In this document: positions 1 through 64,000 of the stretch, one piece after another
Layout: each line of letters opens with the position of its first letter
How positions within the stretch are numbered: position 1 is the stretch's first letter
IMG/VR virus record: IMGVR_UViG_3300019757_000093
Location: 10,328-74,327 of that record
Length of the DNA stretch: 64,000 nt
Reading direction: 5' to 3' (one strand)
DNA from: a virus
Notes under the pieces: model-generated
Databases searched by the model: none
What the model saw: only the letters and a program-made list of their open reading frames with translations
What the model was told of the DNA's origin: nothing
Program-made: the position numbers and the translations under genes

Positions 1-137
1 AACATACCATCTCCTTTATCTTATATTATTATGGATATATTTTAATAATATTAATTGAAATATTATTACTAAAAAAAGACTGATTAAAAATATATCCATT
101 AATGTTAATTTATCTAATATACCTTCTATATTAGACA

Positions 138-758
138 TTAATAATCTCTTACCAATTTTAATTTTCTAATTTCCTCTTTTACTTCTTGAGAAATAGTACT
201 ACTTTCTAAATCTTGCATTATTCTAGAATGTATTAAACCACCTAGACTTCCATTTAAACCATAGATTTCTTGTTTATTATTTATCTCTAAATGCTTTAAT
301 AATAAAAGAATAATATATTCATTATTTCGCTGTAAAGCAGATAATAAAGTAGTTCCATCTAAATCTACATCCGTAACGAAAATATTATCTAATATAAACT
401 TAAATATTTTTGGTCTATTACATTTAGCAGCGGCCATAACATTAGATTGTAATCCTACAAAAGCAGCACTATTTAATACACCATCATTATGAAACATATC
501 TGATTGAAATAAAGTTCCATAGTAGTTATTAAATAGTAATAATAATTCATCGTCATCAAAATTAGGCATTATCTCAGCATCTACTTTAGTTGCTTCTCCT
601 AATTTTTCTTTGAATCTTAACCACCAACCAAGTGGAGCAGATCCATTATTTTCATCACAAATCTTAGTAAATAAATCTTTAAAGTATTGTGGGTTTTTTA
701 CTATTTCTATCAGTTGATCTTTATCTAATTTATCACAAATATCCATTGTATTGTTCAT
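138..758 (-). CDS. Hypothetical protein with ankyrin-like repeats in the C-terminal half
   Basis: AAAKCNRPKIFKFILDN and DGTTLLSALQRNNEYIILLLLKH resemble the ankyrin consensus; AAGGAG SD upstream. Confidence 0.5.
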   Translation of the reverse strand: MNNTMDICDKLDKDQLIEIVKNPQYFKDLFTKICDENNGSAPLGWWLRFKEKLGEATKVDAEIMPNFDDDELLLLFNNYYGTLFQSDMFHNDGVLNSAAFVGLQSNVMAAAKCNRPKIFKFILDNIFVTDVDLDGTTLLSALQRNNEYIILLLLKHLEINNKQEIYGLNGSLGGLIHSRIMQDLESSTISQEVKEEIRKLKLVRDY

Positions 759-770
759 AGTTTCTCCTTT

Positions 771-980
771 TTATTTTAAACTAAAAGAACCATTTCCTTT
801 TATCATTGATAAAGGTTTAGCTAGTTCTTTTTCTCTATTTTCTCGAGTGAACTTTTCTTGTTTTAAAAGTTTTAATAATTGTTTATCTCGATTACCTACT
901 TTTCTAGTAACTTCTCTTTCCATTGTTTTTAATAATTCCATAAACGCCATACATCTCCTTTTAAGATAAGCTAAATCCAT
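771..980 (-). CDS. Small basic hypothetical protein
   Basis: Co-oriented and tightly packed. Start is 980 or the downstream ATG that follows an AGGAG SD. Confidence 0.55.
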   Translation of the reverse strand: MDLAYLKRRCMAFMELLKTMEREVTRKVGNRDKQLLKLLKQEKFTRENREKELAKPLSMIKGNGSFSLK

Positions 981-1206
981 TCTTTCCTTTTTTTATGGAA
1001 AGCTTTTTTGATTTTTGCTTTTTTAATTCTTCTTGTTCTTTCTTGAATTTTTTTAATTCTTTATTAACAAATTTATAATATAAACCTTGGATATCGACAT
1101 AAGAACTATCCTCGTTGGAGTTACTATTCCAAGTTTCCGTTCTATAATATCTGTTATTTTTATTACCTCCTAGAGAGTCCCAAAAAACATCAATATCTAT
1201 ATTCAT
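961..1206 (-). CDS. Hypothetical protein
   Basis: 81-aa ORF packed between co-oriented neighbours. Confidence 0.6.
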   Translation of the reverse strand: MNIDIDVFWDSLGGNKNNRYYRTETWNSNSNEDSSYVDIQGLYYKFVNKELKKFKKEQEELKKQKSKKLSIKKGKNGFSLS

Positions 1207-1208
1207 AT

Positions 1209-2267
1209 CTATTTCTTTTTATCGGCCTGTCTAAATAAGTCAGCTGAAGAAATTTTTTTAGGTTCTTCTTTTTTAGTGTATTTAGATGTATCTCCACATA
1301 CTCCAGAAAATGAGAAAGTTTTATTTAGATCTACTTGATCAGCCCCAGCAAATGGAATATAATTTTCTGGTTTTTTAAAAGCATCACCTAAAACAGTATC
1401 ATTAATAGCTTGTTGTTCTGGATTATTAATACAACCAGAACATGGACCAAGTACCTGAGATATATCGACTGTCATATCTCTCATCTTATTCATATTATCT
1501 GTCGAGATTTCACTTAGATCAATAACAGTACTACATCTATCATATTCTCCAAATACTAATCTTCCTTTTTCTGTAATCATCGGTTTACAAAAAGTTGTTA
1601 TACTATGAGTTTTTATATAATCAATAGCTTTAAAAAGTTTTCCGTCCATCTCTTTAAGAACGTTATACATATTAAAACAACTAGTACTTTTTCTGAAAGC
1701 TTCTTTTTGATGTTTAGTAATACTTCTCATATTATCTTTTGCCCTACCAACTGGAATAATACCATTAGGTAAATCATTACATACTATTATTCCTAAACCT
1801 TCTCCGTACTTCTTTACTAATTTATTAAACCCTTTTTCAATTTGAGGATATCTCTTTTTATGATTAGGATATAATTTTGGAACTGTAGTAATTTGCATTA
1901 GTAAATGATCATTATTACGTAATCTTTTAATTACCTCTTTTTTCATTTTCTTTAAATCAGCTCGTTGTAATTCGTCTTTAGCTGGTTTTTGAAAAATCTC
2001 CCCATTAGAAATAATTGTTATAGGTAGTGTTAATTCTCCATCAGGCCCTTTAAAAGCCTTCAGGTATTTATCAAGAATTGTAATAAATTCTGGATGAGTT
2101 AAAGGCTCTCCACCAGTTATTTGAATAGTAGTAGTCAATGGACTTAACTTAGAAAATGCTATCATTTTATCTATCATTCCTAAAGTCGCATGTTCTCCTA
2201 AAACAGTACTATTTTGCATACAGTGAGGACAACCCTCCTCACAATAATTTGTAATTCTATGTGTCAT
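1209..2267 (-). CDS. Radical SAM protein with possible SPASM-like C-terminal cysteines
   Basis: CxxxCxxC (YCEEGCPHC), ITGGEPL, ISNG, PVGRA, C-terminal PCSGC. Confidence 0.85.
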   Translation of the reverse strand: MTHRITNYCEEGCPHCMQNSTVLGEHATLGMIDKMIAFSKLSPLTTTIQITGGEPLTHPEFITILDKYLKAFKGPDGELTLPITIISNGEIFQKPAKDELQRADLKKMKKEVIKRLRNNDHLLMQITTVPKLYPNHKKRYPQIEKGFNKLVKKYGEGLGIIVCNDLPNGIIPVGRAKDNMRSITKHQKEAFRKSTSCFNMYNVLKEMDGKLFKAIDYIKTHSITTFCKPMITEKGRLVFGEYDRCSTVIDLSEISTDNMNKMRDMTVDISQVLGPCSGCINNPEQQAINDTVLGDAFKKPENYIPFAGADQVDLNKTFSFSGVCGDTSKYTKKEEPKKISSADLFRQADKKK

Positions 2268-2279
2268 TCTTTTTGCTCC

Positions 2280-2786
2280 TTACCAGCTTAATTCTTGTTC
2301 TAAAATAAAGTTCTTATCTTTATCTTCTAAACTACGTTGTTTTTTTATAATAAGACTATTCTTAATATATAACTGTAACTCATGAGGTAAACAATTAGCC
2401 ATAATAGCTTGTTTACATAAGAATCTAATATCCTCATTATCAACATTACTTGTTTCAAAGTACTTTTCAAAATTCTTTCTTCTGAATTCATGTATTTGAT
2501 TATCGTTATAATTTTCTATTAATATAATATAAATTATAAGAATTACGAAAAATAGAAGAGCGCTAATACCATTTGATACTAAACTAATATCTTGTGATCT
2601 TTCAATCATTAATAATACCCCGAAATTATATAATAAACCACACAATAAAGTTATAGTTATAAATATATTTAGTAATAGTGGCTTTAATAATTTTTTTGGA
2701 GAAGTACTTTGATTATATTCTTTGAACTTATATAATGCTATAAATTCCTCAAAATTATGTACTTCCTTATATGTATTTTTAAACAC
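2280..2786 (-). CDS. Hypothetical membrane protein (2 TM)
   Basis: Two long hydrophobic stretches; GTG start with AAGGA SD. Confidence 0.65.
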   Translation of the reverse strand: MFKNTYKEVHNFEEFIALYKFKEYNQSTSPKKLLKPLLLNIFITITLLCGLLYNFGVLLMIERSQDISLVSNGISALLFFVILIIYIILIENYNDNQIHEFRRKNFEKYFETSNVDNEDIRFLCKQAIMANCLPHELQLYIKNSLIIKKQRSLEDKDKNFILEQELSW

Positions 2787-2806
2787 GTTTTTCCTTTTAT
2801 TTTAAT

Positions 2807-3202
2807 TTATTTATTTTTAATGTATTTAATTTCTTCTTCGCTTAACTTAGAATATACCTTATCTAATTTTTCAATCTTAGTTTCTTCTGTAATATCTATT
2901 TCTTGTATATTACTAACACCAACTGTTATTACCATTAGAGTACCTGGAACTATCTTATTATCATAATATTCTCCACTTTTTCTTCTAAAATCAATTACTA
3001 CTTTATTACGAATATCATCGGTTGCTTTAGTAGCTTTTTTTATACCTACATATTCTATTTTAGACCAATCAGCATATTCGCTAGTACTATCTATATTTAA
3101 ACAATAAATTTCACCTGAGTTATCCTTAGCCAGGAAAATATCTTTCGTGAACTTACTATCTTGTTTTTCTATAGCTTCTTGTAAATCATTTATATTTGTC
3201 AT
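2807..3202 (-). CDS. Hypothetical protein
   Basis: 131-aa ORF with AAGGA SD. Confidence 0.7.
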   Translation of the reverse strand: MTNINDLQEAIEKQDSKFTKDIFLAKDNSGEIYCLNIDSTSEYADWSKIEYVGIKKATKATDDIRNKVVIDFRRKSGEYYDNKIVPGTLMVITVGVSNIQEIDITEETKIEKLDKVYSKLSEEEIKYIKNK

Positions 3203-3213
3203 TTTTTTCCTTT

Positions 3214-3567
3214 TTAGTATTCAATAAGTAAATCAGATGCATTGGAAATATTATCATCTTGATATTCTTTTATTTTTTTATCTGCTTCTTCATTAATATA
3301 AATTTCCATATATCTTCTCAAACCAAGAATAGTTATTTCTGATAACGTGCTACCAGTAATAAGTTCATAAAAAGTTTTAGTAAATGATAGAAATATTTCT
3401 TTAATATAATGTATTTGCGACATAGCAGTTGTATTATGGGTTCTCATAGTATCAAGTAAAAATCTATTTCCATGTTGGAATAAACCTGATTTCATAGCTT
3501 CTGCCGCTAATTCAAAATAAGTCATATAATCGCATTCGTTAGTTTCTATAAATATTTTCTGTTTCAT
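3214..3567 (-). CDS. Hypothetical protein
   Basis: 117-aa ORF with GGGGA SD. Confidence 0.7.
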   Translation of the reverse strand: MKQKIFIETNECDYMTYFELAAEAMKSGLFQHGNRFLLDTMRTHNTTAMSQIHYIKEIFLSFTKTFYELITGSTLSEITILGLRRYMEIYINEEADKKIKEYQDDNISNASDLLIEY

Positions 3568-3575
3568 TTTATCCC

Positions 3576-3827
3576 CTAATTTGAAGTACGAACTTCTATT
3601 TGATCTATATGATCCGGTAAATCTTTTAAATTAATAGTACGTGAAAAACAACCATTACCAGCTCCAGTAATTACCTCTGGAATATACGGAGATTCTTCTA
3701 TAATATCCATAATTTCCTGAGTAGTCTCTAAACCTAATTCATCATTATTATTTTTAATAACTCGAGCTTTTTGAGCTCTTGTTACACTATCAGTTGAATG
3801 GCCATAAATAGCAATCGTTCGTCCCAT
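3576..3827 (-). CDS. Hypothetical protein
   Basis: 83-aa ORF with AAGGA SD. Confidence 0.7.
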   Translation of the reverse strand: MGRTIAIYGHSTDSVTRAQKARVIKNNNDELGLETTQEIMDIIEESPYIPEVITGAGNGCFSRTINLKDLPDHIDQIEVRTSN

Positions 3828-3840
3828 TTTAAATCCTTTT

Positions 3841-4260
3841 TTATTTATTAAATTTTTTTTTGAATTCTTCTACTTCAAATTTCATGTTAGTTAGAAAGTT
3901 TTTAAAAGATAATCCAGTAATAGCAAAACCATCTGAACTTCCTAACTTTCTAGTACCTATACCCATAGCAGTATTTACTATTTCTATTTTATATTTTTCA
4001 CTAGTAAGAGTATTACTTTTTGCCTTTTGAGTACTTAAATGTTTCATGTACTTATAAAAAAGATCACATTCTCTTTCTGGTTCAATACCAACAGCTTTTT
4101 GAAATTTAGTAATATCGTCTATGATCGTGATATTCGGATAATCTCCTCTATCATAAGCTTCTTTATTACTTTCATCTATGATTAGCTTACATCTATTTAA
4201 TAGATTAGTAGCTGCTAATAACTTATCCTCTAAAGCAATATTTTTTTCTTTTAATGTCAT
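3841..4260 (-). CDS. Hypothetical protein
   Basis: 139-aa ORF in operon-like packing. Confidence 0.7.
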   Translation of the reverse strand: MTLKEKNIALEDKLLAATNLLNRCKLIIDESNKEAYDRGDYPNITIIDDITKFQKAVGIEPERECDLFYKYMKHLSTQKAKSNTLTSEKYKIEIVNTAMGIGTRKLGSSDGFAITGLSFKNFLTNMKFEVEEFKKKFNK

Positions 4261-4270
4261 AATTTACCTT

Positions 4271-4699
4271 TTACTCTATCCACTCAGAAATAAATTCTTT
4301 ATGTTTTAATTGATTCTCCGTTAGTCTATTACTTTTTATATAACATACCGCTAAGAAAACCTGATCTAAATATGGTTCTTTTACAAGAATTCTAGATCTA
4401 GTATATAATTCTGGAACTCCTTCAAACCAATCTAATTCATCCATTTGAGAAGTTGGTACTTCCCAAATTTCCCCTTTAATAATTTTACCTTCTCCTAAGG
4501 GAGCTTTTTGTAAAAAAGGAAAATATCTTTTCGATTTAAACATAAAATGGCCATATTTAGTTTCGGTTTTATATAAAAACTCAGCTCCTAATTTTTGCAT
4601 TACGGCATTATTACAACAGTCGCTTTTTAAAGTACCATATACAAATACTTTCTTTGTTTGAGGAATAGGTAAATCCCTATCCTCGTTATTTATATCCAT
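4271..4699 (-). CDS. Gamma-glutamylcyclotransferase (AIG2/GGCT-like) family protein
   Basis: VFVYGTLK, IKGEIWEV and LDWFEG..YTR motifs. Confidence 0.85.
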   Translation of the reverse strand: MDINNEDRDLPIPQTKKVFVYGTLKSDCCNNAVMQKLGAEFLYKTETKYGHFMFKSKRYFPFLQKAPLGEGKIIKGEIWEVPTSQMDELDWFEGVPELYTRSRILVKEPYLDQVFLAVCYIKSNRLTENQLKHKEFISEWIE

Positions 4700-4711
4700 A
4701 GTATATCCTTT

Positions 4712-5065
4712 TTAATCTTTGGAAAATTCTATATCTAAATCTTCTAATCTAAAAATACAATTCATTAATTCTGGTCTAGCTTCTCCTGGTTCAAAATCAC
4801 TAGTATTAAACATTACCAAAGCCATTTTTTCATTTCTTTCTTTAATAAGTACTTTCTTACCAATAGTACCTGGAAGATTCCAAATACAAGCAAAGTTTAC
4901 TTGTACTTGATTATTTAATTTAATTTCTTCTGGGAATTCTTGAAAGCTATCAGTCTTAAATTCTGCTTCAAAAGCATCCATAAGTTTTTGAAAATTCTCT
5001 TGATTCTTTTCTATTGTATCGAAAGGAGCAGCCACTAACTCATTTATTTGATATATTTTACTCAT
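4712..5065 (-). CDS. Hypothetical protein
   Basis: 117-aa ORF with GGAG SD. Confidence 0.7.
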   Translation of the reverse strand: MSKIYQINELVAAPFDTIEKNQENFQKLMDAFEAEFKTDSFQEFPEEIKLNNQVQVNFACIWNLPGTIGKKVLIKERNEKMALVMFNTSDFEPGEARPELMNCIFRLEDLDIEFSKD

Positions 5066-5090
5066 TTTTTTCTCCGTTTTAATTTAATTT

Positions 5091-5519
5091 TTATTGTTCG
5101 AAAACAAACTTAGCTATTAATGATACTAATAAAGATATTTGAGAATCAAGTTTCTTTAATAATTCATCCACCTCAAATTTATTAGTATAATAAGTTTTTA
5201 ATCTATCTATTCCCGTATGAATATTTTCAAGTAAAACATAATCTTCTACTGATAACTCATTCATGAATGGAAGAAACTTTAATTCCGTACCCAATAATTT
5301 ACATTCATTTTGTAACATATTTAATTTTTTAATATTATCATTTTTTGGATTCTTAATTAAATATCTAGAAATCAACCCTATATTGGCAGCTTTTGTATTT
5401 AGAGCATGACAAAGTTCATCGTTTTCTTTTATTTTTAACTCAAGATTTTCTAGTCCAGGAATATCTAATTTACAAAGATTTTTAAGTACTAGTTTAGGGA
5501 TATTATCATTTATTAGCAT
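5091..5519 (-). CDS. Hypothetical coiled-coil protein, paralog of 5673..6113
   Basis: LKNLCKLDIPGLENL vs LKALCLLKVPGYEKL; similar length. Confidence 0.65.
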   Translation of the reverse strand: MLINDNIPKLVLKNLCKLDIPGLENLELKIKENDELCHALNTKAANIGLISRYLIKNPKNDNIKKLNMLQNECKLLGTELKFLPFMNELSVEDYVLLENIHTGIDRLKTYYTNKFEVDELLKKLDSQISLLVSLIAKFVFEQ

Positions 5520-5676
5520 TCTTATTACCTTTCTTTCTTTTTAATTTTCTTCTACGTCTAGAACAACTTCTCTTATCAAAACATGCGATTGGAGTTCTAT
5601 GATGAATCCAACCCTCTATATTTAATTTAGAATCTGGTTGTTTGCTTTTGCATAAATAACAAGTACCTGTACTCAT
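5506..5676 (-). CDS. 56-aa Cys-rich basic protein (possible zinc finger), not in the ORF track
   Basis: Translates MSTGTCYLCKSKQPDSKLNIEGWIHHRTPIACFDKRSCSRRRRKLKRKKGNKNANK; ATGA overlap with the upstream stop; fills the gap. Confidence 0.65.
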   Translation of the reverse strand: MSTGTCYLCKSKQPDSKLNIEGWIHHRTPIACFDKRSCSRRRRKLKRKKGNKNANK

Positions 5677-6113
5677 ACTAAGGTCTTTTCTTTATAATTA
5701 CTAGCACTAATATATATAAATTTTATAGAGTTATCTATAATAATTAATTCCTTTTTGAATTTTTTAGATTCTACAAAGCTTTCTAATGTAAAAATATTCT
5801 CTATATGTTTTATAACTACAACAATATGAGCTTCTACTCGAGGATTTATTTCTAAAAAAGTCCTAGCTATAATATTATTTTTTAAAGCTTTCATACAATT
5901 TTTTAAAACAGTTAATCTTTTAGATAGTACTTCGTTCCACACTACATTAGCCGTTTCTATATTCTCTATAGTTGCCTCCATGGATTGAATTCTATCTTCA
6001 AAGAATAATATTTCTTTTTCCATATTATCCACAGCCTCTTGAAGTTTTTCATAACCTGGTACTTTTAGTAGGCATAAAGCCTTTAATGATTCTATTGGTA
6101 AATTAACTAACAT
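5673..6113 (-). CDS. Hypothetical coiled-coil protein, paralog of 5091..5519
   Basis: N-terminal similarity to 5091..5519. Confidence 0.65.
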   Translation of the reverse strand: MLVNLPIESLKALCLLKVPGYEKLQEAVDNMEKEILFFEDRIQSMEATIENIETANVVWNEVLSKRLTVLKNCMKALKNNIIARTFLEINPRVEAHIVVVIKHIENIFTLESFVESKKFKKELIIIDNSIKFIYISASNYKEKTLV

Positions 6114-6414
6114 ATTTTTCTCCTTCTATGTTATCTAGTTCTAATGTATTTGGTCTATTATCGGAAGCTGGTAATTCATTTTTATAAATAATATTTCCAT
6201 GCCCATCAATAACCTTAACAACTCTTCTTACTTTTTCATTACATTGTATATACATATCATCATTACCTAATTGATAGTTACCATCAATATTATCACTAAA
6301 ACAATATTTCTGTTTAAAATCTTTTAGATTCTTAATTTCATTATAATCGTCTAAACCACTTAATGGAGCAGCCGTACATATTACAGTACCATTATCTAGT
6401 ATACCTATTCTCAT
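6103..6414 (-). CDS. Hypothetical protein
   Basis: 103-aa ORF with AAGGA SD. Confidence 0.7.
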   Translation of the reverse strand: MRIGILDNGTVICTAAPLSGLDDYNEIKNLKDFKQKYCFSDNIDGNYQLGNDDMYIQCNEKVRRVVKVIDGHGNIIYKNELPASDNRPNTLELDNIEGEKYVS

Positions 6415-6440
6415 ATTATTTCCTTTAAATTAAATCTTTT

Positions 6441-6466
6441 GCTAATAGCTAGCTCACTATACTAAG
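6441..6466. repeat. AGCT-rich dispersed repeat, 26-bp form
   Basis: GCTAATAGCTAGCTCACTATACTAAG, identical to 50029..50054. Confidence 0.9.
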
Positions 6467-7225
6467 TTATTTAACCACTTTAAACTTATATACCTTACTT
6501 AAATAATCAAATATGTATTCTTGATTAGAATAATCAATATCTAATTTAAAATAAGTATTCATAAAAAAGGTTATACCTTTAGTAGTACTTTGCCTGAACT
6601 TATCGTTAAATCCAGAAGGATTGACTCCTCTCATAAAGATACCTTCCCCTTTTTTTATTTTTATTTGGACTTCTCCGTCCGAAATAATTCCCCCATTTTT
6701 TAAATGAACTTTTAAATTATCATAATGATTTTTTATTTCATCTAAATCCGCTAGAGTAATAAAATCTAGAGAGTTACTTTCTAATTCATTATCTTCTTTA
6801 GAAGCTTTAGACTGGACTATTTTTTTTATATCTTCTTCCGTTGGGGTTAAATAATTTTGGACTTGTTTACCTAATTTTTTATTTTCCATTTTTAAAAAAA
6901 TTACTTGGGTTAGTAACTCTTCTTTTTCAACATCATTTGAAGAGTTAACATATAATGTTATAGAGGTTATAACTGCCATTAATAGACAAATGAAGAGAAT
7001 TTCAATTCTCTGTTTATAATCTCCAATAATATTACGATATCTAGCTATAATATTATTATAATTAACATCCTCCATTTCTCTGTATCTATCCTGTAATACT
7101 AAAGATTGTTTTAAATGAAAAATTTCATTTTGTAATTTGGATACTTCTGGAATATCAGGTTTAGATAAACTATTCCGAATAACTATTTTTATTCCTTTCT
7201 TTTGAAGAATTCCTGGTTGACTCAT
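6467..7225 (-). CDS. Hypothetical membrane-anchored coiled-coil protein
   Basis: Single hydrophobic segment ILFICLLMAVITSITLYV. Confidence 0.65.
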   Translation of the reverse strand: MSQPGILQKKGIKIVIRNSLSKPDIPEVSKLQNEIFHLKQSLVLQDRYREMEDVNYNNIIARYRNIIGDYKQRIEILFICLLMAVITSITLYVNSSNDVEKEELLTQVIFLKMENKKLGKQVQNYLTPTEEDIKKIVQSKASKEDNELESNSLDFITLADLDEIKNHYDNLKVHLKNGGIISDGEVQIKIKKGEGIFMRGVNPSGFNDKFRQSTTKGITFFMNTYFKLDIDYSNQEYIFDYLSKVYKFKVVK

Positions 7226-7226
7226 A

Positions 7227-7850
7227 TTATACCTTTATATTAATCTGGTCTATAGTTAAATCATTCACTTGTTTATTAAATTCTTTTAATTCTTTACTAA
7301 AGATCTTTTTATAGAATTCTGGATAATTAACATATCCGTTAGTTCCGTATTTATCTTTAATATGTTCAAAGGCTAATTGTATTTTAGTACTATCATCTTC
7401 TAACTTAGAATTAAAACTTAACGAACGATCAATAATTTTATCTAAATCTGGTTTACCTCTATCGGCACTAGCAATTATAATCTCTAATAAATTTTCTCTT
7501 TCCCCTTTATAACTTGCTCTATGCTTTCTAACAGCATCCGCCATATTAAGTACATCGTTTATATCAGTGAATTCTTTTATAAATTCATCTCTTCTTTCTG
7601 TAATATACATTCCCGCTAGTAAGTGATGTTGTTTTCTATCCTTCCAAGTAAATATATCATGGATATAAGAACTAAGAATAACTTTTTTTACATTAATAAT
7701 TCCAGTGTATCCATTTTCCTTTGCCAATTCTAAGGCTAGGTTACATACATCATCAGCATGATCTATTAAATGTCCACCATCATTTTTATCGTAAAATTTT
7801 TTATAGAATTCTCTGACTCTTGATCGGTATAAAATTAATTTTTTACCCAT
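7227..7850 (-). CDS. HD-domain phosphohydrolase
   Basis: GHLIDHADDV, YIHDI, HH, KH, SAD: the H...HD...D pattern. Confidence 0.85.
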   Translation of the reverse strand: MGKKLILYRSRVREFYKKFYDKNDGGHLIDHADDVCNLALELAKENGYTGIINVKKVILSSYIHDIFTWKDRKQHHLLAGMYITERRDEFIKEFTDINDVLNMADAVRKHRASYKGERENLLEIIIASADRGKPDLDKIIDRSLSFNSKLEDDSTKIQLAFEHIKDKYGTNGYVNYPEFYKKIFSKELKEFNKQVNDLTIDQINIKV

Positions 7851-7987
7851 TTTTACCCTTTTTTTATTTTTCCATTTTTTTGGTTTTTTCCACGTAATAA
7901 AATAATTGTATTTTTCAATACTATCATCTTATCTGATTATAATATATCTATACTTTAATTTACTTATTTTAAAGCCTATGCTTTTAT

Positions 7988-8035
7988 AATAGCTTAGCTT
8001 AAGATAGCTATAGCTTAGTATAGTGCTCCAGCTAT
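7988..8035. repeat. AGCT-rich dispersed repeat, 48-bp form, in the divergent intergenic region
   Basis: AATAGCTTAGCTTAAGATAGCTATAGCTTAGTATAGTGCTCCAGCTAT; identical at 51327..51374 and exactly inverted at 24670..24717. Confidence 0.95.
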
Positions 8036-8162
8036 CCTGTTTTTAAACCGAGTGGAATTTCGTCTCTAGGGAATTTAGGCCCTTATCTATAATTCTTTAA
8101 CTTTAAAATCTTTTTCCAGCTATATTAGATATATTAAAGATAAAAACTTTAAAGGAAAAACA

Positions 8163-8909
8163 ATGTCATTAAACGATTCTTATACCTTTTACGACGAAAA
8201 CGACGTATCCTATATTCCACCTACCTCTGTTACTCCCCAACTACCAGAACCTAGAACTATTATGATTCATGAATTAACACAGGAAGTAATGGACATATTA
8301 ACCCAGTATTCTAGAAGTACTGATATTTTTACATTCGATGATGGTTTATATAGTAATTATATGAATTATAGTTTACTTAGTGCTTTTCATAATGAAAAAA
8401 TATTTTTTTACAATTCGGGGATTTTAAGGAGTAGGGAGATACCTCCAAAGTCATCAGTTATTAAAGCGGCGGAAGCCCATAGGAAATTAAAAATGGATGG
8501 AACTGATGACTTTCTTGATTATATGAATCCAGACGAATTACTTTATCTAGATACATGTACTAATAATTTTTTAGGTAGTCACGGACATACTCATAATAAA
8601 ATTTGCGAAACATCATTAGTTCCAAAAATTCTTAAAAAACCAAATGGTATGTCTTTAAATTTAGGTATTAAAGATAGTTTTGAAGCTATTAAAGAAGATA
8701 TTCAAAAGAGTGTTAATTATCATTATGTATTAACTGGAACTATTCAAACTAGATTTTGCTTTCCTTATAATATAGAAAATAATATAGTTAAAAAATTAAC
8801 CAAAGAGGCTGTAAAAAATCTAGAGAAAAAATTAGGTCGTAACCAAGAATTAGATATAATATTTTATGGTCAAAATAGAATAAATGTATATGATTTACCA
8901 AACTTATAA
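8163..8909 (+). CDS. Polysaccharide deacetylase-like protein (CE4/NodB fold)
   Basis: TFDDG, GSHGHTH and FCFPY motifs. Confidence 0.75.
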   Translation: MSLNDSYTFYDENDVSYIPPTSVTPQLPEPRTIMIHELTQEVMDILTQYSRSTDIFTFDDGLYSNYMNYSLLSAFHNEKIFFYNSGILRSREIPPKSSVIKAAEAHRKLKMDGTDDFLDYMNPDELLYLDTCTNNFLGSHGHTHNKICETSLVPKILKKPNGMSLNLGIKDSFEAIKEDIQKSVNYHYVLTGTIQTRFCFPYNIENNIVKKLTKEAVKNLEKKLGRNQELDIIFYGQNRINVYDLPNL

Positions 8910-8920
8910 AAGGAAAAAGA

Positions 8921-9730
8921 ATGAGCAAAGCGAATAATATAGCGAGAGCTAATGGGCAGATACTTGGAGGTACCCCAATAATGGAAAGTACTAAAAAAAC
9001 AATATTTTTTATTGGAGAATATACATATCATGGTCAAGTTATTAAAGATAACTTAGCAGCTGCTGGGCATACGATAGTATGTTATGATGAAAACCTAGTT
9101 AACAGAATTGCCTCTAAGAAAGAAATAAAGAATGGACCTAAATTTGATTTAGTTATTTATTTTCCTACTTATAGTAATGAAATAGTTAGTAAAAATTATT
9201 GTCAAGATAAAGAAAATAAAAGAAGTTATATCGAAGATATGATGATATCATTTGAAAATGTTTATAAATTTGTAAAGCATTCTAAAGCGGATTTTGTACA
9301 CGCGGATTTAAATTTTACTGAAGTTTACTCTGATTTTAAAGAGGCTTTATTGAATAACGATTTAACCGATATTCATAAATTTGAAATAAATAAAGGATTA
9401 TGTCATTACGCTAAAGAATTATTTAGTGCTTTAGATTGTAAATCTCTTCAATTAAATATTCCTACTGTTATTAGCTCAATCGTTAATGATTATCAATGGT
9501 ATCCCCTTTATAAAGCAAGTCAAGAAAAAGATATGGAATTATTAAAAGCTTATTACGAAAGAGGAAATGGAGACGTTCAAGTACTTAGTTTTGATAATTA
9601 CAGAACAACTACATTAGGTAAAATATTTAATTTTATTAGAAAACCCAAGAATACTGTTTTTGATTATCCTAGTGTAAAGATGCCTTTTAATGAGGTAATA
9701 CAAAGGATACAATATGGTTTTTGGGATTAG
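8921..9730 (+). CDS. Degenerate NAD(P)-binding SDR/epimerase-like protein
   Basis: IFFIGEYTYHGQVI..L...GHTIVCYD and FDLVIY resemble an SDR Rossmann N-terminus with an eroded Gly motif. Confidence 0.4.
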   Translation: MSKANNIARANGQILGGTPIMESTKKTIFFIGEYTYHGQVIKDNLAAAGHTIVCYDENLVNRIASKKEIKNGPKFDLVIYFPTYSNEIVSKNYCQDKENKRSYIEDMMISFENVYKFVKHSKADFVHADLNFTEVYSDFKEALLNNDLTDIHKFEINKGLCHYAKELFSALDCKSLQLNIPTVISSIVNDYQWYPLYKASQEKDMELLKAYYERGNGDVQVLSFDNYRTTTLGKIFNFIRKPKNTVFDYPSVKMPFNEVIQRIQYGFWD

Positions 9731-10523
9731 AATTAATAAATTTTTTGAATTATTTAACGAAGATGGTACATTAAGACCTAAATATATCTTTACTGATATA
9801 CATGGTTGCTATGACACGTTTGTAGCATTATTAGATAAATTACCTAATAAAGGAATTGGATTAGATGTTATTATTACTGGGGATATAGTAGATAGAGGAA
9901 ATGATTCTTTAAAGATAATTGATTTAATTATAGAAAGAGGATACCTTTGTTTATTAGGTAACCACGAAGATATGCTATTAAAATGGTATGGGCCGGAATT
10001 AGAAAATATTTATGGGGATACTTGGATTCAAAATGGTGGATACTTCTTAGAAAGAGAATTAACTTTATTAAAAAAATTTAATCCTCATAGATTTAATAAA
10101 TATATGGATTTTTTTAAGAATTTAAAATATTATGCTATTCTTCCAGACGAATATAATATTAATAATAGAAAAGTTCTATTAACTCATGCTCCTAGTAATT
10201 ATTTTTTTGAATTAGGAAATGCTTTATCAAAAGACGATAGATTTAATATGATTTGGAATAGAACCATTCATAATGATATAGATAAGAATTACTTTAATAT
10301 ATGTGGTCATAATCCTAGTCGAATGTTCGAGAGAGTAAATCATCCTAATTTAACTGAAGAAAAAGTTTTATTGAGAGATGATCTGGCAAGTATTGATACT
10401 AGTTGTAGTTATGGCGAAATGCTAACTTGTTTAATTCTCCCAAGTAAAGAAATTATACAGCAGAAAAATGTGGAAGTTCCAGATAGAACAGAAGTACAAC
10501 AAACAAGAGGTTATAATGGATAA
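9714..10523 (+). CDS. Ser/Thr protein phosphatase-type metallophosphoesterase
   Basis: DIHG, GDIVDRG, GNHE, THA, CGH and IDT motifs. Confidence 0.9.
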   Translation: MVFGIRINKFFELFNEDGTLRPKYIFTDIHGCYDTFVALLDKLPNKGIGLDVIITGDIVDRGNDSLKIIDLIIERGYLCLLGNHEDMLLKWYGPELENIYGDTWIQNGGYFLERELTLLKKFNPHRFNKYMDFFKNLKYYAILPDEYNINNRKVLLTHAPSNYFFELGNALSKDDRFNMIWNRTIHNDIDKNYFNICGHNPSRMFERVNHPNLTEEKVLLRDDLASIDTSCSYGEMLTCLILPSKEIIQQKNVEVPDRTEVQQTRGYNG

Positions 10524-11256
10524 ACATATACATATACTAGCGGCTCATTTAGATGATATTGAAATATCTTTATTTGGATATCTTCAAAGAGAGATTAAAG
10601 AAGCGGATATTGGGGAATATAAATTATATATTAATACTTATATATGTAGTGCTGGATTAGCTAAAGATGGATACATATCTCAAAGAAGAGGTGAAGTATA
10701 TATTGAAAATTTAGAAAGTATTTTTGATTGTAAAAGTAACGATGAAGAGGAGGATACTTTATTTCTAAAAGATAATAAAGAAGATTCCCCTGATTTAATT
10801 AATGGTAATTGTGTTATAGAAGCATATGAAATAGATTTATTATTTCATGACAATATATCTTCCATAAAAAAAGAATGCGAAACATTTATCAGCAATGGAT
10901 ATTCTTATAGTGAAGATAGTATTAATGTATTAATATATAATAGTCTAGATATTCATACTGATCATCAAGTTGTAAAGAATATCGGGGATGTTATTGCAAG
11001 ACCATCTTCTCAAGGTGGGATGTACCACTGGGACGAGGTTAGAAATTTTGTAATACCAAGTAATGAATATTCTCAATATGGTATTGGTCCAATACCTCAA
11101 AATTCAGGGAACTATTTTTTAACTCTAACTAAAAAAGAGAAAGAAATAAAAAGAAAATGCATAAATAGATATTTTGAAATAGGCGTACTTAAAGAAAAAG
11201 TTTCTTTAAAAGAATTAAGTACAGAAAAACAGAATATTATATATATTCAAGAATAA
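10516..11256 (+). CDS. PIG-L/LmbE family de-N-acetylase
   Basis: AHLDDIE and DIHTDH motifs; ATG 10516 follows a GAGG SD. Confidence 0.75.
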   Translation: MDKHIHILAAHLDDIEISLFGYLQREIKEADIGEYKLYINTYICSAGLAKDGYISQRRGEVYIENLESIFDCKSNDEEEDTLFLKDNKEDSPDLINGNCVIEAYEIDLLFHDNISSIKKECETFISNGYSYSEDSINVLIYNSLDIHTDHQVVKNIGDVIARPSSQGGMYHWDEVRNFVIPSNEYSQYGIGPIPQNSGNYFLTLTKKEKEIKRKCINRYFEIGVLKEKVSLKELSTEKQNIIYIQE

Positions 11257-11266
11257 AGAGGTAAAA

Positions 11267-12472
11267 ATGGAAAATGTAGAAGAGATTCAGGAATTAGTAA
11301 CTGAATTAATAGACGAGGCTTTAATTGATAATAGCACTCCGAAAAAAACTAAAAAGGTTTATCCAATGGGTAATAAAAAAGTTTTATTACTTGGAGGGAA
11401 TGGTTTTATAGGGACGGCTTTAAATAAATATTTAACGAAAATTGGATATGAAGTTCATGTATTAGATTATACATTTGATACTTTAAATAATCCACAAAAT
11501 ACTTATCAATGTAATTTAAATAGTCTGGATCAAACAACAGAAATGCTTAGAGTAATCCTAGATAAAACGGGATTAGATGGATTAACTATTTTCCACTTAG
11601 CAAGTACCGTTGGACCAGAATTAATTAATATTGATAATAGTATTAATGATTTTAAAATACATTTTAATATTTATGAAGCTATAAAAGGGGAAATTTTTAG
11701 AAGAGGAGAAACTCCACATAAAATGATTTTTACGGGGAGTTCAGAATCTTATGGGGATATTCCAGTAATGGATGAGTCAAAAGGTAGTTTAGTTAATGTA
11801 TTAACTGAAGGAGCTAGACCATTATATTCATTACAAAAATTAGCAGCGGAAAATATATTTTTAACTCAAACAGATTACCCAGTAGTATGTACTAGACTAT
11901 TTAACGTAGTTGGAAAGGGACAAAGAAAAGATTTTATTTTTCCTAAATTAACGGATGTTATAACTAAGAATTTAGATTGTATTAGAAATTGTAAAATGGA
12001 CTTTGAAAAATTTCAAGTACATGGAGACGGATTACAAAGTAGAAATTTTATTTCGATAGATGATACTGTAGTAATTATGGAGAAACTTATTAATTGGGAA
12101 GATGATGAAGAACATATTGGTTTAAATGATTATCAAATTAATGATGGAATTATTAATATATCTTGTATTCAAAATGAGAGTACTATATTGCATTTAGTAC
12201 AAAAATTCTTAGAATTATTTAGAACTGTGATTCATAATGGTGTTAAATATCTTACCGATAAAAGTAATGATGCTATAGGGTTAGATGAATATGAATTAAA
12301 TAGTCTAGAGTACTTAAAGAAAGTTATTGCTTTACCAAATGAAGATTTCATTGAATTTAAAGATGGTTTAATTGGTCAAAATAAAAGAAGTCCATTAGTA
12401 TATAAACTATATAAAATTCTTAAATACAGACCAAAGAAAGATCTTAATACCTTAATAAATGATATGATATGA
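11267..12472 (+). CDS. NAD-dependent NDP-sugar epimerase/dehydratase
   Basis: GGNGFIG, FHLAS, SSESYG, YSLQK (YxxxK), RLFNVVG, GDGLQSRNFI. Confidence 0.9.
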   Translation: MENVEEIQELVTELIDEALIDNSTPKKTKKVYPMGNKKVLLLGGNGFIGTALNKYLTKIGYEVHVLDYTFDTLNNPQNTYQCNLNSLDQTTEMLRVILDKTGLDGLTIFHLASTVGPELINIDNSINDFKIHFNIYEAIKGEIFRRGETPHKMIFTGSSESYGDIPVMDESKGSLVNVLTEGARPLYSLQKLAAENIFLTQTDYPVVCTRLFNVVGKGQRKDFIFPKLTDVITKNLDCIRNCKMDFEKFQVHGDGLQSRNFISIDDTVVIMEKLINWEDDEEHIGLNDYQINDGIINISCIQNESTILHLVQKFLELFRTVIHNGVKYLTDKSNDAIGLDEYELNSLEYLKKVIALPNEDFIEFKDGLIGQNKRSPLVYKLYKILKYRPKKDLNTLINDMI

Positions 12473-13071
12473 AACCGATAATAACTGGTACTATGTACGG
12501 GGAAGTTTCTTTTAATGTGGATGTTAGAAGAAACCGGTTATTGATAAAAGGGGAAATTCCAGAAGATTATGATACATTTCAAATTCTTGGTAAATTTATA
12601 GAGGCTTTATCTATGCTAAACAAAGACCTAGAAATAGTCGTACTATTTGATATGAAAAAAGTACCATTTATATTTATAATGTATCTTAATAAAATTCAGA
12701 ACACTATTCTATTAGAAGAAGAAAAAGAAATGATTTTTACTATAGTCTCTAGAGATAAAAAGTTAAAAAATTTCTTAGATGATTTTAAAGAGAGTTCTAA
12801 TATTATGGAACAGAATGGTATTAATCCTTTTAAAGATATTTTAAAAACTATCGGAGCAGGAAATACAGATATAGATATAGTTAATATTCCAGACGAGTTC
12901 AAGGATATTATGCCAGAAGATTTACAAGAAAGTATTTCTAAAATGAATGAATTTAATCCATTACCTGATCAGGACGAAGATGAGATTAACCTAACTGAAA
13001 AACAAGTTCAGGATATTCAGGATTTAAATATAGAACAGTTAAATAAAATTAAATTTATTTATAGAGATTAG
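12469..13071 (+). CDS. Hypothetical protein with acidic C-terminus
   Basis: ATGA overlap with the epimerase stop. Confidence 0.7.
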   Translation: MKPIITGTMYGEVSFNVDVRRNRLLIKGEIPEDYDTFQILGKFIEALSMLNKDLEIVVLFDMKKVPFIFIMYLNKIQNTILLEEEKEMIFTIVSRDKKLKNFLDDFKESSNIMEQNGINPFKDILKTIGAGNTDIDIVNIPDEFKDIMPEDLQESISKMNEFNPLPDQDEDEINLTEKQVQDIQDLNIEQLNKIKFIYRD

Positions 13072-13103
13072 GATTAAGCCTGGCTTAATCCTATTTTCAT
13101 GTG
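13069..13103 (+). terminator. Hairpin followed by a variant tail motif (TTTTCATGTG)
   Basis: TAGGATTAAGC-ctg-GCTTAATCCTA at a gene end. Confidence 0.65.
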
Positions 13104-13158
13104 TTTAAATTATAGCTAACAAAGAGAAGATAAAAAATATAAAATTAAAGGAAAAAAT

Positions 13159-13977
13159 ATGTTTCAAATTATATCTGAAGCTGCTTTTGAAACTAGAGGA
13201 AGCGTACAGATTCTAGAAGAAATGGCATTACCAGGAGAATCAAAGAGATTGATTTTCAGAGCTATTCTACAAGAAGCCGAAGTAGTAAATAATAATAAAA
13301 GAGTTTACCCAGCAGCTACATTACAAGCAGTTGTTCAACAATTAAGAGCAAAAGCTCAAGAAAGAAAATTACTTGGAGAGATGGATCATCCACAACCTCA
13401 AGGTGATAATAAAGCTAAACTTAAAAGAAGTAGTACTATTTTACTTGGTAACGTATGTGTACTTTTTAGAAAATTAGATTTTATCGATGGAAAAATTATA
13501 GCAGAATGCGAAACATTAAGTAACAGAGCTGGAATGGATTTATATAATCTATTAAAAGATGGAGCAGTAATTGGATTTTCTTTAAGAGCGTTTGGAGAAA
13601 CGGCTGATAGAGGTTCTGGAATAGTAGAAGTTATTCCATCAGGATTAAAAGCATTAACATTTGATGTTGTAGCTAATCCAAGTCATGATACAGCCGTAAT
13701 TACAGAATTCTTGCAAGAGGGTACAGAAGTTTCTGAGAAAGAATTAATGTTATCTTTAGTTCAAGAAATGTCTGACTTTAAATTAAGTATGACTAAAACG
13801 AAAAGTGGTATGGTACTTGAAGAAGCACAAAGCTTATTCCAAGATATTAAACCAAAAATGAAGCCAAACGATAAAGTATGTATTAATGGAATTTGTATGA
13901 GAGGACCTATTGAAGAAACTGTAGATTATCTTATTTCAAAATCTTTTAAAAAACCAAAAATGATTAAACTAGTTTAA
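13159..13977 (+). CDS. Prohead core protease (T4 gp21-like)
   Basis: NNNKRVYP, LGEMDHP, GFSLRAFG and FDVVANPS motifs; upstream of the capsid gene. Confidence 0.9.
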   Translation: MFQIISEAAFETRGSVQILEEMALPGESKRLIFRAILQEAEVVNNNKRVYPAATLQAVVQQLRAKAQERKLLGEMDHPQPQGDNKAKLKRSSTILLGNVCVLFRKLDFIDGKIIAECETLSNRAGMDLYNLLKDGAVIGFSLRAFGETADRGSGIVEVIPSGLKALTFDVVANPSHDTAVITEFLQEGTEVSEKELMLSLVQEMSDFKLSMTKTKSGMVLEEAQSLFQDIKPKMKPNDKVCINGICMRGPIEETVDYLISKSFKKPKMIKLV

Positions 13978-13998
13978 TCTAAATTTCAAAGGAAAATT

Positions 13999-14460
13999 AT
14001 GGAGTTAAAGGTAAATAAACAATTACTTCTAGAAGGAGTTTTTACTTCTGGGAAAAAAGTTAATCATCCAGGTAAATTTATACCTGGAACGGCAGATAGA
14101 AAGAAACATCTATCTGCTGTTTCAGCACATGGTAAAGATAAAGCAGAAAGAAACGTTACTGCTAAACAAGCTAAAGATATTAGAAGTTCTCCTAGAGTAC
14201 AATCTGCTAAAAAAAGAATAAATGAAGCAAAAGCTCATGGTATGAAGCCAAGAAGTGCTGATAAAGATACAAGTACTTTAGCCCATAATTTAGTAGCCGG
14301 CGGAATTTTAAAACAAGCGCATAAGCGATCTAAATCATTAGAGGGGATTGTTAAAGATGCTACTGATACTTCTAATAGAATTAAAACTAAAAAACATACT
14401 ATTGGCGATGATAATTTAATGGATAAGAAATTATCCGGCAAAGATATTAAAAGCGTTTAA
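13999..14460 (+). CDS. Basic putative internal head protein with MELKVNKQLLLE leader
   Basis: Lys/His-rich; leader shared with 14482, 14724 and 61367. Confidence 0.6.
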   Translation: MELKVNKQLLLEGVFTSGKKVNHPGKFIPGTADRKKHLSAVSAHGKDKAERNVTAKQAKDIRSSPRVQSAKKRINEAKAHGMKPRSADKDTSTLAHNLVAGGILKQAHKRSKSLEGIVKDATDTSNRIKTKKHTIGDDNLMDKKLSGKDIKSV

Positions 14461-14481
14461 AATAAAGAAGGAAAAATTAAG

Positions 14482-14724
14482 ATGGAACAAACATTTAAGA
14501 TAAATAAACAACTTTTGATTTTGGAAGCTACTTCTATGTTAGAAGAGGCTAAACATAATCAAAAAACTGGTGCTGGAAGTACTCTTACGGATGTAACTCA
14601 TTCCGGTAAAAGTGATAGTGCATTATTTAATTCCGCTTCTGAAAAAACAGTTGATGATAAAAAAGATATCACTGATGAAAATAAAGAAGAGAAAAAAGAA
14701 ATTAATACTAGGATGGTAGATTAA
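14482..14724 (+). CDS. Putative internal head protein (leader FKINKQLLILE)
   Basis: Shared leader; lies between protease and capsid genes. Confidence 0.55.
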   Translation: MEQTFKINKQLLILEATSMLEEAKHNQKTGAGSTLTDVTHSGKSDSALFNSASEKTVDDKKDITDENKEEKKEINTRMVD

Positions 14725-15032
14725 TGCAGGTAGAATTAGAAGTAAATAAATCGACTATCCTAGAAGAATTAAACGCTAAACAATTCTTTGGAGTACCAGC
14801 CGCTACTGTAGGTGGAGGAGTAATTGGATCTACTATTGGATCTGGAGTTGGTCTTTTATCTGGAGTAGCAGGTGGAGAACCAGAAACCGTTGATGATATT
14901 GTTGGGAGTGGTGTAGCGAATGCTTTAATTGGCTCGGCTGTTGGTGGAACAGTAGGAGCTCTTGGTTCTGGCTATATGGCAAATAATGTTTTAAGAGATA
15001 GACCAGAAGATCAAATGGTTCCACAAAAATAA
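14724..15032 (+). CDS. Glycine-zipper protein with related leader (ELEVNKSTILEE)
   Basis: Two GxxxG-rich hydrophobic segments. Confidence 0.55.
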   Translation: MQVELEVNKSTILEELNAKQFFGVPAATVGGGVIGSTIGSGVGLLSGVAGGEPETVDDIVGSGVANALIGSAVGGTVGALGSGYMANNVLRDRPEDQMVPQK

Positions 15033-15052
15033 AACACTTTATTTTTAGTACT

Positions 15053-15304
15053 AACTAATGTCTAGAATAAACATAGCAAAACATAATATTTAAATAGCCG
15101 ATGCTATTTAAAATAGTTTGGGTTTATAGTCATCCCGCCTTAGGATGGTATAATAATATCATTACTACAATAAAACTTATTATGTACTCGTTAAGTTAAT
15201 TACTTAAACGTTTTTGCAAAAACGCTTTTTAATTAGAAGCACATTAGAGCATAGCTCGTAAAAAATATAACGGGTATTTACCCAATTTAAAAAAGGAAGT
15301 CCAA
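15053..15304 (+). promoter_or_regulatory. Putative late promoter (AACTAA-TGTC-TA) and a structured leader of about 240 nt for the capsid gene
   Basis: Motif at 15053..15064; several inverted repeats in 15089..15283. Confidence 0.55.
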
Positions 15305-16855
15305 ATGGCACAAATTTTAGATAATCTTATTATGGAAAACTACGATGTTTTCGTAAAAGAACATAGCACGCTTTTCGAAGAAGCTAGAACACCTTCAGAA
15401 ATTCTTTTCGATGATTCATACTTTGAAATGTACGTTTCTCAGTTAACAAAAGGTCTTGAAGAAGCAACAATTAAGCAAATTACTCCAGTTCTTGATAGAG
15501 AAAGAAAAATGTTCCTTGAAGAGCATAATGCCTTATTAAGTTCTCCAGAAGCAATTGCTTATGCTGTAACTACATTCCCAATGTTAATTAACATCTATGC
15601 TGAGCCTCAATTAAGTAAAATTGTAACAACTTATCCTTCAGATGTTCCTACTTTATCTATCTCTAGAATCAAATGGGTTTCTAAAGTTATTGATGAAAAA
15701 GGTGGAGTTACTGAATATATGTTCCCAACAGCTACTGAAATGGTTAGACCTAACTTTAAACAATTTAAAGTTTCTCAATCAGCTAATCTTTATACAGAAT
15801 TAGATATCGCTAAAGGTGATTTCAGACTTTCTAAAAGAAATTTCAAAGTAACTGGTATTGATGTTGCAGTTGACGATGGTTCTGCTGTTACTACAGTTAA
15901 TGTTCCAGTAATTGCTATTGCAGGTGCTAGAGGTAACTTTACAGTTGAAGATTTCCTTGTTCCAGGTGTAACAGGTGGTGTTTATAAATTACAAGGTTCT
16001 GTAGACTTTGAATCAGGTTCTGTAACTTGGTCTGTAATTACTATTGAAGTTGGTGATAAAGCTGTTTCAGGTGAAAGCATTGAAGTTAAATTTAGATTAT
16101 TTGGTAACGGTAACGGTAGAGGTGTTGTTAAATCAGCTCCAAAACAAGACATCATTGATGTTAATGCTGATATTGAAGATTCTTTTGAAGTTGAAAATAT
16201 CGAAGAAGTGATCCAAGATTGGTCTGCGATCTATAAACTTGATATTATTTCTGAACTTAAAAACTTCGTTAAACAACAAATCAAGTTAAATAGAGATTAC
16301 GAAATTGCTGATCTTTTAGAATCAAATATTCCTTATGCTATGAGTGTTGGACAATACAAAGAGATTGACTTTACACAGTATACTGAATTAGGCGGATTCA
16401 AACCTTCAAATGTTCAAGATGTATTTAAAAATATTGTTCCTACTATTATGTCTCTAGTTGAGAAAATGAGAAAAACAAACAATATGGAAGTACAATACTT
16501 AGCTTGTGGTGTTGATGTTGCTGTTATCCTTAAATCATTACAAGAATTCGCAATTAAATTTGAGAAAATGAATGGTGAATCAGGTGTTAATGGTACAGTT
16601 GGTGGATTCAATAAACTTGAAATCATCGAGTCTTATGCAATTAATGATGACTTAATGCACTTAGTATTAGTTGCTCCAGCAATGAACCAAAGTTCAATCG
16701 TTGAAGTATTATTTAAGCCTTTATATATCATTACAGAGACTACTAACTCAATCAGAAGAACATTCATTAAATCTAGAACATGGATTGGAATTGTTAGATC
16801 TGAAGGTATTGGTACAATCAGACTTAAAGGTTATGACGCTTGGGTAAATGTTTAA
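15305..16855 (+). CDS. Major capsid protein (divergent gp23/HK97-type)
   Basis: Position after the protease; EEVIQDWSAIYKLDIISEL...QIKLNRDYEI resembles the gp23 'ELAQDL..vhglD...eL...I..EI' block; high-expression codon bias (TTC, AAC, ATC). Confidence 0.85.
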   Translation: MAQILDNLIMENYDVFVKEHSTLFEEARTPSEILFDDSYFEMYVSQLTKGLEEATIKQITPVLDRERKMFLEEHNALLSSPEAIAYAVTTFPMLINIYAEPQLSKIVTTYPSDVPTLSISRIKWVSKVIDEKGGVTEYMFPTATEMVRPNFKQFKVSQSANLYTELDIAKGDFRLSKRNFKVTGIDVAVDDGSAVTTVNVPVIAIAGARGNFTVEDFLVPGVTGGVYKLQGSVDFESGSVTWSVITIEVGDKAVSGESIEVKFRLFGNGNGRGVVKSAPKQDIIDVNADIEDSFEVENIEEVIQDWSAIYKLDIISELKNFVKQQIKLNRDYEIADLLESNIPYAMSVGQYKEIDFTQYTELGGFKPSNVQDVFKNIVPTIMSLVEKMRKTNNMEVQYLACGVDVAVILKSLQEFAIKFEKMNGESGVNGTVGGFNKLEIIESYAINDDLMHLVLVAPAMNQSSIVEVLFKPLYIITETTNSIRRTFIKSRTWIGIVRSEGIGTIRLKGYDAWVNV

Positions 16856-16940
16856 TCCTAACGGATTAAACATCTTTATAATTTAATAATAAAATTCTTT
16901 GATGGAAAATAGTACTAGTAATAAAGTACGGAAAATGGAA

Positions 16941-16980
16941 CTTAGATATGGACGAATCCATATCTAAGATTTCCTGTCGT
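16941..16980 (+). terminator. Hairpin + TTCCTGTC element
   Basis: CTTAGATATGGA-cgaa-TCCATATCTAAG then ATTTCCTGTCGT. Confidence 0.75.
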
Positions 16981-17013
16981 AGCTAAAATAGATATTTTTT
17001 AAAAAGGTATTAT

Positions 17014-18495
17014 ATGGATAAATTACAAAAAATAAATCTAAAACATAATTATAAATTTAAGTATATTTCTGAAATAAAAAGAAACTGTGATATAATTAAA
17101 TTTATATGTCCGGAACATGGCGAACAAGAAATGAAATATATTAATCATTTAAATAGTCCAACTGGTTGTAAAATATGCAATAATATTATTATATCTCAAA
17201 GAAATTCTAAAAAGAGACCAATTGAAAAAAGCAGATCAATTAGATTAAATAATCTAAATAAAAAATTTAATAAAAAATTTAAATATTTAAATTTAGATAA
17301 TATTACTGATTTTAATAAAGAATTATTAGATATAGAATGTCCAGAACATGGAAAATTTAAAATGGGGTATATTAGACATCTTAATCATAAAACGGGTTGT
17401 CCTATATGTTCGTATAAAATAAATTATCCAAATATTAAAAATATAGAATATTTAAACAATAAAAATTATATTACTAATAACTTTATTCATAATAATATAT
17501 TAGATACTATTGCTATTACTAAATTTTTTAATGTTGGTATAATAAAAATACATAAAATATTAAATAATTTAAAAATTTCGTATAAGAAAAAGATTGGTGG
17601 TAATAGTCAATTAGAACAAGAAGTATTAACTTTTATTAAATCCATATACTCTGGAAAAATAATAACGAACTCTCGAAAAATTATTACTCCACTAGAATTA
17701 GATATTTATATACCAGAATATAATTTGGCTATAGAATTTAATGGTCTTTATTATCATTCATACGGATTAAATAATATTACTGATAAACAAGCTGATTTAA
17801 AATATCAGAGTACTAGACATTTAAATAAGACTAATCTATGCGAAGATAAAAATATAAATTTATTACATATTTTTGAGAATGAATGGTTAGATAATAATAA
17901 GCGAGAAATATGGAAAAGTATTATTAAAAATAAATTAAAAATAAATAATAATAAAATATATGCCAGAAAAACCATTATAAAAGAAGTATCTATTCTAGAT
18001 GCTAGAATATTTCTAGAAGAAAATCATATACAAGGTGCTGGAGCTATTGGTCCTATTAGATATGGTCTATATTTAAATGATACCTTAGTATCAATAATGA
18101 CATTTGGTAAACCTAGATTCAATAAAACTATACCCTTCGAATTAATACGTTTATGTAGTAAAATTAATTATACCGTAGTAGGTGGGGCATCTAGGTTATT
18201 TAAATATTTTAGAAAATACCATCCAGGTGAAATAATATCGTATGCAAATAGAAGATTTGCATTTAAGCATAAGAATATATATAAAACGCTAGGTTTAGAA
18301 GAAGAAGAAGTTACTGTACCAAATATGTTTTATTTTAAAGGAACTTCCGAATTATATAGTAGACATAAATTCCAAAAACATAAATTGATAAATTTTGAGC
18401 ACTATTCAAAAGATAAAAGCGCATTAGAAATTATGATAAATAATGGATATAGAAGAATTTATGATAGTGGTAATTTAAAATTTAAAACTAATTAA
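17014..18495 (+). CDS. Hef-like free-standing homing endonuclease
   Basis: Two CPEHG...GCxxC zinc-ribbon repeats; ELDIYIPEYNLAIEFNGLYYH nuclease core; C-terminal RRIYDSG; very AT-rich. Confidence 0.85.
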   Translation: MDKLQKINLKHNYKFKYISEIKRNCDIIKFICPEHGEQEMKYINHLNSPTGCKICNNIIISQRNSKKRPIEKSRSIRLNNLNKKFNKKFKYLNLDNITDFNKELLDIECPEHGKFKMGYIRHLNHKTGCPICSYKINYPNIKNIEYLNNKNYITNNFIHNNILDTIAITKFFNVGIIKIHKILNNLKISYKKKIGGNSQLEQEVLTFIKSIYSGKIITNSRKIITPLELDIYIPEYNLAIEFNGLYYHSYGLNNITDKQADLKYQSTRHLNKTNLCEDKNINLLHIFENEWLDNNKREIWKSIIKNKLKINNNKIYARKTIIKEVSILDARIFLEENHIQGAGAIGPIRYGLYLNDTLVSIMTFGKPRFNKTIPFELIRLCSKINYTVVGGASRLFKYFRKYHPGEIISYANRRFAFKHKNIYKTLGLEEEEVTVPNMFYFKGTSELYSRHKFQKHKLINFEHYSKDKSALEIMINNGYRRIYDSGNLKFKTN

Positions 18496-18550
18496 AATAT
18501 TCCCTTCGGGGAATATTCCTGTCGTTGAATTTACTTAGAACTAAAACTTA
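18496..18550 (+). promoter_or_regulatory. Hairpin(UUCG)+TTCCTGTC element followed by the AACTAA-AACT-TA promoter motif
   Basis: AATATTCCC-ttcg-GGGAATATT, TTCCTGTC at 18516, AACT at 18539. Confidence 0.75.
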
Positions 18551-18570
18551 TAAAATAAGAAGGATTTGCT

Positions 18571-19035
18571 ATGGCGTTAATGGATTTTAGTCTAGGGGAT
18601 ATTGGTGGACTATTTACTGGTTTAAGAGAAGCAATTACTGGAGAAAAAATAGAAGACCCAGTAGAATTAGCTAAGATAGATTTACAATTACAAGAATTAG
18701 AACGCCTTGCAAATGCTGGTCAAATGGAAGTTAATAAAGTAGAAGCGGCCCATAAATCAATATTTGTAGCTGGTTGGCGCCCCTGGCTCGGCTGGGTATG
18801 TGGAATGTCAATAGCATATAGTTTTATTGGACAACCATTATTAGAATGGGGATTGGTTTTCTTCGATCATCAGATAGCTGTAAAAACAGTAATAGATGGT
18901 TCTATAGTTTGGTCAGAGGGAATAAAAGTACCACAAATAGATTCGGAGAATCTGATGGAATTAACCTTAGGAATGTTAGGTTTAGCTGGACTAAGAACAT
19001 ATGAAAAAACAAAAGGAGTCTCTCGTGAAAGATAA
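18571..19035 (+). CDS. Holin (3TM gene-transfer-release type)
   Basis: FVAGWRPWLGWVCG and GMLGLAGLRTYEK signatures. Confidence 0.85.
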   Translation: MALMDFSLGDIGGLFTGLREAITGEKIEDPVELAKIDLQLQELERLANAGQMEVNKVEAAHKSIFVAGWRPWLGWVCGMSIAYSFIGQPLLEWGLVFFDHQIAVKTVIDGSIVWSEGIKVPQIDSENLMELTLGMLGLAGLRTYEKTKGVSRER

Positions 19036-19549
19036 ATTTTGTAATAATTGCAGTACTCCTTTAATTATTAATATTAATTGGAAAGAATATCATCAAAAAA
19101 ATTGGATTAATACGTGTACTGTTTGTATTAATAAAAAAAATAAAATTGAGGCTAGAAAAAAGTATAAAAAGAATAAAGAAAAATTTATTTCCTCTAGTAA
19201 AAAATGCCAACTGAAATTAAAAAATAATAATCCCAAGCTTTATAAAGCTAGAGAAATGAGACAATCAGCTAAAGGAAGATCTAAAAAGAAAAATTTAGAT
19301 TTTAATATTACAGTTGAAGATATTTATTCTATTATGCCAGACTATTGCCCAATTTTAAAATCTAAATTAACATATTCTGGAAATAAAGATAAGAATTCTG
19401 CTTCCTTAGATAGAATCGATAGTTCGAAAGGATATACTAAAGAAAATATTCAAATAATATCTCAATTAGCAAATATGATGAAAAGCAATTCTAATGAAGA
19501 GGAACAATTACTTTTCGCAAATTATATATTTAACAAAAATAAGAAATAA
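19025..19549 (+). CDS. HNH-type homing endonuclease
   Basis: CPIL...SLDRIDSSKGYTKENIQIISQLANMMK; N-terminal CxxC pairs; GTG 19025 follows AGGAG. Confidence 0.8.
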   Translation: MKDKFCNNCSTPLIININWKEYHQKNWINTCTVCINKKNKIEARKKYKKNKEKFISSSKKCQLKLKNNNPKLYKAREMRQSAKGRSKKKNLDFNITVEDIYSIMPDYCPILKSKLTYSGNKDKNSASLDRIDSSKGYTKENIQIISQLANMMKSNSNEEEQLLFANYIFNKNKK

Positions 19550-19572
19550 AATAAAATAAAAGAAGGAATATT

Positions 19573-20178
19573 ATGATAAGTTATGATACATTACCAAAAG
19601 AAATAAATGAGGCTTTTACTGAAGGACTTAGACTTAGAAAAGCTAATAAAAAGAAACCAGAAATTAAAGAAGCTTTAGACGAACTAAAGAAAATTACATC
19701 TTGGTATGATTGGGACTATACTAAAAATACAAATTTAGCTAATAAGAAAATGGTTTATATTTTTCTTAATCAATTAACTAAAGATAATTTTAAATGCGAT
19801 AATCCAAAATGTACGGAATTAACTCGGATTAATTCTGATATTACTAAAAATAGTTATTGTAGTAAAAAATGTAAAGATCAAGATTATAAAGAAATGAAAG
19901 AAGCATCTGAAAAAGTTTTTAAGAAAATTAGAGAAGCTAAAGAAAAAGAAATAGTAACTCCAGAAAAGCCAGCAGTAATTGCGGAATTGACTCAAAAACA
20001 ATTAAATGTATTTAAGAGAAATTGTAAACTTAAATTTAATGCAAAATATGGTTATGCTAAAACTTATTTTAAAAGTACTCAAGATTTAGTAATTGTAAAT
20101 TGTCCAGAACATGGAGATTTTGAAGTACAAGTAATGGATCATTTACGAGGAATTGGATGTCCAGAATGTTTGAATTAA
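19573..20178 (+). CDS. Zinc-binding protein with one C-terminal CPEHG ribbon and no nuclease core
   Basis: CDNPKC, YCSKKC, CPEHG..GCPEC. Confidence 0.65.
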   Translation: MISYDTLPKEINEAFTEGLRLRKANKKKPEIKEALDELKKITSWYDWDYTKNTNLANKKMVYIFLNQLTKDNFKCDNPKCTELTRINSDITKNSYCSKKCKDQDYKEMKEASEKVFKKIREAKEKEIVTPEKPAVIAELTQKQLNVFKRNCKLKFNAKYGYAKTYFKSTQDLVIVNCPEHGDFEVQVMDHLRGIGCPECLN

Positions 20179-20191
20179 TAAAGGGAAAAAA

Positions 20192-20620
20192 ATGAAGAGA
20201 TCTATTTTAATAATAGAAAATCATTTATATCAAGCCGGGAATGGTGTTAATAATGGATTGACTCATGCCTCTCGTAAAAGTCATAATGCTTTGGTAAATC
20301 ATTTACCAATAGAAAAATTAGTTGATTTAAATGATGAAAAAGAAATTATAGATGGTATGGGTGGAAAAAATAGATACATAGCCAATACTAGCAATACTTA
20401 TAAATTATTAGGCTCTGTTGGTGGTGCTAGTGCTGGGGTTAAAGCTGGTTTAGAATCTGGGGAATTATACGCTGATCCGGACGAACCTACTCTAGCCCTG
20501 GATTTAGCTGCTGGAGCTGCTGGATTCTTAGGTGGTGGTTATTTAGGTTCTAAATTTGGAAAAGATTATGGAAACGCGTTAAGTACCAAAACATATAATA
20601 CTATATATGATAAAAAATAA
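20192..20620 (+). CDS. Glycine-zipper putative virion protein
   Basis: GSVGGASAG and AAGAAGFLGGGYLG; N-terminal ILIIE. Confidence 0.55.
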   Translation: MKRSILIIENHLYQAGNGVNNGLTHASRKSHNALVNHLPIEKLVDLNDEKEIIDGMGGKNRYIANTSNTYKLLGSVGGASAGVKAGLESGELYADPDEPTLALDLAAGAAGFLGGGYLGSKFGKDYGNALSTKTYNTIYDKK

Positions 20621-20634
20621 AGGAAGGAAAATAT

Positions 20635-21291
20635 ATGCAAAATATACAAAATATAGCTAATCCAGAATTAGATTATGGATTACATTCTAAACAACAAGCC
20701 GATGTATCTGCTAATAATAAAGATAGATTAGGTTCCGCTTTATTAGGAACTGGAATATTAGGTGGAACTGGTTATTTAGGTTATCAGGGTTATCAACACT
20801 TCGATGTAGAAGATCCAGCAAGACTAGCTGGTAAAGGAGCAAAAGGAGTAGTTAATGGTGTAACTACTGGTAGCGAAAATTTAAAAGATACTGGAATAAA
20901 AGTCGGTAAAGGTATTTATAATGTGGGTACTGAATTAATAGATGATGCTAAAAGAGCTGCTGGTGCCGTAGTAAAAGGTTATCAAGAATCGAAAGAAATT
21001 GATTTAAAGCAAGTTCTTCTTAATGAGAATTATGTTTCTCCTGCGACTGGTAAAATTAATTTTAATAAAGTTGCTTCTGATGTAAAGAATAATGCGGGGT
21101 TGATAGCTGGAGCGGGGGTTCTTGGTTTAGGAACATTAGCTGGAATGGAAGATCAACCAGATGCAAACACAGGTGTTAAAGCTATGGGAGCTGGATTAAT
21201 GGGAGCTGCTGGTGCCGGAATTGGTCATGTTATTCATTCGCAAGTTAAAAAGAATAACCAATTGCCTTCAGAACCAAGATATTCTTATTAG
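20635..21291 (+). CDS. Glycine-zipper putative virion protein (two modules)
   Basis: Three Gly-rich hydrophobic segments; internal EIDLKQVLLNE. Confidence 0.55.
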   Translation: MQNIQNIANPELDYGLHSKQQADVSANNKDRLGSALLGTGILGGTGYLGYQGYQHFDVEDPARLAGKGAKGVVNGVTTGSENLKDTGIKVGKGIYNVGTELIDDAKRAAGAVVKGYQESKEIDLKQVLLNENYVSPATGKINFNKVASDVKNNAGLIAGAGVLGLGTLAGMEDQPDANTGVKAMGAGLMGAAGAGIGHVIHSQVKKNNQLPSEPRYSY

Positions 21292-21299
21292 GTATTATT

Positions 21300-21641
21300 A
21301 TGATTTTAAATAATTCTCAATTAAGTTTTATTCAAGAAGATATGATTGCTACTAATGGTGGTGATCATAAAGGCGATAATGAGGGTATGTTAGCATCCAA
21401 TGGTATGCTAACTTTAACTACTCATCAAGAGTATCTAAAAAAACATAAGTTAGATGATTCTATGGCAGAAGATACTTCTGAAAGCACTGATTTATCTAAA
21501 GAAGGAGAAGATCAAATTAATGGTGTTCCCGAAGATACGAAAAAGCTTAAAGAAGATGGTACTATGTTAGCAGCCGCGTTGGTACCAGCAAGTATTATTG
21601 GCTGGCAATCAGTAAAAGATAAGGTAGGATTTCATAGATAA
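21300..21641 (+). CDS. Acidic hypothetical protein, possibly internal head
   Basis: 113-aa ORF; N-terminal NSQLSFIQE. Confidence 0.5.
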   Translation: MILNNSQLSFIQEDMIATNGGDHKGDNEGMLASNGMLTLTTHQEYLKKHKLDDSMAEDTSESTDLSKEGEDQINGVPEDTKKLKEDGTMLAAALVPASIIGWQSVKDKVGFHR

Positions 21642-21697
21642 CATCTATGTTAAGCTACTATAAATATTATATAAAAACAATTAAAAGGAAAATATAA

Positions 21698-22588
21698 ATG
21701 GAATTACTCGGAAACGAATCGCGTCCAGCGTTCATGGACGCATTGGATAAAGTTTCTCAATTAGCCAAGATTAATGCTCAGGAAACTGACTTAGTTATTC
21801 TTAGGGAAAAAGTTGAAATTACTCCATTAGCTGGAGATGAAGAGCAGGCTTTAAAAACTGGTAATATTACGCTTACTACTTTTATTAAAAACTTTAATAA
21901 ATTATTATTCTCTAAATTAAATCTTTCGGAAGATTCTAAATTAAAAGATTATGAAACATTTTTAAAGAAATTAACTCCACAAGATAAAGCATTAATTATA
22001 TATGCATTCTCTTTAAGTTCATTTAATAAATTAGGAACTCTTGGTCATATTTGTGAACATTGTGATGAAGAATACCCAGTAGATGTTATACCAGAAGAAT
22101 TATGGCATGATGATAGTGCACCAGAGCCTTGGGATAAAAAAGAAGACCCTTTTGAATATGTTGAGACTCAGCATTTCTTAGATGGAGCTTTACAAATTGA
22201 TTTTAAATTACCAACAGAGTTTGATCGAATTAAACTTATGGATATGTTAGAAAATCAAGTAAAGAATAATTTAGATAGTACTGGAAATACCTTTTCTGTA
22301 TTAGATACGATAGCATTCTTTTGTGCTAGTATTAGAATTATAGATGCTGAGAATGGTAAAGTATCTCAAGAGTTAACTGATTTAACTAAAGAGATTTTTC
22401 CTTTCTTACATAATTTACCAGCGAAAGTAAAAGATGGAATTTATGAAACAGTAGATTTAGAAATATTTGATAAGTACATGCCTAAATTGTACCAAGTATC
22501 TAAATGTAATAGATGTCATAAAACAAATAATGTTAAGATAAACATTGAAACCGAATTCTTTCGAAAAAGCGTTCTTCTATTCGGATAG
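21698..22588 (+). CDS. Baseplate hub / tail assembly chaperone (T4 gp26/gp51-like)
   Basis: ITPL..DEE..L, CEHC, FKLPT, CNRC and ETEFF layout. Confidence 0.65.
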   Translation: MELLGNESRPAFMDALDKVSQLAKINAQETDLVILREKVEITPLAGDEEQALKTGNITLTTFIKNFNKLLFSKLNLSEDSKLKDYETFLKKLTPQDKALIIYAFSLSSFNKLGTLGHICEHCDEEYPVDVIPEELWHDDSAPEPWDKKEDPFEYVETQHFLDGALQIDFKLPTEFDRIKLMDMLENQVKNNLDSTGNTFSVLDTIAFFCASIRIIDAENGKVSQELTDLTKEIFPFLHNLPAKVKDGIYETVDLEIFDKYMPKLYQVSKCNRCHKTNNVKINIETEFFRKSVLLFG

Positions 22589-22769
22589 AGAGCAAAGAAC
22601 GCAAATCTGGTCTCAATCGTTAGAAAATTATATTCTGTATAGTAGTATTACTAATATACCATTTTCCTATACAGAATTAATGGGTTTTCCAACATTTATG
22701 ATTGAGAAAATATTCACTTTAATGGAGAAGGAATATGACAGAAAATCAAAGGTAGCTAAACAAGCTTAA
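22545..22769 (+). CDS. Chaperone C-terminal (GT-like) ORF, probably reached by a +1 frameshift
   Basis: FSYTELMGFPTFMIEKIF resembles the small post-chaperone domain; no SD/ATG start; TTT-CGA at 22559..22564. Confidence 0.55.
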   Translation: MKPNSFEKAFFYSDREQRTQIWSQSLENYILYSSITNIPFSYTELMGFPTFMIEKIFTLMEKEYDRKSKVAKQA

Positions 22770-22786
22770 ATCCTTATCTATATTAA

Positions 22787-22843
22787 ATTCCCTTCGGGGA
22801 ATATTCCTGTCGTAGTTAAAACGACAGACGGAACAAAGATATA
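22787..22843 (+). promoter_or_regulatory. Hairpin(UUCG)+TTCCTGTC element and AACAAA-GATA-TA promoter motif
   Basis: TTCCTGTC at 22804, AACA at 22832; near-identical to 32886..32925. Confidence 0.75.
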
Positions 22844-22873
22844 TCAAAAATAATTAAAAACGAAGGAGCTATC

Positions 22874-23926
22874 ATGGCTATAAAAGAAGTTAAAAAGGTT
22901 TTAAATATAGAGAAGGATCTTAGTAGTACGGATTTTATCTCCCAAAAAATGGGGGAAGTTACTAAAAGAATTCAAAATAAGTACTCTGATAAAATTGTAA
23001 AGGTAACCACTTTATGTGTACAGGATAAACAATTAGTTATTTCTTGTACAGAGGAAAGTAAGATATTTATGGGAGCACCAAGTATTGGATTAAACACACC
23101 TCTTGAACTATTAAGCCAACAAGCTTTAAATAGTTTATCTTTAGTAACATTAGATAATGAAATGATTAATACTTACGAATTAATATTAACATTCGATAGT
23201 ACCATTCCAGATTATACCTCGGCTATTAATGCGGCCCAAGCTAAAGCAGATGAAATTTTTGAAGAGAATGATACAAAAATTCCTTTAGTTACAGTAATTG
23301 ATTATAGATGGGGTAATCCAAATAAAACTATTTCCGCTAGTATTTTTGGGGAAGAAGATCCAGAAGGAAAGGTAGTACCATATTTAAATGGAACTGCTAC
23401 TATTAATATTACTGGTGGTAATATTAATGGAGATTTAGGTTTCTTTAATCCTATTAATTTTTATAAAACAGATGCTTTAGTAGCAGATAATGGATTAGAA
23501 TATAAATTATTAATGTTAGATTTTGAAACTCCGGCATATTTAAGTTATATTGAATTAGCTTATGTAGTTAAAGAATTAAATGGAAGAATCCCAAATATAG
23601 CGGAAATTAATAGTACCTCAATTAATGGTGGTCCAGCAGTTAATACTGGGATAGAAATAATTAATGCTTATATATGGGCAAAATATTATCCAAATCATAG
23701 TTTAAAAGTCGCTCCTACTAATAGAGATCAATATTGGACTATTCCTATCAATCCTCTAGAAACTAAAAATAGTTATATAGTATGGGGAGAAGAAACTAAT
23801 CTTTCTTATATGAATACATTTGATACCGGATTAATTGATGTAATTAATGCAGCTGAATTTAAAAATAATGTAAACAGAAATGCTTATGTTAATAAGGTAA
23901 TAGAATATATGAAATCAGTAGGATAA
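22874..23926 (+). CDS. Modular virion protein, paralog 1 (constant N-domain + unknown C-domain)
   Basis: VKVTTLC, LDNEM, AQAKAD and DTKIPLVT.IDYR shared with the other paralogs. Confidence 0.75.
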   Translation: MAIKEVKKVLNIEKDLSSTDFISQKMGEVTKRIQNKYSDKIVKVTTLCVQDKQLVISCTEESKIFMGAPSIGLNTPLELLSQQALNSLSLVTLDNEMINTYELILTFDSTIPDYTSAINAAQAKADEIFEENDTKIPLVTVIDYRWGNPNKTISASIFGEEDPEGKVVPYLNGTATINITGGNINGDLGFFNPINFYKTDALVADNGLEYKLLMLDFETPAYLSYIELAYVVKELNGRIPNIAEINSTSINGGPAVNTGIEIINAYIWAKYYPNHSLKVAPTNRDQYWTIPINPLETKNSYIVWGEETNLSYMNTFDTGLIDVINAAEFKNNVNRNAYVNKVIEYMKSVG

Positions 23927-23930
23927 TCTT

Positions 23931-24567
23931 ATGTCAGTAAAAGCAATCAAAAAAATATTAAATATAGAATATGATTTAACTTCGGATGAATTCATTGATC
24001 AAAAAATGGTTTTCATGACGGACGAAATTCAAAGAAAGTATAATGGGTCGTTAGTTAAAGTGACTACCTATTGTACTAGAGATAAAGAATTAGTTGTTTC
24101 AACAACTCCTGGTAATGCTCAATTTATTGGAGCTCCTACTCATATTCTTGAAAGAAAGCATATTTCTCAACAAGCATTAAGTAATTTAGATAATGAAATG
24201 CTTATGACTTTTGAAATTACTATTATGAATAATAGTACCATTGATAGCTACGAGTCGGCACTTAATGTGGCTCAAGCTAGTTCCAGATAGTGTAGATAAA
24301 AATGATATCTTTGGATACTCAGTATCGATTAGCGCTTCTCAGGCGATTGTTGGATCTTATGGTGATGACGATAAAGGAAGTAATTCTGGTTCAGTTTATT
24401 CATTTGATTTAAGTGGTGGTAATGCTACTAAATTAGTAGCCTTTGATGGAGCAAAAAATGACAAGTTTGGATTCAGTGTGGGCGCCAGTGGTACTAAGTT
24501 GGTTATTGGTGCTTATGGCGATGACGATAACGGAAGCAATTCGGGGTCTGCATACGTTATCGGTTAA
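23931..24567 (+). pseudogene. Paralog 2: constant N-domain joined out of frame to FG-GAP repeats (internal deletion)
   Basis: Homology stops at AQA (24279); the +1 frame gives FGYSVSIS...VGSYGDDDKGSNSGSVY twice. Confidence 0.65.
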
Positions 24568-24606
24568 GCTATATTATTATATTAAAAAATTAAAAAATAA
24601 ATAGAT

Positions 24607-24633
24607 AATCCCCCTTCGGGGGGATTTCCTGTC
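24607..24633 (+). terminator. Hairpin(UUCG)+TTCCTGTC element
   Basis: AATCCCCC-ttcg-GGGGGATT then TCCTGTCGTAG. Confidence 0.75.
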
Positions 24634-24654
24634 GTAGTTTTACTAGATAACTCC

Positions 24655-24756
24655 TGGAAAAATAAGTAAATAGCTGGAGCACTATACTAAGCTATAGCTA
24701 TCTTAAGCTAAGCTATTAGCTTACATACTATACTAAGCTATTTACTTATTTTTCCA
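24655..24756. repeat. 102-bp element with perfect 21-bp terminal inverted repeats enclosing the inverted 48-bp AGCT repeat
   Basis: TGGAAAAATAAGTAAATAGCT ... AGCTATTTACTTATTTTTCCA. Confidence 0.9.
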
Positions 24757-24788
24757 AACCAAAATCAGAAAACGTGTTTTTTAAGAAG

Positions 24789-24800
24789 AACTAAAACATA
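24789..24800 (+). promoter_or_regulatory. Putative late promoter AACTAA-AACA-TA
   Basis: Motif ends 23 nt before ATG 24823. Confidence 0.65.
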
Positions 24801-24822
24801 TAAATAAAAATAAAGGAAATTC

Positions 24823-25680
24823 ATGTTAGATAATTTAAGCTCAGAAGAACTAAATAATATTTATAGTTCGTTAAATCCAGAATTCTTTAGAGATTTTACA
24901 CAAGGCAGATATTTAATAGTTAAAACTGATTTAATTACTATTCCAGAATTAGTCCAATATATTTCTTTAAGAGAATTTTCTGAAAATGATGAGTTCGAGT
25001 TTAGTCATTTTGATATTAGTACTAAAATTGAGGTTGGGGTATTATTTTTTAAGAGGGATCTATTCTTAGTAAAAAAAGCAGATGGGTATTATTTTAATAC
25101 TAAAAAATTATTAGGTTTAAATAAATTCAATACTAAATTAATTAATACTATAAATAATATAAAGGAAATTTATTATCTAGATAGAAATTTAGATACAGGA
25201 ATGGTTAAATTAGAATACTTAGATAATAATACTAAAATTGCTTTAATAGAAGCTTATTTTTATAATAATCATAGGATATTAGATAAAGCGGAACATACAG
25301 AAGTTTACTTACAAAATTTAACTGATATAGATTTTAATAGAAATAAGTTCGTAATAAAAAAGAATATTAAATCATTTATATTAGAAATATTTGGAAATTG
25401 GATAAGTACTAAAAAAGGAAGTATTCCATTTAATTCTGGATATTTTTGTAGTATTAAAGATGCTTTACAAGTAAAGAATGAATCTGTTCGTTTTAATTAT
25501 TTAGAATCGGAAATAAAAGATTTCTTTACAGATTTACAATTGTTATACTCAGATAATCTAGAAGTAAAAGATATTGAATTATATACGGAAGAAGGAAGAA
25601 CGGGTGGAGATACATTAACCGTATCAATTATATTAGAGATATTTGGGGAAGCTGTCCAATTATTAATTAGACCGAGCTAG
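24823..25680 (+). CDS. Baseplate protein with a C-terminal gp25/GPW-like domain
   Basis: ISTKKGSIPFNSGYFCSI resembles the gp25 'T.kGer.f.p.fG' motif. Confidence 0.55.
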   Translation: MLDNLSSEELNNIYSSLNPEFFRDFTQGRYLIVKTDLITIPELVQYISLREFSENDEFEFSHFDISTKIEVGVLFFKRDLFLVKKADGYYFNTKKLLGLNKFNTKLINTINNIKEIYYLDRNLDTGMVKLEYLDNNTKIALIEAYFYNNHRILDKAEHTEVYLQNLTDIDFNRNKFVIKKNIKSFILEIFGNWISTKKGSIPFNSGYFCSIKDALQVKNESVRFNYLESEIKDFFTDLQLLYSDNLEVKDIELYTEEGRTGGDTLTVSIILEIFGEAVQLLIRPS

Positions 25681-25690
25681 AGGAGAAATT

Positions 25691-27247
25691 ATGTTAAGTC
25701 AACTAGGCAAAGGAATATCAGATAGTCCTACTCAATTAAATACTAGTAATCCTGTAGAATATCAATATCAAGTTTACGGAGATTATCTAGGAGCGACTAA
25801 AAGAAATATTCAAAATTATAGTCAGAATCCTGAATTAAGTATTAAATATTTTAAAATAGATATACCAAAGAGTCCAAATATGGATGATACTAATTCAATT
25901 AAGGTTCCAGAATTTAATGCTTATGGAAAAGATTCCGAAGATGATAATAATCAAGAGATATTTAAAGGGACTGGAATAAATCATAGTTATAAAAATAATA
26001 CTTATGATATTTATGAGTTTACTCCAGTAATAGAAATACAACCATTAACATATGAACCAGCAGGAGAGAATTGGATTGGTACTCATAGTAGTATGAGTAT
26101 AATGAGTATCGAAAGACCATCAGTTGGAGACTTATTTACTTTTTATGGAGCTAAAGATGATATTACAGATGGAACAGAAATATTTCAAATATCTGACGTA
26201 AGTTATCAAAGAACTTCTCATGGTTTATTACCATTATATACTTTACAATTCAGGAGTGCCCCACTTACTAAACAGAGTATTAAAGAATTAAATATAAATG
26301 AAGTATTCTTTTTTAGTAATCATTTTAATAAATTTCTAAAAAGCGATTGTTGGGAGAGTAATCAATTTGCCCTAGATTTTTTTAATAAAAAATTAGCTAA
26401 AGATTTTGACGAATTATATTTAAAAGATAAAGGGAAGTACTTATTTAAATCGTGTCCAATGGACCCAAAGAATATTGAGAATAGAACCTTTATGATACCA
26501 ATGGTATTTAATAATACTATTAAAAGATTAAGTTCTTTAATAAAAACTGGGTTTAAACCAGTACTTGATTTTAGTACCAATGTTAGTCTTAATGAATTTT
26601 TAGATGGTAAAAAAAAAGTGGGCTCGGAAAATTTATTTCAATTTTGTATTTACCAAGAACAAGATTTATATAATATATATGCTGGCGCTGGTTATACTGA
26701 TGAAGAAAATCCTGTTCAAGCCCCAGATCCAATACCAGAACATACTATAAATGAAATTAATGATTTAGGAGAAGAGTTTGTAGTTGTAGTTCCAGAAGCT
26801 CCAGGAGAATGGATACCAAAAGAAATAACAGACGAAACAATACCTATTGCTTTTATAGATAAAGATTTTATTACTAAAGATTTTAAAATTATAGATAATC
26901 TTGGAAACGAAAGAAGAACTTATAATTATCAAAAGTATCTAAAATTATGGGAACTTACTAAAAAAATTAAAAAATTATATTATTGTGGAATAGTTGAGGA
27001 ACCAATCGAATTAACTCAATATGATGAAAAGGGAAGAATAGGTAAAACTAGATTCTTTAATTTTTGGAAATGTTCTGGGAGTACAATTGATGGGGATCCA
27101 GATATATTAGAGGCTAATTTAATTAATGTTAAAAATAGTTATAATGCTCATGGAGTAATAAATGACTTTTTGAAAAGAAGAATTATTATTGGAGATTTAG
27201 GTCTACCAAATGTTATATCGTTTCAGTACGGTGTGGCTTATTATTAA
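25691..27247 (+). CDS. Virion structural protein, possibly neck/head-completion
   Basis: RPSVGDLFTF...IFQISDV...LYTLQ resembles T4 gp14-type neck proteins. Confidence 0.4.
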   Translation: MLSQLGKGISDSPTQLNTSNPVEYQYQVYGDYLGATKRNIQNYSQNPELSIKYFKIDIPKSPNMDDTNSIKVPEFNAYGKDSEDDNNQEIFKGTGINHSYKNNTYDIYEFTPVIEIQPLTYEPAGENWIGTHSSMSIMSIERPSVGDLFTFYGAKDDITDGTEIFQISDVSYQRTSHGLLPLYTLQFRSAPLTKQSIKELNINEVFFFSNHFNKFLKSDCWESNQFALDFFNKKLAKDFDELYLKDKGKYLFKSCPMDPKNIENRTFMIPMVFNNTIKRLSSLIKTGFKPVLDFSTNVSLNEFLDGKKKVGSENLFQFCIYQEQDLYNIYAGAGYTDEENPVQAPDPIPEHTINEINDLGEEFVVVVPEAPGEWIPKEITDETIPIAFIDKDFITKDFKIIDNLGNERRTYNYQKYLKLWELTKKIKKLYYCGIVEEPIELTQYDEKGRIGKTRFFNFWKCSGSTIDGDPDILEANLINVKNSYNAHGVINDFLKRRIIIGDLGLPNVISFQYGVAYY

Positions 27248-27259
27248 GAAAGGAAATAT

Positions 27260-29233
27260 ATGATAGATTTACAAGCTTTTGAAGTAGACGCGGCTATTGG
27301 TAACCTGTTTCAGGTACCACAGTTAGCTAAGCTAAATACAAAAGATCAATTAGAAGAAGTTACAAAAACATTCATGAAAGATCTATACTTAGAACAACCA
27401 AGAGAAGTTCAACAATATTTTCGTTATGAATTAAATGATAGAATGGTAACAACTATATTTAGAAATTATGGTATAGACGAGGTATTCTATAAAGATTTAA
27501 ATCCATTACTAACTAGAAATTTAGTTTATTATCTAGAGTATCTTTTTCAAACTAAAGGTTCGTTAGAAACTTTTAATATATTTAATGATTTATTTAGTAC
27601 CTTTTATAATAATATAGATTTTTATAATATATCAGTAACTAAGATTCCCGTTAATTCTGGGAATAATAAATTGGCCTATATGTTAAAGCCATTAAAACTT
27701 ACAGATGATAAGAAACAGGATAAATTTTTTCCTAGTGCTGATATAGATCTTAGTGGGAAATATTTAATGTCTTTAAGTCAATATCAAAATTATCAATTCT
27801 TTCCAGTAGATACTAATATGATTTATATAGATTTTGCTGATAGTTATGGAACTAGTAATAACGAGGATTTCTTTATGCAAGGGATCAGAGCTTATAGTAA
27901 TACTATCCAACAAGGTAAAAGATTTGAATTGATACTAGGTAAGTTAGGATCGTTTGAAAATATTTATATGACCGATATAGAATTAATTATAGAATATTTA
28001 CAAATAAGTCTTATTAGATTAGGGGATGAGAGTTCTCAGAGAAATTATGATTTTAGTACTTCCTCTTTAATTTTTGGAACTACTTTAATTTTTGACGAAG
28101 GAACTGTTCCAGAATTAGAAGGAATACTTAGAGAATATAAAACCGTTAAGACTAATGATAGAAAGGCTATAAGTTCTATTAAAAGAAGATGGCAATTTTT
28201 ATTAAATAGCAATAGAAGTAATAAAAAATTATATGAAAATTTTAATCAACTTGATGATTACATAAAAGAAGAATATCCAAATATATATAAAAATATAGAA
28301 TTATGTACCTCAGTAGATGATTTCATGGACTTATACATTCAATTATATGGAACTGTTTTAAATGTAATAGATAAAGACGATGAGTTTATAGCTCCTTATT
28401 ATAGTGCTTTATTTCAAAATATTATCTCAGGTAATCTTTTTATTAAAAATTTCTTTCAGCCTTTATTTAAAATATTTGTAAAATATTTCTTTCCAGCAAG
28501 TATGGATTATACTCCAATGGTTGGACAAAAAGTAAAGATAAAAGATAAATTTAATGCTATTGCGACTGAAGAATTACTTAGCACTGAACTATTATTAAAT
28601 GAATTTAGTCCTCACTTACATTTTATATCGAATAGACAAATGAAAATATTTATAAAACCAGAGTCTATTATTATATCAAGAATAGATGATATTAGAACTA
28701 TATGTCAGAAAGAAATACTAGAAAATATAGAATTTAAAGAAATATTTAAGAATAGTATTACCTCTAGATTAAGTACTGATTATCAAATAAAGGATAGTGT
28801 TAGTACGTCTTCATTAATGAAGACTTATCTAGATATAAATACTAGAGATAGCTATCGAACTAAGCTAAGCAATTCTACATTTACTAATTATTCTATTAGA
28901 GAAGATACAGTATTTACTACATTTTTACAGAGATTTACAGAAGATAAAAAAATAAGTTCTAGAAACAGAAGTAAACAAATGCCAGTAGATATTTTAATTA
29001 AAACATCGGACGATAATTCTTTAAATGAAAGAATAAATATTACTAGGTCAAAGGGAAGTTTCTACACTCTTGGAATGACAGTAAATGATTTTGAATATCG
29101 TCTAGCTAGAGAAACTGGAATGACCAGCGCTGGTCTTACTCCATTAGAAAATTTTGAAGTACTTAAAAAAGATATTTATCTCTCGAATGATGATACTGTT
29201 TTTGGTAGTACATATAAATGGTTTAACTTTTAG
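27260..29233 (+). CDS. Putative baseplate wedge protein
   Basis: YLFQTKGSLETF resembles the 'ly..KGT..s' motif of gp7/P2-I-like wedges; gene context. Confidence 0.5.
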   Translation: MIDLQAFEVDAAIGNLFQVPQLAKLNTKDQLEEVTKTFMKDLYLEQPREVQQYFRYELNDRMVTTIFRNYGIDEVFYKDLNPLLTRNLVYYLEYLFQTKGSLETFNIFNDLFSTFYNNIDFYNISVTKIPVNSGNNKLAYMLKPLKLTDDKKQDKFFPSADIDLSGKYLMSLSQYQNYQFFPVDTNMIYIDFADSYGTSNNEDFFMQGIRAYSNTIQQGKRFELILGKLGSFENIYMTDIELIIEYLQISLIRLGDESSQRNYDFSTSSLIFGTTLIFDEGTVPELEGILREYKTVKTNDRKAISSIKRRWQFLLNSNRSNKKLYENFNQLDDYIKEEYPNIYKNIELCTSVDDFMDLYIQLYGTVLNVIDKDDEFIAPYYSALFQNIISGNLFIKNFFQPLFKIFVKYFFPASMDYTPMVGQKVKIKDKFNAIATEELLSTELLLNEFSPHLHFISNRQMKIFIKPESIIISRIDDIRTICQKEILENIEFKEIFKNSITSRLSTDYQIKDSVSTSSLMKTYLDINTRDSYRTKLSNSTFTNYSIREDTVFTTFLQRFTEDKKISSRNRSKQMPVDILIKTSDDNSLNERINITRSKGSFYTLGMTVNDFEYRLARETGMTSAGLTPLENFEVLKKDIYLSNDDTVFGSTYKWFNF

Positions 29234-29304
29234 CTAAACTGAACAAGAAAATGATAGAACGAACTAAAAAGAAATAACCCTATAAGGGAAAAGGAAAAAA
29301 GGAA

Positions 29305-30009
29305 ATGGGTAAAATACATAATATTATGCATTTAGATAACTCGGTTTTATCTCCAGAAGATAATACTCACGTAAAGAAAATTGAATGTACTTCAGAAAAA
29401 ACAAGAAGTATAATCGGTTTACCTACGGTATCTGATTTAAACGGAAACGTATTAGCAAAGGAAGAAAACTTAGTTGTATTAAGTGGTAGAGAATTCTTAG
29501 CTCAAAAGCTAGCGGATTTAGCCTTAGATGGGAATGATTTAACAAGTTATCAAATTAGATATTTTGGTATAGGAACTGGTGGTACAGAGGGAACTCCTCC
29601 AAGTACAGTAGGTCCATTCGATACCGATATTGATTTAACTAATAAAGTAAAAATTAGTGTTGGTGGAATTTCTGATCCAGCTAATGACTATAAATATATT
29701 GATGCAGGATATCTTAAAAGAATTAATTCTGATGGTAGTATAGTAATCAATCAAGAAGAACATACTATTAATACAAATTCTGGGCAGGAGGTTGTAAATA
29801 AATTTACTGCTATTACGTTTAATATATTAATTCAAGAAGAAGAACCAGCTGAAAAACCAGTAAAATTTAATGAAGCTTCATTATATGCGGTTAAGTATGT
29901 AGATGGTATTCCAACGGATGATAAAATATTATTTGCAAGATTTACTACATTAGATAAGTACTTAGATCTTAAAGATGGTATTTCTATTGAATGGAATATT
30001 TTAGTATAG
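29305..30009 (+). CDS. Putative baseplate / fibre-attachment protein
   Basis: NLVVLSGRE, YFGIGTGG, NEASLY, LFARFT, IEWNI pattern. Confidence 0.55.
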   Translation: MGKIHNIMHLDNSVLSPEDNTHVKKIECTSEKTRSIIGLPTVSDLNGNVLAKEENLVVLSGREFLAQKLADLALDGNDLTSYQIRYFGIGTGGTEGTPPSTVGPFDTDIDLTNKVKISVGGISDPANDYKYIDAGYLKRINSDGSIVINQEEHTINTNSGQEVVNKFTAITFNILIQEEEPAEKPVKFNEASLYAVKYVDGIPTDDKILFARFTTLDKYLDLKDGISIEWNILV

Positions 30010-30054
30010 GTTTTCCTATCTAATAAATAAAATAAAAAATAAAGGAGGCCTTAT

Positions 30055-32082
30055 ATGGCTACTTATAATATACCAGGTATCACTACAAGTGTTCTGGATA
30101 TCACACACACTACTGCTAGTACAAGTTCTGGTAGATCAGTTCTTATTTCAGGTTTAAGTAAATATGGCGAAGAAGATCTGATGGAATTCTCAGATGCTAC
30201 TATTGTTGATAGTACATTAGGAACAGCTAACTATAAAAAATATGGTTTAGGTATGAAGTATTTAAAAGGGGCTTTAACTAGAACTAATAAAGTTTATTTT
30301 AAAAGATTACTTCCAGATGATGCTACATTTAGTAATGTAAGTATCTCAGAAAATAATGAAATTATTACTCAAGAGAATTTAATCGATACTGGTGCTTTAG
30401 GTGCTACTAACAACGTATTTAATCTTACTGCAAAAGCAAGAGGTAATGGTTACGATAGTCTTTTTGTACAATTTTCTCCAGCGCCAGATTTAGAAAAATT
30501 ATATGCTGATGAAGAGGGAGATTTAAATTATAGATTTAACTTTTTAAGAGCAGATATATTTGAAAATAACAATATTGGATTAAAATCTGTTTCAAGAAGT
30601 ATTTTATTTTCTTTAATTGATGATGATCCTCAAACTGGAGCTCCAATTTTAGATATGAATACATCAAAAGAATTATTTGTAAATCAAAAATTTGCTAATA
30701 ATAATACTTTCTTAGATGCCACTATTCCAGAAGATGTTGTTTCAACACTATATGATCAATTAAGTATAGATGAGATTTGTGCTAAAAATTCTCAAGAAAG
30801 ATTAGTACTTACAGATACAAGTACTGGAACTAACTATGAAATTATTATTAATAAAGAAGAAGGTTTTGAATTAAAAGCTGTTCAAGTTCAAGGTAAGAAT
30901 GAAGAATTTTTAGGTATGGTTACTACTGCTAGTAATGGTGAAGTAATTACTAAAAAATATAAAATCTTTATAGAAGATAAAGCTCTTAAAACAGAAGTTT
31001 ACTATGGAGATAATTCTTCATTCAGTACTCTTAAAATAAATGGAGTAAATGGTTTTTACGATTTATTAATTGATGATTCTGAAGCTTTAGTAAAACAAGT
31101 AATTTCTTTTCCTAGATATGAATTATATAATAAATTAATTGGAAATAAATTTCAATTATCTAGTGGTTCTGATGGAGAAAATTTAATTCTTAATAATAGA
31201 ATTAACTTATATGGTCCAGGTGATACTACTAAGCAAAATGCTAAACAATTATTAATAGATTACTATAATTATACCCCAGACATTAGAGAAGTTATGTATC
31301 CAAAATATGATTTTGATTACCTTCCAGATTGGACTGAAGATGTAGATGTAATGACTGCTATTAGTAATCTTGGGGATGAATTAGGTTTCTCAATGCCGAT
31401 TGTATCTTTAGGAACAAGTCTTTCTAGAGAAGAAGATTATGCTAAGAGAAGAGAAGATTATATTATTAACTCATATAATACTGCTATCTATAGTGGACAA
31501 GATAACCTTGAACATTACGATGAAACTACTGGTGGAACTATAAAAATTCCTCATAGTTATTTAGCAATGTTAATTCATTTAGATGTCGATGATAATTATT
31601 CAATTACTGAACCAGCGGCTAATAAGAATAAAGCAACTATTCCAGATAGTAAAATTAAATTATCTTACCAAGCCACAAGTAAAGATATTGAAGTTCTAAG
31701 AGAAGTTCAAATTAATACAATCATTGATGAAGTTGATGGTATGTATGAAATTGATCAATTAACTGCTTATAAAAAAGCAAGTAAATTATCTAGAATCAAT
31801 ATAGTTAAACCTATTCATAGAATGAGAAAAGATTTACCAAGATTACTTAAAGACTTTATTCAAGTAAAAGCTTTAAATAACCAAATCTCAAAAGTTCAAG
31901 AAATAGTTAATAAATACATGGATAAATATTTAGTATCTGATGATAATATTAGAGATGGTATCTTTAGTACTATTAAAGTTCAAGTGTACTTTATTGAAGA
32001 AGAAAATAAATTAATTGTAAGTATTACAGTTAACCCAATCGGTACTATTGAAACAATTAGTATACCAATTACAGTAATTTAA
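30055..32082 (+). CDS. Contractile tail sheath protein
   Basis: N-terminal PGITTSVLD; C-terminal LSRINI and ITVNPIGTIETISI; 675 aa. Confidence 0.85.
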   Translation: MATYNIPGITTSVLDITHTTASTSSGRSVLISGLSKYGEEDLMEFSDATIVDSTLGTANYKKYGLGMKYLKGALTRTNKVYFKRLLPDDATFSNVSISENNEIITQENLIDTGALGATNNVFNLTAKARGNGYDSLFVQFSPAPDLEKLYADEEGDLNYRFNFLRADIFENNNIGLKSVSRSILFSLIDDDPQTGAPILDMNTSKELFVNQKFANNNTFLDATIPEDVVSTLYDQLSIDEICAKNSQERLVLTDTSTGTNYEIIINKEEGFELKAVQVQGKNEEFLGMVTTASNGEVITKKYKIFIEDKALKTEVYYGDNSSFSTLKINGVNGFYDLLIDDSEALVKQVISFPRYELYNKLIGNKFQLSSGSDGENLILNNRINLYGPGDTTKQNAKQLLIDYYNYTPDIREVMYPKYDFDYLPDWTEDVDVMTAISNLGDELGFSMPIVSLGTSLSREEDYAKRREDYIINSYNTAIYSGQDNLEHYDETTGGTIKIPHSYLAMLIHLDVDDNYSITEPAANKNKATIPDSKIKLSYQATSKDIEVLREVQINTIIDEVDGMYEIDQLTAYKKASKLSRINIVKPIHRMRKDLPRLLKDFIQVKALNNQISKVQEIVNKYMDKYLVSDDNIRDGIFSTIKVQVYFIEEENKLIVSITVNPIGTIETISIPITVI

Positions 32083-32092
32083 GGAGAAGTAA

Positions 32093-32860
32093 ATGGCATT
32101 TAACGCAATCTCATTTAACAATGCAGTTACAAGTAGTTACACAAATAGATATACTGGAGGATCGGACTTAGTTGATAAGGCCAATCCTTTTATTAAAGGT
32201 TATTTTTATGTACTATTTGAGTTACCAGAAATATTTGATGCAGATTCAGATACTACTGGTTCAGATAAAGCAACTTTACAGAAGTTACTTTTAAGTTCAG
32301 CAGAAAGTTTTACCCCACCAGGTGATAGACAATTAAAGACTGAAGATATTCAAGGTATGGGTGGATTAGATAGTTCGTTCGTAACAGGTCAAACTATCGA
32401 TAGAAATTATAGTATTCAATATAAAGATTTCTGGGGAGCTCCAATATTTAGAATCCATAGAAAGTGGACTAATATTATTAATCCATATGCTGGTGGTATG
32501 GTTAAATCAGGAAGTAATAGTTTTCAATCTAAATCTTATAAAGGTAAATGTTGGGTGATCCAAACTAAGCCAGTTGTAGGACAATCTGATACTGTTTATG
32601 AAAAATCAGATATTATTAAAGTAGATTATTTTGATGGTGTATTTCCAAGAAATGATTTAAAAAGTATTTATGATAGTAATATTACAGATAATAGTATTGT
32701 AAGACCAAACATGCAATATTCTTTTGATGGTTTCCCATTAGATGAAACAAACGAACAAGTTCTTACCGCCGCAGTTGCTAAACTAAATGCAGCTATTAAT
32801 AGCGCAAGTTCAAGTTCAAATAGTTATAAAGTTTTCGGTAAATTAGCTGATGACGCATAG
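32093..32860 (+). CDS. Tail tube protein
   Basis: Directly follows the sheath; AESFTPPG, HRKW and FDGVFP pattern. Confidence 0.7.
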   Translation: MAFNAISFNNAVTSSYTNRYTGGSDLVDKANPFIKGYFYVLFELPEIFDADSDTTGSDKATLQKLLLSSAESFTPPGDRQLKTEDIQGMGGLDSSFVTGQTIDRNYSIQYKDFWGAPIFRIHRKWTNIINPYAGGMVKSGSNSFQSKSYKGKCWVIQTKPVVGQSDTVYEKSDIIKVDYFDGVFPRNDLKSIYDSNITDNSIVRPNMQYSFDGFPLDETNEQVLTAAVAKLNAAINSASSSSNSYKVFGKLADDA

Positions 32861-32864
32861 AAAT

Positions 32865-32925
32865 TCTTAGCCTTCTGGCTAAGATTTCCTGTCGTAGTTA
32901 AAACTACAGATGGAACAAAGATATA
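32865..32925 (+). promoter_or_regulatory. Hairpin+TTCCTGTC element and AACAAA-GATA-TA promoter motif
   Basis: TCTTAGCC-ttct-GGCTAAGA, TTCCTGTC at 32886, AACA at 32914. Confidence 0.75.
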
Positions 32926-32954
32926 TCAAAATAATTAAAAACGAAGGAGCTATT

Positions 32955-33977
32955 ATGGCTATAAAAGACGTTAAGAAGATATTACACATTGAGTATGATT
33001 TAAATTCGGAAGAATTTAAATCTCAGAAATTAAACCAGGTGACTAAAAAATATCAAAGAATGCATCCAAGTAAATTAGTAAAGGTTACTACTTATTGTGT
33101 TCAGAATAAACAATTATTAACTAGTTGTACTCAAGAGAATAAATCTTTAATTGGTGCTGGAAGTAATATATTAGAAGATATTTCTTTAAGTAATTTTTCA
33201 TTAGTAACGTTAGATAACGAAATGCTAAATACTTTTGAATTAACAATTACGGCTAGTAGTACGATACCCTCTTATGAAGAGGCTGTAAATATTGCCCAAG
33301 CTAAGGCGGATGCTTTATTTCGAAAAGATGATACAAAAATTCCTTTAGTAACAATTATTGATTATCGATTTGGACAACCAGAAAATACAGTATCTAGTAG
33401 TATTTTTGGAACAGTGGATGAAAGTGGAAATGTCGTTACGGAAATTAATGGTTCTGCGGATATTACTATTACTGGTGGAAACTTAGCTGCTGGTATTCTA
33501 GAGCTAGCTAAACATAATCTTAACCAAGGTACTCCACCAGTAGAAGAGTTACCATTTTATTTATATCCAACTAACAATTTAGAGATGACTCATAATCATG
33601 GAGAAAATTTTACATACGAAAGTACTATTAATATGGATACTATGGATAAACAAATGGCTTTATTTTCAAATACTTATATGAACGTAAGTGTACTATGGGG
33701 TACCCAAATTCGATTCTATTACGAAGATAATACTGGTCATAATATAATAGGTTTATTTAATTTTAGTACTGGTACTGATTATGATATTAAAGTTGTTTAT
33801 AACGTAGATAATAATTTAGCTCAATTATATATTGATGGTAATTTAATTGCGGAGAAAACTACTTTTGATGGTATGAAAGACAAATTCCGTAATACTTTTA
33901 CAATTGGACGACAAAATTCTACTAATCATATTCCATTCAAAGGTGAAATTAAAGATAATAAATTTACAGCCTTATAG
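32955..33977 (+). CDS. Modular virion protein, paralog 3 (constant N-domain + ConA/LamG-like C-domain)
   Basis: Likely start is ATG 32955 after AAGGAG; QLYIDGNL, FTIGRQ and PFKGEIKD are LamG-like. Confidence 0.75.
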   Translation: MAIKDVKKILHIEYDLNSEEFKSQKLNQVTKKYQRMHPSKLVKVTTYCVQNKQLLTSCTQENKSLIGAGSNILEDISLSNFSLVTLDNEMLNTFELTITASSTIPSYEEAVNIAQAKADALFRKDDTKIPLVTIIDYRFGQPENTVSSSIFGTVDESGNVVTEINGSADITITGGNLAAGILELAKHNLNQGTPPVEELPFYLYPTNNLEMTHNHGENFTYESTINMDTMDKQMALFSNTYMNVSVLWGTQIRFYYEDNTGHNIIGLFNFSTGTDYDIKVVYNVDNNLAQLYIDGNLIAEKTTFDGMKDKFRNTFTIGRQNSTNHIPFKGEIKDNKFTAL

Positions 33978-33981
33978 AAAT

Positions 33982-34048
33982 ATCCCCTTCGGGGGATTTC
34001 CTGTCGTAGTTTTAACTAAGTAATCTGGGACTTTAGAACTAAACCATA
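33982..34048 (+). promoter_or_regulatory. Hairpin(UUCG)+TTCCTGTC element and AACTAA-ACCA-TA promoter motif
   Basis: TTCCTGTC at 33998, AACT at 34037. Confidence 0.75.
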
Positions 34049-34070
34049 TAAAATAATAAAAGGAGTAAAT

Positions 34071-35420
34071 ATGGTAAATGAGTTAGATAGAGTTTACACT
34101 GGAGTTATTCTACCATATACAGATAAAGTAAATCCTTCAAAATACGCAGTACATATTCCAGAGCTTCATAATTCTGGAACTGGTTCTATGACTAGTCAAT
34201 ATACTTGGGCTTCTAATGAGTATAGTAATAATATGCAAAAGATTAAAAAAACGGATGGTCAATATAAAGAGTTTGGAAGTTATTTTCCTCTTGAATCAGA
34301 ATTGGGAGTACTTGTAAAATTCCATAATGCCGATAAAAGTAGAAGTGCCTATATTATTGGGGTTATTCCAGAACATAAAGATAGCCCAAAGAATGCTAAT
34401 AGAGATAGTTATTATTTATTAGCTGGAACTAAGGGTGGTTCTAAAATATATATTGATGATGATAAAGATAGAATACATCTTTCTCAAAATGGTGGTAAAA
34501 CAGATTTAATGATGGATCAATATGGTATTACTATGCAAACAAGTAATACTGAGACTGATACAAATATAGTTACTAGTAAATTAGAATTATCTGAAAATGG
34601 ATTTAATGTAAGATTTGGCGAGAATCAAATGGTATTTAACGAAACTGGATTTGCTATTACTTATGGAGAAAACAGAACCTTTTTTAAAATGACTAAAAAA
34701 GGAATAGAAATTTGTGCCGAAGATTTCTTAAATGTAAGTGCCTTTGGACCTTGTAGTCTTTATGGAGAAACTATGAATGTTCAAGGAGAAGGAGCTTTAA
34801 ATCTCAGAGGGACTAATACTAAATTAACTGGTTTACAAAAACTAGCCATGAATAGTAATATTATACATTTAGAAGGAGTTATGGATACTCATATTAAAGC
34901 TGGGATGAATCTTACTTTAGATAGTAAACTATTTTTAAATTCCCAATGTATTATATCTGATCAACAGGTTCTAGGGATGAGTAATTTCTTTAGTCCAATG
35001 GATAATAAAGTTACATCTTTAGCAGTTGAAAGTAGTTCTTTTAAAGCGGAAGCAATTCCGACAATTGCTTCCGACGGAATGAATCTTAAAGGAATGGGGA
35101 TAGCCACTAGTACCGCTGGTAGTGTTTCATCCGCTACTACTGCTACTATGCTAGGATTGAAAGCTACTATGATGGCTACTACTACTATTTTTAATTTAGA
35201 TAATATTGGTACTGCAATAGCAAGTGCTGTTATGACTGATAATACTATTGCTGATTCAGCGGAACCTTCTAATAGTATATCAGATAATTTATTTGGATCG
35301 TTACCTGCTAATGATGATGGTACTAATTATATTACTAAATTAAATGATACAGATAAAAAATTAAGAAAATTAAGAGGAATTAAGGTAGAGCCTAATTCTA
35401 TATTAAAAAATTATAATTAG
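34071..35420 (+). CDS. Baseplate central spike (gp5/VgrG/gpV-like)
   Basis: OB-fold pattern YTGVI...VHIPEL...WA...GSYFPL...VLVKF followed by beta-repeats; no lysozyme motif seen. Confidence 0.65.
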   Translation: MVNELDRVYTGVILPYTDKVNPSKYAVHIPELHNSGTGSMTSQYTWASNEYSNNMQKIKKTDGQYKEFGSYFPLESELGVLVKFHNADKSRSAYIIGVIPEHKDSPKNANRDSYYLLAGTKGGSKIYIDDDKDRIHLSQNGGKTDLMMDQYGITMQTSNTETDTNIVTSKLELSENGFNVRFGENQMVFNETGFAITYGENRTFFKMTKKGIEICAEDFLNVSAFGPCSLYGETMNVQGEGALNLRGTNTKLTGLQKLAMNSNIIHLEGVMDTHIKAGMNLTLDSKLFLNSQCIISDQQVLGMSNFFSPMDNKVTSLAVESSSFKAEAIPTIASDGMNLKGMGIATSTAGSVSSATTATMLGLKATMMATTTIFNLDNIGTAIASAVMTDNTIADSAEPSNSISDNLFGSLPANDDGTNYITKLNDTDKKLRKLRGIKVEPNSILKNYN

Positions 35421-35464
35421 CTAAGAACTAGCTCACTATAGCCAGCTATCTATTAATAGCTATT
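35418..35464. repeat. Degenerate AGCT-rich repeat copy
   Basis: TAGCTAAGAACTAGCTCACTATAGCCAGCTATCTATTAATAGCTATT shares CTAGCTCACTATA with the 26-bp form. Confidence 0.7.
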
Positions 35465-35484
35465 ATAAAATAAAAAGGAAAAAG

Positions 35485-38400
35485 ATGGAATTAATAAATA
35501 ATTATTCGAATACAGAAGGAGATTATTCATACGATATAACAGGGTATGTAAAAACTTCTTATATTAATATTACTGCTCAAGAAGTAGATGGTTATATTAA
35601 TAATTCTGATTATTTAAATATAAATACAGATGTATCCGCAACGGTTACATCAGAGGCTGGAGATCATGGTTTTACTTATAAATGTCATATTGATATATCA
35701 GGTATGTTTGAGATTGATTTCAATTTACCTAACTTCTTAAGTGTACCAGGAGTTAATTTAACTTTATTTAAAAAGATGGATGAATTCAGTAAACAATTAA
35801 GAGATTTAAATGATAATTTAATTAACTTTATTCAAAGTACTGGTTGTTGTGATATGTCATATCAATATAATAAAACCATGGTTCCTATATTTAGATACTT
35901 AGCAGATCATCCAGATGTATCTGGATGTAATATTGAAGATCCTAAAGTTGGACCAGGGGATGATTGTAAGAGAGGTGGAGGAAGTAATTTTATGTCTGAG
36001 ATACTTAAAGTAATTACTCAGATTACTAAAGTATATACCGCTATCGAACCTATCTTTTGTATAATTAAACCTATACCAGGAAATCCTTGGTTGCCATTCG
36101 ATTTTAACTGGATAAGACCAATTCTTCCATATATTGAAAAGTACAGTAAGTTTGCAGAGAAGATTATGTCTGGGGAATTAATAGATGTAATTATTGATCC
36201 AGTTAAAGATATCAATAGAACATTATTTAACTGTAAGCAAAGTAAATCAGTTCAGACTTTAGAAAAAGGTATTACCGCGAGTACTATAAATAATGCCATT
36301 TCAGAAATTAAAAACGAACAAGATTTTTTAGAAGCTAGAAAAGAATTTGAAAAGAAAGTTAATGATAATAGGGCAGATGCTTTACAATCATTAAGTAAAT
36401 ATTCTGATCTTCCTAAAGTATATGCTTTCTTAGGAGATATGATAGATCAAAATGAAAAGGATAAAGAACAAGAGAAAGCTTTAATTGCTAGAGTTCAAAC
36501 TGATTTAGATTTAATTCAAGATACCTTTAGTCTAAGTAAAAAAGAACAAGAAAAAATAGAAGCTTATTCTACAGCAGAAAAGAATCAACCATTACAATGT
36601 CTTCAAGAATTATTTAAATTTCGGCCAGAACTTCCTAAGTTACCTTGGACAGAAATATCATTATTACCTACTGGAGATACTAGACTTAGAAATGATCTAA
36701 CTAAAGTAATTGGTGAGACTGCTTTCGCTATTAAATATAAAGATATTTATGGGGATAATAAAGAGTTTACTAATGCCCCTCAAATTATGGATAAGAATAT
36801 TACTTTTGATGAGGATGCTGTTTATAACGCTGATTTTGTAAGTAAGTTCCGAGAGTACATGAAGAAAGATGGACAAAATGTTAGTTATAAAAAAATACTT
36901 CCTAATGATTTTAATTTTTATTTAGATGACGCCACCTTAAAAACTTCTTCCTTTGATACATCCGCTTTAGATAATGCTTCTGATTTCTTTACTAATAAGA
37001 GTACCCTAGAAGGAGTTATGGATAGAGATATATCAGCTTTTGATAGTACTATGTTTAGTACTGTGACAGGGGATACTGATACGGTACTAGATAATAATAA
37101 TAAAATAGCTAATTTTATTCAAAGATTACAGGAGAAAGAATCTAGTGTAGTTAAAGAATTAAATAAAGCTATAACAGAAGATAAACTTAATTGGGAAAAA
37201 GCTAAAGCTAAATCTCAAATAGTTCTAGATAAAATTATAAAAGATTATAAAAAAAGAATTAATAAACCTATAGAAGATGCTTTTAGTTATTTAAGTACCC
37301 AATTAATAGATATTTCAGTAGAAGAAGCTCAAGAAGCTCATTGGAATTGTTTTGGAAAATATTTAGAAATAGATATTATTAATGATCCATTTGATAAGAC
37401 TAGTACTGATGGGTATGAATTTCTAGAAAGTGTAGATGGGGAGGTTGCTCAACAACAATCTATTATTAATGGTTATATTAGACAAAGAAAAATTCTTTTA
37501 GGTGGTTTTGCTCAAAAATATTTTAATAAACAATTTGAATTTTTAAAAGAAGAATTTGATACATGTACTAATGCTGCTAATACTATAAAGAATGGAGTAA
37601 TACAATTATTAAGTCAAAAGATTTCTCAGATAGAAACGGGTGGAGTAATTAAAGTAGTGACTGATAGTGAATATGACGCTGCGGATAATACTGATTTATT
37701 ATATAGAATTTCAGATATTAGATTTGATATATTAGATAGTTTTGAGGGTACTCCTTACGAAAGTACAGTAACCGATATTAAAGAGGCTCAAGAAATAATA
37801 GTAGATAATATTGTATTTAATAAATATATAAAAAGAATAGAGAAATACGTTTCTGTAATTGGTCCAGGTTTATATTTTCCAATAGCAGATGAGAACGATA
37901 ATATTTTAAACGTTTATGATCTTGGAACTGTAATTAGTACTATGTATGATAAATTACTCAGTATTATAACCTTTCCAGATGCTAGTGATAGTGATAGTAA
38001 TGATACTAATATAGAAGGACTATTACTTAGAACTTTTAAATATGAGGCAATTAAAAAGACTTTATTTACTACCATAGATGATAATGTCGCATATACTTTT
38101 TATGTAACCTTTACTCCAGAAATAACTATTGGTTGTAATATTATTTGCGAACTTATTCAATTTATAGTTAACTATTTGCTAGCAGCCATAAAGAAGATAT
38201 TAAAAACTTTAATCTTTTGGTTAATAGATTATTTAATACCAGATTGGTTAAAGAATATTATTAGATTAATTCTATATAAATTAAAATGTTTTTTAATGAT
38301 TGCTTATATGCCAGAAAGATTATCTAAAATAGATGATACATATGATTCTTTTATGGAAAGTATTAAGAATAGAATTGCTTTATATCCATATGATGCATGC

Positions 38401-39558
38401 GCTAAAAAAGCTATTGATAATGCATTAGCTAATGAAGCGGCTGAATTACCAGATACAGAAGAGAACGAGGATACTATTATTGATGTTGCTAGTACTCATG
38501 TTCTAGTGGCAGAATTCGTGGACGAAAAGTTGAATACTGTTAGAAGTATTTCTAAATATAATTATCAAAATATTAAAATTAGATTTAAAAAAGATCAATT
38601 AGCTACTTTAAATAATGTAGTACTTAAAGATTTAGATGATGATTTATCCGGAGCTTCCGCTATTAACTTAACCGAAATGGTTCAGAATTTTGATCCAACA
38701 GATGAAGTAGATTATGATAAGCATTTTTACATTATTTCTTTAAATAATGGAGACTTACTTATAAATAATTTAGATTTGACTTTATTAAGAACAGAGTCAT
38801 GTATAATCCAAGCAGAAAGTTTTAAGAGTACTGCTACTCAACAGAATTTAAATGCTAGTCATGTTATTACAAATAGGTTTACTTCTATTGGAAATAAAAG
38901 TGATAGTATTATTCAGCTCCAGGATGAGAAGACTTCTTCCTATACCCAATTATTACAAAGAAATAAAAGATTTTTAAAAGTTTCATTTCAAGAAAAGTTA
39001 GAAAGTACTATTCTAAATATAAAATTAGTGGATAAGACTATACCAGTCCAGGCCCAATTACCAACCACAACAACAGAAGAAGTAATAGGCAAACAACCAT
39101 TACCAACAGTAATTATAGATTTATCTCATTACAAGATTTTGTATGATAGTAGTACTAATTTAAAATATTTTATTTATGATTGCACAAATTTCTTTCCAAA
39201 GAATACGGAAATACAAGCGGAGTTAAGAACGATATTTAATGGAAGTACTACTATAACGACCGATGCTATATTTTGTCAGGAAGATCCTGGAATTAATAAT
39301 AATATCAATTCAGATATAGGAGATATAGCAAAAACTATTAATGACCAATTAATTACTAGTGTACCAGTTACTAATCCTGGTATAAATCCAAATCCTCAAA
39401 CAGCCGAGGAGTTAGCAGCAAAGGGTACTTCCCAAGCAAGAAAATCAGTTCCTATTTTATTTGATTGTGAAAATAGTAATGGTTTAATTACTTCTGTGGT
39501 AGCAGCAAATTATGAATCATGGATAGCCCTTGGTTTAATACCAGATCCAAATAACTAG
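35485..39558 (+). CDS. Large putative virion structural protein (1357 aa)
   Basis: Long ORF in the baseplate module; Cys clusters and an amphipathic segment. Confidence 0.7.
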   Translation: MELINNYSNTEGDYSYDITGYVKTSYINITAQEVDGYINNSDYLNINTDVSATVTSEAGDHGFTYKCHIDISGMFEIDFNLPNFLSVPGVNLTLFKKMDEFSKQLRDLNDNLINFIQSTGCCDMSYQYNKTMVPIFRYLADHPDVSGCNIEDPKVGPGDDCKRGGGSNFMSEILKVITQITKVYTAIEPIFCIIKPIPGNPWLPFDFNWIRPILPYIEKYSKFAEKIMSGELIDVIIDPVKDINRTLFNCKQSKSVQTLEKGITASTINNAISEIKNEQDFLEARKEFEKKVNDNRADALQSLSKYSDLPKVYAFLGDMIDQNEKDKEQEKALIARVQTDLDLIQDTFSLSKKEQEKIEAYSTAEKNQPLQCLQELFKFRPELPKLPWTEISLLPTGDTRLRNDLTKVIGETAFAIKYKDIYGDNKEFTNAPQIMDKNITFDEDAVYNADFVSKFREYMKKDGQNVSYKKILPNDFNFYLDDATLKTSSFDTSALDNASDFFTNKSTLEGVMDRDISAFDSTMFSTVTGDTDTVLDNNNKIANFIQRLQEKESSVVKELNKAITEDKLNWEKAKAKSQIVLDKIIKDYKKRINKPIEDAFSYLSTQLIDISVEEAQEAHWNCFGKYLEIDIINDPFDKTSTDGYEFLESVDGEVAQQQSIINGYIRQRKILLGGFAQKYFNKQFEFLKEEFDTCTNAANTIKNGVIQLLSQKISQIETGGVIKVVTDSEYDAADNTDLLYRISDIRFDILDSFEGTPYESTVTDIKEAQEIIVDNIVFNKYIKRIEKYVSVIGPGLYFPIADENDNILNVYDLGTVISTMYDKLLSIITFPDASDSDSNDTNIEGLLLRTFKYEAIKKTLFTTIDDNVAYTFYVTFTPEITIGCNIICELIQFIVNYLLAAIKKILKTLIFWLIDYLIPDWLKNIIRLILYKLKCFLMIAYMPERLSKIDDTYDSFMESIKNRIALYPYDACAKKAIDNALANEAAELPDTEENEDTIIDVASTHVLVAEFVDEKLNTVRSISKYNYQNIKIRFKKDQLATLNNVVLKDLDDDLSGASAINLTEMVQNFDPTDEVDYDKHFYIISLNNGDLLINNLDLTLLRTESCIIQAESFKSTATQQNLNASHVITNRFTSIGNKSDSIIQLQDEKTSSYTQLLQRNKRFLKVSFQEKLESTILNIKLVDKTIPVQAQLPTTTTEEVIGKQPLPTVIIDLSHYKILYDSSTNLKYFIYDCTNFFPKNTEIQAELRTIFNGSTTITTDAIFCQEDPGINNNINSDIGDIAKTINDQLITSVPVTNPGINPNPQTAEELAAKGTSQARKSVPILFDCENSNGLITSVVAANYESWIALGLIPDPNN

Positions 39559-39566
39559 GAGGTAAT

Positions 39567-40787
39567 ATGGATATTAATATAAAAAATATAATAAGTATTA
39601 CTAATGAAGATTTAGTTTATGAAAAAGATACTACTATTACTCAGATGAATAAGAACTCATCTGGGACTTTAGGTAACTTATTAGAAAAAGTAAGAATACC
39701 TACTAAAGATATAGTACTAGGTAGAATTAATAGAGTTGACTTTATACCATTAATAAAAGAGGGGATTCCAACTTGGAAATTCGATACTAGAAGTTATTTT
39801 GATAGTGGTTTCCCAGATGAAATAGAGTTATTCATGACTTTATATTATAAAGAAAATAAAGAAGATAGAAGTTATACTATCCAAAGAATATTTAAAGATA
39901 CTGAATTTATAATAGATCTAAGTACTATAGATAAGGACATAAAATCCCTAGAAAAGTTAGATATTAAAATTGGTACCAAATTTCAAAATAAAGAAGATTA
40001 TTTTTATAGAACATGTGATTTAAAAAAGATAGAGAGTAGTTTTTATTTATATGATTACTATATTAGAGAAGTACCTATTCCAGCTTTTCAATTAAATAAT
40101 ATATCTTCTTTACCAAATCATTTAAAAAATAAAAGCACTAAATTATTAGAAACTATTAATCAATTTAAATTACCTAATCTAAATAAAGTACCATTAAATA
40201 AATTCTCGGAAAGAATTTATATTTATGATATTCCTTATTTTGAAGACGGTTTAGTTGAATCGTGGAATAGTGCCTTAGTACCAGAGTTTCAATCTGGGTT
40301 AACACGCTATCTTAATAAAACGAAATTTAGTAAAATTGGGGAAGAGCAAATATTTATTAGAACTCCTAAATTACCAGATGATAATCCAGGTAATGAATAT
40401 AACTATTATATTTATATGGATGATAACTTCTATAATATAGCTATAGCTATATCTAGCAACCAGCTAATTAAAAAATTTCAAAGCGAAATAAATAGGGATC
40501 TGTCTTTATTTGTAAAAGAAATATTTTTGAGAGAAACGGATATTTATGGAATTGATATTGGTACAATGAAACTATCTTTTATTAAATACAAAAGATTAAG
40601 TACTTCTGATTTAAATGTAGTTTATTTTGTACCAGTACGATGTAAGGTACAACCATTAAATTATGGAGCTGTGGAATATTCCCCACCCGTAGTAAATATG
40701 CTTGGAAATACACAAACCATTATTCATAAGACTGGAATCTTTTCAGCTGGAATGGGGTCTGTATTCTATTTTGCTAAACAAAAGTAA
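39567..40787 (+). CDS. Hypothetical protein, probably virion
   Basis: GGAGG SD; context. Confidence 0.7.
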   Translation: MDINIKNIISITNEDLVYEKDTTITQMNKNSSGTLGNLLEKVRIPTKDIVLGRINRVDFIPLIKEGIPTWKFDTRSYFDSGFPDEIELFMTLYYKENKEDRSYTIQRIFKDTEFIIDLSTIDKDIKSLEKLDIKIGTKFQNKEDYFYRTCDLKKIESSFYLYDYYIREVPIPAFQLNNISSLPNHLKNKSTKLLETINQFKLPNLNKVPLNKFSERIYIYDIPYFEDGLVESWNSALVPEFQSGLTRYLNKTKFSKIGEEQIFIRTPKLPDDNPGNEYNYYIYMDDNFYNIAIAISSNQLIKKFQSEINRDLSLFVKEIFLRETDIYGIDIGTMKLSFIKYKRLSTSDLNVVYFVPVRCKVQPLNYGAVEYSPPVVNMLGNTQTIIHKTGIFSAGMGSVFYFAKQK

Positions 40788-40821
40788 ATAATTAAGATAT
40801 AAAGATATTAAAAAAGAAAGG

Positions 40822-42774
40822 ATGCCTATGAGCACACTAGGAGGTAGTATAATTACTACAGCAGGTTTAAACGCCTTAGTTGAAACTGGATCAAGTATTG
40901 TTCCAAAATATTTCAAATTCAGTTCTCAAGATCTATCGTTAGATGCTGATCTAACGGAAGATGATTTTACTGGTTGGATAGAACAAGATATTAATTTATA
41001 TCAAAAAATAGATGATAGTACGATAGAATTTGTCTGTGACGTTCTTCCCGATATAGCTACAGAAAATACATCAGTATGTGGATTATTTTTAGAAGATGGT
41101 ACATTATTTATGTTGGCGAAAGCCCCAAATATATTCCCATCGGATTTAAGACAAACCTTCAGAATTCAATTAGTATATGAAAATGTAGATGCGGTAGTAG
41201 ATTTTAAATATATAGATTTAAGTAATACTGATATTAAATTTGATGAAGTGCGGGAAGAAATAATAGTGCTTCGAGCTGAAATTGCATCCGATATAGCTAC
41301 AGCAGTAAGTACTTTAGAAATAAAAGTAGATAATAACGCTGGAGATATATCGAATTTAGGATTAGAAGATGTTGCTTTAAATTCAAGAATAGATTCATTA
41401 ACTACGGTAGTTCAGGATAATAAAAATACTTTAGATACTAAAGATATTGAACAAGATACTAGAATGGATAATATTGAAAGTAATTCTAGTATTAGAATTA
41501 CCTTAGAAGATAATTTATTAAATGGACTTAGAACTGATCTTGATGCAGAGATAGCCGATACAGACGATAAACTTAGAATTATTACTGACGATATAGAAGT
41601 ACTTAGATTAAATTCAGGTGGGGATACTATTGATTATACAAATTTAATTAATGGAAATAAAGATTTGGCTGATGATGAATTCAGGGTTATTACCGAGAAT
41701 ATTGAAAATATAGAGGCTACTTTATCTAGTAATTCCGGAACTATTACTTCTTTAGAAACTACATTAAATAATAATAAAGCTTCTTTAGATACGAATATTA
41801 ATATATTAAGAAATGATTTAAATGATGAAATAGCTTCTACTAATACGGAGATAACTACTCTTACTAATAATTTAAATACTAACGTAAGTAATCTACAAAC
41901 AAGCATTATTAATAATACTAATGCTATTGCTTTATTAGAATCAAATGATGGTGGGGCATTACAAACAGAATTAACTTTATTAACTGAAACAGTTATTACT
42001 AATAATAATAAGGCGATTCTAAGAAATACATCAACTAGAGAATATATAGATACTGAAATAGCTATAGTTGATAATAAAACTAGTATAACTGAAACTAGTA
42101 TTAATAATCTAAATAATTCATTAAATATATTAGATACGACAGTTACTGATTTAGGTACTTTACAGAATGATAATAATATAGCAAGAATACAAGAAATTGC
42201 CTCTATTAATTCTATCTTAAGTACAGTACCAAGTGGGGAAGAATTAACTATTGTGGTTTCAAATGTATATAAAGCAGTGGAAGATATTGAAGCTCATACT
42301 GTATTAATAGATGATAATACAGCCTCGATATCTAATATAGATACTAGTAAATGGGATCATGCTAGAACAATTACTCTTAGCGGAGATTTATCAGGAAATG
42401 TATCTATAGATGGTAGTTCAGATGTAACACTTAATGCTACGTTTGAAGGGGAAACATTACCAGCTGGTGGTACAATAGGACAGGTACTTACAAATAGTGG
42501 TCCTGGAATTGGATCTTGGATCGATGCACCAAATATCAGTAAAGTTAAATATGAACAATCTATTAATAGTAATGGGGAATATAGTATTACAGTTCCAGAT
42601 CCAGAAAATGTTATAGTAAATGTTATGGTTCTTGATCCAGATTCTGGAAGTCCAACTTATAATAGATATATTAACGCAGAAGCTGTTTCAGTTATTAGTC
42701 TTACTTCAACTCAAGTAAAGGTTAATAATTTATACGAAATGGCTTTAATGTTTAAAATTCTAATCTGGAGCTAA
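40822..42774 (+). CDS. Tail fibre protein (tail-collar-like N-domain, coiled-coil shaft)
   Basis: IITTAGLNAL, CGLFLEDGTLFMLA; heptad repeats; ARTITLSGDLSGNVSIDGS and LPAGGTIGQVL fibre motifs. Confidence 0.8.
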   Translation: MPMSTLGGSIITTAGLNALVETGSSIVPKYFKFSSQDLSLDADLTEDDFTGWIEQDINLYQKIDDSTIEFVCDVLPDIATENTSVCGLFLEDGTLFMLAKAPNIFPSDLRQTFRIQLVYENVDAVVDFKYIDLSNTDIKFDEVREEIIVLRAEIASDIATAVSTLEIKVDNNAGDISNLGLEDVALNSRIDSLTTVVQDNKNTLDTKDIEQDTRMDNIESNSSIRITLEDNLLNGLRTDLDAEIADTDDKLRIITDDIEVLRLNSGGDTIDYTNLINGNKDLADDEFRVITENIENIEATLSSNSGTITSLETTLNNNKASLDTNINILRNDLNDEIASTNTEITTLTNNLNTNVSNLQTSIINNTNAIALLESNDGGALQTELTLLTETVITNNNKAILRNTSTREYIDTEIAIVDNKTSITETSINNLNNSLNILDTTVTDLGTLQNDNNIARIQEIASINSILSTVPSGEELTIVVSNVYKAVEDIEAHTVLIDDNTASISNIDTSKWDHARTITLSGDLSGNVSIDGSSDVTLNATFEGETLPAGGTIGQVLTNSGPGIGSWIDAPNISKVKYEQSINSNGEYSITVPDPENVIVNVMVLDPDSGSPTYNRYINAEAVSVISLTSTQVKVNNLYEMALMFKILIWS

Positions 42775-42775
42775 T

Positions 42776-44263
42776 ATGGCAGGTGAATTAATTAATTTAA
42801 ATCCCGGTCCAAGTATATATCCAAATAATTCTTTATCCTTAACTGGGACAAAAGATCCAGAGGTACAAAGTATTATATATACTACTAATGGGGATAGTCC
42901 AACCTTAGCAAAATATATAGCTTATGATACTTTAAATCCACCTAATCCTTTTATTGCTACTGTTCAAGATGGTAGGGGTAATGTAATTTTTGATGGTGGT
43001 TTTCCTAAATGGTATGATATCTATTGGAATTCGGCTTCATCATTTAGTGCTTTAAATGCCTCATGTAAATATTTATATAATGGTATAAAATTTATAGCCA
43101 ATAAAGAAAAAGAAGCCAATGGTAATAAAAAAATATTAGTTCTTGGAGATGCTGATTCAGGGGCAGGTTATAATATTATGCAAGGTGGTTCTCATAATTT
43201 TCATAATACTTTAAGTGGAGTAGGTTCTTTAGCTGGATACGATTTAGTTTTTAAAACTAGATCTAGTTATGGTAGTGTTTTAGATCCATCTTATACCGAG
43301 TTAGATCAATATGTTGCTTGTATCTTTTTTAGTACTGTATATACTGATTCTCAACTTATTACCGATACAGCTATTTCTAATTTTGGGGCCTTTCGAGAGG
43401 CTGGAAATGGTATTTTCTTTATTACTGATCATGGAACTGGGCACGGACCTGGTACTACTGGTTTTTATAGTACAGCGAATTATGTTATGACTCAATTTGG
43501 GGCATACTTCGAAGGAAATTTTACTAGAAGTCCAGTTAATGTTGGTTTCTTACGAGCTAATTATGGAGACCATCCTTTATATAATAATCTGGATGATTCC
43601 GAGTATATACATGCTGGTGGTTCAGAATCAAAAGTATTTGTAACTGAATATACTAAATATACTTCTCCGCCTAATATTACAATTTCGGGAGAGGGTTATC
43701 ATAATGTACGATTTTTATTACAATTGCAAAATGGTGAAATTATTACTGAATCATATACTTATGGTTTACAAGTACCAGAGCTCGTTGATTTTAAAGATTA
43801 TACTGGTACTGTAATAAGCGATCCAGAACCAACACTATTAAATCATTATCGATTAAATTTTACTTTAAATCATGATACTTATCCAGTTATATCTGGTCTT
43901 ATTAAAAATGGGGATGTTGTAAAAGGAACCTTTAGTAGTAATTCATTTCAGAATGGTATAGCTAGTGTTTCTTGGTTAGAGGGTAATGATAATATATTTT
44001 TAAATGATGGTAATAAAGTAACCGTTCAAGTTCAGACTCCCTTTTCTTATTTTAAAAATATAGATTCGGGTAGAGTTTATGTTCCTAGAAATGGAGTTTC
44101 TTTAGCTAGAAATATACAAAGCTTAAATCAATTAGAACTACATGGAAATCCTTTTAAATTATTAAGTAATTCTGATAATAATTTAATTTTTCCATCTACT
44201 GTTAGCTTACCATTTAAATTAAATAAATTATATAATACTCTTACTGATAATGTAGATGTATAA
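42776..44263 (+). CDS. Fibre-associated / receptor-binding protein
   Basis: Abuts the fibre gene; IIYTTNGDSPT Fn3-associated-like motif; DGGFPK...GNGIFFITDHG domain. Confidence 0.55.
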   Translation: MAGELINLNPGPSIYPNNSLSLTGTKDPEVQSIIYTTNGDSPTLAKYIAYDTLNPPNPFIATVQDGRGNVIFDGGFPKWYDIYWNSASSFSALNASCKYLYNGIKFIANKEKEANGNKKILVLGDADSGAGYNIMQGGSHNFHNTLSGVGSLAGYDLVFKTRSSYGSVLDPSYTELDQYVACIFFSTVYTDSQLITDTAISNFGAFREAGNGIFFITDHGTGHGPGTTGFYSTANYVMTQFGAYFEGNFTRSPVNVGFLRANYGDHPLYNNLDDSEYIHAGGSESKVFVTEYTKYTSPPNITISGEGYHNVRFLLQLQNGEIITESYTYGLQVPELVDFKDYTGTVISDPEPTLLNHYRLNFTLNHDTYPVISGLIKNGDVVKGTFSSNSFQNGIASVSWLEGNDNIFLNDGNKVTVQVQTPFSYFKNIDSGRVYVPRNGVSLARNIQSLNQLELHGNPFKLLSNSDNNLIFPSTVSLPFKLNKLYNTLTDNVDV

Positions 44264-44295
44264 TTATATGAAAGAAGAGGCTAATAATAGTATCC

Positions 44296-44307
44296 AACAA
44301 AGATATA
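44296..44307 (+). promoter_or_regulatory. Putative late promoter AACAAA-GATA-TA
   Basis: Motif ends 22 nt before ATG 44329. Confidence 0.65.
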
Positions 44308-44328
44308 TTATAAAATTAAAGGAAAATT

Positions 44329-45489
44329 ATGAGTATTTATGAAGGGAGTGTATTAACTAATCGGTGTATAGATAAGATTACTAAAACCGATGAAAAATTA
44401 GTACCAAAATATTTCAAATTTAGTTCCGATAAAAAAATAATTCATGCAGACTTTGAAGATAAAGATCTCAAAGATTGGTATTCTGGTGATATTACTTCTT
44501 GTCTTATGACAGGAAATGATAGAATAGAATTTACTTGTGAAGTTCCAAGAGAAAAAGCAAAAAAAAGTACTAATCTCTGTGGTTTATATCTAGAAGATGG
44601 ATCATTATTTATGGTGGCAAGGGTTAAATACCCTATACCATCTAAATTGAAACAGAAATTTAAGATAAAACTAACACATAAGAATATTTTGGATCGAATG
44701 GATTTAAAATATATTATTCAACAAAAAATAGATAATGATCAAATTTTTAATAAAGATAATTTACCTGACTTTAATAGTTATTTAAATACATCTCATGATT
44801 TAAAAAAGAAAAAAGAATCTAAGTATAATGATGATAATGATGATTCTAATATATACAAAAATAAATCACCTAAACCACCTAAATCTAAGCATGTTGAAGA
44901 TAAATATCATGATAAGAATAATAAATATCAAATAACTAAATATCATTTTCATAAGAAACATATTCATGATGATGAACTTTGTGAGTACAGAGACGAAGAG
45001 GATCATGAAGATAAATATCAAACTACTAATTATCATTTTCATGATAAGCATGTTCATAACGATATCCTATGCGATTATAGAGACAATGATCAGGACGATG
45101 ATGATGATTGCGACGATAATAAAGAAATAAATTGTACATGTGGAGAAACTCCAGATCCAGAATGCGATTTCCATTACGGACATGGTCACGGACATGGTCA
45201 TCACGATGCTGATTGTGGTGAAGATTTAGCTCGTACTGGAACATTGGTACCATATTGTGAGAGGGACATTCTTATAGTAGGTAACAAATTCATAAGCAAG
45301 TATATACCTGAAGACATTGGTAGTTATTGTGTTAATAATACAATAGAGATTATGTATGATGACGAAGAATTAGGTTGTTTGTATGATGCGTATTACGATA
45401 TCATTTTTCATGATGGAGAATGGATCTTAAATACATTTGAATATGATGGAGCGAAAGCTACGGTAACATATTTTCATAGAGTTCTTTAA
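44329..45489 (+). CDS. Second fibre-type protein: N-domain paralogous to 40822, His/Asp/Cys-rich middle
   Basis: VPKYFKFSS, IEFTCEV and CGLYLEDGSLFMVA match 40822; HYGHGHGHGHH. Confidence 0.7.
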   Translation: MSIYEGSVLTNRCIDKITKTDEKLVPKYFKFSSDKKIIHADFEDKDLKDWYSGDITSCLMTGNDRIEFTCEVPREKAKKSTNLCGLYLEDGSLFMVARVKYPIPSKLKQKFKIKLTHKNILDRMDLKYIIQQKIDNDQIFNKDNLPDFNSYLNTSHDLKKKKESKYNDDNDDSNIYKNKSPKPPKSKHVEDKYHDKNNKYQITKYHFHKKHIHDDELCEYRDEEDHEDKYQTTNYHFHDKHVHNDILCDYRDNDQDDDDDCDDNKEINCTCGETPDPECDFHYGHGHGHGHHDADCGEDLARTGTLVPYCERDILIVGNKFISKYIPEDIGSYCVNNTIEIMYDDEELGCLYDAYYDIIFHDGEWILNTFEYDGAKATVTYFHRVL

Positions 45490-45569
45490 TTTATTAAAGA
45501 CTCGATAGTCCCCCTGACAATAACTGGTATCCATAGGATATAAAGGATTTTATTTAATTAAGGATTTTT

Positions 45570-47129
45570 ATGGCATTCCAAGGTTTAAAAATTAGACATA
45601 AAAAATCGATTGCTGGTTTAACTCAAGAACTAGCAGGTATGGTATTAGCGACTAGTACAGAAGTTGCAAGAGCGCAAGCTGCTGAAGCTCAATTAGGTTC
45701 AGACATTGCTGCTGAAGCTGCAAGAGCCCAAGGTGTTGAAGGTTCATTAGGTAACTTAGTTACTGAGAACAAGACGTCATTAGTTAATAGTATCAATGAA
45801 TTGCATCAAGATGCTATCAATGAAAAAGCTTTCAAAGATACTTCTCTTTCTGCTGTAAATACTAGAATTGATACAGAAATTAATGATAGAACTGCTGGAG
45901 ATTTAAATCTTCAAAATCAAATTAATTTACTAGAAACTGCAAGTGGTGGAGATACTGCTGCTCTTCAAACTGCATTAGCAGATGAAATTGCTAGAGCAAC
46001 TACAGCGGAACAAGCAAATGGCGCTGCTATTACTTCTGAAGTAGGTACTAGAATTTCTGAAATTACTAGAGTTGAGGGGTTAATTTCTCAAGAGGCTACT
46101 AATAGAACTAATGAAGATTTAGCTATTGATGGAAGACTTGATATTATTGAAGCTGGTATGACTGCTGGTACATTATGGAAAGGTTCTGTTGAAAATGTAT
46201 CTGACTTAGATGGTTTGGATGAATCGGCTCAAGTTGATGGTTTTGCTTACTCAGTAACATCTCAAAATGATGCCTATGTATATACTTCTACAAGTGCGGG
46301 CGATTACCAACCTGTAGGATATACTGGTGGATTTATTAAGTTTGCTGACTTTACAGAAATTTCTCAATTAGTTAACGGAGAAGAAGCTAGAGCTGTTGCA
46401 GCTGAAGGTGTTCTTACTACTGCATTAGCTAATGAAATTGCTGATAGAGTTGCTGCTGATGCTGCTCATACTCAACTTATTACTGACGAAGTTACTAGAA
46501 GTACTGCTGAAGATGCAACTTTAAATGCTGCATTAGCTGCCGAGGTTACTGCTAGAGAAAATGGAGATACAAATCTTCAAACTCAAATTGATAACTTAGG
46601 TGGAACAACAGGTGCTGCGGATGCTATCCAAGATTCTAGACTTGACGTAATCGAAGGTGATTATACAGTTGCTGGTTCAGTTGAGAAAGCTCTTTTTGAT
46701 GCTAAAGCATATGCTGATACAGAAAAATTAGCTAAATCTATGAACTTAGCCGACGTCGCTGATGTACCTGCTGCAAGAATTAATCTTGACGTAATGAGTA
46801 CTTCTGAAATTTCAGAAGCTATTAGATTAGGTGGATCTGTTCCAATTTTCGATACAGTTGTTGTATCAGGAGATAAAGTAACATTTACTGAAGTACCTAA
46901 AAATGGTGTTATCTTTGGTGGTGTTATCGAAGTTGAGTATACAGAAAATGGATACATGATTACAGATAGAGTTACTGCTAATCCAGATCCAGCGGATGCT
47001 ACAGGTAAAGTTTTCATCTTAGACGTTGAAACTTCTAACATGTATGATACAAACGAAGCTTCTGCTACATATATTTATGTTGAAGACGCATCTGGTATTG
47101 ATGGTGGAGTTGATGGAAGTACTATCTAA
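45570..47129 (+). CDS. Abundant alpha-helical fibre protein with E..RA..AE repeats
   Basis: EVARAQAAE, EIARATTAE, EEARAVAAE; NLADVADVPAARINL; capsid-like codon bias. Confidence 0.7.
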   Translation: MAFQGLKIRHKKSIAGLTQELAGMVLATSTEVARAQAAEAQLGSDIAAEAARAQGVEGSLGNLVTENKTSLVNSINELHQDAINEKAFKDTSLSAVNTRIDTEINDRTAGDLNLQNQINLLETASGGDTAALQTALADEIARATTAEQANGAAITSEVGTRISEITRVEGLISQEATNRTNEDLAIDGRLDIIEAGMTAGTLWKGSVENVSDLDGLDESAQVDGFAYSVTSQNDAYVYTSTSAGDYQPVGYTGGFIKFADFTEISQLVNGEEARAVAAEGVLTTALANEIADRVAADAAHTQLITDEVTRSTAEDATLNAALAAEVTARENGDTNLQTQIDNLGGTTGAADAIQDSRLDVIEGDYTVAGSVEKALFDAKAYADTEKLAKSMNLADVADVPAARINLDVMSTSEISEAIRLGGSVPIFDTVVVSGDKVTFTEVPKNGVIFGGVIEVEYTENGYMITDRVTANPDPADATGKVFILDVETSNMYDTNEASATYIYVEDASGIDGGVDGSTI

Positions 47130-47144
47130 TCGATAGTTCAACCT

Positions 47145-47211
47145 ATATTTAGATAAGGATAAACCTTATCTAAATATTCCTGTCGCTCAAATTCATAAGA
47201 ACTAAAAATTA
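47145..47211 (+). promoter_or_regulatory. Hairpin+TTCCTGTC element and AACTAA-AAAT-TA promoter motif
   Basis: ATATTTAGATAAGG/CCTTATCTAAATAT, TTCCTGTC at 47177, AACT at 47200. Confidence 0.75.
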
Positions 47212-47231
47212 TAAAAATAAAAGGAATACCT

Positions 47232-47855
47232 ATGGAAAAAATTATATTTGAAGAAGACAAATTATGTTCATCTTCTTTTAATAAAAGAATTGCTAAAGAA
47301 CTAGACTATAAAAAAGTTAAAGTTTTTATTGGTGGAATTAAGTACAAGTTACTTAAAGTAGAGTTTGCTATTAGTGCAACTGAAATGGATACTGGTTATC
47401 ATTTAATTGATACTAAGACAAATGAATTATTATCTTCTGAAGTTTACGATGGACCAGGAAGTATTTATTTAGATTACCAAGATGAGATAGAAAGTATTCA
47501 AATTGGGAAGAAAATGTATTTTCCAGGAAGTTATCAAAAGAAAGACGTACTTAAATTATTTGAAGATGGTTTTGATATTTATTTATTAATAGATACATTT
47601 CCTCAATTAAATGGTAAGCAAATGGCACAAAAATTTAAAGACCTTCAAAAATTAGAATGGTGTAAAGTAGCTAAAATAAATAAAGCATTTATCGGATCCC
47701 CGTTTGCTTATGTACTTACTACTGTAAGAACTAGAATTCAATTACCATTTGAATTTAGAACACTTAAAGAATTAGAACAGAATAATATTTCCGTGGTTTC
47801 CGCTATTAGAAATGAAAATAATTTATTAGTAGAATTAAGAGAAGTAAATAAGTAA
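47232..47855 (+). CDS. Hypothetical protein
   Basis: 207-aa ORF with SD and its own promoter motif. Confidence 0.7.
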   Translation: MEKIIFEEDKLCSSSFNKRIAKELDYKKVKVFIGGIKYKLLKVEFAISATEMDTGYHLIDTKTNELLSSEVYDGPGSIYLDYQDEIESIQIGKKMYFPGSYQKKDVLKLFEDGFDIYLLIDTFPQLNGKQMAQKFKDLQKLEWCKVAKINKAFIGSPFAYVLTTVRTRIQLPFEFRTLKELEQNNISVVSAIRNENNLLVELREVNK

Positions 47856-47862
47856 AATAATT

Positions 47863-47913
47863 AAATCCCTTCGGGGATTTTCCTGTCCCAGATTAACGAA
47901 GAACTAAACCTTA
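47863..47913 (+). promoter_or_regulatory. Hairpin(UUCG)+TTCCTGTC element and AACTAA-ACCT-TA promoter motif
   Basis: TTCCTGTC at 47880, AACT at 47902. Confidence 0.75.
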
Positions 47914-47932
47914 TAAAAATAAAGGAGAAACA

Positions 47933-50023
47933 ATGCCCAATATTATAACAGATGCTATAGTAGTACCAGCAGAAATATTTAATATTGTTCCAGAAATAGA
48001 AGATATGAGATCCTTTCCATATCCTGGAGCTATATTTAGTACCGCTCAATATATAGATAGATTTAGTATTTTTATTACTTTTGAATTGAACCCAGTATCC
48101 TATTACGCTGATCAACCTCTTAGTATTAATAAAACCGATTTATCAGCAGACACTATATCTCAATTAGATTTAACAGAATTTGGATTTGATGGAAAAGTAT
48201 CTGACTTAGCTAATATAGAAGCCATTAAACAATTAACTGGTACTAATGTATTAAATGAAATGCAGAATTCCGTTAATATTATGGATAACCTAGAAGAGTT
48301 AAAAGCCAATCCATTAAACCAAGTAAGTTGTCCAGAATTAACTACAGAAGAACAATTAGAATTAGAAGAAGCTAATTTAATGACTACTGAGATTAGAGAT
48401 ACTGAAGGAAATGTAATTGAAACTATTCAAACTCAATTATCCGAACAGCCTTTTAGTTGTCCTAATAGTACGGATCCAGCCGCCGAACTTACTGCCAATA
48501 TATTAAATGGTTTAGTAATTCCTAGTGCAGATAATCCATTGGATACTAGTACCGAACCAGCAGTATGTCATATTCCAGAAGGCCCTTATCAAGATATCGT
48601 TAAAGATGCTTTAACTACAGCGGAAGTACAAACTAATGTAACTACCCTTGATGTTAATAATATAACTAATAGTTTAACTGCGGTAGTAGATCGACAATTA
48701 GAACTTATTGGAAATAATACGGCTATTGATCCAGATACTGCAGAAGAAAACGTTGAAGTAATTAAAGATATGCTTGATGATGTTGAGTTGGTACAATACG
48801 GTATTCCAGTACTTGTTATTAATAAAGAATTAAATATTATTATTCAAATAGTCAATGGAGAATTACGAGTACTTAATTTTGATAAATTCATTACAGATAT
48901 ACCTGGATTAGAAATTCCAAATACCCCAAGTGGTTTTAAACCTAATATTTCTACATTAAATCCTGAATTAAAAATTGATATAGTTGAGAACCCTGGCGCC
49001 AGAATTCTACCAGGTATTAAATATACTCTTATGTATTCTAGAAGATTTAATAATCATAAAATAGAATTACAAAGAGAATTTAAAGATGAAGTCTATCAGG
49101 CCGAAGCAGTTGCTGGTATAGATACTGGTATGTTTTATTTAGGTACAGATAAAGCTGGGTTAAAACATTTCTGTGGAAAATTTCACGATGTTCATTTAAC
49201 TTTAGATGGTTCCGATTCAGTTCGAAATTATAATCGTCAAAATTCATTTATGAATGAAATTTATGGGGCATTAGCTTTTTACGATTTCTATAATCCAGGA
49301 GATTCTATTTCTAATCAAGCTCTTAGTAGAATTAAATTTAATAAAGTTTATCCTTATAAGAATATTACTAATGCTATTAGTATGAGAGGAGATTGGAAAT
49401 TAGAAGATAGATTGACTAATAATTATACTTTTATGAATCATGGATTCATAGATGATATTTTCTGTAAAGATTTCTTCTTGAAAAAATCTTTTACTATTAG
49501 CGTATGGATTAATAAAAATAGAAGGTTAGATAATCCAGAGGATTTTCGATATAAAAAGAGACAAATGATTATATCTGATAATATTAATGAGAATTATTTT
49601 TGGTATGATGAAAGCACATATGAATTTAATATTCAATTTCATGGTTTTCATTATCGAATGTTCTTTAATATTATTCCTCAACTATGGAATATGGTAACGT
49701 TTAGATACTCAGCCGAACTTCAAAAGTTTTATTTAGATGTAAAAATTAAAACTAAAGATATAGATGGAATTTATACAACTGAAACATTCTCGGAAGAATT
49801 TCAGTTAGACACCGATTTAGAAGTAGCTAATAAAAAAGAATTTAGATTACTTAATATTTTTGCAGAGTATATTTGGGATAAGAAAGAACATCAAAATATT
49901 TTTGATTGTTTAAGCGGTCCTATTATTCTTTACGATAATTTCCAAACTGATTTAATTATTAATAATAATTTTGAAAATCAATGGCCTGTGTTAGATGAGT
50001 ACTTACTCTCTGGAATTTCATAG
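47933..50023 (+). CDS. Putative virion protein with C-terminal ConA/LamG-like domain(s)
   Basis: SFTISVWIN, WNMVTFRY and FCGKFHDV motifs. Confidence 0.55.
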   Translation: MPNIITDAIVVPAEIFNIVPEIEDMRSFPYPGAIFSTAQYIDRFSIFITFELNPVSYYADQPLSINKTDLSADTISQLDLTEFGFDGKVSDLANIEAIKQLTGTNVLNEMQNSVNIMDNLEELKANPLNQVSCPELTTEEQLELEEANLMTTEIRDTEGNVIETIQTQLSEQPFSCPNSTDPAAELTANILNGLVIPSADNPLDTSTEPAVCHIPEGPYQDIVKDALTTAEVQTNVTTLDVNNITNSLTAVVDRQLELIGNNTAIDPDTAEENVEVIKDMLDDVELVQYGIPVLVINKELNIIIQIVNGELRVLNFDKFITDIPGLEIPNTPSGFKPNISTLNPELKIDIVENPGARILPGIKYTLMYSRRFNNHKIELQREFKDEVYQAEAVAGIDTGMFYLGTDKAGLKHFCGKFHDVHLTLDGSDSVRNYNRQNSFMNEIYGALAFYDFYNPGDSISNQALSRIKFNKVYPYKNITNAISMRGDWKLEDRLTNNYTFMNHGFIDDIFCKDFFLKKSFTISVWINKNRRLDNPEDFRYKKRQMIISDNINENYFWYDESTYEFNIQFHGFHYRMFFNIIPQLWNMVTFRYSAELQKFYLDVKIKTKDIDGIYTTETFSEEFQLDTDLEVANKKEFRLLNIFAEYIWDKKEHQNIFDCLSGPIILYDNFQTDLIINNNFENQWPVLDEYLLSGIS

Positions 50024-50028
50024 AATTA

Positions 50029-50054
50029 GCTAATAGCTAGCTCACTATACTAAG
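50029..50054. repeat. AGCT-rich dispersed repeat, 26-bp form
   Basis: Identical to 6441..6466. Confidence 0.9.
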
Positions 50055-50095
50055 CTAAACTATTATTAGCTATTTAATTAAAAAAGGAATAAATA

Positions 50096-50269
50096 ATGAT
50101 CGATAAGATTATGACCGAAGAAGAATTTTTAGAGGAATGTAAAATTTCTTCGGATAATGAAATACCAATAGAGAGGGTTACTTTTAGGGTAGAGACAGCA
50201 GAAATGATAGTTCAAACTTTTATGGAGTATATTGAAGAAGAAGATTTAGAACTTTCAGAGGCTTTATAA
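50096..50269 (+). CDS. 57-aa acidic protein, not in the ORF track
   Basis: AAGGA SD; MIDKIMTEEEFLEECKISSDNEIPIERVTFRVETAEMIVQTFMEYIEEEDLELSEAL. Confidence 0.65.
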   Translation: MIDKIMTEEEFLEECKISSDNEIPIERVTFRVETAEMIVQTFMEYIEEEDLELSEAL

Positions 50270-50270
50270 T

Positions 50271-51005
50271 TTGTCTATTCAAATAAGAAGAAATAACTAT
50301 TTTAAAAAAGCGGAACGTATTCATAAAGATAAATTCTCTTATAATAAAGATAGTTATATTCATTCTAAGAAAAAAATAGAAATCTTCTGTCCAGAACATG
50401 GGAGTTTTTGGCAAAGACCGGATCTTCATTTATCTGGAAAGGGTGGGTGTAGAGGTTGTAATCCTATCAGTGATTATACTTTTAAAAAAGGACATCGCCC
50501 TGCGAATACTCATAACCAGGACGATTTCATAAATAAATGCATAGAAGTTCATGGTAATAGATACGATTACTCGATGGTAATATATAAAAATAGCACTTCC
50601 AAGGTACAAATTATTTGTCCAGAACACGGAAGTTTTTGGCAAAGAGCATCTGATCATAAAAATGGATGTGGCTGCCCAAAATGCTGCGAAAGTAAAGGAG
50701 AAGCTAGAGTTAGAACTTATTTAGAAGAGAATAAAATTTCTTTTAAACAAGAATATAGCTTCTCTAAATTAGGTCTATATAGATTCGATTTTTATTTAGA
50801 AGAATATAATCTCTGTATAGAATATGATGGTCGACAACACTTCGAAGAAGTAGCTTGTTGGGAACCCTTGAGCGAAGTCCAAAAGAGAGACGAGATTAAA
50901 AATAATTATTGTAAACACGAAGGTATAGATTTAATCCGTATCCCTTTTACTAAGTTTAAGTTAATAAAAGAAATTTTAGATAATAAATTAAAGGAATTAA
51001 AATGA
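50271..51005 (+). CDS. Homing endonuclease: CPEHG repeats + PD-(D/E)xK (Vsr/DUF559-like) domain
   Basis: Two CPEHGSFWQR repeats; SKGE, RFDFYL, IEYDGRQH; TTG start. Confidence 0.85.
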   Translation: MSIQIRRNNYFKKAERIHKDKFSYNKDSYIHSKKKIEIFCPEHGSFWQRPDLHLSGKGGCRGCNPISDYTFKKGHRPANTHNQDDFINKCIEVHGNRYDYSMVIYKNSTSKVQIICPEHGSFWQRASDHKNGCGCPKCCESKGEARVRTYLEENKISFKQEYSFSKLGLYRFDFYLEEYNLCIEYDGRQHFEEVACWEPLSEVQKRDEIKNNYCKHEGIDLIRIPFTKFKLIKEILDNKLKELK

Positions 51006-51322
51006 GTACTGTAGCTAGAATAGGAGACCCTTGTTTCGGAATATGTATGTGGCCACCGTAACCTCCGCCATCAGGACCAGGCCCACAACCCTGCAATGGT
51101 ATAATTACTAGTGGAGACCCACAACATTTAAGTGGTAGTACTCCGGTAGCAAGATTAGGTGATTTCGCTTCATTCCCTATTGGACCAGCTCAAATAGTAT
51201 TTGGTACTCCAAATGAATTAAGTGCTGGTCAACCGGTAGCAAGATTAGGAGATTCAGTTTTAGGACCATTAGTAACTTCTGGTATAATTACTGGAGGAAA
51301 TCCTCAGGATATTAGTCTTTAA
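51002..51322 (+). pseudogene. PAAR spike-tip gene with an in-frame TAA at codon 20 (51059..51061)
   Basis: MSTVARIGDPCFGICMWPP*PPPSGPGPQPCNG...PVARLGD...PVARLGD...: three PAAR-type motifs in one frame. Confidence 0.8.
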
Positions 51323-51326
51323 ATTA

Positions 51327-51374
51327 AATAGCTTAGCTTAAGATAGCTATAGCTTAGTATAGTGCTCCAGCTAT
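51327..51374. repeat. AGCT-rich dispersed repeat, 48-bp form
   Basis: Identical to 7988..8035. Confidence 0.95.
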
Positions 51375-51429
51375 TCCATTTTTTTCACGACATGAAATTA
51401 CAAAATGGAGAATTGAGGAAAGGAATTAA

Positions 51430-52539
51430 ATGATAAATTTTTATAGTGTTGAGAATCAAGCCAATGTTATACCGATATCAAAAGGGAATGATTGGCCTAT
51501 CATTGGACACGTAAAATTATATACTGAAAATTTTAATAATTTTAATAATCAATACAATAGTTTATTTCAAGATATAGATACTTATGTAGCCGATAATAAT
51601 AACGGTGAATGTTTACATCAGGATACATATGCTTTCTTTAAAGAACAATTCAAAGATAAACTTCCTACTTTATTAGGAGATTTAACGGCTGGAATGGATA
51701 GTATGTATTTGGATAACATGAGAACTTCTGACGTTCCATCATTTACAAGTACTGCTGGAATATTTGCTAAGTTAGTAGATGTATTAGATACAGGGGCCGA
51801 TAATTTTTTAAATAATTATAGTATGGCGAGACAGATGGAGAAGTATGAATGTTCTTATCTAACATTATTTAGATTCTTGATGCAATTACAAGGAACTATT
51901 AAAAGTGGAACTATTATGGGATACTTTGATAATATATATAAAGAATTTAAAGAATCATTAGACGCTTTCCGAAATTATATTATATTAGATACTAGAACTA
52001 ATCCTCCATCTTATAGAAGTACTTGCGAGCAATTAGAGGCTATCCATTTTGGATTATATAATGAATACGAATACGCTGGCGAAACTTTTCCAGCTTTTAA
52101 TAATCATTTTCAAGAATATCAAGCTGCCTTATTAGAAGGGTTTGAAGATCTAAATTTAATATTAGATACTTTTCAAGGCTTCTATGATGAATTATATTTA
52201 GGTATGAAAGTAATATCAGCTATTAATATGGTATTTTATTCTGATCCACAAGATGCTGATATGATTAGAAATGAAGGAGCGAGCAATTTTTCTTTTTTAA
52301 CATTAAGTACAGAAGGAAATGATGCGGAAGATACTAGAACATTAAAGGCCAGAACTCTTTATTGTATTAGTATTTCGATACCGATGGCATTGGATGCTAT
52401 TCAATATATAGATAGTACTAGAAGTAATATCAATACTATTTTAGCCCAATTAATTCATAATGTATTAGATGCTTTAGGAATTCTCCCAAAATTAACTGCT
52501 ATGAAAGAGGTCGTTTTAACTCAAGGTGGTGAACTATAA
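51430..52539 (+). CDS. Hypothetical alpha-helical protein
   Basis: 369-aa ORF with AAGGA SD. Confidence 0.7.
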   Translation: MINFYSVENQANVIPISKGNDWPIIGHVKLYTENFNNFNNQYNSLFQDIDTYVADNNNGECLHQDTYAFFKEQFKDKLPTLLGDLTAGMDSMYLDNMRTSDVPSFTSTAGIFAKLVDVLDTGADNFLNNYSMARQMEKYECSYLTLFRFLMQLQGTIKSGTIMGYFDNIYKEFKESLDAFRNYIILDTRTNPPSYRSTCEQLEAIHFGLYNEYEYAGETFPAFNNHFQEYQAALLEGFEDLNLILDTFQGFYDELYLGMKVISAINMVFYSDPQDADMIRNEGASNFSFLTLSTEGNDAEDTRTLKARTLYCISISIPMALDAIQYIDSTRSNINTILAQLIHNVLDALGILPKLTAMKEVVLTQGGEL

Positions 52540-52544
52540 GGTAA

Positions 52545-52609
52545 ATCCCTTCGGGGATATTCCTGTCCGTAAAAAAAGACAGGAGTTTGTAAGCTATAAC
52601 AAACCTTTA
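52545..52609 (+). promoter_or_regulatory. Hairpin(UUCG)+TTCCTGTC element and AACAAA-CCTT-TA promoter motif
   Basis: TTCCTGTC at 52560, inverted GACAGGA at 52578, AACA at 52598. Confidence 0.75.
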
Positions 52610-52634
52610 TAATAAAATATTCAAAAGGAAAAGT

Positions 52635-53183
52635 ATGGGAGCTAGTTTAACTAAAGACGAAATAAACTTCGGTAAAAGTAATAGAAACTACGAACAATAC
52701 ATGGAAAATTCTTTTAAAAGAACTAACATGATATTGACAAAACCGAAAGGTTGGATTATAATGGATAGTTTTAATAATAAATATTTTCCAGTAAAAGAAT
52801 TTGAAGTCGATAGCCTTAAATTTAATTCTGGTAAATTAAAAACTTATTTTACTCAACATTATGGAGGTAATCCTAGGGATTTATTTTTACCGTGGCATTA
52901 TATAGTAGAATTAGTAGAGGGCGAACAGCCTTTTGTAATGAATACTAGACCATTTAATTATAAAAGTGGATTTAAAGGATACGAACAATATCTTACTATT
53001 ATGATTATAGGTAATAGTAATAATGATATTTATCCAGGAAGATTCTATAAGCAGATAGCACATATGATAATGAATCCTATGGCTTTTATGAAAGGGTTCT
53101 TTATTCCTAACGAAAGTTCTAGACGTCTTTATTGGACAGGAACTAACTTTAAGAAAGAAGAATTAGAGTTACATCTTTATTAG
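52635..53183 (+). CDS. Possible degenerate amidase_2/PGRP-fold protein
   Basis: LPWHYIVE and LTIMIIGN recall YHFLI and IGICLIGN; the first Zn-binding His appears absent. Confidence 0.35.
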   Translation: MGASLTKDEINFGKSNRNYEQYMENSFKRTNMILTKPKGWIIMDSFNNKYFPVKEFEVDSLKFNSGKLKTYFTQHYGGNPRDLFLPWHYIVELVEGEQPFVMNTRPFNYKSGFKGYEQYLTIMIIGNSNNDIYPGRFYKQIAHMIMNPMAFMKGFFIPNESSRRLYWTGTNFKKEELELHLY

Positions 53184-53184
53184 T

Positions 53185-53196
53185 AACTAATGGCTA
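53185..53196 (+). promoter_or_regulatory. Putative late promoter AACTAA-TGGC-TA
   Basis: Motif directly before the GGAGG SD of 53210. Confidence 0.55.
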
Positions 53197-53209
53197 ATAA
53201 GGAGGAATA

Positions 53210-54112
53210 ATGAAAAAAACTTTAATAGAACATATAGAAGATTTTAATAAAATACATAATAATAAATATAATTACTCGAAGGTAAATATATTTACTTGGA
53301 AAGGGTATTTAAAAAAGATACCAATAATTTGTCCAGAACATGGTTTATTTTATCAAACTCCTTCCGATCATAAACGTCCAAATGGATGTAAAAATTGTGG
53401 AATAAAAAAAGGAAGTAAAAAGAGAATTATATCTTTTGATAATTTACAAAAAGAATTTAATAAAATACATAAGAATAAATATGATTATTCAAAAGTAAAA
53501 TATAAAAATATTAGTACTAAAATAGATATTATTTGTCCAGAACATGGAGTTTTTTCTCAATTACCTATGTCTCATAAATTAGGATATGGTTGTAATAAAT
53601 GCAGAAAATATACAATATCGAAAGAAAAAATAATTAAACATATAGAAGAATTTAATAAAATACATAAGAATAAATATGATTATTCAAAAGTAAAATATAA
53701 AAATAGTAATACTAAAATAGATATTATTTGTCCAGAACATGGAGTTTTTCGAAAAACTCCAAATGCTCATAAATCAGGGCAGGGTTGTCCAAATTGTAAA
53801 GAATCAAAAGGAGAAACTATTATTAGACATTACTTAGAAGAAAATAATATTTCTTTTAAACAAGAATATAAATTATCAAATAATCAACGTTTTGATTTTT
53901 ATTTAGAAGAATATAACACTATTATCGAATTCGATGGTATTCAACATTTCCAACCAGTAGATTTTTTTGGAGGAAAAGAAGGTTTTATACAAACGAAAGA
54001 AAGAGACATATATAAGAATAATTATTGTAAAGATAATAATATTAAACTTATTAGAATATCCTATAAAGATATAAAAAAAATAAATAATATATTAGAAAAA
54101 GAATTATACTAA
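53210..54112 (+). CDS. Homing endonuclease: three CPEHG repeats + PD-(D/E)xK domain; paralog of 50271
   Basis: ESKGE, RFDFYLEEYN, IEFDGIQH. Confidence 0.85.
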   Translation: MKKTLIEHIEDFNKIHNNKYNYSKVNIFTWKGYLKKIPIICPEHGLFYQTPSDHKRPNGCKNCGIKKGSKKRIISFDNLQKEFNKIHKNKYDYSKVKYKNISTKIDIICPEHGVFSQLPMSHKLGYGCNKCRKYTISKEKIIKHIEEFNKIHKNKYDYSKVKYKNSNTKIDIICPEHGVFRKTPNAHKSGQGCPNCKESKGETIIRHYLEENNISFKQEYKLSNNQRFDFYLEEYNTIIEFDGIQHFQPVDFFGGKEGFIQTKERDIYKNNYCKDNNIKLIRISYKDIKKINNILEKELY

Positions 54113-54124
54113 AAAGGAAAATAA

Positions 54125-54670
54125 ATGGCAATAGAAATTGTACCAAATGATGTTGAAATAAACTATCATGATTATAAAGAAGAAATAGTACGGGAGCAAA
54201 CAGAAGTTCAAGCTAAAATAAATGAATTAGAAATCAAATTAGTTGATTTAGAATTAAAAGAAAGAATGATCGATTCTATTATATCTAGAACGAATGCCAC
54301 ATTACTTAATATTCCCGCGGATAATTTTAAATGGATGGGTCAAACTCAATCCAATCTAATGAAACAGATAGAAAATTTAGGTTTAGTTAAAGATATTATT
54401 ATTAAGTACGAAGATATGATATTAAAATATAGAAATGTTCTTATTAGTATTATAGAGAAAAAGATTACAAATAGAGTTAAAATTGTTAGTCTTCAGAAAG
54501 AAGAAAAACAAGCTGAAAATAGTATTGGTGATTTAATGGTTAATATCCAGGATTTATTATCTGGAAAAGCTCCTCAAATAGAAGGAGAAGGAGAACAACC
54601 ATTTGATCCAGAAGCTCAGAAATTATTTCTGAATTCAATAGAAGAAGAATTAAAAAAAGAAGGTTATTAA
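54125..54670 (+). CDS. Hypothetical coiled-coil protein
   Basis: 181-aa ORF with SD. Confidence 0.7.
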   Translation: MAIEIVPNDVEINYHDYKEEIVREQTEVQAKINELEIKLVDLELKERMIDSIISRTNATLLNIPADNFKWMGQTQSNLMKQIENLGLVKDIIIKYEDMILKYRNVLISIIEKKITNRVKIVSLQKEEKQAENSIGDLMVNIQDLLSGKAPQIEGEGEQPFDPEAQKLFLNSIEEELKKEGY

Positions 54671-54671
54671 A

Positions 54672-56252
54672 ATGAAATTAACAAGTGTTAATGTAAATCC
54701 AGATAATAAAAGATTATTTGAAAATACAGTAAAATATGAATATAATAAAATGATTAGTAAAGAAGAATTAATATTCGAAGATCTAAATTATAATTTAGAT
54801 ACTGATAAATTATTCGAAGAATTCTTTATGGATAAAGAAGATGGTTACCTAAGTTTCTTAGAAGAGGATAGTTCTCAAAGAGTTGCTTATGTTAAAGATT
54901 ATTTCTATAATAAAACAATTATTCCAATTTATGAAAATTTTCAATTACATATAGATAAGAATAAGATTCAATGTATAGAAGAAGGAACTGAATATCATCA
55001 AACTTTTTCTGATCAAGTTAAATTAGAAACTACTGCTAAATTTTTAATAGAAAACTTCATTTTAGATTTTTTACCTCGAGATAAAAGAAAAGAAATAACA
55101 GAAGATATTATGATGGCTAGAACATTAAAATTTCATGAACTTCAAGAAAGTTTAGATAATTCTCCAACTGGAGTAGTTGCTGGAGTAGCTCAAGGAGTTG
55201 CAAATGGTATTCAAACTACAATAGATCAATTAGTAGGAACAGTAACTGGAACTGCTAGAGCACTTAAAGAATTAGTACTAGGTTTAGTAGTTCTTTTTTA
55301 TAGTCCATTTATGGTAGTTGCTTCTGAGAATTTAAAATACAAATATCTTGGAACAAGTGGTAAAGGTAAAATTAAACAATTTATGGAATTAGTTGGACCT
55401 TGTCAAAATATTGGAGAATTACTATTTGGAAGCTATGCTGAAGTAGGTGGTATCCTTAAGAAAGTAAATGAAATTGATTCTACAGAAGTAAAAGATTTCT
55501 TAAAACAAGTATCTCAGGATAAAAGTATTAGAGAAAAAATTGTAAATGATTGTTGGATGAAGAATGCTAAAGTTCCATCTGCTACCGAGCAAGGTAAAAC
55601 TGGGTTGGTTAAGTTCGTTCATATGATTGGAAATACTTTCCAAAGAGCTAGAATGACTGGTATTGGAAATCCTCAGGATGCTGGGGATGGTTTATTAGGT
55701 TTCTTATTCTCAATGGATGCCGATAATCCTAATTTCCAAAGAAGTTTCTTTGAATTTAGAAAATGTACTTATGATCATATTTTTGCTTTAATTAGAGGTT
55801 ATGCAAAAACTGCTATCGAAGTAGAGATTAGTAATGTAGAAATTCTAGAAAGAATTAAGGTAGCTAGTAAAAGAAAAGATTATACTGTCTTTAATACTCT
55901 TCAACAATCATCTGATGATGCAGAAGATTTAATGTATAAGGTAGGAAAAGTTCTTCTTAGTATAGATGAGTTAGCCGAATCATTAAAGAAAAATAAAAGA
56001 TTATTATTCCAAGATCAATATATAGATCAATTCTATATGTATCTTAAGCAAAAGATTAAACAATCTTATTTAGATTTAGATGAAATTGCTAGTAAAGCTA
56101 GTTCAAAAGCTAATGAGAAACATGCTGTAGAAACTAAAGGACATAAAGATGATAAGTACGATGAGAGTTGGAAAGATCATAAATTAAGTTCGATAAGAGA
56201 TTCAGTTCAAGGTAAAACACCTAAGAAAATAAAATCAATTTATGATATGTAA
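54672..56252 (+). CDS. Hypothetical protein, probably head/core
   Basis: Glu-rich N-terminal third with many hydrophobic-x-E sites. Confidence 0.6.
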   Translation: MKLTSVNVNPDNKRLFENTVKYEYNKMISKEELIFEDLNYNLDTDKLFEEFFMDKEDGYLSFLEEDSSQRVAYVKDYFYNKTIIPIYENFQLHIDKNKIQCIEEGTEYHQTFSDQVKLETTAKFLIENFILDFLPRDKRKEITEDIMMARTLKFHELQESLDNSPTGVVAGVAQGVANGIQTTIDQLVGTVTGTARALKELVLGLVVLFYSPFMVVASENLKYKYLGTSGKGKIKQFMELVGPCQNIGELLFGSYAEVGGILKKVNEIDSTEVKDFLKQVSQDKSIREKIVNDCWMKNAKVPSATEQGKTGLVKFVHMIGNTFQRARMTGIGNPQDAGDGLLGFLFSMDADNPNFQRSFFEFRKCTYDHIFALIRGYAKTAIEVEISNVEILERIKVASKRKDYTVFNTLQQSSDDAEDLMYKVGKVLLSIDELAESLKKNKRLLFQDQYIDQFYMYLKQKIKQSYLDLDEIASKASSKANEKHAVETKGHKDDKYDESWKDHKLSSIRDSVQGKTPKKIKSIYDM

Positions 56253-56274
56253 ATAAAATATAGAAGGAAATAAA

Positions 56275-56550
56275 ATGCAAAAAGAAATTCAATTAACTGA
56301 GGAACTAGAAGCTAAGGTAAAACAATTAGAAGAAGCATTGGTTGGTGGTATGCAAATGCGTACTCATGAAAGTAAAAAGAATGCTGCTATTGGTGCAATA
56401 GCTGTGTCTATGGCTAAGAAAAATAAAGATCCTCTTTATGAATTATTAAAAAGACATAGAGATGCTTGGAAAAGAGCAAAGAATGATATTGTAATGAGAT
56501 ATAGAAGTCAAGCGGAAATGAAATTCCAACAGAAACAATCGGGAATGTAA
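56275..56550 (+). CDS. Small putative head protein
   Basis: QLTEE/QLEEA N-terminus followed by a basic helix. Confidence 0.6.
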   Translation: MQKEIQLTEELEAKVKQLEEALVGGMQMRTHESKKNAAIGAIAVSMAKKNKDPLYELLKRHRDAWKRAKNDIVMRYRSQAEMKFQQKQSGM

Positions 56551-56589
56551 TATGAAGAATTCATATAATTCTACGGAAAAGGAGCATTA

Positions 56590-59568
56590 ATGAAACAAGT
56601 AAGATTTGGATCATTTCCATTAGCGGAAATTTTACCTAAAGAAAAAGATTGTCTTGATAAGTACTTAATTAAACACTTCGCTGATAATATTTCATTTAAA
56701 GATACTATTACTAATCTAAGTGTTACTAAGAATACTTTTTATGTTGGACCAACAGAGATAGTTAAAGATTTATTAAAATCAAGAACTGGAACCGGTTCAG
56801 GTGAATCATTTAAATTTGGAGATATAAATAGCAATACTAGTCATCCGGCTAATATGAAATATTTAGAAGTCCAAAAAAGAGCATTTAATGTTATTAGTAA
56901 TTTTTATTTTAAATTATCAGATGCTCCTTTTTATAAAGGTATGACTTATTATCCAATTTATATAGAGAAAGTAGAGAAATCTTTTACTCCTATTTCTGGA
57001 AAAGATATTGATCAAAAATTTAATTATTCTTTTATTTTATTAACTAATGATCTTATTCATAATAAAGAAAGAAAAGTAGATGAAGCTGGAGTTATAAATT
57101 TTTTATATATTTATTTACATTTATTTCATAGTCCATTTTTACTGAATGAAGATTTAAAGTATAGCGTAGATAGCACCACTGGTTTAAGTAGTATTTCTAA
57201 AGAACATGTAGTTCAGGTAATGAAATTTTATAAGTTAATTCAAACTTATGATTTAAATCCAGTTAAAGTATTTATGAGTATATATGAATTAATTAAAGTT
57301 GCTAAAGATTTTAGCATGGATTTCGGGAATTCTAATACTTCTGATAGAAAATTTAATACTCAACTTGGAAATACTTTAAAAAATAAAATGGATAAGTTTA
57401 ATAATCCTTTATTTAAAAATATGTTAGATAAAGTTATTCAAGAAGTAACTGATTTATTCCATAGAAATTTAATTGGTGGTTCTAGATTATCAAAAGAAGA
57501 ATCTTTAAAACATAGTAATATTATGTTACATATTATTAACCTAGTTTTAAAAGATAAAGAGATTCATGATTTTGTAGATAATTTACAAGAGGGAAGATTC
57601 TCTAGAGATTCTAGAATGCAGGCAGTAGCAGACTTTCATCATTATAGTAATATTATTAATAATTTTAACGAGTTAGTAGCTTATAATGAGTTAGGAATTC
57701 AAGATATTATTAAAGATATGGATGTTAATTTTGATAAAGACTTGGTTATTGACAACGAAGATGATTCTGATTTAGCTGATCAGGTTTCTAGACTAACTGG
57801 AATTATTGATCGAAATAATTTTGATACAGCATTTAGTAAATTTGTAATGGATTTTAAAACATATTCTGAGATTATTATTCAAAAAGAATTATCTCCGGTG
57901 GTTTCAAAATTAAGACATAATCATATGAATAGTGTGTCTGGTTCTGATCAAATAAGATCTCTAGGAAATAGTATTAAAAACCATGAAAATCAATTAAGAG
58001 ATTTTGATATTACTATTGGTAGCTTAACTCAAGAAAAAAGTTTTATTTTATCTGTTAGCACTAATGGAACACTTGGAACTAGAGAAGCGGATAGATATCA
58101 GGAAATTGAGCAGGAATTAATTAATATTAAAACTCAAAAGAATGAAACAATAAGATTAATGCAAGAAGATAATGCTCAATTAATAATAGTTAATCAACAA
58201 AGAGATTTAGCTTTAGAAAAGAATGAATTTAAACTACCAAGATTAGATAATACTTCTGATTTATTTAATAAAATAGATGAAAGTATTGGATTTATTTATG
58301 GAGATTTAGAAAGTTTATTTATGAATCCTATGGTATTACAAGAGATGTTATCTGGAAAAAATTACAGTTATGATAGTATTCCAAGTAATGCTCAAGATTT
58401 AAATAATATATTTTTAAGTACTCCTAGAACTAATGACGAAATGATTAATAGTTTATATAGACAGTTATATGAGGATATCCAACATACTAGCGAAGTACTT
58501 ATGAATGAGATTCATAATCAGGTAGAATTATTAGGTGGAAATATAACTGATATTGGAAGTGAATTATCTAAAGAACATATCCAAGCGAATATAATTAAAT
58601 CATTAGGTTTAAGATTTTTTGCAGTAATGAAAAAATATCTAAGAAACATTAGTACCAAAACTAATAGAATCCTTCAGTACAAATCTTCTTTACAAGGTAT
58701 TCATCCTATGTTAGGAAAAATGTCTAAAGATCCAAGTAATTTTAAATCATTTATTCTTAGTACTAATATACTTTCGGCTTTATATGATTTAATTTTTATT
58801 ACTCAAGAGAAAATGTTCTTAAGTGGTTTATTAAAAAGACCACCTAGAAAATTAAATAATGCTGATGCTAAATCAGAATTTATAGTAAATAATATTCTTG
58901 GATTACAAAATAATCCTACTTGGGTTGTTGGAGAAAATAAAATCCGATTATTACTTCCAGATTATTTAGCCTTAACTGGTAGTCAAATAGTATCTGAAAT
59001 ACCAAAAGCTAAATTAAAGCAAATATGTAATATGGATTTAAAAAATTGGTGGAAGCAAAATGCTATGGGAACTCTTAATAAATTAGAAGGAAAGAATCCG
59101 GAATTAATAAAAGTTAATGATGAATTAAAAGCTTTAAGAGCGGAACTTTCTAAAACCGATAGAGAAGATAAATCAACTTATCAAAGAATTCAATTACAAA
59201 TTCAAGATAAAGATAAAGAAAAGCTAAAGATAGCAAGCCATAATCCTCAGGATAATACTTTAGGAAATGTTGGTATGACATTTACTTCTGGTGGGTTGAG
59301 TAATTACGAAACTCTTAGATCTAAGGCAGGATTCGATAAACAGAGTACTCCAGAAGAACAAGAAAGATATGATCAATTAACTCCAGAAGAACAAGCGGAA
59401 ACGAAAGATCCAAGAAGGAATGATATTAATAGTGGTTTTGATGATGGTATTAATAAAGATTTAATCCAACAAACGCAAACTCAGCCACTAGGTGGAAGAT
59501 TTGACGATGTTCACGAAGATTTAATGAGAAAAAGATTAATGGATAGAGCAGTTTTTAATAGGAGCTAA
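56590..59568 (+). CDS. Large hypothetical protein (992 aa) with coiled-coil segments
   Basis: Long ORF with AAGGAG SD. Confidence 0.75.
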   Translation: MKQVRFGSFPLAEILPKEKDCLDKYLIKHFADNISFKDTITNLSVTKNTFYVGPTEIVKDLLKSRTGTGSGESFKFGDINSNTSHPANMKYLEVQKRAFNVISNFYFKLSDAPFYKGMTYYPIYIEKVEKSFTPISGKDIDQKFNYSFILLTNDLIHNKERKVDEAGVINFLYIYLHLFHSPFLLNEDLKYSVDSTTGLSSISKEHVVQVMKFYKLIQTYDLNPVKVFMSIYELIKVAKDFSMDFGNSNTSDRKFNTQLGNTLKNKMDKFNNPLFKNMLDKVIQEVTDLFHRNLIGGSRLSKEESLKHSNIMLHIINLVLKDKEIHDFVDNLQEGRFSRDSRMQAVADFHHYSNIINNFNELVAYNELGIQDIIKDMDVNFDKDLVIDNEDDSDLADQVSRLTGIIDRNNFDTAFSKFVMDFKTYSEIIIQKELSPVVSKLRHNHMNSVSGSDQIRSLGNSIKNHENQLRDFDITIGSLTQEKSFILSVSTNGTLGTREADRYQEIEQELINIKTQKNETIRLMQEDNAQLIIVNQQRDLALEKNEFKLPRLDNTSDLFNKIDESIGFIYGDLESLFMNPMVLQEMLSGKNYSYDSIPSNAQDLNNIFLSTPRTNDEMINSLYRQLYEDIQHTSEVLMNEIHNQVELLGGNITDIGSELSKEHIQANIIKSLGLRFFAVMKKYLRNISTKTNRILQYKSSLQGIHPMLGKMSKDPSNFKSFILSTNILSALYDLIFITQEKMFLSGLLKRPPRKLNNADAKSEFIVNNILGLQNNPTWVVGENKIRLLLPDYLALTGSQIVSEIPKAKLKQICNMDLKNWWKQNAMGTLNKLEGKNPELIKVNDELKALRAELSKTDREDKSTYQRIQLQIQDKDKEKLKIASHNPQDNTLGNVGMTFTSGGLSNYETLRSKAGFDKQSTPEEQERYDQLTPEEQAETKDPRRNDINSGFDDGINKDLIQQTQTQPLGGRFDDVHEDLMRKRLMDRAVFNRS

Positions 59569-59661
59569 TCGGTAAGAGCTTAATATAAAATTAAGCTCTT
59601 AATATAGTACATAACTAAATATAGAAAATAAAAACCTTAATTAAGGGAAGGAATTATAAAA

Positions 59662-61317
59662 ATGAAAATAAAAAAAATTGGAGCTAGCTCAAGATTAGAT
59701 TTACAATTTAAAACTAAAATCTTTGAACAGGCTGAAATGTCTTTAAAGAAAATAAATGCTAGACAAAATAAAGCTAGTAATGATATTATGATTGAAGAGA
59801 GCACTAAGGCTGATGTTTTATTAAAATCTGCTAGACCTAATGCCAACTTTAATTTCGAGGTAAGCCAAAAAGTACAGAAACTACAAAAGATTGAAGAAAG
59901 TACTAGAAGTTTAGGAACTGAAAATTTCAGTGCTACTAAATTAGAAAGAAAACTTAGTCATGATTTAAGTTATCTAAATTATTTAGGGGAGAGCACATTT
60001 AAAGTTGATGAGAGTAAAGAATTATATATGTCTTTAATTCAAGAAGCTGCTATACTTAGTTCTGATCTTTATAGAGAAGCAAATGTTACACCAAGATTAA
60101 TTTCTTTGGCAATTAATGAAGATCTATCGGAAGCTGAAAATAATACTATTTATGAAAATACTCTTACTCAAAGTCTTGAGAAGAATTTTAGAATCCCTTT
60201 ATTACAAGGTAAGTTACTTCAAGAAAATGAAGCAGCTGTAAAGAAAATTATTACAGAAAGCGTTGAAAAAGGTCTAAATGATCTTGGAGATATTAATCCA
60301 GGTGAGATGGCAACTTATTTACCATTTCAAAATACTGTACGAAGTCATATTCAGGAATCATTTTTACCTCAACCAGCTATGGTTCAAGTAGATAATTTTA
60401 CAGGAGCACAAGATGCTAACTACGATACTTTTGATGGAAACGCTAATGCAATTATGGCGAAGCTCGATAACGTTCTAGATAAAATTACAACTATGTTAAG
60501 TCCATCTTTATTTAAAGATAAAGTTGATATGGGTGAAGATTCATTTGATGGTACTAAATATGCTATGATGAAAGCTGTAACTGATATGCCTTGCGAAGAT
60601 GGAGCAGATGCTGGAGATAGTCCATGTGCTTTAGCAGGAGATAGTGCATCAGGAAGCGTTTCTGGTCCAGATGATTTAGGTTTTGGAGCAGAAGAAGCAC
60701 CAGCAACTGGGGATGATATTATACCATCAGAGGGAGCTGAAGTAATTTCTGGAGAAGATGATGCTACAGCAGCCGCACCAGAAGCCGGTATGACTGGGGA
60801 CGATGTTGATTTAGAAGCTGAAGCAGCCGCTATTGATTCGGCAGTAGATTCTGGAGAGTTAGATGCAGGAGAAATTTCTGAGCCAGGTGCTAGTGTAGAA
60901 GTTCCAGTGGAAACAACTAAAGAAGATACTCCAACTGTAACACCAGAAGATGATGGTCAAAATAATGAAGGTGATTTAGTAGATAATTCTGGAAAAGATG
61001 ATTCTGAAGGTGGAAATAAAGATACAACATCTAATACAGAAACTAAAGATGATTCTGGAGAATCAAAAAGCGACGAGAAATCAGAAAAGAGTGAAAATCC
61101 ATTTGCTAAAAAAGATTCAGAAAACGGAGAATCTAAAGAATTAGATAAAGAAGATGCTAAAACTCAAGATTTAGATAAAGATGGAGTAGCTGATTCAAAA
61201 GAACCTCATGGTATGGATTCTGATTCTGATGGAGATCCAGTAGATAAAGATGATAAAGATAAATCTCATTCACCTGAAGCTAAAGATAAAGATAAAGATA
61301 AAGATAAAAAAGATTAA
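59662..61317 (+). CDS. Putative scaffold/core protein with a long acidic disordered tail
   Basis: Repeated [IL]-x-E sites; D/E-rich C-terminal part ending in DK repeats. Confidence 0.55.
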   Translation: MKIKKIGASSRLDLQFKTKIFEQAEMSLKKINARQNKASNDIMIEESTKADVLLKSARPNANFNFEVSQKVQKLQKIEESTRSLGTENFSATKLERKLSHDLSYLNYLGESTFKVDESKELYMSLIQEAAILSSDLYREANVTPRLISLAINEDLSEAENNTIYENTLTQSLEKNFRIPLLQGKLLQENEAAVKKIITESVEKGLNDLGDINPGEMATYLPFQNTVRSHIQESFLPQPAMVQVDNFTGAQDANYDTFDGNANAIMAKLDNVLDKITTMLSPSLFKDKVDMGEDSFDGTKYAMMKAVTDMPCEDGADAGDSPCALAGDSASGSVSGPDDLGFGAEEAPATGDDIIPSEGAEVISGEDDATAAAPEAGMTGDDVDLEAEAAAIDSAVDSGELDAGEISEPGASVEVPVETTKEDTPTVTPEDDGQNNEGDLVDNSGKDDSEGGNKDTTSNTETKDDSGESKSDEKSEKSENPFAKKDSENGESKELDKEDAKTQDLDKDGVADSKEPHGMDSDSDGDPVDKDDKDKSHSPEAKDKDKDKDKKD

Positions 61318-61337
61318 TGAAATTTCATTAATCTTTT
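61308..61337 (+). terminator. Perfect palindrome at a gene end
   Basis: AAAAGATTAATGAAATTTCATTAATCTTTT. Confidence 0.55.
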
Positions 61338-61366
61338 AATGTTGTAGTCAGGGATAAAGGAATAAA

Positions 61367-61966
61367 ATGGAATTGAAAGTAAATAAACAATTAATAATAG
61401 AATCTCTCAATGCTTCGTTAACTACAACCATATTAAAAACAATTAAAGTTAATAATAAAATGCAAAAGAATTACGAGTATTATTTAACAGAACCAGTTGG
61501 TAAAAAGTTCCATAAGGATTTTAATCCAGAATTAACTCCAAAAGAAATGATGGAAACTGGTATCTTTGGTGGAAAATATTTTAATGATGTAAGTCAAACG
61601 AATGAATATCCAAAAGATTGGTGGTCTAAAGCTATTCTTAGCGGACAACAAAATAAATCTAATTATAAATTAAATTATTTTCAAGTCCCAGCTAGTTTAT
61701 CCTTAAAAGAATGGAAAAGAAAAAAATGGATTCATCCAGATGATCCAAGAGGTTGGGTTGAATGGTATTTTAGATATTATATGGGTAGAAGACATGAAGA
61801 TGACGAGAGACAAATTAAAAGATGGAAGAATGCTAAAAGGCATTTACAAGCAGCCCTAACTTACCAAAAGAAAAATGATGGTAAGCAATCTCTAGCCAGA
61901 TTACAAACTATGCTTCATTGGGCATATGATGTAAGAAAAGAAAAAAAGATTAAGAAGGATAAATAA
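61367..61966 (+). CDS. Conserved uncharacterised domain fused to a MELKVNKQLIIE leader
   Basis: LTPKEM..GIFGGKYF, DPRGWVEWYFRYYMGRR and DERQIKRW recall a widespread Trp/Arg-rich family of unknown function. Confidence 0.7.
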   Translation: MELKVNKQLIIESLNASLTTTILKTIKVNNKMQKNYEYYLTEPVGKKFHKDFNPELTPKEMMETGIFGGKYFNDVSQTNEYPKDWWSKAILSGQQNKSNYKLNYFQVPASLSLKEWKRKKWIHPDDPRGWVEWYFRYYMGRRHEDDERQIKRWKNAKRHLQAALTYQKKNDGKQSLARLQTMLHWAYDVRKEKKIKKDK

Positions 61967-62286
61967 TGGCTGCTAACCAGGACTGGAGAAAAACCAGAGA
62001 ATATAGAAAATGGAGAGTAGCTGTTATCCGAAGAGATAAGAGCTGCTTATTATGTAAAAGTACTAAAAGTAGAAATGCTCATCATGTAGAAAATGGAAGT
62101 TATCATCCAGAAGGAAGATTTGATGTAGATAATGGAGTAACTCTTTGTCGAGCATGTCATACAGCTTTTCATTGTGATTTTAAAAGAAGTTTTAGACAGA
62201 AATGTACTAAAGATGATTGGAATAATTTTGCTAAATTATGTAATTATCTAAGAACTAAAGATTTAATCGAATTAGATTTTAAATAA
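61966..62286 (+). CDS. Small HNH endonuclease
   Basis: RDKSCLLC, AHH, DNGVTLCRACH. Confidence 0.85.
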   Translation: MAANQDWRKTREYRKWRVAVIRRDKSCLLCKSTKSRNAHHVENGSYHPEGRFDVDNGVTLCRACHTAFHCDFKRSFRQKCTKDDWNNFAKLCNYLRTKDLIELDFK

Positions 62287-62345
62287 AAATTTATAGCTAC
62301 CTTAGGATAGTATAGAAAATTTATTAAAATGGAAAAAGGTTTAGA

Positions 62346-63071
62346 ATGAATTCAGAAAAATACCAAGCTCCTTTTATTGCGATAGAAGGTTTAGATGGAA
62401 GCGGAAAGAGTTCTCAAGTTGAATTACTTGGGGAATATTTAAAGAATAAAGATAATGGTGTTGTATTATCAAAAGAACCAACGACTGGTCCTATTGGTAC
62501 TTTAGTTAGAGAGATTCTTACTGGAGATAATGTGGTTCAAAATACAACATTAGAATCATTAATGGAATTAGATAGAAAAGAGCATGTGGTTGAAATTGGT
62601 AATAATATTAGCGCTGGTAATATTTATATTACTGATAGATATATATTTAGTGGTTTAGCTTATAATACAAGTGGTAAATCATTAATGAAATTATATCAAG
62701 AAAATAATAGTACTTTATTACCAGAGGTAGTATTCTTTATAGATGTTTCTCCGGAAGAAGCTTTAAATAGAATTAATAAAAGATGTTTTTTAGATGATAC
62801 TAAGCCAGAGATATATGAGAATATATCAAAACTTACAGAAACTAAAAAGAGATTTGATAAAATTATTAATTACTATAATGCGACGAATTTATGTAATATT
62901 ATTAGAATTGATGGAGAGCAATCTCAAGAAAAGATTCATGAAGATATTAAAAAACATATTCAAGAGTTAGATTATTTTAAAGGAAAGACTCGAGGAAATA
63001 ATCCCGATTTTATTCCCGTAGATGAATTTGCTTATATAGAAGAAGATTTAATACCAGAGGCTAATAAATAA
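62346..63071 (+). CDS. tmk: Thymidylate (dTMP) kinase family protein
   Basis: IEGLDGSGKSSQ P-loop, KEP, DRKEH, TDRYIFSGLAY. Confidence 0.9.
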   Translation: MNSEKYQAPFIAIEGLDGSGKSSQVELLGEYLKNKDNGVVLSKEPTTGPIGTLVREILTGDNVVQNTTLESLMELDRKEHVVEIGNNISAGNIYITDRYIFSGLAYNTSGKSLMKLYQENNSTLLPEVVFFIDVSPEEALNRINKRCFLDDTKPEIYENISKLTETKKRFDKIINYYNATNLCNIIRIDGEQSQEKIHEDIKKHIQELDYFKGKTRGNNPDFIPVDEFAYIEEDLIPEANK

Positions 63072-63093
63072 AAGCCAGGTAAGGAAAATAATA

Positions 63094-63555
63094 ATGGAAA
63101 AATTAAGAAATAGAGAAGTAGGAGTATTTAATTTTAAGAATGGTCTAGAATTTCAAATCAAGGATTTAAAGTTAAGTACCTTATATAATAAAAAAGAGTT
63201 ATCAAATTATTATGATATTTCTTGGTTGTTATGTACTGAAGAACATAAAATGTGGGATCCAGCCTTAGCTATTTTTGGAAATAAATTAGGAATTATGTCC
63301 ATGTGGGGTGGAGTGGACATAATAAATTATCAGTTGGAAATAGATCTTAAATATACTATCAATTTTAAAATTAATCCTAAAGGGGATTGGAAATTAAGTA
63401 TAAACGATAAAGAATTTGAAGGTCGTAGAACTGACTTTACTTTAGATCGAGAGAGTGCTTATTTTGTGTTTGGTGTAGGCCAGGAAAAAGTAAAAACCCC
63501 AGGAAATAAATTAGTTGGATTTTTTGAAGACTATTATATTAAAGAATTTAGATAA
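63094..63555 (+). CDS. Hypothetical beta-rich protein (possibly ConA-like)
   Basis: 153-aa ORF; KLSIND..., FVFGVG, LVGFFED. Confidence 0.6.
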   Translation: MEKLRNREVGVFNFKNGLEFQIKDLKLSTLYNKKELSNYYDISWLLCTEEHKMWDPALAIFGNKLGIMSMWGGVDIINYQLEIDLKYTINFKINPKGDWKLSINDKEFEGRRTDFTLDRESAYFVFGVGQEKVKTPGNKLVGFFEDYYIKEFR

Positions 63556-63607
63556 GGTATATCCTTATCTAAATTCTCCTGTCCTTGGATTTTAGAACAA
63601 AGATATA
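63544..63607 (+). promoter_or_regulatory. Hairpin+(C)TCCTGTC element and AACAAA-GATA-TA promoter motif
   Basis: GAATTTAGATAAGG/CCTTATCTAAATTC, TCCTGTC at 63577, AACA at 63596. Confidence 0.75.
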
Positions 63608-63628
63608 TCAAAATAAAGGATTTAAATA

Positions 63629-64000
63629 ATGCAAATTAAAAAAATATTTAACTTAGAAGAAGTACTTACTTCAGATGATTTCATTGCTCAAAAACAAGAT
63701 GCTATTACTATTCAATATCAAAGAAAATACTCAGGTTTACTTGTAAAAGTATATACTTATTGTAAAGAAGATAGAAAAATAGTAATCTCAATAACAGAAG
63801 AAAGTAAAACTTTTGTAGGATCTTCAGATAAAACATTAGCACATAGATTAATTGATGAACAGTCATTACTTTCATTAGATAATGAAATGACTGATACATA
63901 TGAATTAATTATTACTACTGATACAGCTCTTCCAGATTATGTTACAGCTATCGATGTAGCTCAAGCTAAAGCAGATGAGAAATTCGATTCGAATAAATCA
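63629..64000 (+). CDS. Modular virion protein, paralog 4 (runs off the window end; not in the ORF track)
   Basis: MQIKKIFNLEEVLTSDDFIAQK...LVKVYTYC...LDNEMTDTYEL...AQAKADEKF. Confidence 0.85.
   Translation, partial: MQIKKIFNLEEVLTSDDFIAQKQDAITIQYQRKYSGLLVKVYTYCKEDRKIVISITEESKTFVGSSDKTLAHRLIDEQSLLSLDNEMTDTYELIITTDTALPDYVTAIDVAQAKADEKFDSNKS

Follow-up and report, generated by a model that had tools for sequence, protein, structure and literature searches.

An N-Terminal Peptide Common to Four Proteins

The DNA considered here, called the window below, is a stretch of 64,000 nucleotides (positions 10,328 to 74,327) from the IMG/VR virus record IMGVR_UViG_3300019757_000093. The genes of interest are a head protease gene, a major capsid protein (MCP) gene, three genes between these two, and a fourth gene located at a distance. 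They are listed below, with the part behind each leader given as cargo.

13159..13977, + strand: prohead (head maturation) serine protease of the T4 gp21 / phiKZ gp175 family, from Pfam, phrog_207, and PDB 5JBL matches
13999..14034, + strand: leader 1, MELKVNKQLLLE, 12 codons, PSSM 20.7 bits
14035..14460, + strand: cargo 1, a very basic 141-aa orphan (whole-protein pI 10.3)
14482..14526, + strand: leader 2, MEQTFKINKQLLILE, 15 codons, PSSM 15.6 bits
14527..14724, + strand: cargo 2, an acidic 65-aa orphan
14724..14765, + strand: leader 3, MQVELEVNKSTILE, 14 codons, PSSM 17.6 bits
14766..15032, + strand: cargo 3, a hydrophobic 88-aa orphan, glycine-rich (19% Gly)
15305..16855, + strand: MCP (phrog_20655, 1.8e-06)
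61367..61402, + strand: leader 4, MELKVNKQLIIE, 12 codons, PSSM 17.4 bits, 47 kb from the other leaders
61403..61966, + strand: cargo 4, a widespread domain of ∼167 aa, DUF5872-like by structure

The proteins starting at 13999, 14482, 14724, and 61367 are otherwise unrelated, and they have in common an N-terminal 12-residue peptide, M-x-L-x-[VI]-N-K-x-h-h-h-E. All four N-termini had been pointed out in a preliminary description of this DNA, and all were found where it had placed them; an AGGA-type ribosome-binding site lies 6−9 nt upstream of each start. The proteome scan proposed there was carried out with a strict motif, [LFIVM][KEQ][VI]NK.{1,5}[ILVM].E, in all six reading frames over the full length of the 74.3-kb contig: there are four matches, and all four are these ORF starts. 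A PSSM built solely from the leaders of related contigs, and then run on the 84 ORFs of the window phage, places the same four starts at ranks 1−4 over all positions (15.6−20.7 bits), while the maximum in shuffled proteomes had a median of 8.9 bits and never exceeded 14.0 bits. By coincidence, the same pattern occurs at the N-terminus of bacterial DnaN clamps, so that the pattern by itself is no indicator of function.

Conservation of the Leader across Related Contigs

Leave-one-genome-out PSSM scans covered seven low-GC phage contigs (523 kb, 635 ORFs), with a tag threshold of at least 14 bits; the longest related contig measures 281 kb. Matches above this threshold were found in 31 proteins, in every case at the ORF start, and the matches of 9−13 bits in the same scan are all internal. 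The clade-level form of the tag, ∼12 residues long, reads M-x-[LF]-x-[IV]-N-K-x-[LV]-[IL]-[LV]-E. Leader lengths range from 11 to 15 aa and are 12 aa in 25 of the 31. When the search for a Glu starts at the sixth residue beyond the [VI]-N-K core and the first one is taken as P1, all 31 leaders have it; P3 is then L or I in 30 of them, i.e., the tag ends in the T4 gp21 cleavage motif, which is defined as (L/I)-x-E (PMC9026906, PMC5694885). The P1′ residue is E, D, S, A, G, or V.

What follows the leader is highly varied. The 31 tagged cargos fall into 28 BLAST families, in agreement with the diverse cargo claimed at the outset, and they include basic proteins, glycine-rich proteins, the DUF5872-like domain, and an SNF2 helicase, the last one in the relative G007. 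Nine tagged proteins occur in a single 167-kb contig that is 59% complete. Turnover is also fast: the MCP of the window is 82% identical to that of the relatives, yet no orthologues of the tagged cargos were detected, a situation like the variability of the internal proteins (IPs) of T-even phages (PMC3012670, PMC9026906). For the 13999 and 14482 proteins, no family was found in Pfam or phrog.

Is it the peptide or the underlying nucleic acid that is conserved? Between leaders there are synonymous differences (GAG/GAA, TTA/TTG, AAG/AAA, and several codons for Leu, Val, and Ile), so that conservation is at the level of the peptide and not of copied DNA. It could still be proposed that the peptide is secondary to an RNA or DNA element, such as a translation-initiation or downstream-box signal, a repressor operator, or microhomology for cassette shuffling. 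The core is indeed almost invariant, AUA-AAU-AAA, and ATA precedes N-K in 26 of 27 Ile cases, compared to 38% over the genome as a whole and 55% when codons 1−12 of untagged genes are counted, although these counts are not independent because the leaders share descent. However, the dominance of AAT and AAA fits the codon bias of the genome (90% and 83%), and the three hydrophobic positions and the Glu spacing are kept through many synonymous or conservative codon changes. An RNA signal would also leave unexplained the invariant Glu, the L/I at P3, and the likeness to T4 propeptides, and an explanation of this type is very improbable.

A different destination has also been considered. In Sec and Tat signals, a positively charged n-region precedes a hydrophobic core that is at least 10 residues long. 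Inspection of the leader finds three consecutive hydrophobic residues between K and E; it is short and charged (E/K/E), with no long hydrophobic core, and therefore it is not a Sec/Tat signal. Giant phages can have other compartments, and several cargos are glycine-rich, hydrophobic, and membrane-protein-like, as one could expect if the leader were an address to the cell membrane, to secretion, or to a phage nucleus-like compartment. Against such a destination, which we consider most unlikely, tagged genes are grouped with those of the protease and capsid, the end of the leader is the motif of the head protease, and the leader is also found on very basic, soluble proteins and on a helicase.

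The Tag on a Widespread Domain

The 61367 protein is the clearest case of a leader joined to a domain that exists without it. Homologues of this domain account for at least 7974 of 8000 scored candidates at E ≤ 0.001; its structure matches DUF5872 in the Atlas (TM 0.76), and no fold match was found in the PDB. In the AF2 model, residues 1−20 have a pLDDT of 48−53, and the domain from residue 21 onward attains ∼90. The leader is absent from the homologues of YerA41, Carin-5, bacteria, and archaea (alignments A2 and A3), and this finding sustains the portability that had been claimed for the tag. In close homologues of marine origin, there are other variants of the leader that end in h-x-E, for example, MKIPIKKILLE and MKIKLRQILFE. 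The homologue in YerA41 has been given a structural-protein annotation, although it lacks the tag; the virion MS list of YerA41 holds many enzymes, which may be contaminants (PMC7354516).

These data bear on the possibility that the tagged genes are simply diverged paralogues, whose N-terminus is the last conserved remnant and has no signal function. The glycine-rich cargos do show weak mutual similarity, and a common origin is assumed for the IP genes of T4. However, large families without a leader exist elsewhere for both the 61367 domain and the SNF2 helicase, and therefore the leader was added to pre-existing genes; moreover, over seven contigs a neutral remnant would not have held to 12 aa in 25 of the 31 leaders. 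There is little to recommend this reading.

Protease, Capsid, and the Genes between Them

The 13159−13977 protein matches two Pfam protease families almost equally, S80 (PF20034; 31.7 bits, cutoff 23.4) and S77 (PF03420; 31.5 bits, cutoff 27), in addition to the phrog_207 head maturation protease (2.9e-24) and the profile of PDB 5JBL, T4 gp21 (E 1.5e-19). Its catalytic His77 (GEMDHP) and Ser141 (GFSLRAFG) are invariant in alignment A4 and line up with the catalytic positions that are mutated in 5JBL. Since the match to S80, the phiKZ type cutting at S/A/G-x-E, is as good as that to S77, the specificity of the protease is inferred from its substrates.

The protease itself begins with MFQIISE, of which QIISE falls, when aligned, on the region of the LIE-9 site in T4-type gp21. 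The MCP, for which no tblastn match was found among 50,697 phage records, starts with MAQILDNLIME (MAKLIDNLILE in the relatives), a leader-like sequence ending in h-x-E. The early hydrophobic-x-E reported for both proteins, NLIME and QIISE, is thus present.

Three tagged genes lie between the protease and MCP genes of the window, and tagged genes are likewise placed in the relative G005; this interval corresponds to the place of gp22 in T4. Could the leader then be a mere propeptide of prohead core or scaffold proteins, removed by the protease, with the proteins degraded or expelled at maturation and none delivered to the host? T4 gp22 (MLKEQLIAE), gp67 (MEGLIE), and gp68 have similar N-termini, no gp22 homologue was found in the sequence of this phage, and the 14482 protein is small and acidic like gp67. 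Judged from its composition, cargo 2 is possibly a core protein of the gp67 kind, while that of cargo 1 resembles an internal protein. On the other hand, an SNF2 helicase and a widespread globular domain are unlikely scaffolds, and scaffolds are normally conserved core genes, whereas the tagged proteins form 28 unrelated families with fast turnover. The mature parts also hold few h-x-E sites in absolute number, unlike gp22-type scaffolds; with 9 observed versus 9.9 expected, these sites are not depleted, so that the sequence gives no sign of a need to survive the protease. As a general explanation, the scaffold reading is unlikely, though less so than the other alternatives, and it overlaps with the preferred one because both need targeting and cleavage. 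Some tagged proteins, notably 14482, may be core or scaffold parts and not injected cargo.

Weaker Leader-Like Forms

Three weaker forms had been proposed in addition to the four strong leaders.

20192..20620, + strand: glycine-rich orphan starting with MKRSILIIE, a weak candidate only
20995..21027, + strand: internal leader-like segment EIDLKQVLLNE, residues 121−131 of the 20635−21291 protein
21300..21641, + strand: orphan starting with MILNNSQLSFIQE, a weak candidate

All three sequences are present, and homology backs the one inside 20635. Its PSSM score at KQVLLNE is low (3.0 bits), but the C-terminal half of the protein is homologous to the small protein G001:35904-36233 of a relative (BLASTP 8e-16; 5e-12), whose canonical N-terminal leader aligns exactly at KQVLLNE. 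EIDLKQVLLNE holds the sole h-x-E of the 20635−21291 protein and is probably an internal cleavage site joining two modules. The two other forms, ILIIE at 20192 and QLSFIQE at 21300, have no statistical support, as both fall outside the 25 best PSSM positions (lowest listed, 1.2 bits), and no orthologues of either were found for comparison. The 20192 gene and the leader-tagged G001:35904 share a variable island, and the 21300 start, which has MILN in common with leaders of the relatives, seems comparable to those beginning with MILNINK.

Comparison with Known Systems

The capsid-targeting sequence (CTS) found on the internal proteins IPI, IPII, IPIII, and Alt of T4 is reportedly the subject of work by Mullaney and Black (1996). 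It has since been reviewed (PMC9026906, PMC3012670): the CTS is N-terminal, 10−19 aa long, sufficient to package foreign proteins, and removed by gp21 (PMC9026906, PMC5694885, PMC7411985). The similarities with the tag are many: a short N-terminal propeptide (12 aa here) on unrelated and fast-evolving proteins, an (L/I)-x-E end, an encoded gp21-family protease, and basic, internal-protein-like cargos. The differences are equally instructive. The core is [IV]-N-K and not the tag sequence of T4 IPII/IPIII, and the consensus is far more uniform and spans a whole clade; tagged genes are more numerous (nine in a 167-kb fragment versus ∼4 in T4), and the cargos are new, namely the SNF2 helicase, the DUF5872-like domain, and the glycine-rich proteins. 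Finally, the lineage is distant and uncultured.

In sequence, the tag is closest to the gp24 and gp21 propeptides of T4 and to gp21 of marine T4-like phages. The gp24 propeptide, MAKINELLRE, has the same I-N-[EK]...L-L-x-E arrangement, and T4 gp21, MNEPQLLIE (LIE-9; PMC9026906), together with the marine T4-like gp21, MKFNLKMNKQLLVE, gives the likeness N-K-Q-L-L-[IV]-E. Shortened versions stand at the same place on the window's own protease and MCP. In T4-like phages such propeptides occur on structural or enzymatic head proteins, and in three marine T4-like contigs the motif is found only on the protease, whereas here the full motif is on accessory proteins. In light of these resemblances, the word "distinct", used for the tag in the preliminary description, was too strong. 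Two of the three weak forms are without statistical support, while the portability, the diverse cargo, the extreme N-terminal position, the T4 motif, and the presence of the protease are supported in silico; loading into the head, cleavage, and injection are predicted from the T4 analogy.

Giant phages of the phiKZ type offer a second comparison. In phiKZ, 201phi2-1, and SPN3US, propeptides are cut by gp175/gp245, and processing of the head and ejection proteins takes place behind a Glu; in SPN3US, the first 15 residues of gp53 and gp54 are identical, a feature likened to a CTS by the authors (PMC5694885, PMC7411985). These are also giant phages with a homologous protease, as in the S80 match found here, but their propeptides are mostly >100 aa and end in S/A/G-x-E. 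The T4-like L/I at P3 and the 12-aa leaders do not fit a long propeptide of this type.

A short and portable peptide is also found in encapsulin systems, where cargo-loading peptides guide cargo of many kinds into a shell with the HK97 fold. Such peptides are mostly C-terminal; they are uncleaved and bind the shell protein directly with no protease; here the peptide is N-terminal and predicted to be cleaved, and a protease is encoded.

Interpretation and Proposed Mechanism

Taken together, the tag is probably (at around 70%) a capsid-targeting and cleavage propeptide of the T4 type, belonging to an uncultured clade of low-GC giant myoviruses. Since the peptide ends in the cutting motif of the phage's own T4-type head protease, it is most likely a T4-style capsid address tag. 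The sequence basis is as follows: the peptide is conserved, occurs at the N-terminus only, and precedes unrelated cargos with fast turnover; the same domain exists with and without it; it ends in (L/I)-x-E; and a gp21-family Ser/His protease adjoins three tagged genes. This would extend a known T4 mechanism to a distant lineage and is not a new mechanism.

How would such a tag work? By analogy with the internal proteins of T4 and with Alt, it would bind a component of the assembling prohead core, and the shell would close around the protein. Once the shell is assembled, the protease would cut behind the conserved Glu (P1), with L/I at P3, freeing the mature protein inside the head while the 12-mer leaves. 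Proteins that stay in the head would then be ejected with the DNA.

A broader proposal is more tentative, and we rate it at somewhat less than an even chance: the 12-mer would be a clade-wide address code that packs a large and fast-changing head arsenal, with cargo crossing lineages by leader swapping. Under this proposal, the DUF5872-like cargo may have received new addresses in the form of at least three other leaders, each specific to a lineage, and the leaders would coevolve with the core and protease of each lineage. The near-invariant AUA-AAU-AAA core might serve as a recombination or translation handle for the swapping, and an SNF2 ATPase and glycine-rich proteins of the membrane type may belong to the arsenal.

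Outlook

If the tag acts as the CTS of T4 does, sequence alone is enough to list the proteins that an uncultured clade of giant phages packages and possibly injects. In T4, it is among such proteins that factors for anti-restriction and host takeover (IPI*, Alt) are found. The tagged orphans, the DUF5872-like domain with its thousands of homologues, and the tagged SNF2 helicase are candidates for functions in the first minute of infection. Given a cultured relative, the very uniform 12-mer is also a possible packaging tag for engineering. And, should the address-code proposal be true, sequence could reveal which proteins uncultured phages inject.

The phage and its gene content

The window covers 64 kb of a viral contig that is 74.3 kb long and has a G+C content of 28%. 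It contains numerous orphan genes, together with the following recognizable functions:

13159-13977, head-maturation protease
15305-16855, major capsid protein (MCP)
18571-19035, holin-like gene within the head-gene region (phrog_3427, 1.7e-25; PF11351 GTA_holin_3TM, 2.1e-12)
30055 (start), tail sheath

What kind of phage is this? A tblastn search with the capsid protein against 50,697 deposited phage genomes gave no match at E <= 1e-5. Relatives in IMG/VR include contigs of 81, 130 and 167 kb, with completeness estimates of 29-59%; a 281-kb metagenome contig is a further relative, and a 224.7-kb contig encodes a protein identical to that of window gene 61367 (genes are named here by their start). 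Together, these data point to an uncultured lineage of giant myoviruses, in which the window and its relatives share 82% identity in the MCP and 58% in the protease.

Paralogues with repeated C-P-E-H-G...C-P-x-C units (17014-18495, 19573-20178 and 53210-54112 in the window; 7465, 11159, 22833 and 23731 in the related contig G001) lie inserted among the head genes, in relatives also between the protease and capsid genes. They look like mobile insertions of the homing-endonuclease type. Another set of window genes (22874-23926, 23931-24290, 32910-33977 and 63629-64000) has a common N-terminal region (…KKVLNIE.DL.S.DFI.QK…) followed by differing C-terminal parts.

The leader in the window

Four genes, 13999, 14482, 14724 and 61367, begin with a leader of about 12 residues, M-x-[LF]-x-[IV]-N-K-x-[LV]-[IL]-[LV]-E. 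They are located exactly where the preliminary description had placed them. When the complete contig was translated in six frames, the strict motif was found four times, each time at an ORF start. The leader DNAs differ from one another at synonymous sites. When all positions of the 84 ORFs were scored with a position-specific matrix, trained exclusively on leaders from other contigs, these four took ranks 1-4 with 15.6-20.7 bits; for shuffled proteomes the maximum was 14.0 and the median 8.9. An AACWAA-N4-TA box shows no enrichment in the window (20 matches, 23.4 expected) and does not mark the tagged genes.

The early hydrophobic-x-Glu (h-x-E) reported for the protease (MFQIISE) and the capsid protein (MAQILDNLIME) was also found: both carry, in the same place, a shortened version of the leader ending in h-x-E. 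As for the weaker forms proposed at 20192, at 21300 and inside 20635, the first two receive no support from the matrix, and the third is retained through its homology to the leader of a relative. By itself, this internal segment (residues 121-131) has a low matrix score. The C-terminal half of 20635 is homologous to the 109-aa product of G001:35904, the canonical N-terminal leader of which falls precisely on residues 121-131 in the alignment, and the same residues hold the sole h-x-E of the 218-aa protein; for these two reasons, 20635 looks from its sequence like two modules fused at a leader-derived site.

Window 20192-21641, compared with G001:35904-36233, is a variable island that encodes glycine-rich proteins; downstream of it lies a conserved gene of 296 aa (21698), which shares 56% identity with G001:36265. 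In this island, G001 has one canonical tagged gene of 109 aa, as against three window genes whose leader-like sites are degenerate or internal.

Directly upstream of tagged gene 61367, 59662-61317 encodes a 551-aa protein of pI 4.3, with a long, acidic, low-complexity C-terminal half. It belongs to no known family, contains 15 h-x-E sites, and is a possible candidate for a protein of the core or scaffold.

The leader across related contigs

Related contigs were drawn from IMG/VR with degenerate DNA patterns for the leader, and 7 contigs (523 kb, 635 ORFs) were scanned, using for each contig a matrix derived from the remaining six. The scan gave 31 matches of at least 14 bits, distributed over the 7 contigs as 4, 4, 9, 4, 5, 4 and 1 tagged genes, and each lies at an ORF start with Met 2-4 residues ahead of the [VI]-N-K core. 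Matches of 9-13 bits are all internal, and the scores of the two classes split cleanly. The leader has 12 residues in 25/31 cases; the residue two before its final Glu (P3) is Leu or Ile in 30/31, and the residue after it (P1') is E, D, S, A, G or V. Tagged genes frequently occur in runs, five consecutive in contig G007 and four in G008, and in the window and contig G005 they lie between the protease and capsid genes.

Could the leader act at the RNA level? In 30 of the 31 leaders (window positions 14011-14019, 14497-14505, 14742-14750 and 61379-61387, and relatives), Asn-Lys is preceded by an xTA codon. Where this codon specifies Ile, it is ATA in 26 of 27 cases, as compared with an ATA share of 38% over the genome and 55% within the initial 12 codons of other genes. 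The bias may denote an RNA-level constraint or shared descent. However, the hydrophobic leader positions vary freely in codon and the leaders are related by descent, so that an RNA-level role, very improbable as the explanation of the leader, would be at most an added layer.

Related to these scans is the specificity of the patterns themselves. A variant leader carried by homologues of one cargo, I-P-I-K-x-I-[IL]-L-E, matched IMG/VR 26 times. None of these matches is at an ORF start, and therefore all are due to chance; the lineage with the variant is absent from IMG/VR, and its scan doubles as a negative control for the pattern scans. The leader pattern itself returned 75 stretches from metagenomes, including further members of the phage clade, among them the 281-kb contig. 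About 17 of the matches are N-termini of bacterial DnaN (MKFKINKDVLLEN) and many others are short chance ORFs; consequently, the leader DNA pattern alone is not specific. The DnaN loci (L118, L125, L132, L154 and others) encode the DNA polymerase III beta-clamp of low-GC bacteria, and their fit to the pattern is a coincidence that calls for caution in motif-only searches. In two other low-GC contigs (L064:8157-9008 and L066:4603-5454), a predicted 283-aa ORF contains MNKSLIEE followed immediately by MKFEINKDVILE (residues ~95-116), that is, two tandem leader-like units inside a longer frame.

The cargos

Once stripped of the leader, the 31 proteins form 28 BLAST families, and no orthologues of tagged cargos were detected across contigs where the MCP and protease are conserved. 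That the leader is a plain paralogue remnant is regarded as most improbable. Most cargos are Pfam orphans, and a Pfam search of 20 cargos from relatives identified an SNF2 helicase alone. Types represented are very basic proteins (e.g., 13999, pI 10.3), glycine-rich hydrophobic proteins, the 61367 protein and the helicase:

L108:17697-19892 (G007, a 30.6-kb IMG/VR contig), SNF2-family helicase, 732 aa, leader MMKNINKKALLEE (SNF2-rel_dom 2.2e-27; Helicase_C 1.1e-21)

Because it bears the leader and sits within the G007 run of five tagged genes, the helicase is a candidate for a virion-packaged ATPase.

The cargo of 61367 is a domain of ~167 residues present in phages, bacteria and archaea, with at least 7974 family members at E <= 0.001 among 8000 candidates scored. 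It has no Pfam or PHROG family, no sequence relative in the PDB, and no solved fold among known structures (Foldseek best E 3.9; VIA-align best Z 3.0); its sole structural neighbour is DUF5872-like (ESM Atlas). This domain bears out the proposal of a portable tag: homologues in Yersinia phage YerA41, Cobetia phage Carin-5 and cellular genomes begin directly with the domain, whereas the tagged window protein has ~20 additional N-terminal residues, which the AlphaFold model places at low confidence, apart from the confident core. The nearest marine homologues carry different short leaders, also ending in h-x-E (e.g., MKIPIKKILLE and MKIKLRQILFE), and one has an additional domain inserted between leader and cargo. 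Given homologues that are leaderless or have other leaders, one with an intervening domain, the tag is, as judged by sequence comparison, modular and lineage-specific. On the basis of virion mass spectrometry, the homologue in YerA41 is annotated as structural, which offers weak support since many enzymes are among the 63 particle-associated proteins listed.

Protease and likeness to known systems

The 13159 protein exceeds the curated Pfam thresholds of Peptidase_S77 (T4 gp21) and Peptidase_S80 (phiKZ gp175), a small profile of it matches the T4 gp21 structure 5JBL (E 1.5e-19), and the catalytic residues, His (in GEMDHP) and Ser (in GFSLRAFG), do not vary in the alignment. Predicted as a complex, the protease (residues 8-215) and the first 40 residues of the 13999 protein gave a score of 0.02 (mark 0.32), which counts as evidence in neither direction.

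T4 gp21 cleaves after the Glu of (L/I)-x-E, and the capsid targeting sequence (CTS) of T4 internal proteins is an N-terminal propeptide of 10-19 residues, removed once it has bound the core (PMC9026906, PMC5694885, PMC7411985). The leader matches this format, with L/I at P3, but not the motif of phiKZ-type phages, S/A/G-x-E. It is similar to the propeptides of T4 gp24 (MAKINELLRE) and gp21 (MNEPQLLIE), and to the start of marine T4-like gp21 proteins (MKFNLKMNKQLLVE); the LIE-9 site of T4 gp21 has been discussed as a possible targeting propeptide (PMC9026906). In the parts examined of marine T4-like contigs whose protease begins with the motif, no other tagged genes were found. Compared to T4, the tag is more uniform, the tagged genes are more numerous, and the cargos are new. 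All considered, the tag is probably the CTS principle of T4 in a distant, uncultured clade of giant phages; that it addresses another destination, such as the membrane or a phage nucleus, appears highly unlikely.

Proposed mechanism and meaning

By analogy with T4, the tagged proteins would be produced late, attached through the leader to the core of the assembling prohead, and then enclosed by the shell. The protease would cleave after the leader Glu, freeing them within the head, and those remaining there would exit with the DNA at ejection. The probability of this T4-type loading, cleavage and ejection is put at about 0.7. Position, format, portability and the presence of the enzyme support it at the sequence level, and T4 is the model from which core binding, cleavage and ejection are proposed.

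Depletion of h-x-E in the mature cargo, tested as a sign that these proteins have to withstand the protease, was not seen (9 observed; 9.9 expected from shuffles). The main rival overlaps with this mechanism: some or all of the tagged proteins might belong to the core or scaffold and be degraded, with none delivered to the host. This alternative is unlikely, if less so than the others considered.

The value of the finding is practical: with T4-type loading as the favored reading, candidate packaged proteins of these phages can be listed from sequence, among them the SNF2 helicase and the domain of 61367, which is very widespread and has no assigned function.

Follow-up and report, generated by a model that had tools for sequence, protein, structure and literature searches.

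The 64-kb stretch of DNA analysed here (the window) is part of a 74-kb contig from an uncultured low-GC jumbo myovirus (CheckV completeness about 26%) and bears repeated copies of TCCTGTC. Twenty kb of it gave no megablast match in INPHARED, and the sole tblastn match of its tail sheath was to Salicola phage SCTP-2, at 24% identity. The order late promoter box, genes, hairpin with fixed tail (a module) is found ten times over, and nine of the ten modules are followed by a box with the geometry of the AR9 late promoter, AACA-N6-TA (PMC5312081). The genes adjoining the modules are mostly without a family by PHROG and Pfam. The features are as follows.

13064-13103, + strand: degenerate eleventh module after gene 12469-13071; hairpin core GGATTAAGCC/GGCTTAATCC, then UAUUUUCAUGUG (tail variant TCATGTG)
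16941-16982, + strand: module 1, after the major capsid gene 15305-16855; 12-bp stem, CGAA loop, AU-UUCCUGUC-GUAG; fold of -19.5 kcal/mol, z -4.9
18496-18523, + strand: module 2, after the HNH homing endonuclease gene 17014-18495; 9-bp stem, cUUCGg loop, CCUGUC directly; z -3.1
18539-18550, + strand: late-promoter-like box AACTAAAACTTA (AAC[AT]AA-N4-TA), 22 nt 3' of module 2
22787-22815, + strand: module 3; 6-bp cUUCGg hairpin, AU-UUCCUGUC-GUAG; z -1.3 (weak singly)
22832-22843, + strand: late box after module 3
24607-24637, + strand: module 4; 8-bp cUUCGg hairpin, UUCCUGUC-GUAG; z -3.2
24789-24800, + strand: late box about 156-162 nt downstream of module 4, with an AGCT-rich box in between
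32865-32897, + strand: module 5, closing the tail-sheath operon 24823-32860; 8-bp stem, UUCU loop, U-UUCCUGUC-GUAG; z -4.2
32914-32925, + strand: late box AACAAAGATATA after module 5
33982-34009, + strand: module 6; 6-bp cUUCGg hairpin, UUCCUGUC-GUAG; z -1.2
34037-34048, + strand: late box after module 6
47145-47184, + strand: module 7; 14-bp stem, UUCCUGUC; z -6.2
47200-47211, + strand: late box after module 7
47863-47887, + strand: module 8; 7-bp cUUCGg hairpin, UUCCUGUC; z -0.9
47902-47913, + strand: late box after module 8
52545-52567, + strand: module 9; 5-bp cUUCGg hairpin, A-UUCCUGUC; the MFE favours another fold, z -0.5
52598-52609, + strand: late box after module 9
63543-63583, + strand: module 10; 15-bp stem, CUCCUGUC; z -6.5
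63596-63607, + strand: late box after module 10

The tail of module 9 could alternatively pair with GACAGGA at 52578-52584. The 5' arm of module 10 contains the stop codon of gene 63094-63555, and in relative G001 another stem, with G·U pairs, stands at the orthologous site. A CA-type tail, TTCATGTC, also lies 3' of hairpins in relative G002 (compare the module at 13064-13103). A mechanical ORF from 32910 overlaps the late box after module 5, and the true gene start is therefore probably farther downstream.

The window contains 13 copies of TCCTGTC, of which 10 lie on the + strand (shuffles: mean 2.9, maximum 8), and TTCCTGTC occurs 11 times against 1.35 expected. All 10 copies on the + strand are intergenic, at gene ends, and lie 0-3 nt 3' of a hairpin; two of the three minus-strand copies fall within ORFs and the third is the inverted partner of the 52560 site. 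In the intergenic DNA of the window the box is thus always coupled to a hairpin. No TCCTGTC module was found in the first 10.3 kb of the contig or in the block of minus-strand genes. An earlier note on this DNA had listed the ten + strand sites, with six cUUCGg loops and a frequent GTAG continuation, and had proposed a count of the motif together with its hairpin and strand association; the same coordinates were recovered exactly, with cUUCGg loops in six modules and GTAG after five tails, and the count revealed both enrichment and coupling to a sense-strand hairpin. When folded singly, six modules have a z of -3 or lower, and four UUCG hairpins are short (6-7 bp, about -8 kcal/mol), with weak z values of -0.5 to -1.3. 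A search of the window with Rfam at the gathering threshold and with ARAGORN gave no match, and the modules therefore contain no known ribozyme, riboswitch or tRNA-like element. In the full-text literature, the motif string matched primer and siRNA sequences only.

Relatives were gathered from IMG/VR via a capsid alignment, as a query for related loci with a single protein had returned none. The closest capsid homologues sit on contigs of 228-290 kb. Genome-wide counts of TTNNTGTCGT were uninformative and failed even for phiKZ, so hairpin-anchored counting was adopted; run on phiKZ, this pipeline yields the known tail TTATGTCGT. Five relatives, with capsid identities as low as 49%, carry the module too, its tail unchanged and its stems unrelated, and two relatives carry one-step tail variants, UUCUUGUC and UUUUUGUCGUUAG. 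At the orthologous 3' ends of the capsid gene, a module is present in 6 of 7 relatives, again with unrelated stems, which bears out the earlier observation that the stems vary while the tail is constant. De novo 6-mer enrichment in the 3' flanks of strong hairpins placed CCTGTC, TCCTGT and TTCCTG at the top in G000, G001, G002, G004 and G006 (in G006, 15-19 observed against 0.1-0.4 expected), and returned the variants CTTGTC in G005 and TGTCGT/TTTGTC in G003. The hairpin flanks of G004 have CCUGUG in 12 cases versus CCUGUC in 11, and in G003 GUCGUUAG comes after a complete U7 tract. Each genome keeps to one dinucleotide before UGU, which changes from one sub-lineage to another (CC, CU or UU; UA in phiKZ), CCTGT is found on both sides of the midpoint root of the capsid tree, and the bases 3' of the tail are specific to the lineage (GUAG, GUUAAA or GCnAAAAA).

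Because length and sequence vary from stem to stem, aligning them with MAFFT would have had no meaning; pair statistics were computed directly, in place of a covariance model. Among the pairs of 102 stems (median length 12 bp), G·U outnumbered A·C by 26 to 3 (p = 1.5e-5). UUCG loops close 9 of 117 modules versus 18 of 3039 other hairpins. Of 99 intergenic modules, 96 follow a gene on the same strand (15 of these 96 being convergent or terminal), none is divergent and 3 are antisense; bidirectional modules were seen between convergent genes. The modules are supported as strand-specific signals that act at the RNA level at transcript 3' ends. They might instead be promoters or DNA-level signals, such as a second promoter class, a nick, replication or packaging site, or a hairpin promoter of the kind used by the N4 virion RNA polymerase, a reading favored by the position of the motif, always upstream of a gene in the window, and by the late-promoter core TATG within the phiKZ tail. 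However, the absence of divergent cases among the 99 modules, with 15 convergent or terminal, the excess of G·U over A·C on the sense strand, which speaks against a cruciform in the template strand or in double-stranded DNA, and the variable spacing from module to start codon and to late box make such a role extremely improbable.

The window modules bound late transcription units. A late box lies within 60 nt after 6 of 8 modules against 0.06 expected, and this arrangement is enriched in G002, G004, G005 and G006 as well. The distance from module to next late box is 13-32 nt in six cases and about 156-162 nt in one, in agreement with the variable distance described earlier. Since the late promoter usually follows within 13-32 nt, the modules appear to insulate neighbouring late units.

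We next consider the composition of the tail. Of the next 8 nt beyond the GC core, 5/8 are U and 7/8 pyrimidine: UU(U), from the stem base and spacer, precedes CCUGUC, and the remainder of the tail is this fixed CCUGUC, then mostly G. Only 2-4 U's are free before CCUGUC, against the tract of about 7-9 nt that serves as a criterion for intrinsic terminators. A lax terminator scan flags several modules because the tail is 5/8 U, although strictly speaking the tail is no U-tract. The tail is therefore fixed, as the earlier note had stated, but its claim that no U-tract is present was overstated. Two pairings of the tail were considered and set aside. An upstream partner for its CUGU appeared in only 3-4 folds, inconsistently, and was rejected; base pairing with the Shine-Dalgarno sequence farther on was discounted because, with the late promoter separating it from the tail, a terminating module would leave the two on different transcripts.

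The relatives carry two sets of beta and beta' RNA polymerase homologues, as do phiKZ and AR9. Their genomes have matches to PF00562 and PF00623: G002, G003 and G004 each have two beta-like genes, and G006 has a single beta-like match; these multisubunit polymerase genes are located on the relatives' contigs, and none is on the window's own 74-kb fragment. The phage-encoded RNA polymerase proposed earlier thus has its counterpart in these two sets. No match to the single-subunit, T7-like enzyme (PF00940) was found in five relatives, two of them 97-100% complete, nor in the control genomes, which makes this a weak negative. The earlier analogy to T7 class II signals was dropped on these grounds, together with the match of only 4 of 7 bases and the constant presence of a hairpin.

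From the anatomy of the modules and the analogy with phiKZ, we infer that transcription terminates at them. The modules are probably hairpin-dependent, intrinsic-type terminators that close the late, structural-gene units of a jumbo phage whose transcription relies on multisubunit RNA polymerases of its own. The nascent sense-strand RNA can form the hairpin, and the next 8-10 nt stand where a U-tract normally lies. The polymerase would halt about 7-10 nt past the stem, and the hairpin would dislodge a transcript held by a short U-rich hybrid, with the fixed tail possibly acting as a sequence-specific pause or release element. The bacterial consensus pause is G-11 G-10 T-3 G-2 Y-1 G+1 (PMC6062546). 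The fixed tail has U-G-pyrimidine followed by G or C, which resembles the T-3 G-2 Y-1 G+1 half, and CCUGUG of G004 has the exact TGYG. The pause-element reading would fit this consensus in part, as the +1 base after UGU is C rather than G in most genomes and G-10 is inconstant. The fixed CC is without a mechanistic explanation.

Alternatively, late transcripts might be cut by an endoribonuclease at single-stranded UCCUGUC(G), with the hairpin shielding the mRNA from 3' exonucleases. A sense-strand RNA-level signal fits this model equally well, the conservation is sequence-specific beyond a U-rich tract and extends to the lineage-specific downstream bases, and loops as stable as cUUCGg are typically seen on hairpins that protect 3' ends. 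The phiKZ 3' ends from ONT-cappable-seq, taken alone, are compatible with processing too. However, nine of the ten window modules are followed by a promoter box of their own, which would be needless if the downstream genes were cut from a polycistron, and modules at convergent gene ends and as bidirectional pairs are terminator-like. In addition, the tail lies exactly at the position of a terminator U-tract and keeps 2-4 U's, 201phi2-1 terminators, some belonging to a phiKZ-like motif class, need no phage factors to halt transcription in a reporter trap, and no candidate nuclease was identified. We consider processing unlikely.

It is also conceivable that the hairpin and short U-run form an ordinary intrinsic terminator, and that CCUGUCG is a tag for a phage RNA- or DNA-binding protein such as a 3'-end binding or export factor, an antiterminator or a roadblock. 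The box of G003 lies 3' of its full U7 tract and hence can lie beyond a complete canonical terminator, and uniformity within genomes with change between lineages is expected of a co-evolving binding protein. Against this, the box never occurs without a hairpin in the window's intergenic DNA, in most genomes it takes the place of the U's rather than trailing them, and we know of no candidate protein; a binding tag therefore seems quite improbable.

Returning to termination, the dinucleotide before UGU, uniform within a genome and differing between sub-lineages, suggests a phage-encoded reader, most simply the non-virion RNA polymerase itself. The data suggest that the phages' own RNA polymerases may read sequence as well as hairpin on stopping. 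A stronger version, that the tail is a true, class II-like termination element read by a non-canonical multisubunit, two-barrel non-virion polymerase and co-evolving with it (CC, CU, UU or UA before an invariant UGUC), is put forward only tentatively. AR9, phiR1-37 and SPN3US have multisubunit RNA polymerases with plain U-rich tails, so a fixed tail is not a general need of such enzymes. Furthermore, 201phi2-1 terminators are active with host RNA polymerase in uninfected cells, so a phage-specific reader is unnecessary for termination as such. Of the earlier proposal of a sequence-specific signal for a phage polymerase or nuclease, the strand-specific RNA-level signal, the conserved tail and the phages' own polymerases stand; the idea that it lacks a precedent does not, given the phiKZ and 201phi2-1 motifs.

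As of 2022, no structural aspect of initiation, elongation or termination by the split-subunit RNA polymerases of jumbo phages had been defined (PMC9209446). The modules provide a natural experiment: across more than 100 putative terminators the stems vary freely, whereas the tail of 7-8 nt hardly changes; only two tail positions differ in sister lineages, and other lineages have gone back to plain U-tracts, which would implicate particular bases, UGUC and the two preceding it, in termination. They also supply a simple sequence rule for the ends of late transcription units in a large uncultured jumbo phage clade. If the stronger version is true, the phage enzyme would end late transcripts at sites tuned differently for the host polymerase, and the UGUCGU core common to phiKZ would mark an old polymerase-nucleic-acid contact in these phage enzymes. 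A polymerase-specific tail would also be a compact orthogonal terminator part. To our knowledge, a logo is the only form in which the phiKZ terminator motif has been described.

Among known systems, canonical intrinsic terminators share the GC hairpin, often an upstream A-run, the U's, the sense position at operon 3' ends and sometimes bidirectionality, whereas the module has only 2-4 U's before an invariant CCUGUC with three G/C hybrid pairs, and its tail is conserved across genomes while a plain U-tract is not. The T7 class II signal (ATCTGTT) is likewise short and sequence-specific with CUGU, but it serves a single-subunit polymerase, is hairpin-free and makes it stop 6-8 nt farther downstream. 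The virion RNA polymerase of Thermus phage P23-45, also a phage-encoded non-canonical enzyme with a conserved sequence at mapped termination sites, has a 26-nt motif at seven such sites, for which its authors infer an unusual mechanism (PMC10770324); by description it is set apart as a tape-measure-fused two-barrel polymerase with early genes and a longer motif. AR9, phiR1-37 and SPN3US have the same kind of multisubunit transcription machinery as the window phage's relatives, and AR9 shares the late-promoter geometry and 17 tblastn matches with the window phage family; their strong hairpins are nevertheless followed by plain T-rich tails, with no enriched fixed G/C-containing tail.

The closest likeness is to phiKZ and 201phi2-1, jumbo phages that, as relatives of the window phage do, carry their own multisubunit RNA polymerases. 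In phiKZ, a terminator motif with 61 sites, 5'-BCCYCCCCHWWDGGGRRGGBYTTATKYYGT-3' (Putzeys et al. 2024, PMC10914365), was mapped as transcript 3' ends by ONT-cappable-seq, and motif A is its counterpart in 201phi2-1, both being a hairpin plus TTATKYYGT; 201phi2-1 terminators, among them ones of the phiKZ-like motif class, terminate in a reporter trap (PMC11512511). Here too a hairpin leads straight into a few U-rich positions and then a fixed sequence that contains G/C, with no long U-tract, bidirectional cases lie between convergent genes, and the UGUCGU core sits at the same stem offset (phiKZ TTATGTCGT, window TTCCTGTCGT, G003 TTTTTGTCGTTAG). The TATG in the phiKZ tail is the phiKZ late-promoter core, and part of the likeness to the window tail could have another cause. 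The phiKZ hairpin is itself conserved (CCYCCCC/GGGRRGG) and its tail is loose, with each position after TTAT 41-55% conserved, whereas in the window the stems have no sequence in common and the tail hardly changes; TTAT in phiKZ corresponds to TTCC in the window, with UA rather than CC before UGU, and RNA 3' ends are mapped in phiKZ while the window modules are predicted from sequence. The two phage groups have very few proteins in common (4 tblastn matches between G004 and phiKZ). Altogether, the window modules are probably this lineage's own form of the terminator motif that had been mapped in phiKZ.

The heptamer TCCTGTC was found 13 times in the window, with ten copies on the plus strand, whereas dinucleotide-preserving shuffles of the window gave a mean of 2.9 and a maximum of 8; TTCCTGTC was observed 11 times against an expectation of 1.35. 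No copies of TCCTGTC were present in the other 10.3 kb of the contig or in the minus-strand gene block (window 1-7850). All ten plus-strand copies are intergenic, lie past a stop codon and follow a hairpin by 0-3 nt, which bears out the association of tail and hairpin claimed in an earlier note. The ten sites fall exactly where that note had placed them, and we likewise counted a cUUCGg loop in six of the ten hairpins and continuation of the tail as GTAG in five. The fold z-score was -3 or lower at six of the ten sites, while the four UUCG hairpins with the shortest stems (5-7 bp) were unremarkable when folded singly and derive their weight from their position. A relaxed search recovered one further, degenerate copy:

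13064-13103, plus strand: eleventh, degenerate module, a hairpin followed by UAUUUUCAUGUG

The earlier note had described the modules as lacking a U-tract, but two to four U's precede CCUGUC, often pairing with an upstream A-run, so that five of the eight bases past the GC core are U, and a lax terminator scan flags several modules. Two of the three minus-strand copies of TCCTGTC lie within ORFs, and the third forms an inverted pair with the 52560 site. Here, at 52578-52620 (minus strand), TCCTGTC and a U7 run come after a weak hairpin of 6 bp (GTTTGT/ACAAAC), which gives a module that faces antisense and stands back to back with module 9 (52545-52567, plus strand); it could stop antisense transcripts, or may be a mere by-product of the inverted repeat.

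The window comprises bases 10328-74327 of one 74,327-bp contig (28% GC; completeness about 26% by CheckV). No near DNA match was found in INPHARED, and the only resemblance found for the tail sheath was to its counterpart in a 440-kb halophage (24% identity). For the capsid protein (gene 15305-16855) there are 115 homologues in metagenomes, whose contigs reach 290 kb; a few of these homologues carry a T4 gp23 Pfam tag. Seven IMG/VR relatives were fetched for comparison, and six are tabulated here.

Relatives compared with the window
G001: 74.5 kb; no capsid match; retrieved by motif pattern scan
G002: 167 kb; capsid identity 82%
G003: 272 kb; capsid identity 60%
G004: 281 kb; capsid identity 58%; complete by CheckV
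G005: 181 kb; capsid identity 50%
G006: 226 kb; capsid identity 49%

Homologues of the beta and beta' subunits of multisubunit RNA polymerase (RNAP) are encoded by the relatives, the only genomes in which RNAP genes were seen; two beta-like genes occur in each of G002, G003 and G004, and one beta-like match in G006. By tblastn, G004 has 17 proteins in common with AR9 and 4 with phiKZ. Together, the polymerase homologues and shared proteins indicate that the window's phage represents a new and deep clade among jumbo phages of the phiKZ/AR9 type, whose transcription relies on virion and non-virion polymerases of their own. Consistent with this, late-promoter-like boxes (AAC[AT]AA-N4-TA; late boxes) sit upstream of Shine-Dalgarno sequences in the window, and their geometry is that of the late promoter used by the non-virion RNAP of AR9, AACA-N6-TA (PMC5312081). 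A search of five relatives for a T7-like RNAP (PF00940) found none, a weak negative, and the T7 class II signal, which the earlier note had brought up as a sequence-specific signal, was therefore rejected as the modules' identity.

TCCTGTC stands behind a hairpin at 16 of its 17 copies in G002, about 18 of 20 in G006 and about 12 of 26 in G004, and stems and loops share no sequence. In a motif-free test, we took all strong hairpins of each genome and counted the 6-mers in their 3' flanks.

Top 6-mers after strong hairpins
G000 (the window's own contig), G001, G002, G004, G006: CCTGTC / TCCTGT / TTCCTG
G005: CTTGTC / TCTTGT
G003: TGTCGT / TTGTCG / TTTGTC / CGTTAG
phiKZ: TTATGT / TATGTC / TGTCGT, the published tail
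AR9, phiR1-37, SPN3US: T-rich words only

At the 3' end of the capsid gene, an orthologous site, a module was present in six of the seven relatives, with stems that differ and with the tails TTTCCTGTCG or, in G003, CTTTTTTTGTCGTTAG. The module consensus is a hairpin, two to four U's, NN-UGUC and then mostly G, in which NN is uniform per genome (CC in five, CU in G005, UU in G003 and UA in phiKZ). The conserved part of the module is the tail, not the stem. Since CCTGT occurs on both sides of the midpoint root of the capsid tree, the CU and UU forms look derived. The plain U tails of AR9, phiR1-37 and SPN3US led us to reject the fixed tail as a general property of jumbo-phage RNAPs.

The stems of 102 modules contain 26 G·U pairs versus 3 A·C mismatches (binomial p = 1.5e-5), where base composition alone predicts a ratio of about 55:45, and modules have UUCG loops about 13 times as often as other hairpins do. 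The signal acts at the level of sense-strand RNA. Among the 99 intergenic modules of seven genomes, 81 are flanked by tandem same-strand gene pairs, 15 occupy convergent or terminal positions, 3 are antisense and none stands where only the downstream gene could use it, in a count that probably includes some spurious small opposite-strand ORFs. Clear convergent cases between large genes include G002 at 162135, G003 at 53535/53695 and, in G004, the capsid gene facing a gene of 734 aa, and bidirectional modules occur between convergent genes. The module marks 3' ends, not 5' ends; a promoter or other DNA-level signal is disfavoured both by this count (96:0) and by the G·U asymmetry.

The module also bounds transcription units. 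The order late box, genes, module recurs ten times in the window, where a late box lies within 60 nt past six of the eight detected modules (0.06 expected), and an excess of late boxes behind modules was seen in G002, G004, G005 and G006 as well. As the earlier note had observed, the spacing from module to late box varies, and some modules lack a box, so the tail belongs to the hairpin and not to the promoter. On this contig, modules are confined to the structural (late) region, since the minus-strand block, with genes for HD-domain, radical-SAM, NUDIX and ankyrin proteins, contains none. A processing or stability site would fit the RNA-level evidence equally well, but is less likely in view of the promoter behind nearly every module, the convergent and bidirectional modules, and published reporter-trap assays in uninfected cells, where eight terminators of 201phi2-1, drawn from several motif types, stopped transcription (PMC11512511). 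That the modules constitute a real, lineage-specific code of probable terminators in an uncultured jumbo-phage clade is well supported.

The analysis shows an RNA hairpin and fixed tail where late units end, in phages that possess their own polymerases. The modules would be intrinsic-type terminators in which a fixed sequence replaces the distal half of the U-tract. This sequence, 7-10 nt from the stem, would occupy the place of a canonical terminator's RNA 3' end. The bacterial consensus pause is G-11 G-10 T-3 G-2 Y-1 G+1 (PMC6062546), and the tail holds U-G-Y, then G or C. CCUGUG, which in G004 is as frequent as CCUGUC (12 versus 11 hairpin flanks), matches the TGYG of the consensus exactly, whereas the tails of other genomes match it in part; alternatively, all lineages have Y-1 G+1 at the junction of U and G ahead of GUC. 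Hairpin-driven release would need no more than a pause set at a constant distance from the stem, combined with a short U-rich hybrid upstream. This pause-element mechanism is our inference and does not account for the fixed CC (or CU, UU, UA). The best hint about what reads the tail is that this dinucleotide is uniform within genomes and changed between lineages, which points to a lineage-specific, probably phage-encoded reader. An ordinary terminator with a separate, adjoining protein-binding tag is suggested by G003, in which a full U7 tract precedes GUCGUUAG.

Several other features of the contig were recorded. A box of about 27 nt, AGCT-rich and able to form a hairpin, whose core (AGCTAGCTCACTATACTAAGCT or AGCTGGAGCACTATACTAAGCTATAGC) resembles T7/SP6 promoters, lies at gene-block junctions in both orientations:

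6445-6471, plus strand: AGCT-rich box
8009-8035, minus strand: AGCT-rich box
24670-24696, plus strand: AGCT-rich box
35424-35450, plus strand: AGCT-rich box
50033-50059, plus strand: AGCT-rich box
51348-51374, minus strand: AGCT-rich box
around 7775 of the whole contig (L001), about 2550 nt ahead of the window start: AGCT-rich box

Copies common to the window and G001 are 84-100% identical, and G002 has, at comparable positions, a palindromic box of another kind, AACTATTAATAGTTAACTATT. The AGCT-rich box may be an early (virion RNAP) promoter or operator class; a T7-like RNAP was not found in the relatives.

The HNH homing endonuclease gene at 17014-18495 (plus strand; PHROG 3339/559; 39% identical to an AR9 gene) separates the capsid terminator from the following unit; flanked by a module on either side and lacking a good late box, it probably relies on read-through. 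The genes at 50271-51005 and 53210-54112, which encode treble-clef zinc-finger/DUF723 domains and have AR9 homologues, look like mobile endonucleases. A 424-nt stretch empty in the mechanical ORF list holds a small, unannotated ORF that encodes a PAAR motif (51002-51322, plus strand; PF05488, E 1e-7, residues from 51062-51319), in which an in-frame TAA (51059-51061) separates the PAAR part from the ATG at 51002; this could reflect a pseudogene, a sequencing error or read-through. A paralogous gene family (22874-23926, 32910-33977, 63629-64000, which runs off the end, and G001:74160-74566) is preceded by cassettes that are nearly identical (module, GTAGTTAAAAC.ACAGA.GG, late box AACAAAGATATATC). 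The window's contig and G001 stop at the same point inside a family copy (91% identical over the last 407 nt), and these ends are probably assembly breaks at the paralog repeat, not genome ends. In the minus-strand block, L001:6414-7124, about 3.2-3.9 kb ahead of the window start, is a 711-nt stretch without an ORF of at least 50 aa; it lies between two minus-strand genes and adjoins that of a 1396-aa protein without a Pfam family.

The closest known counterpart of the module is the terminator motif of phiKZ and 201phi2-1. In phiKZ, 61 hairpin + TTATKYYGT sites match 3' ends of transcripts that ONT-cappable-seq had mapped (PMC10914365), and the main terminator motif of 201phi2-1 strongly resembles this one (PMC11512511). 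The hairpin-plus-fixed-tail design is common to these motifs and the modules, as is the core UGUCGU at the same offset; phiKZ's own terminators carry TTATGTCGT. However, the two bases ahead of UGU in phiKZ differ from those of the window's clade, and conservation in phiKZ lies in the stem sequence, with a loose tail, whereas the reverse holds in the clade. Being defined more sharply than the phiKZ motif, the module is useful for asking what jumbo-phage polymerases read when stopping.
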